A stretch of 55,219 nucleotides of DNA, the filler included, from Sluysia triapertura (lineage: Eukaryota), in the NCBI GenBank assembly GCA_046118255.1. It is 4 parts of 4 records of this genome, joined end to end, with 100 filler letters (N's around TTAATTAATTAA, not from the genome) between each part and the next. Parts side by side here need not be neighbours in the genome. Positions count along the whole stretch, not along the records: positions 1 to 10,783 come from JBJNIA010193549.1; positions 10,884 to 21,813 come from JBJNIA010191396.1; positions 21,914 to 43,193 come from JBJNIA010261729.1; 1 more part is not named here. The stretch is one strand, 5' to 3'. The stretch's first letter is position 1; each line of letters begins with the position of its first letter. Below are positions 1 to 55,219 of this stretch, one piece after another. The position numbers and the translations under genes are program-made. The notes under the pieces are model-generated. The model worked only from the letters and a program-made list of their open reading frames with translations. It had not been told where the DNA came from and ran no database searches.

Positions 1-59
<59 letters not shown>

Positions 60-73
60 GTAATAATAATAAT
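1..73. repeat. (TAA)n microsatellite, intronic in RasGEF gene
   Basis: Near-perfect TAA repeat immediately downstream (minus strand) of the GT donor at 77-76. Confidence 0.95.
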
Positions 74-77
74 AAAC

Positions 78-3000
78 CTTAGCTTGTAATTTGACATCGG
101 TAGTATTTCTTACTTCATCTATTGTCCACTGTACTATTTTTCCGGATAATTGCAAAAGATGAATTATTTCCTTATGATCTGATACTGATGATAATGAGGA
201 TGATTTTTTAGAAAATTTGTGTAATCGAATAATTTCTAAAAAATTCTTCTCTTTCGAAACTATCGCATTGAAATCTACGAATAAAAGAAATTATAAATTT
301 CATTAAACTTTTTCAAAATGGAATGAATGTTTTGATTATTTTATCATAATTTTCAGAAATAATATTGCTTGAATCAGTACTGCAACAGTGAACCATTTTA
401 GTTTATCAATAGTTTTTATTAAATTATGAATATTAAATTACTCAATTTAATTAAATTAAATTATTCAATTCACATTTGATTTTTGAATTACAAAATAAAC
501 ATTATTTTTATTGAACATTATGTTACACTTTTTTGTCATGTAATTATACCGGGACTTGAACGGTTTTAGTGTTAATCTTAATTTTAAGCGATTGAATTTG
601 TTTGTCAAGTAACAGATAGCCCTTGAATGTTTAAAATTTTGAATATACCTGTTAAAATGTTTAGAATCAGGTAATGTGAGTTTTGAAGAGCTGAATGTTT
701 TCTGTGTTTTATAATGAGTTTGATGGATTGGTGAATGTTCTGTTGATAGGTTATTGTGAGGTTTTTATAATAAAATTTTGAATTGCGAGTTGGTTCTAGA
801 ATTTATCTAGAATTTTTATCGTGCATTGGTTAGTTTACAAATAATACTATTTACTCATTATTTATTAATAATAATATTTTCGATTTATTTAAGCGTTACT
901 ACTTTTAATTGTTTCTGCCTACATCATCATCATTATTATTATTATAATAAGTTAGCATTATTTCACACTTATTTCAATCGAAGATACGAGATTGCCATTT
1001 ACAATCTTTACTGACATCTGGTTCGTCAAGCCATTGTCGACTTCAGGCTTATAAAAGCATCTTAAGAAATCATATTAAAATATTACAAATATTAAAAATA
1101 CAAAAGAAAATGTAGTACTTATTTTATTTAACAAATTAAATAATATTTATTGCAATATATTAATAAAAACTTTGCTAACATTTAATAAAATGACATGGAT
1201 GCACTTCATTAAAACATTGTTGTTGTAAAAGAGTAAGACACATAGCTAATACTTCCGGTGGTACTGTTATAATTGAAAATGAATCTTGCATTAATTCATG
1301 ATTAAGATTCGTTAAAGTATTGCCGTTGGTGGTACCAGTTAAAATTTGCGTAATTGAAAAAGACAATTTCCACTTACCACTTAATTTATTTGTTAATTTA
1401 TCATGCTGTTCCAGTAAATACTGACCAATGTTTACTTCACGAACCTTCTGTGATGCCTTAATAGGTTATTTTAATAATCATTTAATTACCAATATTTTTT
1501 GGTAAAAAAAGATTTTAAACAGTTTTTACATATCACAAATGTAAATTTATGAAAAAAGTTGAAACGTTAAATATATACCAAAAACAATAACTTTTTTCTA
1601 AATATTCAACTAAAAAGAGTATTATACTGACAAATATGCAATTACATATTTTTCAACTATCTATGAATAACACGAACAAATACATAATTATCATACATTT
1701 ATGGTAATAATCGAATATTTCCTTATAGTTTCCAACTTCATTATATATAAAATAAAAATATTGAAATAAAAGCAAGTTTGAATGTATAAAAAGCATTATT
1801 TTTTGTTTATGAAGCAAAATTCTTAATTTAAAAGACATAATTATTCTGACATCTGAAAATAAAAATAAAAGAAACGTTGTTTAAGAGAAAATTATAATCG
1901 TCATGAATTTCTAATCACTAAATATAATTTCGTATTATCACATATTTCACATACTAATACATTATATTAATGACAAATTATCCAAGGTTATTCTTGAACA
2001 GATTCAACTATTGATCAAACAAAGTGTTATAAATGTGAGAATGATAGAAATAGAACGGATGAAATAGATGTTGGAGTTTAATATAATTATTTAAATTTTG
2101 GATTAATATGAACCTTTTAATGAATTTTGGTTCTGATTTATAAGAAAAAATAGTTAATTTAATCAAACTTTTATTTCTTGATTTTTTAGTATCTTGCAAA
2201 TTTCGAGACTCAAAACAATTTACAAGTTATAATTCAAAAGACATAATATTTGTTATTTTTATCCGGTATGTGCCTTGCCTCAGTCTATACGTTTCGCCAT
2301 CTAAATAAAAATCACAGAAATTAATATCATTATAAAAGGGATAAGAATTAATTACTTTAAGTTCATTAATATTCGAATTGTTATTGTTCCCGTTCAGATC
2401 TGATGCTCCGAGACTTCTTAGGATGCTTCTGATTCTGGAGTAATTGTCAACATACGGTACAAATTCAGTATTGGGAATTATTAGTTGATCCACTGTATGG
2501 GCGTATATGCAACCGCTCCCATACTTGACAGAAATTTCATCTTGGTCACTATCGAATAAGCAGATTGCCTTTTTCATAACTTCGGTGAGTTAATAGCATT
2601 GGTAGATTTCTCTAATCGTATGTCGTATTCGAATTCATCATGATATACATTGTAAGGATGATTTTTGATAATTTCTTTCTTTCATTCACATGTTTTGGTG
2701 GTGATAACTCTGCTGTATGATCTTTATTATCTGCCATAACATCAATTAGAACTATGCATTGTGTTTGTGCATCTCGAGAAGAATTGTCATCGTCAACGCT
2801 AGTTATAATAGAATCCACATATTTCACAAATACATCGTCGACATTAGGAACTTCGAATACATTGAAAGTAAAATTATTTGAATCCGAGACGTCTAATTTT
2901 AATGCATATGACTTGAACCACCTATTTGCTATGAGTAATATCATATCAGACTTAGAATATAATTCTTTGGTTGGCTTGGATAATGCCAATTTTAATTTCA

Positions 3001-3834
3001 ATAATGTCGTGTTGATAATGTATTCAGAAGCTTGTTTAACAAAAACTTTATTTTTAACACTAACTTCAAAATGATGTATATTATTATGATCATTGCGATA
3101 CTTCTTAACTTTATTTTCTGACAAAACTTGTGAATTCAGTTCAATTTTATTTACAACTAAAATAAAAGGAAAATTCATTGGATCTGTCGAATTCATTTTT
3201 AATAAAAAATCAACATGTTGATAATTATGTTGATAATCAAAATTATTATTACGTAACAATTCATAATTGATGTTTTGCCAACTTCACTATCACCTAATAA
3301 AATGATTTTTAACGTTAACCTGTTTAAAGCCATAATTATCATCTTACATAATATAAGTACGATTACAACGATAAAAATTTTTAAAAATCTTTTTTTGAAA
3401 ATCAATTTTTTAAAAAATCTTTAAAAATCAAATTATAAAAATTTTCAAATTATATATATAGTGATTTTTAGTTTGTTTGGATTGATTGTCCAACCAGAGA
3501 TATATACAAGTAATGATAAAGTTTGCTCTCGTTGGACAGCTAATAATAATCATTGTTGATGAATTGATTGATAGATGAAATGTAAATTAATGCAGTCACC
3601 ACTGGTAGTGAGAGTTACTAAATTAATCTCAAAATAAATTAATGCGAATAAAAATAATGAAAAATGATAATAATAATAATAATATTACATTATTATTACT
3701 ATTATTATTATTATTATTTATAACGATTAATTCCATAAATTTCTTAAATTCTTTTGAACAAGAACTTTCTATCACATCTTCAACTTCTCAACATATTTAG
3801 AATTTGAAAATAATAATGAATAACAATGTTAATG

Positions 3835-3870
<36 letters not shown>

Positions 3871-6800
3871 GTAATTATATTAATAATGATAATGATGATG
3901 ATAATAACTACTGACTATTCAATGACTATTTATTATAGACTAACAATTTTAGTGACTACTTAAAGATTATTATATTTTAACTATTTATTATTGGTACCTA
4001 TTATTATGCAATTTTATTATTGCAATACTTTTCATAATATAAAACCAAAAAATTAATTAAAAAATTGAATGATATACTTTAGCAAGTTGGTATTTTAACA
4101 TTTGTTAACACAATTGGTGATTTAACAATTTCTTGACAATTTGTGATTGACGATCTGATAAACTTTAAAGATAAGAATTATTACCTATTGGTTGAAAAAA
4201 TAAAATCATTCTGCTTATATATATATATTCTAATATTGAAAATTTGATTGTTCATACATATAATTCTGATATTGAACATTTGATTAAATAAAATCTTATG
4301 TGCACAATTTATTCTTGCGTCTAAAGGGTAATTGCAAAATAGAGTTTTTGAAATAAAATAAAACTTCTGAGAAGTAAACTAAAAGTTATTATGAGATAAA
4401 CTAAACTTATTATAAGATAAAATAAGGTATTTACGATAAAACAAAGTAAAACTTTACCAAATAAATAGTTGAATACGATTCATAAATTAAAATAAATTAA
4501 ATGAAGTCAAGTGACTCTAGATAACAATAGAAATTTAAATCAAGAAAACCATTATTATTTGTTAAGTACTTCCATCTCGAACAACTGAGACCAGTATAAG
4601 ACTCGCGACATTAAATATAAGTATGTAGAGTAAGTTAAGCTTTTAAATAAGTTAAGTGAATTAATAGTGGTTCATAATTATTGACACTCCAGAGACATAT
4701 ATAAAAGAACCCAACGTAAAGAACAAATTGACACATTATATATAAACCACATTTTATAGTTTTTACATTAAAGTAATTAATTGATTCAGTGAATAAAGAA
4801 TTTTGAATAAATGTTTGGTGACAAAAAATTTCACACGAATTTAATAGAATCTCACCTCAGGCATTCCTGGTACTGGAATATAATTTTTGCTAAAATATTG
4901 TTAATCGTTAGTCTATTTGCTGTTTGTTGTGTTGTATTATAACCCCTCAAAAACCTTCTTATTATCATTATAGTAATATTAAAATAAAAAATTAATAAAG
5001 TAATAATATTTAAATAATAGAAATAAAGGAATAATAAATTAATACCTAGCAAAGAAGACATTATTGGATAAAAACTGGTATGAAAATTCAAATATTAATC
5101 ATGATAACATAGTTAGTTTATTTTTATAGGATTTCGGTTCGCTAAAGGAACTTTTCTAAGTATTTGTTTACACCGATTTAATGAGGCTAAAACTAATTAA
5201 AAAAGTAATCATGAACGTGATACGAAACTTCGTAATACTTTTGTTTTTATTTTGTACAATAGTTGGTAGGTTTAGGTAACAATATTAATTTTATTATCGA
5301 TTTATTTTTATTGAATTGGGTTTATAAATCTTACTTACCGAGTTTATAAGTTCTTAAGCATACTTAGGTTTTGACCGTGTCAATTTAATAAATTTTTGGA
5401 TAGTTACAAACACCCTATTTGATGTTATAAATCGTAAATTGTAAAAGAACCCTTATAAGTTCACAGAAGACCACAACATTTACAAATGTTACTATAAGTA
5501 ATTATTATTTTGGTTCAGTTTATTTAGTGCGTAATTTAAAAAATAAAAAATTGAAAATAAGAAAAACAATGAAATAAATTGGATACATAAATTTTATTTC
5601 CCTTTGTTCCAAAATTTTTAACAGAAAAATGAAAGACAATAAACTGAAATGTAAAAAGTAATATGGAATAGGGATACTTTAAAACAAATATAATTTGGAA
5701 GAAAAATATGCTGTTGATGTAAGCTATTTTGAAAATAAAATTGTTACAACAAAATTTATTATTTTTGTAGTTTGTTTTAATTAATCTAAAACTACCGTGT
5801 AATATATCTTCATTTTTTTCTTTTCCTGATGAAACTACTAAACCTTATAGCTATTATTATGAAATAGTATATTAAAAGTAAATTATAAAATAGAATATTC
5901 TAACCGGACTTAAACCTTTCATAGCACCAGTAAATTGAAAAGTTAGCGAATTTAAATGATTCTTTCCAGCATTTTCAAATAGATTTTCAATTAAATTATT
6001 CACTCCAATTAAATGACAGCTTAACTAAAAATATTAAATCATATTAAAATAATGATTCAAATATAAATTGTTTCTGTTTATCATTAAATATACCGTTCTG
6101 TGCAAAAACAACAAACTTATAATTCTTCTGAACATATTTTAACACATTTAACTGATTTACATAAGTATTATTGAGGTTCGTATGACGCTACTTGTTAAGT
6201 TTATGCTTAATATGGAAATAAAGATAGTATCAGTTAAATTACAAAATTTAACCTACCATCGTGATCTTTATTTAATCGAAGGACACGAACTGTTCGAGCA
6301 CTTATGTGAGGAATCATTTCTTTATAGGAAGTTCGGATTTTTTATTAATAGTCAATCGCATAAAAACTGACTAGCTTTAAAAAATTTTCTGTAGCAATTC
6401 TTACCATTGATTTTATTTTAGATTTCAATATCATTATCAATATCAATATCAATATTCACTCTTAAAAATATATTCATTACAAATAAAATTAATTAAAATA
6501 AAATTGTTATTAAACTTATGAAATTATAATTAATTAAGTTACGTTATATTATTCTTAAAAAAGAATTAAACATATTACTTACAAAGATGATTATTTTTAT
6601 AATAGAATAATTATTACAGAATTAAATTCATATTACATACTGAATAAATGTAGAATTTACCACAAAACTGAATAATTATCATTTAATAGAATTTATAGTA
6701 CAGTAAATTAATATTGGAATTATTGAAATTAGAAATTAGTGAAGCGAATATTATTAGAATTTATTATACAATCACTATGTTTCAGTAAGTATTCATAATT

Positions 6801-8234
6801 GAATTCTAATAGGTTTATTTGATTGAAGTTATTGACAATTGAATTTTACCAGGTTTATATTTAATAAACCTTTACTTTAGTTAGTTATTTTCACTAAATC
6901 AAAAGAGGAGAAAGTTTGAGATTTTAAATTTATAAAAAGATTTATAACATTTCCATCTCTTACATCAGGGATAAGTCAAGACTCAACAAATACATAAAAT
7001 AATAATGAAATATTTATAAAGTATTTATTACTACCTTATGTAAAATGCCCATTATTCGAAAAACATCTATAGATTTCTAATTAGGCTTAACGACTAGTCT
7101 ATTGAAAAAACATTAAGCACAACAACTTTAGCTTCTAGTAATTTTTAGCGCATTTTAAAAACTAAGTATTGATCTAGTACTTGCAACAAAAGCAAAGTCA
7201 ACATAAATTTATAGCATGTAAAATTTATAAAAATCGAAATGCAAAAGCACTTACAAAGGAATTATATCACGTTTATTAAAAAGAATTTCATTTGAATAAT
7301 TGCTTATCTGTGTATAAAATTATTCAAAAGTTTGAATGTCAATCATTGATAAATAATTAAACTTTGTATCATAATTACTTTCAATTTCACTACTAAACAA
7401 ATCAAAAGATTAAATCGTTGTATGTCAATTTTGAATCTCTACTTTATTCTGGTGCCGACTTACATAAATATTACCTGTATTAATGTATACTTCAGACTTT
7501 AATTTTGCACCTTATTTGAAAATTTATAAAACGTTTACTTATATATAAAAGTTATAATGTAAGTTGCACTTCATAGAAGTGTACACTTAGCATGCAAACG
7601 CTACATTATTGAGACTACATGATGTTGAATGCGATAATATTAAAGCTGATTCCATAGACGGTGACCAACATATTAGTCATTCATAATGATCATACTTTGG
7701 TATTTCAAAGAGTTAATCATTCAAAAGTTTTTACATTATAAAAATGTACTAATAAAGAAAAAAATAAAACATAAATATGATCTTCAAGGTCAGAAATAAA
7801 AAAAATTAAAACAAAATTTTACATTATTGAAATATTATTTTAATATTATTAATATTTTGCTGACACTATTATTATTAAAATATTAATATTTTATTTCAAA
7901 GGTGCAAAATCATCACAAGTTTTTAGTTTTATATTTTTAATGTAATTATAGTTATAATTACACAACACGATTAATCGATTCGAAGTTTCGCTGAAATAAC
8001 TTTATTCATTTGTAAATAAATCTAGATATAAGTAGTAAAATATACTTTTTAAATTTTTTCGACCGTATATATAGTGGCATTTGACATTACATAAGAGTCT
8101 TGATAAAATTCTTTTGATTATGCTTGGAAAATTAATGAAAATAAATTCTTGTATTCGAAAGACTTTATAATATTGTTGATTTTTAATTTGATTTCAAAAA
8201 AAGAACAAAATAAATAATTACATATAATTACATA

Positions 8235-8312
<78 letters not shown>

Positions 8313-9512
8313 TAACCTTATTACTGACTAATTGCCAAATAGAAGAAATTATACGGTCAGTCATATCAATTACATAAAATCCATCGATCCAAGCCATAAG
8401 AATAAACAGTAACCTATATCTAGCTTTACTCAATATTGATTGATTATTGGAACCTAATTGTTGCTGCGAATTTATTTCTATAGAATTAAATGTTTTGAAT
8501 AAATTCGAAAGAAATTCAGTTGGAGTCATAAATTCACGATAAACGAGAAAAAATTCATATAACAATCCAGAATTAATAGCTCCTCTATAATTTGAATTAA
8601 TATTAATATGTGTTTTAAATGCTTTTAGAAAAGTAAAATTATATTGTATAAAACATGTATTATAATTTATTATTAGCTTAAAATTTTTATAAAGTTTTCA
8701 AATTATATTAATTCCTATAAAAATAGTAGCATCTAGAAACAATTAAATGTTATGTAAAAGAAAGATCTACATAGTTTTAGATTGATAAACAAACTCTTAT
8801 TTAGAATAGTTCCAATTTGTATTTTATAATAATGTTGAATGTAGATTAACCAAATATAAATTGAAAAAGTAACGTATCCTTGAACATCGTAGTTTTAAAA
8901 ACTCGGTATTTATTTTTGAAATTTTATATTGTGATTTAAGAAAATTTGTTTTTACAATCATTATAACTTTTGAAAAATATCACAATAATAAAATTTTATA
9001 TTTATCGAATATATTGTTAAATTTATCCATTTGCATTCACAGGGAGTTAGATGAACTTTCAAATTTTGTATGAAAAATCGATGAAGCTTGCAATTTTCTC
9101 AATTTCTGATGGTTCAATTAATAAAAAGTAAGCTTAACTTCAATTAAAACATGATTTTTTTCTTGTCTACGGTTTTTATTTTTAAATTTTTTTATTATCC
9201 TGAATTATTTTGAGGACACATTCAATTGAAACCTCTTATAAAAAGATTTTTAACAAAGTGGTTTTTTATAGCACGAACGATTCTTCAAACTAATTAATCA
9301 ATGATAATTAAAATTTAAAACTAAAAACTAATTAAAACTTACTTGATAAACAAACAACCAATAAGAATATCAACTGTAACTGTTTGTAAATTATTTATCA
9401 CAAGTGTTGACGTTGAAGTGGTACCATCTGTAGTTGTTGATGAAGTTTTGTTAGAATTATACAAAGTACGTATAAATTTGATATTTACAGAATGATATTC
9501 AACTATAGTTAA
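78..9512 (-). CDS. Ras-family guanine nucleotide exchange factor (REM + CDC25 domains), partial spliced gene
   Basis: Five GT-AG exons with compatible phases and no stops: 9512-9343, 8584-8317, 6024-5905, 1456-1180, 274-78. REM-like peptide LQTVTVDILIGCLF..YEFFLVYREFMTPTEFLSNL..RLLFILMAWID. CDC25-like peptide PPEVLAMCLTLLQQQCFNEVHPCHF..IIHLLQLSGKIVQWTIDEV. First exon not resolved; gene continues beyond position 1. Confidence 0.85.
2227..2577 (-). CDS. hypothetical 116-aa ORF, distal part of cassette A cargo
   Basis: ATG-initiated ORF directly downstream of the Rab7-like frame; protein-like composition but no family recognised. May be a broken continuation of the upstream frame. Confidence 0.3.
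   Translation of the reverse strand: MKKAICLFDSDQDEISVKYGSGCIYAHTVDQLIIPNTEFVPYVDNYSRIRSILRSLGASDLNGNNNNSNINELKVINSYPFYNDINFCDFYLDGETYRLRQGTYRIKITNIMSFEL
2612..3333 (-). pseudogene. Rab7-like small GTPase copy: intronless, frameshifted, internally deleted, with unrelated C-terminal extension
   Basis: ATG at 3333: MALNRLTLKIILLGDSEVGKTSIMNCY (G1 P-loop). Frameshift near 3255, then VDFLLK joined directly to STDPMNFPFILVVNKIEL..NNIHHFEVSVK..VKQA, matching the Rab7 pattern DPENFPFVVLGNKIDL..NNIPYFETSAK. The DTAGQE/switch II region is absent. Nested in a RasGEF intron. Confidence 0.8.
3487..3655. promoter_or_regulatory. cassette conserved region, copy A (hairpin + GTCACCACTGGTAGTG box)
   Basis: Inverted repeat 3487-3499/3526-3538 (12/13). 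The whole block is visibly homologous to 16842-17015 (shared aaattaatgcagtcaccactggtagtg..gttactaaattaatc). A TATATATA run at ~3450-3460 lies between it and the cargo ATG. Regulatory role is inferred. Confidence 0.65.
7420..8015 (-). mobile_element. possible Penelope-like retroelement remnant
   Basis: Broken frame YVGH...RIQHH reminiscent of a GIY-YIG nuclease, plus a TGAATAAAG..GCGAAACTTCG motif near 7980-8010 resembling Penelope terminal motifs. Highly decayed. Confidence 0.25.
8236..8310. repeat. (ATT)n microsatellite at start of RasGEF intron
   Basis: Perfect ATT repeat just after the donor at 8316-8315. Confidence 0.95.
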
Positions 9513-10783
9513 CTGTTATTAAAAATACAAAACAAAAAAAACCAAATTAACTTTTAATAAATTATTATTATTATGATTATTATTATTATTAATTAATTAA
9601 TTAATTAATTAATTAATGTAAAATAAAACACCTTGACTCAACTTTTATACTTTGATTACGATGTTAAGTGAAAAGCACTCAAAAATCATAGACCTAACTA
9701 ATACAATTTAATCATTAACAATTTCTGGTCCACTCTCCAATATCACTAAACATATTCCGTTGACATACATTTATTACAATTGTATTTCTTTTCGATTTAT
9801 TCAATTTGACTTATTTCGAATATTAGACTTGTGAATAACATTTTAAACATAAAGTATGATTAATTCAATTAATAGTATATTGATTTTTAATCTCATTAAC
9901 TTTGTAATATGCATTTAATTAATTGATGTAAATAAATTCTATAGAAACGTAGAAACACTGCTATGCGTATTATATTGATGAATCTTATTTTATGTCTTAA
10001 CGAATAAAAATGGTACAACTTTGATATACTGTGTTAGAATAGCGTGTGCAAGGAGATAACAAATATCAAAAATTAATTGTATTAGATTTCCTAATTTTAG
10101 AAAAATAAAATAAATCAATAAGTTCTAAATAAAGTATAATCCGATAATAATTTAATACATTACCACCGGAATTCAAAAATATAAAAAAAATTAACTGTAT
10201 AATGATATTCATACTAAACAAGTTGAACTTTTTTTACCGTAACCGTTGTTGTTTTTAATACTTTCTTGGAGCATGTAATAGCCGCATTTTATTAAGTTGC
10301 AGTTATTAAAATAAAAAAATTTGAAAATGTGTCGCAAAATAGGAAATGAGCTGATAATGGATTAAATATAAATTTTACGTTTATGACAATAAATTAGCGT
10401 TCGAAAAAACTTATATATTTTGAAAACTTCTACAAAACCTTGCATCTGAAAACAAAAACAAAAGTTGAAGTTGTATAATTATACATGTATTTTAATAGAA
10501 TTTATGCGTATTTATTCAGAGGGAAACTATGGGAGCGGAAGGGGATATATATCCTTTTCTGGATCGATTATTGTGGTAAAGTCAGCCTTACAATCTAACG
10601 CACATTATAAAAATTTAACCCTACAACATATTTACAACAAACTGCATCCAATAAATAGCATCTTTTAACAAGGATAACAATAGTCTCGCTTACATTTAGT
10701 GATACACGCATGCACTCATTAATAGGTTCATTATCTCGTATGTAGAATATCCAAATACTTATATTAAACAATTCTCATGTAAA

Positions 10784-10883
10784 NNNNNNNNNNNNNNNNN
10801 NNNNNNNNNNNNNNNNNNNNNNNNNNNTTAATTAATTAANNNNNNNNNNNNNNNNNNNNNNNNNNNNNNNNNNNNNNNNNNNN
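10784..10883. other. artificial contig linker
   Basis: 44 N + TTAATTAATTAA (stops in all six frames) + 44 N. Confidence 0.97.
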
Positions 10884-10884
10884 T

Positions 10885-10925
<41 letters not shown>
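10885..10925. repeat. (TAG)n microsatellite at contig start
   Basis: Perfect TAG repeat. Confidence 0.9.
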
Positions 10926-11410
10926 ATGATGATGATTATTTTGATAATGATGATGCTTACTGAAATTGTTTCTTCTTCAAGACATCACTAAGAATCACTC
11001 AATTTTTGAATCTTGAATTTGTACCACATGAATATATTTGTAACTTTCTCAGCAGAAACACCAAGTAGTATTGGCAATACGTAATTTAATTCCGTATATT
11101 TTAAAAGACGAGGTCTGCTGATACCAACTTGTAACGAAGATATTATAGAATATTTACCAAATTAAAAACTTCCAGATATTTTATCAAGCCATATTTAAAG
11201 TAACACATTTAAAACACACATTTAGCATTATATTTTTTATAATATAATTTGTTGTGAGTTATGTTTTGGACCACATTCTCCAATCACGTTTTGTAAAATG
11301 TAAGCACACTGAATCTATACCATTCGAACTTTATCATAAAATATTTTTTCGACAATCGAACATATGTCATTATAATAACTTAATAAATAGAAATAGATTT
11401 TACTTTCCAG

Positions 11411-11938
11411 GTACCTGATTTATCTATTAGCAAAACCTTATTAATTTTAATTGGTTACTCTCATAAATTTATTGGAATTTATATAAATATTATTTTAGCT
11501 GCATCTCTAGAAGCATGGTCAGAAAGTTTTGGAAAAACTCAGCAACACCAGCAACAACAGATTGAATCTTTATCTTCTGTAGTAGCAGCAGCAGTCACAG
11601 GGTTTAATAATAATAATAATAATAAAGATAATAACAATAACAATAATAACAATAATAATATTTATAATAATAATTATAATAATAACAATGGAAATAACAA
11701 AGGAACTCTTTCTAGAACCAGTACCATAAAAAGATCATTTTATAAGAGTCAGAATCAGAATCAGAATCATAATAATTTATCTATGTATCCATATCAATTA
11801 CCTTATAATATCGGAGTCATACCAACAATTACTGTTACAAATCCATTTGGTGATATCGAATTTGGTATCCACCCCAATCAGGCACGTGTTTTTAATTCTT
11901 GTTACGATGTTAGTGGTTCTTATTTTTGTAGATTCTGA
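11411..11938 (+). CDS. last two exons of an unidentified gene (Gln/Asn-rich C-terminus)
   Basis: Exon 11411-11453 after ttttactttccag, 45-bp GT-AG intron 11454-11498, exon 11499-11938 ending in TGA. Spliced product VPDLSISKTLLILIAASLEAWSESFGKTQQHQQQQ..polyN..IPTITVTNPFGDIEF..YFCRF*, stop-free for ~160 codons. Missed by the ORF track. Confidence 0.7.
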   Translation, partial: VPDLSISKTLLILIGYSHKFIGIYINIILAASLEAWSESFGKTQQHQQQQIESLSSVVAAAVTGFNNNNNNKDNNNNNNNNNNIYNNNYNNNNGNNKGTLSRTSTIKRSFYKSQNQNQNHNNLSMYPYQLPYNIGVIPTITVTNPFGDIEFGIHPNQARVFNSCYDVSGSYFCRF

Positions 11939-13074
11939 AATATAATGTTTAAAATATAATCATTTTTAAATTTTCAAGTCTTTTACTACCTTTTTTCTAC
12001 TTGGTTCAAATAAATTTTAAAAAATACATAATTCCCTGTCAATTGTAATATGTACCGCAACAATTCGAGTGTACCGTGGTGGCCAAATTATGTGATGAAA
12101 TTCAATAATTTTCAAGGAAACTAGGAAACTATCACCGACAGTTGTCACGGAAAATGTAAAATGTTGAAAAATAACTACTTTCTCCAAAAAAAATTCTGCG
12201 GAAAGTAAAATAATAGATAAAAATACTGAGATCCAAAACATTCAGAAATTTTATTCATGTAGAATGTGATAACACAATTTACTACAAATCAAATATGTAC
12301 AAACTGTTGCATCAGCACTTTGTTTGCCCTCCTTTGTTATCCAATAATTTCCTGATCCTTAAAGGCGCATGCCACGGATGAGCTTGGTCCTCATGTAACT
12401 ACTCGTCCTATTTGCTAACTAATTTATATAATCGAAAAAATTTATCCCCTATATTGACATTGTTATTTAACAAATAGGTGTGTTAGAATAATTAGAATAA
12501 CAGTACAAAATAAAAGACCAATTAAAATTGAATAATTCGGTGTTTGTATTCTTTAGAAAATGCTTATTACAAATTTATGATTATGTGAATAGCATGCGCC
12601 GAATAATATAATTTTAACAAGTTGCAGTAAAATTATTTTTTCCTTCATTGACAAATTGATAAATCAATTGTAATTATTGTTTAGTTTTGTGTCAACAGAT
12701 CATAATTCAATTTCCTATTTCATGTCCACCTGTCTCAGGTGCTAAGAATGAAACTATTGTTTTATTGTCGATATGATTTATGACGAGGTGATATTACAAG
12801 TTTGCCATGTTGATATGGTATAGTAATGAACTGTATACATTGAGGGGCGTAAAAAGTGCTGTATGAATATTCTGCAACACTTTTCATTAAGAAAGTGAAC
12901 TATTGATTGGTTCAATAAATATTTTCGTGATAATTTGTTATTAATTGTTCTACTTTTTCAATATTTCAGTAAACTTACTTATATCTCATTAAACAATCTA
13001 GAATTAAAATAAGATATGACTTTTCTCTTTATTATTATTTAAAATCAAAATTTTATAAATAGTGAAATATTACC

Positions 13075-13740
13075 TCAAAATGCCATGCATAAAAATCTTC
13101 TAAACTTTCTTCAACTTCATTATGATTTAGGTCTTTCGATATAAAATATGTGATCTATAAAATCCACTCGTAATACAGATCATTGTTACATCATCCCATT
13201 ATTCTTTTATCCAATTACACATTAAACCATAAGAGGCTGTTTTCAAAACTCCACCCGAAGTAAAACTATGTGATTCTTTAGTTATATCCATTTAGTCAAT
13301 TTTTCTCGTAGCTTTTTTTGAATGATCCAATAGTTGTAAAATCTTGTAAAATCTTGGTTATCACTGGAACAAGATTTAATTTTATTTGGGACTTTGCTGA
13401 ATTAACTATTACCATTGATAACGGACTACAAAATGAGTTGGGTCTTTATCTACCAATCCATGATGATTTTACTATCGATCCAATCTTTGCGATTTACTTT
13501 AACAACTATTCCTGTCTGAAAAACTTCTTTCTTTGGAAATGTTTTTGTTTTAAATATTATTAATGATGGTAAACACGTAGAACAACAGTAGAGTGAGTTT
13601 CTTCGTGGCCTCTTCTTGTTGCAATTCTGACTGATTTCGCACCTTTTGATTGGACAGTGCAATCGTACAGGAACTTCTTTTATAATTTCGATCAGAATGT
13701 TCTAAATTTCCCATCTAAAGGTAACTTTCGTACAACCGAA
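13075..13740 (-). mobile_element. pogo/Tigger-family (DDE_1) transposase remnant
   Basis: FKTKTFPKKEVFQTGIVVKVNRKDWIDSKIIMDW and HSFTSGGVLKTASYGLMCNWIKE*WDDV are characteristic pogo DDE_1 segments; stops and frameshifts present. Confidence 0.75.
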
Positions 13741-14084
13741 GTTAAATAGAGATGAAAAGCAACAGAAAAAACAACTTTCGTTTGTGAAAAATGAAGTTTG
13801 ACATAGTTTTTAAATAAGGATGTAACACTTCACATGCCCACTACACGGATCCGTGTCCACGGGAAACAAGCAAAAAACCTCACATTTTTAAGTCAGTGAA
13901 CGTCTTAATAGGGTGAATCATTATACTGATACATAAATGATTATATCTAAATGACGATAGAAAATTCAAATATTTATGCTTCCATGAATAAGCGCGGTTT
14001 ATCTACAGAAAAAGATCGTTTTAAAAATTTATAAACAAAATTAAACACTAAAAATTTATGTAAGACAGAAATATTATAAAAGGG

Positions 14085-14311
14085 CGAATTCATGAAGTTG
14101 TGGCTTTCATCGCGCAAGTGTTTCTTGTGAAATCAATTGATGCGATTCCTGGTCGATTTGAGTCACTGGTGACGAAGGATTGAACTTATATTGAATTTTA
14201 AATAAAGTCCATGCAATGTACTTTCTTCTCGTATTTATTAAACATATAAATCATATTTAAAATATAAACTACAGTTATTTTAAAATATGGAGTTGCTTTT
14301 CAATCATCCTG
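14085..14311 (+). mobile_element. Tc1/mariner 3' end remnant
   Basis: ..KSIDAIPGRFESLVTKD*TYIEF resembles a mariner C-terminus; TIR-like end caatcatcctg. Confidence 0.35.
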
Positions 14312-15479
14312 CATTTTTCATACTGGATTTATTTATTACTATTTGTCTGTGTCTGCTAATATTCACTTTTTAGTGATTTTTCATCAATATTCACATTTAT
14401 GCCTAATCCGTAACATTTTCTGAGTGCTAATTAAGTTTTATGGATTCACTTTTTTACAATGCACGTAATAGTTTGCAAAGATGTGTTTTTAAAGTAACAA
14501 AGTGAATATTCGACGATATTTTTAAATAATGTAAAATAAATGAAATATAATTTTATCCTTTTATTATCGAAATTTTATTTAAATTATTTTTATTTTAAGT
14601 TTTTATCGATTCTTTCTAGGAATATTTTCTGACCTTTTGATGAAAAATGATTAATTATTATATCATTTTTTAACACGTGCGTTGCTGAGCGACATAAACA
14701 CATACTTTTACATTCGAGATAACTCGTAGTTGGCAGGGAATGCATTAACAATGATTATGTAATTGTTTTGCTATTTTTATAATTTTTTATTTGATTTTAT
14801 ATAAAATTAAAATAATAAATTTAATTTTAAATTTCTTTAAAGTTATGTAACTATTATTTACATTTTATTGTGGAATTACATTTTTAGTAATATTTTCACT
14901 ATCTTCTGCTATTTCTTTGCCCAGAACTTATAATTTATCTAAATAACATTATTATTCTTTAATAATATTATAATATTTATGAAATATGTATTCGAAAATG
15001 AACATGGAAGAAAATATTAATTATATTGTTTGTTGTGGTTTAACGTTATTTGAAAGGTTTATTTTTAAAATTAATTTTTTGAAAAGATTTGATTCGTAAT
15101 TATTAAAAACATTTAAAAATTAAAAATCGAATTGTTAATTTTTAAAATTTTAGAAACATAAATAGTAAAAATCAAAAACAAAATTGTCTAAAAGCCATTG
15201 TTCGCTATCTAAATAAAAACCATAAGTTAATATAACGTTTATGAAAGGATAAAAATTGTTTACTTCGCATTCATCGAGCATAACAATGATATCGGTTGTT
15301 GATTTGATTTCATCGGCTAGTTCTGACGCTTAATTCCCATCTTTTTCAATCGGTAATGTAACAATTTGACTTGTTGATAAATACAACTGTGACAACTTTT
15401 CTTCACTCTCTCATTTACACAACTCCACATTTCTTAATGCAAAATTCGAAAAATCTTTTACTTTAGTACGATTTGGTTG

Positions 15480-16677
15480 CCGAGAGTGGTTTATTTGATC
15501 GTGTCAACAGCCAACACATTTAAATCGATGTTAGATTGACTCTCTTTTGAATATATGCTGGATAAAAATGGTACACTTTAACTGACAACATCTATGGTAG
15601 CACTATCAGATTGACGGCATGGAATTGACTCATACATATTCCAGATAACAGTTGAAATACTAATTTAATTTGTTGTTGTAGAGCTGTTTTAGCGAGGTAT
15701 ACTAGCTCAATGATATTTTCTTGCTTGGCATCATTTTTTTGATTTCCATTTTTTACATTATCTTCCAAGAGATTCTTTTGAGTATTTTTAACTACAATAA
15801 TTTCCAACTCATAATTTTCATAATTTTGATCAATGTGTTTGGATATCGATTTTGAATTTATTCCCTTTTCATTTTCATTTTTCACATCATATTTCCCTTG
15901 AGATGGATAAAAGCCCGAACAGCATTCCACTTTGCTGGACTAGATTTAGATGTTGATGCATGTCGTCGTTTTTTCGATACAAAACTTTCATTATTGGCAA
16001 AACTTAATCTTTGATCTTTCAAATCATCAAATGCATCTTGAAGTTGATGTGTAATGAGATCGAAAAAGACTTCTTTCGACTTCAAGAAGAATTGCAACAT
16101 GTTAGATGGCAGTGTAGAATTTCTATTAATGATTTTAACATGATAACTTCTTTTCTAACGGAATCAATAGGATTAATCATCTATATTTGAGAACGATTTG
16201 ATACTTCTAGCATATTCAAACTAAACTTTAAATATTTCTTGTAATTTATTATCTATTATACGATTTTCCCAATGTGTCAGCAATTGCATTTCTTGATTAT
16301 GTTATCACACGAATAATTTGTAAACATCGCAAATCGAGATCACTGTGATCTTGCTTATTAATTGGTTTAGATTTTGTACTACTTGTCAAACTTAGATCAG
16401 ATTCTTGTAATTGTCGTAATACTACTTCGACATCTTTATATGATTTGACATACTTTATAACATAATTTAAATTCGCAAATACTGTTATATGATCGTGAAG
16501 GTCTCTACTTAACTGTGAAGCAATTGGATCAGCTTCGTTGTACTTTTTATCAATTTTAATATTTAATTGATGCTCGACGATGTTTAAATCTGGTATCATT
16601 TGATTACAATTAAACAAACATGTTTTTAATTTGCGATTCAATTCTAAATGATCGTTTTTGTAAAATTTCTTACTCAT
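15480..16677 (-). pseudogene. cassette B cargo: disrupted intronless coding region with possible degenerate RING-like end
   Basis: Three successive same-strand ORFs (16297-16677, 15882-16100, 15592-15930) broken by stops and frameshifts. The distal part reads GICMSQF..IVLP..HF..FKCVGC across frames. Confidence 0.45.
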
Positions 16678-16841
16678 TTTTAATTTTGGCGTAAAAATTT
16701 GAGTGTACTATTATTATACTAACTTTTGTTCTTTTTTGTCTTAATATTATAAAAATCGAATTGTCTACTCTGATCTGGATTGGCTACTGTGTCTGGATTT
16801 GTTTAAAAATTGCCATAAAATTAATGTACATTGTCAATTTG

Positions 16842-17015
16842 ACTGGCTGTCCAACCAGATATATATATAGTGATAGGTTCAATCTGGTTGGACAACCAGT
16901 AATAATCATTGCACAAATTAATTGATAGATGACAATAACTGTATAGGTAAATTAATGCAGTCACCACTGGTAGTGGTAGTTACTAAATTAATCAATAACA
17001 TAAATTAGTATGAAT
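16842..17015. promoter_or_regulatory. cassette conserved region, copy B
   Basis: Inverted repeat 16842-16860/16882-16900 (18/19) around an ATATATATA loop; homologous to 3487-3655. Confidence 0.65.
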
Positions 17016-17059
17016 AATAATAATAATACAATGTTATTATTCATAACAAATAAATACAT

Positions 17060-17790
17060 AGGTTCCCTATTTATTAGCTTAGCATGATCTTTCTTTTGTT
17101 CCTTTAAATTTCTCGACATACGTAAAAGTTAAAAACTTAAAATACTTAAAATGAAATTCTTTTAGATGAGTTTACTGTATGATTAGCAGTTCAAGATATA
17201 CATTGTCGTTCTGACGTTGTAAGTAATACTTAAACGCTTTAAATGTAATTTTAAATGCTGCTTACTAGTTCACTAGTTTTACGTGAATTTTCAAATACTA
17301 TTTAATGTTAGTTACTAAAGATCTATTAGAGTGTATAAGGTTATGACTTAAGTACTTTAGAATAGTATAAATGTTAAAAATGGATGATAAATGTACATTG
17401 TGTTTTGAAAGAAAGTAATGTCTAGCTGTTAGGATTTAAATGATAACAGATCGTGAATTTAGAATGTTTGAATTAATTTGAAGGTGTCTGGTAATTAATT
17501 TCGAATGTGGTTGTGGTTGGATTGTTATGAGATGACGAATAAAATATTTTTGATGAATTTTTTAATGTAAGCTGACGGTTTTGAATGTCATTGTGGCTTG
17601 AATGTTATGAGATTGTGGATTTAATTGATTTTAACACATGAAGATGTTTTAATGGATATGGAAATGTTAAAATGTTAGAGAATATGGTTTAATATATATA
17701 CAATGTGTTGATTTAGTTTAAAATTGTTTTGTTGATTTTTGAATGTAAATTGTAGATTTTGAGGGTTAGTGTTATATTGACATAGGATTA
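17060..17790. repeat. G/T-skewed cassette arm (dispersed repeat)
   Basis: Reverse complement of ~17470-17545 aligns with ~25905-25980 (caaccacaaccacattc..ttaat.acca.a.a.cttcaaatt); tgttatga.attgtggatt is shared with ~19727-19745. Confidence 0.6.
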
Positions 17791-17859
17791 TATAAAAAAT
17801 GTAAATATCAATTAAATAAAATATCATCACATATTCGAAAATTTATTAATATAGAAACA

Positions 17860-18130
17860 ACTAAACTTATTGGTTCATTCATTGATAACTAACAACATAG
17901 ATTTTAACAATGGTTATTGTACTCAATTTCATATAGAAAAGTGAAAAAATTACATTTAATAATGAATCAAGCAGCAAGACTAATTCTTCAAGTGGGAAGA
18001 AGATCTCATGTAACACCTTATCTTAAGGAACTACTTTGATTTCCAATAAAATCAAGAATAGAATTCAAAATCATGACAATAATTTACAAATGCTTACATT
18101 ACGGAAGTCCTGAATATCTTTTAGAAATAA
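17860..18130 (+). mobile_element. L2/CR1-group LINE ORF2 C-terminal remnant
   Basis: KKLHLIMNQAARLILQVGRRSHVTPYLKELL*FPIKSRIEFKIMTIIYKCLHYGSPEYL matches the L2-type pattern LQ..QN.AAR..H.TP.L..LHWLP..RI.FK..P.YL. Confidence 0.8.
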
Positions 18131-19206
18131 TAAAAAATTTGGAATATTTCATTGAGAATATTTGGAATATTATATTATAATTTGGAATATTATATTATTA
18201 TATTATTATTCAATTATATTATTATTATATTATTCTCATTATTTAATAATATCAATTGTAGTTTGCTTTATATTATTTTGTCTTGTTAATAATTATTAAA
18301 TAAATTTTCTATTAATGGTGAATGTTTTATTAATGATAATTTATAATTTTTCATTATATTATTATTAACAAAAGAACAAAAGAAATTTTCAGTAATAAAA
18401 ATAGACAAAACAAAAATAAGTAAAAAAAGTTAATTACGACAAAATATAAAATATTGACAGTTAAAAGATATAATTATCAATTGAATAAAATATCAAATAT
18501 TAGAATATTTGTCATCGACTCCATATTTATGGCGATTTCAAAGACTAATCACAGTAGTTCTTGGACGGATATTGCTGTGGTGACCCATACCATTATTAAC
18601 GATTTTATTCATTCAATACTTCATATTTCACCTTCCAAAATCATTCACTCGCCTACACAACATTCGATACTTTAGGGTTGAAATGATTTATACATTGAAT
18701 TAAAATTTGCAAGTTATTGTTGACAATTATTAGATCTTGAAATTAATCCGCAAGTGTCAACATCAAAAGGTATTATTTTCTTGACATGTAAAATTCTTAG
18801 TTGATCTTCTGAACATGGATAAGATTTAATGCGTAACAAACAGTGTGATAATCAATATCAATTAATAAAGTACGCATTAAATGAGGTATTATAATCTGAA
18901 TACGATTTTTATTTAAAATTGATAATAACAATAGGTTTTGGCTTTCAATAAACTTTAAATTTATACTTTCATTATGAATAATTGCATTGTCGTTAATATT
19001 CATTGAATTATAACATAAAACATTTTATTCAAAGTTGACTTTATCCTTTTTTTTAATGTTTTATCGATATGATCAAAATTGTTTATAATGTCTGGTATTA
19101 AAATTTTTTAATTCAGTACTTATGAATTGTGGTAAATATTTTTCTGCACTCTAATTTTTATAATTTTTAGTTGGTCATAATAAAATTGTTACTTAGTAGT
19201 GATAAC

Positions 19207-19330
19207 GACGTCCAATACAATAAGAGATAACATGTACACAAATAGCATTAATTGGGCGTCCAATCAAGTTACAACCAAAATCATGTCAATTAGTGTTAGT
19301 AGCCAGTAGACTGATGACAGACAATGAAAT
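19207..19330. promoter_or_regulatory. cassette conserved region, divergent copy C
   Basis: gacgtccaat (19207-19216) / attgggcgtc (19251-19260) inverted repeat (9/10), followed by an AAT tract and a G/T-skewed arm as in copy B. Decayed minus-strand coding-like DNA at ~18500-19090. Confidence 0.45.
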
Positions 19331-20756
19331 AAAATTAGTTGACAAGGCAGTGTTAACGCTGGTAGACAACATAATAATAATAATACATAATAATAATGAT
19401 GTTAATGATTATTACGAACAATATTAAATAATAATAATTATAATGATAAATGAAATAAAATAATAATTGTGTTGAAATATAAAAGTACAAATTTTAAATT
19501 TCATCTTTTAAATGTTTTGAAACATGATCTTTACATAAATAAAATTCTTTGAAAATGATTTATAAAGATAAATTTTTGTTTAGAATTCTCACAATGGTTT
19601 TAAGTACGAATTTAATGTTTTTCGCGATGTTACTTATTAAATGTCAAAGAATTGTGAACTTAAAAGGTTTCGGATTGGTTTTAAGATGTATTTTTGAATA
19701 GTTTAGTAAGTAATTGTAACTCTGGTGTTATGAAATTGTGGATTAAAATGTTTTAATGTACGTTATTAATCTGAATGTAAATGTAATTTTAATATTATAA
19801 AGTTGTGAAATAAAATGTTTTGAAAAAAATAAAAATAAGTTTTAATGGATCTAAGAAATGTAAAATATAGAAAAGGTAAAAATGGATTTAGAATGATTAT
19901 TTGAATTTTAACTTAGAGGTTGGCCACCACAAATTCGTTACCATAACCTAGTCACTACTCCCACAATCCTTGTGAACATTAGCGAATCTTACAACTAATC
20001 TCTTATCACTTCCAAAATGCTTAATTAATTATTGTTACCATTGTTACAGTCATGATTGAACATTGAAAATAATAGTGTAGACACAGTCTTCTCATTTCGG
20101 TGCAATGTTAAATCAATAAATTTCAAATAAAAAATTTATAGTTTTAAAAACAAAGGTTGGTATAAAATTGACATTCGCTCATTGGAAATAGAGGTACACA
20201 GTTTGGAAAATTGAACCAATAAATAATATGGAAATTCATATGGAAATGAAGTCAAATAAAAGTGATAAAGATGAGTTAATAAAAATTCAAATAAAACTCG
20301 AAAATGAAACCAAAAATTATCGAAACTTGGTTTATAAATGTACTGACTGGGTTATGACTGTAGGTTTGGCATATAAAATCGCCTTATCATTTATAACAAC
20401 GTTACAAAATCTTGGCTTAAGGCCCGTTCTACATTTAAAAATATCATTATCTCAATGAACATGGACTTAACGTCCTTTTTACTATTAGAATTATTAAAGA
20501 GAACTTTAAAGCAGAAGTCGGAATAACAATCTAAATTAAATTTGAAATAAAACTTTATCAAACATAAAAATTCTCTACAACATAAATATTTAAACTTATG
20601 TACTTGAATACAGAAAATTGCGGTTTTAATAAATCTGAAAACTAAGAAAGCATAACCTAAAGCGTCTGTAGTATCAAGTAATATACCTATGGGATCATAT
20701 ACATATATTTGTAAACAATAGTTTCAAATCTGGTGGTTGTGGTACAAAAGATAAAC

Positions 20757-21225
20757 TCAGTTTAAAGCTAGACGAAGCTCCACTCCAGTTGATGAGAAAG
20801 GCATTACTATCACAATGTCAAAATTAGTGATATAACGATTTATGTTTATGAAAATATTCCATAAGTTTAGATAGATATCGTATCTAAAAGTATCGTAGAT
20901 CTCTGTATACTCGTTGTAATCAGTTAAATATCGTGGATTTAGAAAAGTAACTTGAAATTTAAATGGAGTTAAACTTCCGACTGCATAACTGGCATGTGAA
21001 ACTTTTGGAATTTTTATGCTCTCGCTGAATGATGCTACAAACGGATCGTTCACGAAACTAGGTATTTGATTTCGTAACTTTTCATCATTTTGATACACAT
21101 TATTTCACACTTAAACCTATAATTTTACACGACTCTTTAGTGGAAATAATGTTATAATAACAATTGTATAATATATTCCTATAAAACCAGCCATTGCTTG
21201 ACCAAAAATAAGAAATTTCCCCATA
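20757..21225 (-). CDS. hypothetical protein fragment, hydrophobic segment followed by SEA-like region
   Basis: MGKFLIFGQAMAGFIGIYYTIVIITII (TM-like), then in another frame FKFQVTFLNPRY..YDTFRYDIYLNLWNIF..VMPFSSTGV with SEA-like spacing. The join between frames is unresolved. Confidence 0.3.
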
Positions 21226-21644
21226 TCATTTTCACTGCTTCTCTTACTGACAATAATTTCTCATAATTTATCATAATTCTTAATTTTTCTATATCCGGCA
21301 GCATTTTGCTTTACTTTGAAGAATCAATAAATATTTTATTACAACATTCATAGCTTTTTATCACAAATAATTTTCCATTAATTATTTCAATTTTTAATTT
21401 CCAACTTTTTTGGTGGAATAATTGGAATTAATGACGGTACTGCGACAATTTACACCAAATTTTTGTTTCTGTGGGAGATTTTTAATTCATTTTTCAGACC
21501 CTATGATTTGTAACTTTCCAACTTTGTGCCAGGTTAGGACAGAAACAGCACTTTGTGTGGAAGTGGTTATTTAATCTAAATTTCCAACATTTTTTTACAC
21601 CTGTATGTATTCTGAAGGTCACGTATGAACGTGTGCGTGTGTAC

Positions 21645-21813
21645 CTGAGCATGTGTGGGTGAGTAAGGACTCCCCGAGTCAGTACTGCTCAGCAGAGTTT
21701 CACTGTTCATCTTGGTTTTGAGGCAGGCGATGTATCTGCTACAGAAGTCCTTACACAGGTCGCTCACCTTCTCCAGCTCCAGCAGGTGGATGCGCAGGAC
21801 CTGGATCGCCTTG
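21645..21813 (-). CDS. PKNOX1: PKNOX1/Prep1 homeobox gene exon (MEIS/PKNOX N-terminal domain), vertebrate-like and probably foreign
   Basis: [56 protein letters not shown] then GT donor at 21644. Nearly the same as vertebrate PKNOX1 as I recall it ([14 protein letters not shown]). GC-rich codons unlike the rest of the window; truncated at contig end. Confidence 0.9.
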
Positions 21814-21913
21814 NNNNNNNNNNNNNNNNNNNNNNNNNNNNNNNNNNNNNNNNNNNNTTAATTAATTAANNNNNNNNNNNNNNNNNNNNNNNNNNNNNNN
21901 NNNNNNNNNNNNN
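21814..21913. other. artificial contig linker
   Basis: 44 N + TTAATTAATTAA + 44 N. Confidence 0.97.
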
Positions 21914-22439
21914 TTAGATAGAATGATTTAAAATACTTAATGAAAGGTTGAAATTATTTTAATTTTGAATGGTGATTACAAAATAAGTCTCAATACATTA
22001 TCATGTCACTGCGAGTAATTGTGAATGATGAATATGTGTAAATGAAATGGGTTTAGGTCGGTGTTGTTGATTAAGGTTTTAGATGGAAATGATCTATGTT
22101 TCTAAGGTGTTTGTTAGGGTTATTCGATAAAGCCATTATATTTATGATTTGTGAAGTTTATATTATGATTGTGATTTGTTTGTTGACGTATCTGGTGATT
22201 GAATGTTGTGAATTGTTCGAGGCTAGATGTCGAAGTTTGTTATGCTATGGATAGTTGAAATGTTAGTTGAATTGTTGGTATATGTGAATTGATAAGGTGT
22301 TGTGAATATCGAATGTTATTTTATGATGTTTGTGTTGGTGTAGTTCGAAAGTAAAAAGTGTGATTATTTTAAAATTTGAATTTTGGTGAAATTAAATCTG
22401 TGAACAAAGAATATGAATTTTGATGGATTTTAATTATGA

Positions 22440-22772
22440 GTGTTGGCCACTACATGGTAATCAGAAAGCCGCAACAGAATTCAATGTCGATCAATCAATG
22501 ATTCGAAGATTGAGAAAGCAAGAGGATGAACTAAGACAGACTAAAAAGTCATGTAAAAGCTTTCGTGGAAACACTCCAAGACGATCTCAAGTATTGGATC
22601 ATGGAAATGTGATCAGTTGGCAAAAGTATCTCAACAGTCTCTATGCGGCTCAAGGCCAAAGCATTGGCCAGGGAAATGGGAATTATGAATTATTTTAATG
22701 GTGCGGCTTATACGTCAATTACATTTTCTGAAAAATATTGGGAAGGTGCGGCTTACAGTCCGGAAAATACGG
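22440..22772 (+). mobile_element. pogo-family element remnant (N-terminal HTH + right TIR)
   Basis: HGNQKAATEFNVDQSMIRRLRKQEDELRQTKKSCKSFRGN (Brinker-type HTH of POGK-like transposases); twin GGTGCGGCTTA motifs; ends CCGGAAAATACGG followed by TA. Confidence 0.8.
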
Positions 22773-23589
22773 TAATAATACTGTTTTAAAATTTTAATAT
22801 TCTATTAAAAATAAAGATTTAGAATCTTGCATGTATTATTTAGATTTTATTGAAATTAGCCTAAATATTTTTAAAATATCATTTTCAAATTTACATGAAA
22901 ATATATTTTTGAAGCTTTTCATTGTTTGAATAATAATTATTATATTTTCTGGAATTTCAACATCACAAATAAGCATGAGTAGGTAATTTATTTTATTGAC
23001 ATTTCAACAAATAATTCACTTTATAAAGTAAATCCTTATTAAAATTCTTTTAAAAATTTTAAAACATTTTATTGAAAACTATAATGCTGCAACTTAGTAG
23101 AAATAATAAAACTGTTGATTTGTGATGTTACTTCGCATTTAGTGATGTATATATTCGACAAAATTGTGACAAAGTCGAAATGAAAAACAAAAATTGATTA
23201 AAGTATATTAAATTATATAAAATTATTGTAATTGATTGCACATAAAAGTGATTAACTACATATTGCTTAAAAATACATTCGGGTTTTGTTAAATTAAAAT
23301 GACTTAATGATTTGACTAAAATTAATGTAATTATAAAAATTAATTTAGAAATTAATAGTGCATTTAATAATTGATAATCAAAATTAATAATAATACAAAG
23401 TATAGAAATTACTAAAATTAATAATAATAAAATTTTAAAATTAACAATAAAGGAAATGTAATGTAATGATAATGTAATAAATACGTTTAACGGATAAATT
23501 GCTTACGACAAAAAAGAAAATAATGAGACTACTATATGCCTTATTAAATTAAATTAACGCTTATTTCTTTGATTAAGTCTTCGATGATG

Positions 23590-23826
23590 TCATGCATCCT
23601 TTTGGAGTAAATACAAGTACCATTAAGATTATACTACACTACAAGATTCAGTCTCGAAATGCACTTGTTTTTGTTGATGCTTATGAAATTCCTGCACAAA
23701 TATGATAGTCTTCTTAGGAATAGGCTTTGCATTGGTTTCGTCAACGGTCTATGTCTTCGCATACAGTTGCATCATTCATGCTTACATTGCAACACGAAAC
23801 ATTTCATATCTTCACACAAACATCGA
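23590..23826 (-). pseudogene. degenerate EGF-like (calcium-binding type) Cys-rich fragment
   Basis: Across frames: RCLCED.., VCEDID.., INKNKCISRLNL..LNGTCIY; multiple stops. Confidence 0.4.
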
Positions 23827-25007
23827 GTAAAAATAAACATTAGAATATTAGTAGTAAATTACCATAACATTAAATATATTTCGTTTATTTGCTAAAATAA
23901 ATCTAAATTTATGAACTATCAAAATCTTTTTTAAGTACAAAATAATAACTCGTGATTAGGTTTATTAAGTTTCAAATGAATTTGATTTACTTTTGTTTTC
24001 AGGATATATTTAAAATTTAAAGAACGACTATAATAATTACTAATAATCACAAACAATTAGAGTGAATTTCACTATCCAGATTGTCACTCAGCAACTCAAG
24101 ACTTTAAAATGATTAAGCTGAAGATAATTAAAACCATAGCAGTTCCTATTTTATCACATGAATATTACATAAAAAACATTATTTACTTAATCAAATGTTA
24201 AGTAAATTTTTCCAAAAAAATGTGTTTGACCCAAACCTTTTACTAATTGCACTCTCTGTTTTAATTTAATAATTAATAAACAAATAATTATTTGCCAATA
24301 CTATAATTAAAAATTACCTGATTGTAATTCATACTTCATTTCAGTGCAAAATTTATTTAAAGTAATTTTATTCATAATTAAATGAATATAATTTTTAAGT
24401 TTATTGTTATCGTTGTCTTCTATTCTTTTAATGTGCATCATAGTTGCACATTGTAATTCCGGTATTATATTTATTACATTTAAATCCGTATTTTCATTTT
24501 TCTGTTGATATTTATAAAAATTTTGAAATTTCTCATGGTTATACATTGGATTCGGATTTTTCATTTTATATTTGGTGTTAAATTTTTATAGATCAATAAT
24601 CTATTTATATATTAAAACAAATTTAAAACATCATACCAACTAAAGCAATATTTCACATAGATGAATATTGAAATTTTGCAGCCAAAAACTATAAATTAAT
24701 GAATAATAGAAACAAATATGAAAATAAACTTTTCGAAGACTTTATTTCCGAATCAATGTAAAAAAACCTCGTTAACTCATAACGTCAAAATTCATTGATC
24801 ATGAATGATTGTTGGAAAATTACATTATACCTAAATATTGGCACTGAGTAAATATGTAAACGTCTAATTTGTTTTTTGTGTTATATTTGTTTTAGTTCTC
24901 TTTACTACTTAATTGCATTGTTTATTTAGTTTTTCTTGTATAATATGTAATTATTGCTTTCAGATTTAACTTGAAAAAACAATCTCTTAAATTATGTAAT
25001 ACTTGGA

Positions 25008-25250
25008 TTAACCCTTCGGTACGGGTGCATTTCGCAATATCGCACTCACATACACAAAAAAATCCATTGTAAAATTGTTCACATTGTGCCAAGTAAAACT
25101 GTCGATCACAGTTTCTTCATCATTGTCACTGCTAGGATCACTATGATCACTACTCTCTATTTTCATCACTATCTGAATTATCAAAGCGCAAACGATTTAC
25201 CTCGAAAAATTTAGAAATCCGAATGAAAGTAATGAAGCGACAAGACCACT
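25008..25250. mobile_element. piggyBac-like terminus and acidic fragment
   Basis: TTAA followed by CCCT terminus at 25008-25015; the minus strand encodes a D/S/E-rich stretch typical of piggyBac N-termini. Other end not found. Confidence 0.4.
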
Positions 25251-26257
25251 AAATTGTTTATCCATACTCATAGTTATATTTGTTAAAATATTAAAGTGCA
25301 TTTGTTAATTAATTTAATTAAAATGTGTTTAATTTGATAATTCAATAAAAATGTTTGCTCACGATATAATTATATTAAATTTAATTTATAATGTTGAGTT
25401 TTATTAGTGTTTTTAATGATGAAGTATTGCTAAGCACGTCAACGTAGATAACGTAAAAATTAGTTATTTTAATTAATTTTTGTAATTTGAAATTAAAGTT
25501 AAATATGTTCCGATGTCTAAGTATTAATGAAGTGTATATCAAATTGATGCTTATAAAGATACTAATTCAAATATGTTATTAAACTTGACGTGTGGCGTAC
25601 AGTTGGTGCACAACGTATTAATGCAGAATACTTCTGTGAGAAATAGATTTATTATTTCATAAATTTTATTTTTAAATTAAGTTGACAAATTACTTTATTG
25701 GTATAATAACAATGTAACAAGGATTTTAAATTTTGATAATTAAAATGAGATTGAATTTGCTGCCGAAATTCAATCAGTTAAATTTATTATCGACTAAAAA
25801 AGAATAGAGAGCTTTAATTTCCGTCTTGTTCAATTTATAATTTTAATTTCCTACAGCATTATAAAACTGCTATTATATTTCCACTTATTTCCACTTAAAA
25901 ACATTATTCAGCATCCATTAACAACTCAACCACAACCACATTCTAAGTTAATCACCAAATATCTTCAAATTTATGCAAACACTTCATATTCATAATCTGC
26001 ATCATTTAATTCCGAACATTATAGAAAAACATTACTTCAGTCAAAAATATCATAAATCTTCAATTCGTCAAAGCTTCCTTTTTATATAAACTTAAATATA
26101 TTAAGAAAAGCACAATAAAAACAGAAAGACCATGTAAACTTTAAGATTTTTGAAGAATGTATGCGTATATTATAATAATAATCATAATAATAAATTTTAC
26201 AAAATAATAATAATTATTATTATTAATTTAACAAAAATTTTTGTTCAAAACCAACTG

Positions 26258-26433
26258 TGTCACCGCCATCATCATCGGTGACATTTTGTTTAACATTCAA
26301 AATTATCTGTCAGCGATGATGATGGCAGCCATAATAATTGGCTAAATCATCACCAAATAATGACTATATTGGTTATCCAACCAAAATCGTGGATGTATAA
26401 ACATCATTTACATGATTTGGTTGGATAACCAAT
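26258..26433. promoter_or_regulatory. cassette conserved region, copy E (two hairpins)
   Basis: Perfect 18-bp inverted repeat 26368-26385/26416-26433 (attggttatccaaccaaa), plus a 19-bp (18/19) inverted repeat 26265-26283/26308-26326; ORF starts 84 bp downstream. Confidence 0.65.
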
Positions 26434-26516
26434 CAAAAATACATTTGTAAAAATACAAATTTAGAAATTATGATTTTAATTTTAATTTTAATTTTTGTAA
26501 AACTAACTTAATTAAA

Positions 26517-27247
26517 ATGATGTCTAATCTCGAAATGCTGTATGACCATAAAGACAATCATAATGAAGTAAATAAAATGTCTCAGAATTATTTAGTACTC
26601 CATGAAGATAATCATGATGAAGTAAATAAATTATCTTCAAACTATTTAGTAATCGACAAAGACAATCATAATGATGTAAATAAATTGTCTCTCAATTATT
26701 TAGTATTTCATAAAGATAATCACGATGATGTAAATAAATTATCTTTGAATTGCTTAGTACTTGATCAAGTTAATCAAATATTGTTGAACCATTTAGTACT
26801 TAATCCTCACAATCGTAAAGATGCAATTAAACTATTTTTGAGTTATTTAGTGCATAACCAAGACATGATCATGAGTCGATCGAACTATTTACGATTCGTT
26901 ATGTGCATTATCAAACCGATCATAAAAATTCAATTCAACTATCGATGTGTTACTTAAAATATGAACGAGATGATGACAAAGGTTTGGTCAGACTACCTAC
27001 AGGCCGCTACGTACGCTGTCAAGCTGATCGTAAAGACGTAACGAAATTATCGATGAGTTACTCAGCACATAAACAGGATCATGATAAAACTTTAGTTAGA
27101 CTAGCATTTAATTTTTATTTAAAGTCTTACAAAACTATAAACTCCGTGGCTCAAAAAGTCTCACTCAACGATCTTAATGTAAAATCCAATAAAATAATAT
27201 TTAATGTAAATTTAAATAATAATGATCATTTTTCTAAATTTTTTTAG
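26517..27247 (+). CDS. cassette E cargo: 19-aa (57-bp) tandem-repeat ORF, frameshifted
   Basis: HKDNHNEVNKMSQNYLVL-type unit repeated about 4 times with degenerate copies after. Similar units (DRKDVTKLSMSY) continue in the overlapping ORF 26903-27247. Confidence 0.5.
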
Positions 27248-27540
27248 ATAAAGAAACAAATTGACTCTAAGGGATTTATGCGGAAGTAAACGTCTATATA
27301 TTATAAGTATAAATCGTCAATTTTATAATGAATATTTTATAATCAAGTTATTTTATATCTTGTTTAATGTATTTCATAAAGTCATTTCAAATTGTGAATT
27401 AATTGTCAAAGATAATTTGAACTACCTATTAAATAAATTAAAGAATAATCCTTTTCTGAACTTAGGAAATTTCTTACAAGATCAAAATATAAACCTAAAC
27501 ATTCAATTTAAATTAACATTACCAAAATTCACAAATTTAC

Positions 27541-27990
27541 TTTTCCTTAATTAAGTTAATTAAGATTTTAATTAATTAATCAATTTTTAGACTTAATCTT
27601 ATTTTATGTTTAAAGGTTCTAAAATTATTTATTAGTTTATAAAGCATTCAGGAGGCTCTAGATGTTTTCACCTTCACTTTTCTGATTTCCTTTTCTACTT
27701 TGCGTTAATTACTACCATACTAGATTTATCCTTAGTACCAATAACAATTTTAAAGATTTTAAGATTTTAAATATTTCATAAGGTTACTCAAAGATCTTAA
27801 ATGCTTATCAAGGTTTTAAAATTACTTAAAGGTTGATAAGTACTTAAATGATTTCAAGGTCAAGAAGTTCTAAGGTGTCTTAATTCTTCTATAGGTTTTC
27901 CAAACCTCCACAAAAGTATTTGGAAATCCAAGGTGTTTTTCAGATCTTATCATTCTTACTCCAATAATGTTTATAATATTCTATCCATCA
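27541..27990 (+). repeat. dispersed ~450-bp repeat (distal arm of cassette E)
   Basis: Colinear with 33697-34194: ttaattaagttaattaagatttt.., attcaggaggctctagatgttttcaccttcac.., aatgtttataat..atccatca. Confidence 0.9.
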
Positions 27991-28429
27991 GCCTGACAAT
28001 CCCAAAATGGAGAATATGTAATTTAATAAAATGTTTATTAAGTGTTTTATTTTCACTAAAAAACGAAATTACTTTCTATTGGTTTGGGGTTGAGTGACTG
28101 ATGATCAAATGATGTTCAAATTGTATATATTTGTCTATATTATTTTTGAATTGTTTTATTATTTTATTTTATTTTATTATTCTATTTATTTTATTTATTT
28201 AAATATTATCATTATTGCAAATATTAAAGCAAAAAATTTTTAACAATTAAATTTAAAAATTAAAAATTAATATTAAAGAAATATTAAATTGCATTAAAAA
28301 TTAACAAAAATTGTTTTAATCAATCATTAGTGTAAATCAATTCTCCATATTTAAAAATTTTACTATAAATACTATTGGAATTAATACATAAATTTAACAA
28401 TGTAAATCGACAAGAGAAGAAGAAAAGAA

Positions 28430-28965
28430 TCCATATTGTGAAAATCCATGCACACGAAATAATTTTATTATTTAAGTACCTTACTATTAAGGACTAAAAT
28501 CCTAGGTAAGCCAATTAAAATTATAAACTTTACCTTAAAGGATAGTATAATTTGTAACTTTAAAATCAAATTTAAATATTAAGTGGAGTTGTTCTACATA
28601 AATATTAAATTATTATCATTATAATGTATATTTCTTTTTTACTTCGGAGTATTGTATAAGTGTATAATTTTAGATTTTTATTACGTCGAATAAAAATATT
28701 ATACTACATTTAATTTTGATTTGTTTCTATTAAAATCCCCATCGTTTTTACGCTAGAATAATAAATGCCAGCTCAATATTGATTTAAAATTAGACCTTAC
28801 AGGCTAATTTAATCTTGAATAATTGGCTAGTTCCAGTTATAAATTATCAAGACTTAAATATTGATTATTAAGTCAATGAATCTGAAGCAAAATTAACAGT
28901 TCATATAATCTTGACACTGAGACGACGATAAAAAGCGAAATGTTACTAGCTTTTGTTGTAAAAAT
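28430..28965 (+). mobile_element. possible Penelope-like 3' remnant
   Basis: LQANLILNNWLVPVINYQ resembles a GIY-YIG C-terminus (E..I....P.IN.Q), followed by CTGAGACGACG..GCGAAA, a degenerate hammerhead-like core. Confidence 0.3.
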
Positions 28966-29279
28966 AGTAATAGTATTTAAAGAAACAATTCAAAAACTAA
29001 TTTTGTTGTTTTTAGTATGAATAAAATTATAAAAATTATTTACTGTCTAATAGTAACAGTAATATTTAATTCTTTAATGCTTCATATTTAAATATTTATA
29101 GCTTTACATGTTAAAATTTTAAAAAGGTTTATATCTAGCAGTAATCGGTATTGAAAATAATCATTATACTTTATTAATAAAATATGATAAAAATAGTACT
29201 GAACAAAAATTATAAATATTTTATAGCTAAAATGTATAATTGTCTTGTGAATCCAAATATTACATGTTCATATAATTAT

Positions 29280-30933
29280 GCACAGGATCAGCAGCAGTAA
29301 TAGTGTCAGCAATAGCATCACCAGGTACATCATCAATATCCTGATCTACCATATCATCATTGAGAAGATCTTCAACTTTAATGGGCTAGAACAAATTGAC
29401 TTCATAAGGAAACTGTACATGAAACTCCTACATCTTCAATAACTGGAACTACCATGTCATCATCAATTTTATCGCTTTTGACTTTAATGCGTCATCATCA
29501 AATTCATCAAACACTACGACAGGAATTTGCCCAGGAATGGAGATAACATCAATTTCTAACTTCAAATCAGAAGTATTAATTTCATCATAATTAAGATGCC
29601 AAAACGTAAAATCTGCATAACTAGGACTAGGTACAGAACTTAATCTGGTACCTAGTACAAGTGAGAGGCAGCTAATCACAACTTGATCATCATCATCTGG
29701 GATATTAAAAGTGAATTGATGGCTAAGTGATGAAAATAACATAAATTTCATTAGTTGAAGTATAATCCATCCATAATGACCTAAAAGGCCAGTGGTTATG
29801 ATCATGGAGAATGTACCTCAATTAACAAGATTTGCATGTCCGGCCGCAGTTCTTACACACAATTTTAATAATAGCAAAGATGTATTGTACATTAAATTAA
29901 AATCTTTGCCCGAAGGCTGTGCAATAACGATATTAACAACCCAACGAATGAGTTTTGATTGCCGTTCAAAAGGGCTGTTGTTCGTCATCATTTGCCAGAT
30001 CAGAATTTGCAGGAAGAACCGGAACATGGGCTGCAGTTGGGACAGCTAGCGGAGTGATTGTTGGCTGACGGGTACCGGGACAAGATATGATTGGTATACA
30101 TTCTCTAAGACATTTTAAGCATTCCAATAGAAATGTCTACCAGCAATTTGAAAGTCTTAAGGATACTAATGTTATGAAGGTTCTTTGTGCCAATAACCGG
30201 GAAAATTAAAGTGAAGATTCTGACCTTACGTCTGACGATTTTGCTAAGATGTTGGGAGAATAGTGAATATTTCACAGAGTTTTCCTTATAAATATCTGAA
30301 TAAGTATCGATTTTATCAAACGGCGTTTTAACATCAATAAGAAATCATTGTACGAGAATAGTAAGTCAGGCCGCTGACGTTTGATATGATCAGGAACATC
30401 AGATCGGTTACAAATGAGGCAGCACTGAGCATCACAGTTAACATAAATTCCATTATTTCAGAAGAAAGAAGCGATACGTCCAAGTGCTAAGTTGTGGAGC
30501 AAGTTAATAAGGCTGGAGTTTAAAGGGCAGTGGTTAAGAACGTGAGGTACAGATTCGCACTTAATAGAACATCGCCGACAGTTAATAGGGAGATTTGATT
30601 TCAAGTTTCTCGCAGTGAAATTTAGAGGTGAAGTATTTGTTCGGGCTTTGAGCAAGAAGAAGAAAGTGTTATCAGGGATTTCGGAGCTCATGAGCATTCT
30701 ATTCGTAAGTCGAGACTGTGCGAGAGAAGAAGTCAGGAGAGATTGGCACTCCAAGGACTGCCATCTTGATGAAAGGCCTGAGTGACGTTATCCTTTTCAT
30801 CTTTGGTGAAAAAAATGCAGAGAAAGAATTAAAGAAAGAAAAAGCAAACAAGACTCGAATATCGTGTTTGGATTTAAGAGCCTTGCAGAAGTCTCTAACG
30901 TTGAACCACAGAGTTGGCTTGGAGGGATAAATT
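29280..30933 (-). mobile_element. RLE-type (R2/NeSL-group) non-LTR retrotransposon, 5'-truncated remnant
   Basis: KARTNT..CRRCSIKCESVPHVLNHC..LHN (CCHC knuckle + RHN-like motif), then QRPDLL..IDVKTPF..KY..FPVIG (PD..D.K restriction-like endonuclease) at ~30100-30750. GC-richer broken frames continue to ~29280, where membership in the element is less certain. Confidence 0.8.
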
Positions 30934-31001
30934 TCAGCCTCGTCTAACAATTTTTAGATTATTATAGTCAACCATACCAAATGACACTTTAGGCCTTAAA
31001 C
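30934..31001 (-). repeat. second copy of tRNA-unit leader plus first 7 nt of the tRNA-like sequence
   Basis: Reverse complement gtttaaggcctaaagtg..ttgactataataa..ttgttagacgaggctga aligns with 48672-48739. Confidence 0.85.
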
Positions 31002-32751
31002 GTTACAACCAATTAAAATAACTAATTTTTACATTATCTGCTTCAACGTGCTTAATGTATATGTTAGGAGAAATCCTATTACATATATTTATTTATTTTG
31101 TGTTCATAATTCCTTGTTTATATATAACGATTTATTCACGAGTTTGTATAATATATATATTAGTCTTAATAATTACGAAAAACCGTAGATAAACTTTTAG
31201 AACAAATTCAAAATTCAAATTAGAGACCCTCCAATATATTAACAAATTAATCAATTGCATCAAGACTAAGGACTCTTTCGCAGCGTTTATCTATCACTTC
31301 CTATAACTAAGTCTTCCGAGAGGTATAAATCTTAGATTATAGGCGAACCCAGTGAGTTAACCATAATTGTTCGTTAGAATAAAATAAATAAAAGAATCAA
31401 ACAACCGAACAGAATGATAATAAAGTTGAACAAAGACGGAAATTGCAGTCGACATTTAATCGGCGAAATTAGTCAGCTTATTGCTTTAATTTCACTAATT
31501 GCGATGAAACTGCTATATAAGCAGTTACATTTTTGTAGAAGCGAGAATAATAACAGAGTCAAGATAAATCAAATTAAGAAAACATTTTAACTGTAGGGAA
31601 ATGGTGAAACCAAAGTCATTTCTTTAGCAATTGATTAAAATAATCCATTTTCTTTTTAAGACAAGGGTTAGTAATATATTTCTTACTGGTTATATTTTGC
31701 ATTGATACATGTGCTAAACTTTAAAGAAGTTGTGTCAACCCTGATTATAATTTATCTTTAAAGAATAATTCGCACTGTCATTGTTATAAAAAATAATTTG
31801 TATTGTCATAATTTTATATATTCTATTTGTAATTTTGTGATAATATAACGAATAAATCGAGATTTTGAGTTTATTTAGTTATTGAGTTCTAATCTAATAA
31901 TCTGGGAAAATAAAAATAATAAGAAACACAACATATATATACATGGTCAATTTTATTATTGAAAATTTTTAAATGTCAAGTTGTAAATTTTATTTTTGTA
32001 TATAATTTTGTAAAATAATTATTTTATTATTATATGAATTAAATTAATAAAATAGGGAAATTAATTAAATAATTTAATATTAAAAAAATTAAAATTAGTA
32101 TAATTTCCAAACCAATATTTTTAGTTTTAAATATAATTAATAAAATAATTTAATATTAAAAATTTTAAAAGAAATATTTTTAATTTATATTTTTGTTTTA
32201 ATTAATTATTTTTATAAATATTTCCTTTCTTTAGAAATTAGGTAATTTTAATTAAATACTTTAATAAAGATTAAAGATGGCGACAAGTAAGCTATTATAA
32301 ATTGCTATGATTTTTGTAGCAATAGTGTTAATATTAGTGTTGCGTCTTTAAAATTTGTTAGTTATTACAACTCAATATTATTATCTTGATCAGCTCAAAC
32401 CTTAATCATTTCAATAATCAATATATCAAGTATAATTTTGCCGTAATCTTCTTTCTTAATATTAATGATGATTACCCAAAATTTAACATCTTGAAAATCA
32501 AATCAAAGCTAAGACAATAATGTACTATTAAATAAAAATCGAAATAGAATTTATTATTAATATTAATATGAGTTTTCACTGAATAAAACTAAAATGACAA
32601 AAATAAAAATAGCGTTTACAATAATAACAAGGGTATTACAATTTCTTTAAAATAAAACAACCAGGAGTGACGCAACAGACTAGGAATATCAATATCCAGG
32701 AAGTTTAAAATATTAATGTTGGATAACTATTATATCTTAAAAGAACGAACT

Positions 32752-32965
32752 GTAAAGGGAGTTTCTTACTAAATGATAATAAAATTCCTTAAAAGCAAAA
32801 ATAAATTTAATATTTTAAAATAAAATAACGAAGGGAGTCTTTCCCTAAATGATATTAAAATACCTTTAAAAAATAATAAATTTAATAGTTTAAAATAAAA
32901 TAGCGAAGGGGGTCTCCCACTAAATAATAATAAAATCCCTTAAAAAATAACAACTTTAATATTAA
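32752..32965. repeat. tandem repeat, ~75-bp unit x3
   Basis: aaggg.gt.t....ctaaat.ata.taaaat.cc.ttaaaa..aa..taat recurs three times. Confidence 0.8.
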
Positions 32966-33696
32966 CAAATTTAATATTTTTAACAAAATTAGTTGTTTAT
33001 TTTATTTTAATAATAAATAAATAAATAAAATTAAACATCTTACCCTAAGTATGGATTTTCATATCTATCATCATCATTTTTGTCGTCGTCATTGTTATTA
33101 TTGGTGTTATTATGTTATTGTGTTGCAAAAATTTTGAAATCTTTATTTTATACTCTCTCATCATCCAATTAATTCACAATCTCACAACCAAACATTCTCT
33201 CACACAAATCATCCAAGCCTCTGTGAGAATCAAACCGACAATAACAAATTTGACAATTACATGGTACGGTCTGTCTAACTTTATTAGGTACAAAGCATAG
33301 AAATCTGATATATTATCAGCCATAATTTCCTTTTCAGTCTATTTTTACGTAAATTACTTCCCTATTAAAATAACAATCAGCAATACTGTTAACATACATA
33401 AAATAATGAATTTAATTTCACTTTCTATTTTTTAATTAATTTTCTATTTTTCACACCTAATCTTCTAATGAAAAATGTTTTAAGGTTCTTATTGTCAAAC
33501 GAACCATTTTACAAACATTTCGAGTTCACTCATAGATTCTCCTCTTTCATAGCAATCGTCTCATATTCCATTCATCATATTTGCATCAATCGGTCAAACC
33601 ATACCTTCATCGAAAGGTCTTTTCAAAACAAATACAAACACAGTTTCAAATTTAACACTGCATTCTGCATTCAAAAGTTATTCACAAAACCGTACG

Positions 33697-34194
33697 TTTT
33701 CTTAATTAAGTTAATTAAGATTTTTAATTAATTAATCTATTTTTAGACTCATTCTATGTTTAAAGGTTTTGTTGAGGTTCTAAAGTTATTTAATAGTTTA
33801 TAAGGTATTCAGGAGGCTCTAGATGTTTTCACCTTCACCTCTCTGATTCTTTTTTCCACTTCTTCATGTTAATTATCACTAGGTTAAACTTATCTTTATT
33901 ATTTTGAACAAAGATTTAATTTCTCAATCATTTTAAAGATTTTACACACTTCATAAGGATACTTAAGTATCTCAAATGCTTATCGACATTTCAATAATAC
34001 TTAAGAGTTACTAAGGTCTTCAATGATCCAAAGGTTCTAAAAGTTTTTCAAGTCCATCTCAAGCTTCCACAAGATCTCAAACCCTTATATATGTCTTTGG
34101 AACTCCAAGGTATTCTTTAACTGTTAACATTATTATAGATGTTTTCTTTATGATGATTCTTATTTCAACAATGTTTATAATGTTAAATCCATCA
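33697..34194 (+). repeat. dispersed repeat, second copy of 27541-27990
   Basis: Colinear alignment by eye with several long exact blocks. Confidence 0.9.
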
Positions 34195-34264
34195 CTTGTA
34201 TCAGTTTTTCCCTCATTTTATGATTTTATATATTTTCTTTCATTTCCGGATCCATAGTTGGGCA

Positions 34265-34462
34265 ATCCCAACAATTTCATTGAGACATAATAATAATGTA
34301 TACAGAATTCACAGTGATAACAAGCTAAGTGATAGGTTGTATACTGTTTTTGTCTCAAAAATATACAACCAGTTACCAGATAATGTCAAATTGCTGGAAG
34401 ATTATGAAATATTTAAGAAAAAATCAGAGTTCTTTCTGTTTCAGAAATACTATGGTGAATGA
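34265..34462 (+). mobile_element. L2/CR1-group LINE extreme 3' coding remnant
   Basis: SLR..SDRLYTVFVSKIYNQLPDNVK..FKKKSEFFLF* matches the R.F....WN.LP...FK..LK..LF terminus. Confidence 0.6.
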
Positions 34463-35725
34463 TTTACCATAAGCGCTTTTGAGTACTTTCGCAGTAGATT
34501 TGATAAAATGAATATCACACAGGTAGATTGACTAAAAGACATAAGTAGAGTACATAAATTTTAAAGATTTAAATATAGTTTTATTAGTTCTTTTTAAAGA
34601 TAAATACTTTACATAAAAGGAGTTGCACTAGGTTTAGCAGAAGTATTTTGAGTTAGTATTATAATAAAGTAACGTATAACTTTTAAATTTTACATTATAA
34701 TATAGATAATTTTGTTTGTGATGTACAAATACAATCTGATAGTTATTACGTTTTAGTTTTAAAGTATTAAAAAGCTCCTAAACAAAAGGTATTTGATGTT
34801 ATGATCAATTCTAAACATGCAGTTATTAAATTATCGAATAATTTATTGTTTAAACCCGGTTGGGAGATGTTTTTACATTTAAGCAACTCTTAATTTGAAA
34901 TTATTTATATTAATTTGCCATTCTATAAGTGAGTTGGATCTAATTATAAAAATAAAATTGAAAGTATAAAAGAACATTATGTGTTTGTCACAATAACAAT
35001 TGTTTCATTATTAGTTGTTTAGTGTTTATAATTGTTAGCTTTCTTGTATTATGATTGAAGTGCCCGAATAAATGACTCTAAGTTAAATATATTTAAAGTT
35101 ATGCACAACATTAAGCTTGGTTATGACTTTTAAACATCATTTTAGCTTTTGTGTAGCGTTTTCATTAAAAGTTATAAAGTTCACAATCTTAATAATCATT
35201 CTAACAAGCACAATCTCAAACACGATTGATTTAAGTATATTTAATTTTGATTTTGTAATTTAAAATTCTTGCTGACAGAAAATCAGTCATTGTGATATTA
35301 ATTATTCATTTTATGTAATTTGAAACCTTTAATTGCTTTGCACTTAAAATGAATATTATTTGTGTTTGTACTATTATTATTTATTTATTTATTATAATTA
35401 TTATTGTTGTAAATCAAAAAATGAACTACATAATAAATCTATATGGTAAACTCTATGAAGTGTTGATGTATTGGATAAAATAGTCTACATGTAATCAATC
35501 AAATCTAAAAGTAGCTTACATATTACAATTTGTGTTACAAATCTGGGTGATACGTTGGATAAAATCTAAAGATAGTTTAAAAACAGCATACAATAAATTA
35601 ATATAGAAATTAAGGCGGGTGTAAATTTACTATTAAAATTTTCAATAGATCGTACTATATAAAAAGTAAATAGCCAAATTAATGAGAAAATTCTAGAAAA
35701 TTAAGCATAAAAAACGTTTACTTAC

Positions 35726-38700
35726 ATTATCATACTCCTCAAATTCATCACGTTCTTTCATTGAGCAATTACGACCAATAGGACTAACGTTTAACATACC
35801 CATTCGAAATTCAACAAAAGTACCACGTTTACAAGGTAATTTTAAATTCGACAAATAAAATAATATGTAATTGATTAACTCTTGTAAATTATCATCTCCC
35901 AATTCGTCTGAAATACTCTGAAAAAATTGTATAATAATCGAATGAAACATTGAGCATAAATTCAAAAATTACTATTTGAATTACTATTTTAAATAATGTA
36001 ACCTAATTTTACAACTTAATAATTTTGTACAATAATGTCATTAAAATTAAATTTGTATATGTATATGTATTTGTATTTGTATATAAATATTTGTATATTT
36101 CGCTTTTCTCAACAAAAGAATGAAAGTTATCTGGCAAAATTTTATCATTATCTAAATTATGGTCATTTTCCATCGAATAATTTATTTATTAACGTACAAA
36201 TATTCTTTGAAATTTATTTCTGATAAGTTTCCACAAGACTTTATTATATCATTTCGTTGTTTTATCAGTTTTTTTCATTATACTTTACTTAAAATTTTTT
36301 CATCAATATTTCAACAACTTAATGAAAAATATTCCTTAAATTCTATCCTTTTGTGTAACTTTACATAAAAAATCATAATTATTAACAAAAATTAAATTTC
36401 ACTTAATGAAAATATGCGTAATGTAAAATTAACTTTCTGGTAAATTTTTTATGAATGCATACATTTATATCAAATACAATTTTAGCAATGTTATAATTAT
36501 ACAATTTCTCGAAAATAAGACAGGGCTGATATTCACTTTTTTGGGGGATTTGTCCTATTTTCGTCATCGAAAAACAAAGTTACAAAGTAGAGAATTATGA
36601 AATTTCTAAATAAATAAAAAACATGATGAATAAACACGTTTTATGTTTAAAAACCACTAACTATAAATCATTCAAAAATGAACATGATCATGTCCTCTGA
36701 AATGTATTTCAAGTCAATGGATACCAAGGTTCTGCAGAATTTTCATTTAACTGAATTTCTTTATTTTAAGTCATTCTCATGGATATTATGTGACAAAGGA
36801 GAAATTCTTTGATAAAATCTCACTTGGAGGATTGTCTGATAGTGAATCACATTTACAATCTTGTTATAGTCAGTCACAGTCAGAAAGTGAACTAAAGAAT
36901 GCTTTGACAATGAAAGTATCTCAGAATGTATTGTAATTTAAATACAGAAGTATATGCTAAAGAATGCATTGGACGCCTTTTCAAAACATTCATTGACTTT
37001 TATTAGGTATCCGAATCATCTGGCAACTAGGTCTTAAATTAAAATCATCCTGGAACATCGCCATAGGTCTTATTTTCAAGGCTGGTTTTATTTTCGGGGA
37101 AACAGAGTACCAAAATATGCTTAATAGAAAATTCCAATATGCAAAATTATTTTGAAGTTTTAAAAAAATATAAAAAGTATAAACAAAAGTATATAAATCA
37201 AACCGTTTTAGATATCAAAGATCCATATTTATGGAAGACATTGCCATTTTCTGAGAATATAAATTCAAATGTCCGAACAACTAAAAATTGCAGTAAACAT
37301 TGAATAAAAAAGTACTTTTTTAAATTCTTATTAAATATATCAAAATCAAATTATTGCTTCTGAGAATAATTTCTTAGTAAAAATAATATTTTTAGTAAAT
37401 TGAAACATCTTATAATTTGAAAATAAATTTTATAAAAACGAAAGAAAAAAGTAGAATGTAAAAAATATAGCTGCAACTCACCGCACTATATTAACAAGAG
37501 TATAAGCTGGGGTTCACAAGGAAGCGCCAGAAAAATCAAAATATACGAATTTTTCAAAATAGAAATAAAAAACGAAGACATACCAAACATAATTAAAAAA
37601 TGATTGCATATGAAAGTATAAATAAATTATAATATGTAAACAAGTTTTGTAGAATGAAATTAATAAATAAAAATGGCCATGTTATATTAAAATCATTTAT
37701 ATGATATTAACTGCAAAAAAAAATTAGGCTTATAATAATTTGACTATAGCGAGAAATTACGAATAAAAATTATTTTAGAATGAAATTAAAAAACTTATTG
37801 GAGATGGAATATCAGTTGAAAATACCGTAACTATTTTCTTATCCGCCATTTTCTGGAATCCGCTAATTTATTTTTGCAAAAATGAATGTTTAATTTGGAT
37901 TAATAATATATTTTATTAATTATAATATATTATTCATTTTTATACTCTAAAAGCCGCCATATTCTAGAAACCGCCACCTTTTTCATAGTCCCGTTTTTGA
38001 CGGATAAGGAAGTTGTTACTGTACTATATGAGTTTTGTATGTACTACTTCACAATTTTTAATATTTGACAATTTTTATATTAATTTTATAGGTTGATAAT
38101 TATTTTGAATATTACACCTTTTATAATTATTTGCACAAATAGTTCATAATTTGTTGGACATGGATCTTAAATTTTATTAGTGAATAATTTCTTCGACAAT
38201 GAATGTACAAAATAGAATAGGTGTCACATTAATTTCTGTTTACCTATTTTAGTAATTAGAGTATATAAATTTAAAAAATTTGCAAAAAAAACTGTTCATT
38301 TAATTGTGGTCAATTTTGTTATACACTCCATTCTTGTATTAGTCTTGCTTTGTTAATAAACAAAACTCGATAAGAGTTTAATTAATTTGTTGGTGTAGAT
38401 TTTAACTTCATTTAACTATTAAGACTTATACTTCCATCTTTACCAACAGATTCGAATTTAGAACTAAACTCCACGATATAAAGACCATTGATTTTGCGAT
38501 ATAATTCGTTACATATTGAAGTAAAGCTTCCGAAATGTCCTTTTACAACGATAAAATATTACGAAACTACCAAAATCGTAGTATGTAAATCGTAAGGGTT
38601 ACTTAGAAAAATTTTTAAATACTTTTAAAATAATAAGTTAAATTTTTTATAATTACTTATTGAATATGTTCTACTTATTTAAAACCAATAATTATTAAAT

Positions 38701-39040
38701 AGGCAAAATATTGTAATTTAAATAATTATTTAAAATTACGCAATGGACAATTTGTTGCATTTTAATTTTTGTGAAAAAAATTTAGATACATAAAATGTAA
38801 TATATACAAAATGTAATATTAAATTACTTTCAAAACCCCCTAGTTGTTCACATATTTTACTGTAATCAGAACCTCCAACTACTCCGACAGTAACTTTTTC
38901 ATTTGCTTTGTTTAAAATATTAATCATATCGTTATCAATGAGCTAAACATAAAATATATATAACATAACCATACCCTTCGAGGTTTCGTTAATGTTCCAT
39001 CAACATCAAATAAAAATATATCTTCTTTCGAATAACTCAT
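35726..39040 (-). CDS. PMM2: phosphomannomutase (eukaryotic PMM, HAD family), 5' part
   Basis: Exons 39040-38975 ([22 protein letters not shown]), 38942-38828 (..[16 protein letters not shown]..), 37280-37204 (..FIFSENGN..), 35917-35726 (..[33 protein letters not shown]). All GT-AG, phases 0/1/0/0 consistent. 3' exons not located. The symbol denotes the PMM1/PMM2 family. Confidence 0.95.
36500..37107. mobile_element. non-autonomous pogo/Tigger-like element in PMM intron
   Basis: Imperfect TIRs tttctcgaaaataagac ... ggttttattttcggggaaacagag|ta with a repeated gtcttattttc motif. Confidence 0.6.
37825..38021. mobile_element. Tigger/pogo-like MITE in PMM intron
   Basis: TA-flanked imperfect TIRs ccgtaactattttcttatccgcca / tgacggataaggaagttgttactg. 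Confidence 0.7.
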
Positions 39041-39399
39041 TAGCTTTGTGATATTATAATATTGAAGTAAAAAATTTGACTAAATTTTTTTCAAAATTGT
39101 AACACTACATATTAAATTAACTTTTATATTTTAAAACAAATATTTGAAAGAGTATTTACAAAAACAATATTAGCAATCATAAATTCTAAAATAGTATGTT
39201 AAGTGAAAAAATATTAATATATTTTTGAAATAAATATATTATTAAACTTCGGAGAAATTAGAGAAAAACTATTTCAGTTTCAGAGTAATATATTTCGATA
39301 TATATATTATATTACACTCATAGATTCTAAAAATGTCGTCCGTGCACTTCAGTGCAGCGCCTTAACCTAGAAATCCAAGCTCGTGTAGCGTTTTGATGG

Positions 39400-39610
39400 G
39401 TAACTTCAAGTTCTTTCCAAGCTCATTTTCAAATCATCAATAGAGTTTATGTCACGTCGACAATTCTGAAGCTCTATTAATAACAAGCTCCAAGTGCAGT
39501 AATCCATGACATTTAAGTCTGGACTTTTGTTGGGCCAATCTTCCGGTTCAATGAAATCAGGAGTAGATTGCTGAAGAAAATGAAATGAAGCCTTTGCTGT
39601 TGCCATGTTC
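39400..39610 (-). mobile_element. Tc1/mariner transposase remnant
   Basis: PDFIEPEDWPNKSPDLNVMDYCTWSLL..SIDDLK, the WP..SPDLN..D..W motif. Confidence 0.85.
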
Positions 39611-41322
39611 ATATTTGGTAATGTAAGAATTTGTGGAATACAGAATGAAAATTAAATTAAATTTTTAATTTTATTTTTTATTTATATTTGAGTTTGTATC
39701 CGTGAGACCTCTGTGACACCGGCCTTACGCACTAAAGGGTCGATGCATAGATGTCAGCGCAAAGAGTATTGGATATAATGGAGATCAAGGGAAATTTTTT
39801 TGGATAATTTTTGAGTATTTGATTAGTGCTCCGCTACGTTTAGTGAGATTAATTACTATGTTATTTTGTATTTGATCTAAAAAGATCTATAATCGACGAG
39901 TTAAAATTATTATAAATATGATCAAGACTTTTATTCCGCGAAATATATTTTAAATATTTGTAGCTATTTTATTTGGGTTTAACTTTGTGACAGAAGAATA
40001 GTAATACTACTGATCAAATGTTTTTCCATTTAAGTGTTTATAGCAAAATAAGAAAATGCGTTAATGAAATGTATATTAAAATATTAAACAAAATTAATAC
40101 GTATACAAATTAATTACTGAAAATTTTAAACTATTTTTTAAACTACTAAAACATTAAACAAAAAATCACTGCATATAGAGATTAATAATTGTCAAATAAA
40201 GTATATTAAAATATTAAACAAAATCAGCATTGATACGAATAATAATTATCAATTAAAAATTTTATAAAATAGTAGATTTTAGATTAGATTTATATTAGAT
40301 TCATATAAAATATAACTGTTAGTTAAAAAGTAAAATTTATATAGCAACTAGAAAATAAAACAATATTTATGAGAACTGTATTAAATAATCTAATAATATT
40401 ATTATAAATAAAATTTTTATAATTGTGAGTTTAATAAAATTTATATAAGTAATTAAATTTTACTATAATTTTATTGAGTTTTCGTTATATGTTAATAAAA
40501 ATATTAAAATAAACTTAATTTTTAAATACTAGCAGTTACTGTCAGTTATATGTGAATATGTAGTTGACTTTTTCCTTTTCAAATAACTTGAATACGATTA
40601 TCAAAATTATATAATGTTTGCAATTGTATTGAAAAATAACCTTAATTATTCAACAGAATAACAAATAGACGTAATGACTAAATTAAATCTCTAATTGTTA
40701 AATCGTCTATGATCTAATACTTTAAAAATTCAATACTTAAACTTCTGAAATTTTTAAAATCTTAAAATTTATGCAATTTTGTTACTCTATCATTCATTTA
40801 TATACTAATTGGTGATTGATACTAATGATGATTAATGCTAATAATGATATTTAACAATTCATAATAATATAATAATAATAATAAATTTAATATTTAATAA
40901 CCAACAATAATAATGATCATGGTAATGATAATGATAATAACAATAATGACAACAATAATAACAATAATAGCAACAAAACTTGATAATTTGTTCCTATTAA
41001 TTTCTTCATAAAGTAAATTGAAAAGCACAAACAACATTGTGATGTAGTAATTGGTTCTAGATACCGTCTTATAGAGGGCCGTACTTTGTTTTGATTAAAA
41101 GAAAGTTTATTTATTGTGATGTTATTAGGATCAGTTTTATAAAAGGCTTTGTTAAACCTTTGATCTCTGTTTGATTTATTGCTTTTCCTATGTATTTTGT
41201 AACTCAAGGAAAATTTATAAAGGTAGTAAAGTTTGGAAAGATATTTATGATTTATTTCATAACTTATAGACAATTGATGATAACAAAAAATTTCATAAAT
41301 TACATTTATTAAAGGTTTAAAA

Positions 41323-42135
41323 TTATAGACATGAAAATTGGTCGACTGTACTTGTGCCTGACTGGGTTTCCATCTCCATAGATCTGGGCCTGTTGAACAT
41401 CAAATTAGAATTAAAATGAATAAAAATACTATAAACGATATGATTATAATAGTTAAGGATATAGTAAAAAATAAATTTATTACTTTGTGTGTGTTCGGTT
41501 ACTTCGAAATTTTGAACCGGCTTGGCGTTAACAATATTGTATGGCGTAACCAGATAGACTTTGACATCGTTGGTGCCCAGAATGATATTCATTGGGTAAT
41601 GCACTTGTCGCCTTATACTGACTACAAGGTTTGGCTTGCTCACATTGTTTTTAGTTCGCTTTGGATTATTTAAATACTTTATGCAGATAGCATCGTCATG
41701 AACTACCTTGGATACATTACTTTTAGTTCGTTTTGCAATATCTACATGCTTTACACTGATTACAACGTCACGAACTTCTTTTAATACGTTACTTTTAACT
41801 CCCTTTGCATCATCTACATACTTTACGCTAATTGCAATACCACGAACTGCTATGAGTACATTACCTTTAGTTTGCTTTACATTATCTACACGCTTTACGC
41901 TGATTACAATGTCACGAATTGCTATGAATACATTACTTTTAACTCGCTTTGCATCATCTACATACTTTACGCTAATTGCAATACCACGAACTGCTATGAA
42001 TACATCATATTTAATTTGCTTTGCATTATCTTTACTTCGATTTGTTCTATCAACATAAGTTGCATCGTCTTTTACACGTTCACTTTCGGGCTCATAAGTT
42101 TCCGACCGATACGAGCTAAATATGGGCTTGTAAAA
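41323..42135 (-). CDS. cassette F cargo: 271-codon open frame with 24-aa (72-bp) tandem repeats
   Basis: Stop-free from 42135 to the stop at 41323, with no ATG at its 5' end. About 5 units like VDDAKRVKSNVFIAIRDIVISVKR. The ORF track reports only the last 106 aa. Confidence 0.45.
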   Translation of the reverse strand, partial: FYKPIFSSYRSETYEPESERVKDDATYVDRTNRSKDNAKQIKYDVFIAVRGIAISVKYVDDAKRVKSNVFIAIRDIVISVKRVDNVKQTKGNVLIAVRGIAISVKYVDDAKGVKSNVLKEVRDVVISVKHVDIAKRTKSNVSKVVHDDAICIKYLNNPKRTKNNVSKPNLVVSIRRQVHYPMNIILGTNDVKVYLVTPYNIVNAKPVQNFEVTEHTQSNKFIFYYILNYYNHIVYSIFIHFNSNLMFNRPRSMEMETQSGTSTVDQFSCL

Positions 42136-42582
42136 TTACGATCTAGACGAGACATTAATTTTCAACGAAATATAGGCTTTTAAGTGTTTACTAATTGTAG
42201 CCGTTAATAAAGAATAAATTTTTAATGATTGTAGTGATTTTTACCAATGTCTGGATATTGAAATTTTGTGATTTTTTAATATGGCTGGTTTTTAGTCTGT
42301 ATCAAAATACTTAGTAGTGTATGCCAAATGAAAATTTGTTGCTCTTTTGTTAATAACAAACAAACAGTAATATATCTAATGCACATGCATTGCCAACACG
42401 TATGCAGAATTACACTTGTTAATAATAAAATTATCATAAAATGTTAGACATGTAATCACACTTGTTAACAGTAAAATTATTATGAAATGTTAAACATGCA
42501 ATCACTGTTTGTAGTGAAGGTATAATGTATCAAGCAATCAAATTCGTTTTATCATTTACACTCTTCTAAATTTTTAATGTCT

Positions 42583-42720
42583 GTCCAATCAATATGTGTT
42601 TTGGTTCTGCACTAATTTTAGTATACCCAATCAGAGTATTTGAAAGAAGGTAGGTGATGTGTACTCTGATTGGGTTGTAAATGATGCTGTATCAGTAGTA
42701 AGTAGTACTTTTAATTATTA
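42583..42720. promoter_or_regulatory. cassette conserved region, copy F
   Basis: Perfect 14-bp inverted repeat acccaatcagagta 42625-42638 / 42662-42675, followed by an AAT-rich tract and arm as in copies A-C. A 46-bp tandem duplication lies at ~42408-42505. Confidence 0.55.
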
Positions 42721-43193
42721 CGTAAGAAGGTGATTAATATGTTGTAAATAATAATTGTGATAAAAGTACTTGTGAATAATAATAACTAGAATAATAATAA
42801 TGTAGTTAATAATACACAAAATGATAATAATATTAAATTGATAAAAAGTAATAATAAGGTGATAATAATGATAGTAATAATAATAATAATATGATAATAA
42901 TAATTGTGAACAATGAAGATAATAATAATAATAACAATAATTTAATGCATGAATCCTTGAAATCTTTTTAACTATTACACTAGCTTTTCTCTTATTTGAA
43001 TCTTTAACTCTTGTACATATTTAAACGGGAAATGAAATGAAAGGTGTTAAACTTAATTTGTTAACGTCAATTAATGTTTTGTGATTTAAAGAGAAGGTCT
43101 ATGCATTAGAATTGGGGTGTTTATTTGGAAGATTGAAGTTAAATTGATTTTATAAAGACTATTGCGAAATAATTTTGTATATGTTATGATTAA

Positions 43194-43293
43194 NNNNNNN
43201 NNNNNNNNNNNNNNNNNNNNNNNNNNNNNNNNNNNNNTTAATTAATTAANNNNNNNNNNNNNNNNNNNNNNNNNNNNNNNNNNNNNNNNNNNN
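43194..43293. other. artificial contig linker
   Basis: 44 N + TTAATTAATTAA + 44 N. Confidence 0.97.
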
Positions 43294-43373
43294 ATAATTT
43301 CTTTAACCAATAAATAATTTCTTCAACCAATGGATAATTTCTTTAACCAATAAATAATTTCTTCAACCAATAA
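43294..43373. repeat. 20-bp minisatellite x4 at contig start
   Basis: ataatttcttYaaccaatRR repeated four times. Confidence 0.9.
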
Positions 43374-44228
43374 TTAGTTCCCAAAGATTTAACGTTTTTT
43401 TGAACAAAAGTCTGCTTCAAAGATTTTTAAAAAATTTTTGTGTAAGTTATCTGGTAAGTTTATGCCTTTTATACTAATTTTTAAAAATGATAAGATTTTA
43501 AATGTAGACGTTTTACAATTAAATGCAGACGTTTTTAATTTAAAGATTTTAATTTTATTTTATCAATTAATAAAATTAATTAATTACTTTTTTATCTGTT
43601 AAGATAATAATTTTTGTTTTAAATTCAAGTTAATAAAATCAAATTTTATCAGTTGTACTATGAATGAATTTTATCAGTTATACTATGAATGAAATAAAAG
43701 TACTTTTATAAAATCAATTAATTAATTTTCTTATCTGTAATTATTCTTTTAAATTTTAATAATGTCTAATTCTTTTTAAATTTAATGTCTATTTAAATCT
43801 TAATAATGTCTAATTCTTTTAAATTTAATGTCTACAGTATTATTACAGTAAAATTTTCAAAGGTTCTATTTGAAAAAAGAACCTAAATAAAATTCATTTT
43901 ATTTCACTCACTATTTGGCGAAAAAACAGAACCATACCAGATTTTTGAAGATCTATTTTAATTTAATCTCGCTAAAGCTTTTATAATTACCTCATAATAT
44001 TAATAAAGATAAATTTTGCAATCTCATCACCTTAACATAACTTTACAAAAATTTAACCTCCAACAAGTTCATATTATTAATCTTTAAAATCCTACGTTCT
44101 AGTCGTAATTTAATTTATTAAACTTAATTTAAACTTAAATTTGGGATTATAGTTATTAATATTATAAAAGATTACTGCAAAACATATTTGATATACTGGC
44201 TATTTAAATTATTAAGGTTCCTTTAAGC

Positions 44229-44279
44229 CAGTGGTGTCAAAGTGGCGGCCCGCAAAGCAAAAAAGGTTTGACACCACTG
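44229..44279. mobile_element. 51-bp hAT (Buster/Charlie-type) MITE
   Basis: Perfect 13-bp TIRs CAGTGGTGTCAAA/TTTGACACCACTG and a perfect 8-bp TSD CTTTAAGC (44221-44228, 44280-44287) with central TA. Confidence 0.92.
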
Positions 44280-47025
44280 CTTTAAGCTAACCAAGTTAAT
44301 ATTGAGTCGTAATAGCTAATAACAGTATTTGTTAACCATTATTTTTATTAATATTATTATTCTATAAAAACACTACTTTACATTCTTGATCTTTTATTTG
44401 CATTTGCTATCATGCTTGTCATTGGGTACATTCTAACCTACATTCACGTCAGAATAATAATATTATAAATGTTATTGAATATCCAGATCAATTTTTGGCA
44501 AGTTGTTAGGATTAATAATATTCCCCATTAATGCTTCAATCGAACTTTCATGGATTCATCTTTGTAATGATTTTCTACATAATTTAATGGGAAATGAAAT
44601 ACCAAGCATTAGCTTAATATTGATTTCGTAATTTTAATCCTTCATAATCCCAAATATATTAACTATTCTGAAATGCATTTCTATTTCGTCAATTCAATAG
44701 TGTAAATTTTGCATAAAATAATCTATTGATAAATAAAAGTAACGTTTTAAAATTTAATTTTATATATAACTCTAAATAAATATTAAACACATTAATCACG
44801 ATTATAGTCTCAATATTTTTCCGTAGACGAAATTATCGATTAATACTCTGTAACAGTCAGTCAATGTGATTTAAATAAATCCCTCAATAAAATAAAACCT
44901 GGCTTGTTTAAAAATGAGTCGCAAAATACAACATTCAACAAACTAAAAATATTTTCAAAAAAAGTTATGATCAAAATAATAATAGTCCATAAAAAATTGA
45001 TAATGAAAATAATAATGATAATAATAATAATCTACATTTTATTTTTGTTTAAAATACATTAAAATTGTATCTTCTACTCTTAATATCACAACATATCTTT
45101 GTATAGGCTTACTCCAAATTTACACAATGATAATCGCACAAGCACATATTAGTATTATTTTATTCGATTATACATCATATTAAAATTTTTTACTATTTAT
45201 TTATTATCATAGCTTTTACTTTAGTATTTGAGTTTTTACAAAAGGTGTATCTTTTATATTTATTATACTCGGTTAATTATTGGCTATTAATGTACACAAG
45301 TGCGTGCAGTGATTGGTTACTTTATAAATGTGTGTTATTGGTGTAAAATAAGTTTATTCAGTTTTACATTATTATCATTATCATTATTATTATTATTAAT
45401 TCAAAATAACTTATGTAATAGTATTAAAAGTACATTTGAAAAATATCACACATATCACATTTTCTGGTAAGAAATTTTACTAACACATTTCCTCACGAAT
45501 CAGGATATGTAAAAACAATAATGTTATGGCAACTGTAATAAGAAATAAGAAATAATTATACACATTTAGTTGGAAATCAATATTTTATTAGTCTAAAAAT
45601 CAATCGGACACAATAACACAAACAAACAATGTCAATACAGTTTTTAAAATCGATAAGAGAGATCATATTTGGTTTTCGCAATTTATAAACTATGAATAAG
45701 TAGTATTTGTCATTAATAAATAATATTTGTCAAATCAATAGACAATAATTTATATAATAATTAGTTTCTATCATCAAAATTGCATAAATATTTCCAATAT
45801 TGATATAGCGTATGAATGCAATTATTATGCAGCTTATAATTAAGATTAATTTTAATAAGGGTTATTAAATTTTTGTTTTAAAATAAATTTATTTAAATAT
45901 ATTGTCATAATAATCTAAATTTTATATTTATTGATTTAGTTAAAGTTAATTGTATTTTTATTTTTTGGGTTCGGCTTCTCACATTTTGTAAACAATTTTG
46001 TTATTTTTAGGGGATTCATTTTCATTTAATCTAGATAAAGTGATATTTATTTTTTAGGAATCCCCATTTGAAGTAACTTTGTAGCATACGATTTTAAATT
46101 GACATTTTTAAAGAATTTAATTTTGTTTTACAACTAGATTAAGATTAAGCTACACAGATAGATATTTATGGTTATTATAGATTTAATTTGTTTTTTGGCA
46201 ATTGTTAAGATTTCATATTACAGATAACATTATTTTGTAGATTGTTTAAAATATAATAAATTGTTGGTTATTTTTTTTGATTTTATCTTTTGATCTTTAA
46301 TATTAGAGAAGGATTTATTATTGTGACAATTTAATATAATTACTAACAATAAAATCTCAAACTAAACATCGTATTATTATCTTAAAATTTCTGTTCCTGT
46401 AATAAAATCTATTTTTATTTATTTATATTTCTTCAATAATGTCTTATATTGAATAAATTTTTATATTTCATATTTAATCTGCATTAGAAATTGAAATTCG
46501 TGAATTTTGCAATATTATTATTATTATTATTATTATTATTTGATTGAATAACACAAACCATAAAATTGTTGATAAGCTTAAAATGACATATTAAAGTTTT
46601 ATAAGCTTTATACAAACGTAGAATTCTTGACAAGTTAAAAAGTTTTGCAAACTAGCAGTTTTGAAGCTAAATAAATCCACATAGCATAAGCGAAACATTA
46701 CATAAAAAATCCTATCGAGTATATTTGCAAATTAAGTAATTAATTTTTAAATAGTGTAAAATTATTTTTCTCTGCTCAGAATATTATTATTATTATTATT
46801 TAGTATAATTATTTAATTTTCATCATATAAGATCCTCTCCATAGTCAACTTCTGTTTATTCAATATTTCACTCTCTAACCAATTTGTTTCTATATTAATC
46901 CTCATATATTATGGCTACAATGTCAATTTTCTCTATATATATTAGTTAATTGTAGCGCATACTAATACCTATTCTTGTATATTAATGGATTTTCATGTTT
47001 TATTATTATCCTTATTATTTTATAG

Positions 47026-47106
47026 TTACCTGCTTCTTTATTCACATTTGTCTACTGGATTCTAGTTTCCGCTTGCTTATTTGGAAGGGTTTCTGGATGC
47101 TTTTTG
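47026..47106 (+). CDS. candidate isolated exon, hydrophobic peptide
   Basis: ttttatag...gtattt boundaries, GC-richer than flanks, two frames open; partner exons not established. Confidence 0.25.
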
Positions 47107-47758
47107 GTATTTAAACACAAAAGCATTAATTTCATAGTAAATAAGTTTATATTTGTGTAGGAAATATAAATTTATTTTATGAAATTAAAAAAAATATTAT
47201 TCGCGTAAACACATTTTGGATCGATTCGATGTTACTTTTTATTGTATTTCAATTTTTGAGATGATACTTAGAATAAAGATATTGCACGTAAAATTATTGC
47301 ATTATATAATTTTTATTAGCTTAAATAAATGTACTTTTATATTTAAAATGTTATGCATCTCTTATCTTAATCAATATTTTTTGTATCATCCGTGTTTGTG
47401 TGTTTACAAATTATTAGTTTTCAATTGATAACATATTAAGTTAGTAATGATCTCAATATTTGAGAAACCCTGTATAATAATCTCATATTAAAGATATAAG
47501 CATTTAGTACTCTATTGAGATCATATAGAATAATATAAATTGATTAATTTTGAAATATTCTTCGAGAGAAAGTATTTTGTATGCTTTTGTTATCTTTTTT
47601 TGTGTTCATGTTACTCACCACTGTCTTTGTAATTGAGTATTCAGTATCTTTACTTTTTTGGAGTCGGCAGCATGAAAAGCAATTGTTTAAACTAAAAAAT
47701 AGAATATTTTTTGATTATTAAATATGGCTAATTGAGTTTTAATTATGTAGTACACATA

Positions 47759-48541
47759 CATGGTGTCCCAAAAGTAACCAAACCGCAAACTTAAATAAAA
47801 ATTAGATAAAACGACAAATTTAATAGGTGTATTTAGTATTTAGAAATGTTCAAAGTGTCCACCTTGAACTTCAATGTAAGCACGATATCTTTTGACAACA
47901 CTCCGACATAATTTCCTCTAAAATTTGGTTCCATTTGTGCTGAATACTTTGTTTAAATTGATCAATTGTCCTGCGTTCTTTAGAACTCCCTATAGAAAAA
48001 TATCAGGCAGTGCCAAATCCGGGAATCTGGCGTCCAATCCAATGTCCTGGAAATGTTTCATTAAGCCATTGTCGAACATCTTTCGATGCTTAGCGGATAG
48101 ATTTTATAGGAGAATGAACAAATGTAGCTGCCAATATATCCCTGTTTTCAGGTGAACGAACTGTTTTAGGAGCATTTGACACACTTCCACTTACTTCAAA
48201 TTTGGATACAAGATTGAACACTGTCGACTTACTCGGTATAAGTGTTGTGAAGTTTGCTTCCTATCTTTCTTCAACATGCTTGTATAATAAATCTAAAGTC
48301 CTTCGCTGCATTTTTAAGAATGAGGGACCAGAAGCGCACGCTGAACAGAAATCAAGCAATGACGTCATAATAAAATTAATAAGATCACTCAACAAAAGTC
48401 ATTCCAAAGACTACTAATCGCAGAAGGAAATTAATAGTAACGAATATAACATAAATGACATAAAAGAAGAAATTACATTTGTCGTTTTTGATATCTAATT
48501 TTTATTTAAGTTTGCGTTTCGGTTACTTTCGAGACACCGTG
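47759..48541 (-). mobile_element. internally deleted Tc1/mariner element with both TIRs
   Basis: ~60-bp TIRs (ca.ggtgtc.c.aaagtaacc.aa.cgcaaacttaaataaaaattagata) with TA on both sides; remnants PSKSTVFNLVSKFEVSGSV, VRQWLNETFPGHWIGR and GGHFEH. Confidence 0.92.
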
Positions 48542-48732
48542 TATTATTAAAAATAAATTAATTTACTCATTGTTTAGGTATTTTGAATGTTAAAAGAACT
48601 TCTTCAAAAACAAGTTTTTAATGCGTGCTATTTATATTTTAAATAATATTGTTTCTTAATAGAAATGTTGGGTTTAAAGGCCTAAAGTGCCGCTTGTTAA
48701 AATTGACTATAATAAAATAAATTTGTTAGACG

Positions 48733-48803
48733 AGGCTGATAGCTCAGTGGTAGAACATCAACTGCGCAGACAGAGGTCCCGGGTTCGATCCCCGGTCAGT
48801 CCA
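48733..48803 (+). tRNA. tRNA-like pseudogene/SINE head (closest to tRNA-Ala pattern, anticodon arm degenerate)
   Basis: A box TAGCTCAGTGG, B box GGTTCGATCCC, intact T arm, acceptor stem AGGCTGA/TCAGTCC, TTTT terminator at 48804. The anticodon arm is one nt short and does not pair. Confidence 0.75.
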
Positions 48804-51800
48804 TTTTACGAAGTCTAACAAAAAGTTACATCTAAGAAATTTTTATTTTTTCGTATAGTGATAGCTCTAAAGACTATATTGAACAAGTGGGACATTTAAG
48901 TCTACTTATGTATATTTACCATATGTCTTTAACACATCCCATTAGACATGAAAGGGTTAAACAAGGTATCATCTCTTATGGTCTGACAACCCAAACATAC
49001 TTAAAAATATTCGTAATATTAGTAAATGTATTAAAAAAGTATGACCTTTCTTTTCTAAATCTCTGAATATCTAATTGTAAAATTTCTTTCGATACTTTTG
49101 TATTCTTTTAAGAAAACTTATCCAAACTTCAATCAAAATTCTTAAAAAAGTGATATCACTTCTTTTTGAATTTATTTTTTGATTCAAAAAAGCAATAAAA
49201 ACATTTATTAGAGTAAAGAATTAATTCATTTCCTTATATATTTAATTTTGCTTTTCTTTTTACCTTTTTGAAAAAGGAAAATTCTTCTTGATTTATGTTC
49301 ATGAAAACCTAAAATTTTATTATTTATGTAACAACTTGTGTTAAATTTATTTTTTTATTTTCAAAATTTTCAACTTCATTGTATGCATAATACCAATGAT
49401 ATCGATTTCAAGGATACCCATTCGATAAAGAGACCAGACGTTAAACATTTTTCGGATTATTCATTATCCAAAAATTTCGTTTTAATTGGTACTTAATCCA
49501 ATGAAGTTTTTCAAATTCATACAGTTACAATTGATCCATTGAAATTGATTGATTCCATGATATTCTTTCATTATTGGCTAATTTTTTAATTTTATATATC
49601 GAGAACAATAAGGCATCATTCAAACCAATTAAGAAATTATACGATTTATGTAAGCTTTATAACTAATCTCATTGTATTGTGTTTTTCATAAATTGTATTA
49701 TAAATGTTCAAGATATTTGTCATTATGCATTTTGTAGTCATGTAACGTTTTATCTTAAAAGTAATGTATGTGGGCTTTAAGCCTAGATTCTTAAAAATAT
49801 AAAAATTACTTCAACTTGGCCACAAGCTAGAGTATATTTCACGAACAATTAAGAATTCTTACCATAATTTCAAAATAATAAAACTTAATTTTTATCCCAA
49901 TAACAAATTTATCCAAAGTAAATCTTGATAACAATCAATATTGAAAATCTAATTAACCATCTCAAAGCATCTTTGATTCCCAAATGTAATTATTGAATTT
50001 GAAAAATTTCTTTTGTAATGCGCCGCTTCAATGTCATGACACTACAGAACCAAAAATCAAAGTAAGTATAATGAGCATAGAGTAAATTGTCTTCCCTATT
50101 CGTGAGAAATAATTCCTCTTGTACATAATGTGGAAGATCACCCTATTTTTTAAAGACCCTTTCGCACGACTTACGTAGTCTTTTTAGCGGTGATATATTT
50201 GCCAGTGATGATAAAATAATAGTAATAATAATGAAATAATAATAATAATAATGGAAATTGAAAAAAATTATGCGTTTGTATAAAAAATTGAAAATTTACG
50301 TTATGAAATGAAAATTAATTAAATATTCATAACTATTGACATATTGAAATATTAGAAGTAAGCACAAAATAAATAAATGTTTTATTTAATTAAATAATGT
50401 CATTATTTATATGAAGTGGTTCCGTTTACAAAATTATTAAATTAACACTTAAATCGCTTCACTTTCACAATGACAACACAACTATAAGATTCATTTATTA
50501 CAAAAATCGCATAATCAATTTAGTTAGTTTGGTCCATATTTGATAACAGTGAAAAAACTATTCGATTATTTGGTAGGTTTTCACCTTATTTAAACTAAGG
50601 TTTAAAATCCAGATAAACTAAAACAATTAAGTCTAGATTTAAAATCAAATTCTTAATATGTCAATTTATTATATTTGATTCCTTTTTATGAATTGAACTG
50701 TTGGACTGACCGTGTATATTTACATTTTACATTTTGATAGATTTTCCGTTTGAGTAATAAATTTCAGAGTTTTATGTTTGATTTTTTGTAAATAATTTTC
50801 GTAAAGAATATAAGACACCAAATGGATTATAAATTTACAATTAGACACGAACTACTCGAGTGATATAAAGATAAATAAGAAAGAATTAATAGTACTAATT
50901 ACTAAAGAATAAAAATGAAATACAGACCCCACAAATATATTTTAAAAATCCTATAGTTACGTCTTTCAAAAAGAACATATACTAAAGGTGATTTATTTTG
51001 TAAGGTAAGTTTAACAAATTAGAAAAACATTTAAACATAACCCAAAGCAGTGGCGGAACAATGGAGGATAGGGAGGGTCAAATGCCCAAGGGCACAGCCT
51101 CAAGGGACGCAAAATTGCTTCTAGAAAAATAGAAAAAGAAATAAATGTTTAGTCAATGTATAGTGTTTTTTGACCATTGGTGGTGGTGTTTGAGTACGCC
51201 AGGTCGAGATATTGTCTCTCCTTGGGACTCGACCTCGGCACACTGTTAACTAAAATAAGAAACTTCTCCAAAAATATTAACGGTATCCACACAATTAAAA
51301 TCAACGATTATTAGAAAGAATGGTCTTTAATATTAAACAATACAAAAGAACACGCAAATATAAACAAATAAATCATCGGACAATAATCTTAACAATGGAG
51401 GAAACGAAATTTTTCAAAACTTGTCAATAACGCACATGAAAAAGAAGTTCTTCAATTTTATAATGATATTGATGATATTAATCACTTGTTATATTCCATA
51501 ATTACAAATAAATCAAACAAAAACAAAATTTAAGCCAAAAACATTGGAATCCAAAAAATTGAACTATATAATTCAATGTATGTCTCACCATGATGGATAT
51601 TTAGAAATGATAAGTCAATTCGAGTATTAAGAAGACGTAATACTAACAAACTGTATTTATTTTAAATTTTTGTATTTGTCTATTAGTCACCTTTTCTTGT
51701 CATTATTTAAAAATCGATTTCATTTTGTTTATAATAATGAATCTTTCAAAAAAAAACTTTCACTTTGTACTTTTAAAAATAAATACAACTTGAGATTGAG

Positions 51801-53145
51801 TTGCTGCAAATGACATATAATTGACGAAATTATTTATTATAATTTATAAAACGAATATTTTGAATTTTAAAGAAAGAAATTCACGAAATTTATGATTTAA
51901 TTTTGAACTTTATACTTGTCTAACTGTTGATGTATGAATTAGTTCAATTATCTTAAAAAATGGTTTGATAAAATGTTTCTTCTTATACCACAACAATAAT
52001 ATCCAAATAGAAACTAAAGTTGAAATTAAAAATCATTATCGTTATCAAGTTAATACTAACGATTATCAAGACACTAAAAACTTGACATGTTAATGATATT
52101 TTATGATATTGTATATAATTAGTAGTATTATTTCAAGTTTAGTTTATCAATTACACGCTAACAAATTGATAAATAATTTATAAATTTCGGTGGTACTTTC
52201 AAATATGTTAGGTAATTATTATTGTTTATTTTTTGTGTAGAAAATTTGAATTTTGGTTTAAGTGCTTAAAGTTCTTAAATAACGAGAATTAAAGATCAGA
52301 TATAGAAATTTTATGTATAATTTACAAAATGGTGGCATTTGTTATTTTAAATTATATTATATGTATCACTAACCTACAGAATATTTCATTGCTTGAGACT
52401 GCATTATCATCCTTGCTTGATGCAACTTTCAATGACTAAAGATTATAAAAAATAAGAAATAAATTGAATATGTCATTGTATTATTTATCATTTAAAGAAT
52501 ATTGGTAACAGAAAGACAAAAGGTCGAAATAAATTAAATATATTGAAAAAACTCGGAATACTTTGCAAAATAAATTTTTGAGTATTTAATATATATTAGA
52601 AATAAATTTATGGTTTAAAAAGCCAACCTGATACTTTTACTGTGACGAAATAAAATTGAGAAGGGACGGTTACAGTAAACGTCTTATGCCGTAAAGAGGG
52701 CATTCCTGACTAAGACTTTCTATAATTTTTGGATGATCTTATACTTAGGAATTTACTTTATAATTTTAATCAATCAAATTCGCAATATGCTTTGAGTTAT
52801 TTAAATTTTAATTTAAAATTTCCCCCTCGGTAGATCGGGTTAATTAAAAATTACTGACACGAATTTACGTGTATTTTATTATTTCAATTTTTAAGATTGA
52901 AACACCATAAACAAATAGAACTTAATGAATAATGGACAACACTGAACTCCAATTGAACCTTACTAAAAATATTTCAAAATCAATGTAAATGATTGATCGA
53001 ATAAATCTCGAGACGACTCCAAATTGATGAATAAGAGCTAAAACTAAAATGACAACTAAATCCAAAATGGCGATGCTAGTTTATATGAAATGTTCTAGAT
53101 TCTAGAACATTTTAGAAAAAGTTTCTTTTTTAGAAATTAATTAAG

Positions 53146-53915
53146 TCAGTATCACCACTATTTGTTATTAACGCAGATTTTGAATCTGTATTACTACCAT
53201 CGAACAATATCAATAAAGACATGAACTATTGGTTGCATATTTATTATTAGGAGGTCCAAACACAGAATGCTATGTTTTTGTTGGTAATACCTGTATAGTA
53301 ACTTTTTTTAAATAAGATTGAAGAACTTGTGCAAAATATAGTTAGGCCTTATTACCAAGATTAAAAAGAAATAAATTTAATAATGCAAAATCATCATGTT
53401 TTTGTGTAAAAAAACTAGCAACTAAACTTGTTAAAGATCATGACCATTTTAATGATAAATATATAGGTGTATCTTGTAATAAATGTAATTTAAGTAGAAA
53501 AATACGTCCGATTTTCCTGTAGCATTCATAATTTATGTGAATATGACATTCATCATATATTAAAATATGTATTGGGACAAATAATAAATTGTGTACCACA
53601 AAGTTAAGAAAAGTTTCAAACCTTATTTGCTTATACTAAATCAATAAAAAAATTTTCAATTAAATTTATAGACCGGTGTATACTACACAATATTAAATCA
53701 ATACCACCAAAAGGAAACAATGATATAAGTGATGACGATTATAATTAGGCATTACATGTTAGCCTACTTAAGATTAAAATTTATTGGATGATTTTTGAAG
53801 CATTTAGTAAAACAACCATAAATGATCCAGTCAACTTTATATTATTATCTGGTTTACGGTTTTAACTGATCCTGATATATTTTTTTTCGAAAATATTGTA
53901 CGAGGAAGAATGACA
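53146..53915 (+). mobile_element. Polinton/Maverick-type protein-primed DNA polymerase B remnant
   Basis: Ordered motifs across broken frames: PLFVINADFE, VKDHDHFNDKYIGVSCNKCNL, YDIHHI, EKF, IKFID, ISDDDY, DPDIYFF..VRG. Confidence 0.8.
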
Positions 53916-54056
53916 TTTGCAACTTTCGGTATATCTTCCAACCTCAAATTGATGATAATGTTGAAATTTATGCTTATCTTTCCGTTTGAAATGCTTCCAA
54001 GTAAGTATCAGCAGTCATTATTAACCGCAAGAATGGTGTTCTATCTTTTAACGGAC

Positions 54057-54332
54057 TTATTGTGCCATGTTGATCACATTACTGTGATTTAACTGCTCTT
54101 TTACTACGTATTCTTTAACATATATCCTTATATGAGGTATTCTTTCTTTAATTATTTCAGCTAATTCAGTTTCTATCACGTTAGGATTTACTTTAACACG
54201 ATGAAATCTTCTAGAATTTATACGTTTCGTAATACTTGCGTACTTATTTTGTCTACTTGTTTTAAAGATATTTTTCTTTACTTCCTTAATTTTCAAAGCT
54301 AAAATCATTTTTATTCTTTGTTTTATGATCAC
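54057..54332 (-). CDS. hypothetical basic ORF convergent with pPolB remnant, possibly from the same element
   Basis: 91-aa ORF with a RQ..NPNVI pattern loosely like small proteins of Polintons and insect DNA viruses; not firmly recognised. Confidence 0.25.
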   Translation of the reverse strand: MIIKQRIKMILALKIKEVKKNIFKTSRQNKYASITKRINSRRFHRVKVNPNVIETELAEIIKERIPHIRIYVKEYVVKEQLNHSNVINMAQ

Positions 54333-55219
54333 TATTATTATTTGAATTTTGATTTATTGTGTGTCTTTATCTTGCTTTTTATTTCCCCTATTTGTTCGCC
54401 TAGTTTATCTTGATGTTCTAATTTATTTTCATCATAATTTTGTCACACATTTCCATATTCGTGCGTTAAATTTTGTATTTCGTGATTTTGAGCTTGATTG
54501 TATCTTAGTTCGTTATCGCTTTCTCTTTAATTTGATAGGTCATATAGATTCGACTCTTCTTCAAATAGCGTTTTATCGATATCTTTCTATGCTTTTATTG
54601 CATTATTTAGTGTCCTTTTACACTTCTAATAATAACATCAGAAATAAATATCATTAATAATTAATTAAAATAAAACAATATATCTGCTGTTATAAGCTCG
54701 TGTATGTGCTCTATTGCATATAGATAACGTAACAGCACAAATTTATTAGGTTTTCATTATTTTTTAAAATTATTTTATTATTTATTTGCTAGTACTTATT
54801 ATTATTATTATTTACTATAACTTTATCTATTTACAAAAATTTATTTTAGTATCTAATTTGTCTTGACATTTTACAATTAGTAAGTACATAGTTATAATTT
54901 TATGAATATTATGTACTTGTATGTATTTGAAAATAGTTTACTTTGTGTACATTATACTTCACAGTTATAATTTTATGAATATATAAATAGTTTATATGTA
55001 CTTTTACAATTATATGTATTTTTATGAATATATAAATAGTTTATATGTACTTTTACAATTTTATTATTAATTGTTTTACTTCGTTAATTATTATTACTAT
55101 TATTCAATATTTTATTATTTTAAAATTAGAATAGCATCTTAGCAAAATCAATTGTACATTCGGATCATTCAGACCATGTGAAGGAAAGGCATATTTGTTT
55201 CCAAAAGCAAGGAATATTA

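Follow-up and report, generated by a model that had tools for sequence, protein, structure and literature searches.

Five loci in the window (the whole stretch of 55,219 nucleotides that was analysed, comprising four contigs joined by N-linkers) form a real family of cassettes, in which an upstream non-coding module of 0.3-0.9 kb ends in a large CCAA…TTGG hairpin and is followed by an unrelated ORF at each locus, always in the sense direction relative to the leader. Read 5' to 3', the common plan is a G-poor arm, a spacer, a TTA tract, a small hairpin, the large hairpin, and then the cargo. The loci, A, B, C, E, and F, lie on three of the four contigs and on both strands; both the contig layout and the five loci on three contigs described in an earlier note on this DNA were borne out by sequence comparison. 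That note had also proposed a family in which the cargo is exchanged behind a shared non-coding region, which agrees with the upstream homology, the loss of similarity after the hairpin, the dispersal of the copies, and the lack of any recognisable enzyme in them. We give a nearly even chance to these being non-autonomous gene-capturing retro-cassettes, in which a leader was joined to host mRNAs by template switching of a reverse transcriptase (RT) and moved in trans. The features are listed below.

3477-3820, minus strand: module of A, truncated on its 5' side, with spacer, AAT/TTA tract, GTGAC box hairpin, and large hairpin (3487-3538) and without a G-poor arm.
2615-3342, minus strand: first cargo of A, Rab7-derived, with an ATG at 3342 or 3333.
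2230-2589, minus strand: second cargo of A, with a sub-threshold CCCH zinc-finger match (E=0.0015) and then a C-terminal peptide common to B (2293-2366).
16838-17790, minus strand: module of B, the longest, with arm (17400-17790, 4% G), spacer, TTA tract, box hairpin (16963-16977), and large hairpin (16842-16899).
15150-16677, minus strand: cargo of B, with an ATG at 16677, a 126-codon orphan ORF, several frameshifts and stops, and a Cys/His pattern.
19200-19929, minus strand: module of C, with an arm homologous to those of B and E, TTA tract (19370-19470), and decayed large hairpin (19208-19258).
18480-19003, minus strand: cargo of C, with an ATG at 19003 and with frameshifts and stops; its 3' limit is estimated.
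25880-26445, plus strand: module of E, with a shorter arm, AAT/TTA tract, box hairpin (26258-26283, alternatively 26265-26326), and large hairpin (26368-26433).
26517-27244, plus strand: cargo of E, with an ATG at 26517 and an ORF of 18-codon repeats with one frameshift near 26860.
27527-27990, plus strand: block Z, downstream of the E cargo and a candidate cassette part, with a second copy at 33680-34194.
33680-34194, plus strand: H, where block Z recurs after a C-rich stretch and a TTA tract.
42610-43193, minus strand: module of F, cut by the contig end, with a spacer weakly homologous to those of A, B, and E, a long TTA tract, and large hairpin (42625-42675).
41326-42155, minus strand: cargo of F, with an ATG at 42155, a frameshift or 29-nt intron, and an ORF of 24-codon repeats.
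21914-22450, minus strand: G, at the start of a contig and possibly a sixth arm, with 5% G and the same outer-edge 9-mer as C.

Nucleotide similarity in the module ties all five loci together, strongly among A, B, C, and E and weakly for F. Identity in the homologous blocks is 68-85%, a divergence that marks the copies as old. The block of ~170 bp that had been reported as common to A and B was confirmed (3487-3682 against 16848-17049, 76% over 209 columns, E=7e-33), and a profile of this core detects E (E=2e-5); C and F were not detected in the same search. The G-poor arms of B, C, and E, which show a strong strand skew, are homologous to one another (z 9.9, 13.0, and 6.8, with 0/100 shuffles reaching the score in each case), and the spacer 5' of the TTA tract ties F to A, E, and B (z 4.5, 3.1, and 2.7; 21 pairs tested). 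Other skewed regions of the window (451-950, 21000-21430, and others) reached z of at most ~3 against single arms. A C/A-skewed arm had been claimed for all five loci; this stands for the homologous arms of B, C, and E and fails for A, where C and G make up 10% each. The claimed common order was likewise narrowed, as arm and TTA tract occur together at C and E only, with B and F narrowly missing one of the two, when scored at thresholds set in this analysis against a background of 0.7%. The small GTCAC/GTGAC box was found where it had been described, in A, B, and E, and is absent from C and F. A PBS-like TGG of A and B reads CGG in E, and the site pairs within the box hairpin.

The module varies in length on its 5' side, where A has no arm, E is short, and B and C are long, and its 3' junction is constant; from this variable length and the dispersal of the copies we infer that the cassettes were mobile. 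Cassette sizes are 1.5-2.6 kb, and the five copies together cover ~9.7 of 55 kb, or ~18% of the window, with spans estimated. Near the outer edge of C lies a 9-mer (19919-19927) that is found at the outer edges of C and G only and has no partner copy; it resembles the starts of hAT/Tc1 TIRs. G aligns weakly and to C alone (z 3.0, 1/100 shuffles) and was not found by an arm profile search; any cargo of G would fall off the contig. An AAT tract beyond the C cargo was considered as a cassette end and set aside, since it is probably where a LINE fragment on the opposite strand ends in its tail; this rests on a LINE-type motif, and Pfam gave no match there. The two copies of block Z are 78% identical over 462 aligned nt, and H has neither hairpin nor cargo.

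The pattern CCAAY-N28-45-RTTGG is matched five times in the window, once per locus and nowhere else, in keeping with the CCAA hairpin that the earlier note had placed at every locus; the count alone is marginal (1.96 expected, 5/100 shuffles reaching five) for a pattern chosen after the loci had been seen. Folding z-scores are strong for B (-6.2), E (-6.6), and F (-5.1), only -1.3 for A, and +0.7 for C, whose large hairpin is decayed. The two arms co-vary within loci, with compensatory changes at 6 of 14 pairs, and 90.9% of hairpin cells are paired, as against 81.4% in shuffles (0/500) and at most 46% with the partners slid. At B the arms agree at 17 of 18 positions, and the B cargo is badly broken. 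The loops of 21-30 nt are loosely alike, and each arm is itself palindromic. With an arm matrix and a covariance model, the arms turned up in adjacent pairs and nowhere else, except for a single extra one in the F leader. Wobble pairs favour neither strand (two against two), so the hairpin may act as DNA.

In a rival account, no mobile element is involved and the module is a host promoter or 5'-UTR, spread by segmental duplication and ectopic recombination and driving fast-evolving, stage-specific chimeric genes, many of which are now pseudogenes, an explanation that we consider unlikely. The inverted repeat could then be a double transcription-factor site. Inverted CCAAT-like boxes and TATA-like runs, which we take to be promoter motifs, lie in and around the large hairpin; in A, B, C, and E the first substantial ATG, 83-204 nt past it, opens the cargo; of 10 cargo ORFs tested for it, 6 have a coding-type base bias (GC1-GC3 z 2.6-3.2); E and F are broken in frame only once each; and mobility hallmarks were not found. 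However, protein binding alone does not predict compensatory changes specific to each locus, the copies are dispersed and not clustered, one of them lies inside another gene, and five copies per 55 kb is dense for unrelated genes with a duplicated promoter. The gene in question is a RasGEF gene, as the earlier note had it: A is flanked by two exons that share a strand, one matching RasGEF_N (8221-8697, E=8e-11) and one matching RasGEF weakly (3-290, E=0.084).

Past the large hairpin similarity is lost sharply, with none of ten post-hairpin pairs similar, A/B included, and with a common junction ~10-15 nt beyond it. A sense ORF of at least 115 codons begins within 600 nt of four of the five hairpins, as compared with 8% of window positions, which upholds the claim that coding-like DNA soon follows; 11 of the 16 ORFs of at least 115 codons in the window are inside cassettes, eight of these in sense. 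An ordinary repeat, microsatellites, and unrelated pseudogenes might be suspected of lying side by side by chance in an AT-rich animal genome of 25% GC, where TTA tracts are ubiquitous and where C and F are tied to the A/B core by pattern or weak similarity only. However, coding-like sense sequence stands behind all five hairpins, and the hairpin pattern occurs nowhere else in the window, so within the window this explanation is largely refuted, and we give it hardly any weight.

Two cargos have recognisable sources, Rab7 for A and, newly identified in this analysis, Ski/Sno for C, and neither parent gene is in the window; for the cargos of B, E, and F no relatives could be detected, and no whole cargo is common to two of the five loci. 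The Rab7 derivation of A that had been proposed rests on two matches (E=1e-8 and 3e-4), ~13 codons apart: a P-loop segment (Rab7 residues 5-29), a frameshift, residues 95-174, and then ~125 codons without assignment, with residues 30-94, the switch region, missing. The start of this cargo corresponds to the native N-terminus of Rab7. For residues 95-223 of A, Atlas scores of 0.81-0.87 with small-GTPase clusters among the named matches offer a lead that the ~125 codons are GTPase-like, which PDB and Pfam did not confirm; a single-sequence structure model of this region was unusable (pLDDT 41). None of 98 candidates was homologous to the long ORF, a weak test because the word index missed even Rab7, and the second ORF of A had no matches among 1.84 billion representatives. 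A and B had been described as carrying unrelated cargos; their middles do differ, but both end in a common in-frame 3' peptide (15201-15274 in B; 14/30 identical, E=7e-5). The RING-like character suggested for the B cargo was not confirmed, as the Cys/His resemblance is by eye and neither Pfam nor PDB supports it; the first ORF of B had 0/113 candidate homologues. In C, a Ski/Sno Dachshund-homology fragment lies at 18729-18836 (Pfam E=5e-6, above cut-off), and the 68 codons upstream of it gave no match. The F ORF has a best Atlas score of 0.77 and is modelled as a beta-meander (pLDDT ~70-80 over the repeats, mean 50) with no fold match at E<=0.001. As to frame breaks, E and F have one each, and a 29-nt GT-AG stretch could join the two frames of F. 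It was the only one of seven hand-checked tiny-intron candidates to restore frame, and tiny introns were rejected as the general cause. Stop-codon reassignment was also rejected, since the breaks mix TAA, TAG, and TGA with frameshifts and host exons are clean.

Some cargo appears to have been selected as protein rather than passively carried, namely that of A and E, in which frames stayed open during divergence. The E repeats have a dN/dS of 0.33 and codon-position differences of 22/8/33, a coding pattern of substitution; the F repeats (dN/dS 0.97, 32/30/17) show no purifying selection. In simulated neutral decay, leaving out C, whose start sequence already contained stops, the 96 Rab-like codons of A were stop-free in 0/200 runs at 50% amino-acid identity and in 7% at 70%. 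The argument would weaken if the parent was already a divergent Rab paralogue.

In the retro-cassette reading, the leader would be the 5' part of a retroelement-like transcript, supplying expression signals and a structured signal, and an RT encoded elsewhere would switch between leader RNA and co-packaged host mRNAs during reverse transcription. A switch at the hairpin would fuse the leader to a near-5'-complete host mRNA, and further switches would build mosaics such as that of A (Rab7 piece, second domain, zinc-finger-like piece, and the peptide shared with B). Because the leader would drive expression, some captured ORFs could have evolved fast under selection that kept them open (A and E), later to decay (B and C), the outcome being that chimeric genes are born and lost on a mobile scaffold. 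Consistent with this are the module homology, the constant post-hairpin junction, the 5'-side length variation, the dispersal, the N-terminal start of the Rab7 cargo, the common module and 3' peptide of A and B around different middles, the arm covariation, and the signs of selection in A and E. Template switching by LTR elements yields partial, multi-gene retrocopies in the excerpted text of PMC5131818, and the fungal MINE chimeras join a constant non-coding 5' part to variable 3' parts (PMC2104539, likewise in excerpt). Retro hallmarks were sought at the five loci, and no poly(A), convincing TSD, or LTR pair was found: cargo ends have no A8+ run, the TSD search (without F, whose end is off-contig, and with ends undefined in old copies) was empty for A and C and gave only AT-rich matches of 7-11 nt for B and E, and a purine run (PPT) is absent from the cargo ends of A, B, C, and E and lies ~220 nt beyond the second tract of F. 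With host exons reaching ~200 nt or more, one exon each could account for the Rab7 and Ski pieces, which argues against retro-cassettes. A transcription start near the hairpin would leave the arm outside the RNA, for which the model has no explanation. In line with the earlier note, a three-frame search of the cargo regions found no transposase or RT in any copy; no mobilising enzyme was found, and the window holds no autonomous partner carrying this leader.

Eroded transposons of known kinds, of which the module would be the surviving end, are in our judgement as unlikely as the host-promoter account. They could be retrocopies once flanked by LTRs and now without the 3' one, derivatives of Helitrons or Helentrons, or Pack-TIR/Pack-MULE elements that capture genomic DNA. 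Helitrons begin with TC and end in CTRR about 11 nt after a 3' hairpin of 16-20 nt, and Helentrons and HINEs carry subTIRs of 12-15 bp close to both termini together with a 3' stem-loop. The age of the copies could have made their second ends unrecognisable, a CTRR-type tetramer follows the B box hairpin by 5 nt (16963-16986, strand opposite to the cargo), the palindromic hairpin arms recall the subTIRs of mite HINEs as excerpted from PMC4067079, TTA tracts flank F, and the cassette sizes fall in the Pack-MULE range given in the excerpt of PMC6431247. However, in 10 comparisons of 5' with 3' regions no complex repeat, direct or inverted, was found, the F match being TTA tract only and its flanks not matching (z 0.4 and 0.4); homology of A and B extends >150 nt beyond the CTRR, and in E no such tetramer follows the box; the arm motif is not repeated at cargo 3' ends; and DNA-level capture does not predict sense, ATG-anchored cargo throughout. 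The membership among Pack-MULEs or Helitron/Helentron derivatives that had been suggested was not supported, with no TIRs, TSDs, or conserved Helitron/Helentron ends found.

The earlier note's other suggestion, integrated segments of a multipartite replicon, is taken here together with a polydnavirus-like delivery system, in which each cassette would be excised or replicated as a circle from the common region, with the hairpin as origin or integration motif and the cargo expressed in another cell or host. This reading fits the common region and hairpin and gained no other positive test; we regard it as quite improbable. There is one ORF per unit, the arm is strongly skewed, the cargo includes altered signalling modules, as expected of mimics, one contig ends in a foreign, GC-rich exon, a hint that the organism is a parasite, and the inverted arms ~25-40 nt apart recall the polydnavirus HIM motifs J1/J2, ~50 bp apart in the excerpt of PMC10025437. 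Against it, flanking direct repeats were not found at the loci, there were no matches to Rep, integrase, or capsid, and several cargos are broken. No 29-mer of the module is matched exactly in prokaryote genomes, phage collections gave no match, plasmids gave two short weak matches, PHROGs gave unnamed low-complexity matches only, and a bacterial promoter scan, not relevant here, was at background level. A nonamer that we take to be the CRESS-type origin motif has 43 matches in the window, at the apex of no large hairpin loop, and a 32-nt intron seen in a host gene presumably argues against a wasp. A host phosphomannomutase exon had no close relative in a sequence search, the best match being 79% over 42% of the query and the others at most 71%, so the lineage is placed no further than among animals. 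Doubtful, though somewhat less so, is a reading in which the hairpin leader is a dedicated, high-copy capture and expression vector that systematically takes up host signalling genes at their 5' ends and makes of them selected, enzymatically altered mimics, perhaps mobilised as units to serve in the cells of the animal itself or of a host, the animal being one with small introns and possibly a parasite.

At none of the five copies were ends of a known class seen, and part of the cargo appears to have been under selection as protein; the cassettes point to an undescribed route by which host genes are copied to form new chimeras. Were the window typical, cassettes would make up about a sixth of the genome, and at such a density genome-wide they would generate orphan and chimeric genes on a large scale, always from one fixed point of capture, a setting in which the passage from host mRNA to new gene by mobile elements could be tested across hundreds of natural replicates. 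In the full-text literature searched, which lies largely outside subscription journals, no described system with such a layout was found.

Several known systems share parts of this layout. Polydnavirus proviral segments with HIM and DRJ, as excerpted from PMC10025437, are likewise dispersed units with a short inverted motif and host-derived genes, whereas the cassettes have no DRJs or visible viral machinery, partly decayed cargo, and a host that is apparently not a wasp. Penelope-like elements and Terminons also capture host genes (PMC6431247, in excerpt); unlike them, the cassettes show no RT, telomeric repeats, or hammerhead core, the one hammerhead-core match in the window (at 5826) being outside the loci and Rfam giving a tRNA-like match only, with no ribozyme at the loci. 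Helitrons, Helentrons, and HINE/DINE-1 elements, in the excerpted account of PMC4067079, combine hairpins, a microsatellite, palindromic short repeats, and gene-fragment capture, as the cassettes do, but the inverted arms here are adjacent and internal rather than one per end, with no conserved terminal TC/CTRR or subTIR pair. MINE (WEIRD-MGL) and U6-L1-type chimeras, as excerpted from PMC2104539, also fuse an invariant non-coding 5' part directly to a 3' part that varies, the latter being a LINE there, and most have TSDs of 10-20 bp; in the cassettes the 3' part is a host-gene-derived ORF, the 5' part is truncated, and no TSD, LINE 3' end, or poly(A)/repeat tail was seen at the loci. Pack-MULEs and Pack-TIRs are likewise non-autonomous units of 1-3 kb with captured gene fragments (PMC8277862 and PMC6431247, in excerpt). 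According to the excerpt of PMC8277862, gene-capturing elements of this kind are rare in animals, with 370 Pack-TIRs, mostly single-copy, in 100 genomes, whereas the five cassettes, at which terminal inverted repeats at both ends and TSDs were not found, occupy about 18% of one 55-kb window. LTR retrocopies, as excerpted from PMC5131818, also carry partial, multi-gene chimeric cargo in a non-autonomous, transcription-supplying element, often inside genes; they retain recognisable LTR-element sequence on both sides, while the cassettes, without an LTR pair, conserved PBS, or PPT, have a junction that is fixed at the hairpin.

Judged by sequence comparison, the non-coding module shared by the five cassette loci (A, B, C, E and F) is real. 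The homologous block reported between A and B in the earlier note was recovered at 76% identity (A 3487-3682 against B 16848-17049, E=7e-33), and a profile of this core recovered E (E=2e-5) and neither C nor F. The skewed arm claimed for all five loci stood in part: B, C and E have G-poor arms that are mutually homologous (z 9.9, 13.0 and 6.8; 0/100 shuffles each), while the same shuffle comparison gave no homology to them for F's truncated arm or for the DNA upstream of A, which has no base skew at all. Through the spacer 5' of the TTA tract, F is linked to A (z 4.5), E (z 3.1) and B (z 2.7) among 21 pairs, with no significant similarity for the C spacer across those pairs. From the core, arm and spacer comparisons together, the A-B, B-C, B-E and C-E links are thus firm and the F link weak. 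The GTCAC/GTGAC box, which folds as a small hairpin, is restricted to A, B and E, where it had been called clear. The module's 5' extent varies between loci and its 3' junction is constant. Every count rests on five copies within a 55-kb window of 25% GC, made of four contigs joined by N-linkers. Arm-related stretches elsewhere are as follows.

19919-19927 and 22442-22450, 9-mer shared by the outer edges of arm C and G, G being a possible sixth arm at a contig start
451-950, 21000-21430 and 33100-33680, strongly C/G-skewed, without hairpin or cargo, arm similarity weak at most

G adjoins a pogo-like fragment (22440-22790).

Of the shared features, the large hairpin marks the family best. The CCAA hairpin described earlier at each locus was found there by the pattern CCAAY-N28-45-RTTGG, with five matches in the window, one per locus, a count that is marginal by itself; the pattern was chosen post hoc. 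Paired cells amount to 90.9%, against 81.4% in shuffles (0/500) and at most 46% in slid controls, a comparison in which kinship among five sequences can beat shuffles without selection. Both-sided changes occur at 6/14 pairs, and the pairing of every 5' arm with the 3' arm of the same locus comes out at rank 2 among 120; palindrome correction can also make arms alike in this way. The B, E and F hairpins fold far better than shuffles, and those of A and C show no advantage over them. Wobble pairs favour neither strand, so the hairpin may act as RNA or DNA. A covariance model of these five hairpins yielded no further strong copy in the window, and its best match outside had E=0.055. One further site is possibly a decayed module.

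40779-40990, minus strand, second TTA tract after the F cargo, with a weak hairpin-model match following it (E=0.43)

Similarity between loci stops about 10-15 nt past the large hairpin, and beyond it 0/10 locus pairs align, A/B included. In A, B, C and E the cargo begins at the first ATG with at least 20 codons, which lies 144, 170, 204 and 83 nt past the hairpin, respectively; F's cargo ATG stands 469 nt past it, with two shorter ORFs in between. Coding-like DNA close behind each hairpin, as proposed, was borne out. The window contains 16 ORFs of at least 115 codons against 0.35 expected from local shuffles, and 11 of the 16 lie in cassettes, eight of these in sense. That the arrangement is due to chance is scarcely credible.

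Several cargo assignments from the earlier note also held. The A cargo aligns with residues 5-29 of Rab7 in one frame and, about 13 codons further on, with residues 95-174 in another, and therefore lacks the switch region; some 125 unassigned codons with a GTPase-like lead only follow, and then a CCCH finger match below threshold. E and F carry ORFs of 18- and 24-codon repeats, respectively, for which database comparison gave no informative match, and a 29-nt GT-AG stretch would connect F's two frames. The C cargo matches the Ski/Sno domain profile (E=5e-6) over the profile's C-terminal third. The RING-like cargo of B was a pattern seen by eye, with no database support. The A and B cargos, described as unrelated, do differ ahead of the 3' end, but they share an in-frame terminal peptide (DNA E=1e-5; 14/30 residues identical). 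Downstream of the E cargo lies a repeat, block Z.

Block Z, 460 nt, nucleotide repeat, with a second copy (H) at 33680-34194

A perfect palindrome with the TTGG/CCAA motif of the large hairpin stands at 34257-34272, about 60 nt past H.

Evidence for selection on the cargos is mixed. In simulated neutral decay, which takes an ordinary Rab7 as A's parent, 7% of runs at 70% amino acid identity and 0/200 at 50% left A's 96 Rab-like codons free of stops, and no run did so for its 223-codon ORF. The E repeats have a dN/dS of 0.33, with differences by codon position of 22/8/33, and the F repeats 0.97, with 32/30/17. Six of ten cargo ORFs have a coding-type GC1>GC3 bias (z 2.6-3.2). Stops and frameshifts are numerous in B and C, against a single break each in E and F.

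The Ski/Sno domain is not known outside animals, and its presence in one cargo marks the host as an animal. Genes and mobile-element remnants around the cassettes are listed here.

35717-39040, minus strand, phosphomannomutase gene, one intron of 32 nt and two of 1.3-1.6 kb, top database matches distant
21600-21813, minus strand, Meis/PKNOX N-terminal exon (Pfam E=5e-17), GC3 0.74, at the GC-rich end of contig 2
11387-11935, plus strand, poly-Asn ORF of 183 codons, nothing above the Pfam cut-off, probably a host exon
29200-30940, minus strand, non-LTR retrotransposon remnant with zf-RVT, adjoining sequence that matches the flank and first bases of the tRNA-like element
48733-48803, tRNA-like element (48674-48803 with flank)
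17960-18240, plus strand, between C and B, LINE-like fragment with an AT microsatellite tail, no Pfam match, which we take to resemble the C-terminus of a CR1/L2-type LINE
47756-48544, 44229-44279, 39409-39651, 13453-13701 and ~25008, ordinary DNA-transposon remnants

The last group comprises a Tc1/mariner-like element whose inverted ends measure 73 bp, a short element with inverted repeats, two DDE fragments and a piggyBac-like end, superfamily labels that we partly assume. The non-LTR remnant may have inserted site-specifically into a repeat derived from a tRNA. As the 3' exons of the phosphomannomutase gene fall outside the window, E and H may both lie antisense inside a single very long intron of it. 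The GC-rich end of contig 2 looks foreign beside its AT-rich remainder and is thus probably a chimeric join with another animal's DNA, which, if true, would suggest a parasitic lifestyle.

What the comparisons show is a constant leader (the common module), a fixed junction, variable mosaic cargo in sense, variable 5' loss, dispersal and no enzyme. Our preferred reading, held tentatively and at somewhat less than an even chance, is that a retroelement-like transcript gave rise to the leader, that an RT acting in trans would switch templates at the hairpin and so link the leader to host mRNAs, and that some cargos would evolve as proteins because the leader would drive their expression, later to decay. 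A duplicated host promoter module is a rather unlikely account of the same observations. The chief weakness of the template-switching reading is the absence of direct retro hallmarks. Neither poly(A) nor a convincing TSD turned up at the loci, and there was likewise no PPT at a cargo end and no hammerhead core. Ten comparisons there gave no LTR pair and none of the TIRs that the earlier note had suggested looking for, F's direct match being the TTA tract alone. The PBS-like site of A/B is lost in E, and one Helitron-like feature, a CTRR-type tetramer after a hairpin on the strand of B opposite the cargo, lies within the A/B homology. Terminal features can vanish from old copies, and a known transposon class with eroded members is about as unlikely as the promoter module. 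In the cargo frames no transposase, RT or Rep was found, the first two as already claimed. Integrated circles are a further reading, and a very unlikely one.

No description of such a leader-plus-cargo layout came up in the literature searched, and we doubt that the cassettes are a categorically new capture-and-expression system. The cassettes do not pass the terminal tests of Pack-TIRs (PMC8277862), HINEs (PMC4067079), Terminons (PMC6431247) or polydnavirus segments (PMC10025437). They likewise fail those of LTR-mediated retrocopies (PMC5131818) and MINE chimeras (PMC2104539), although these are what they most resemble in how they work.
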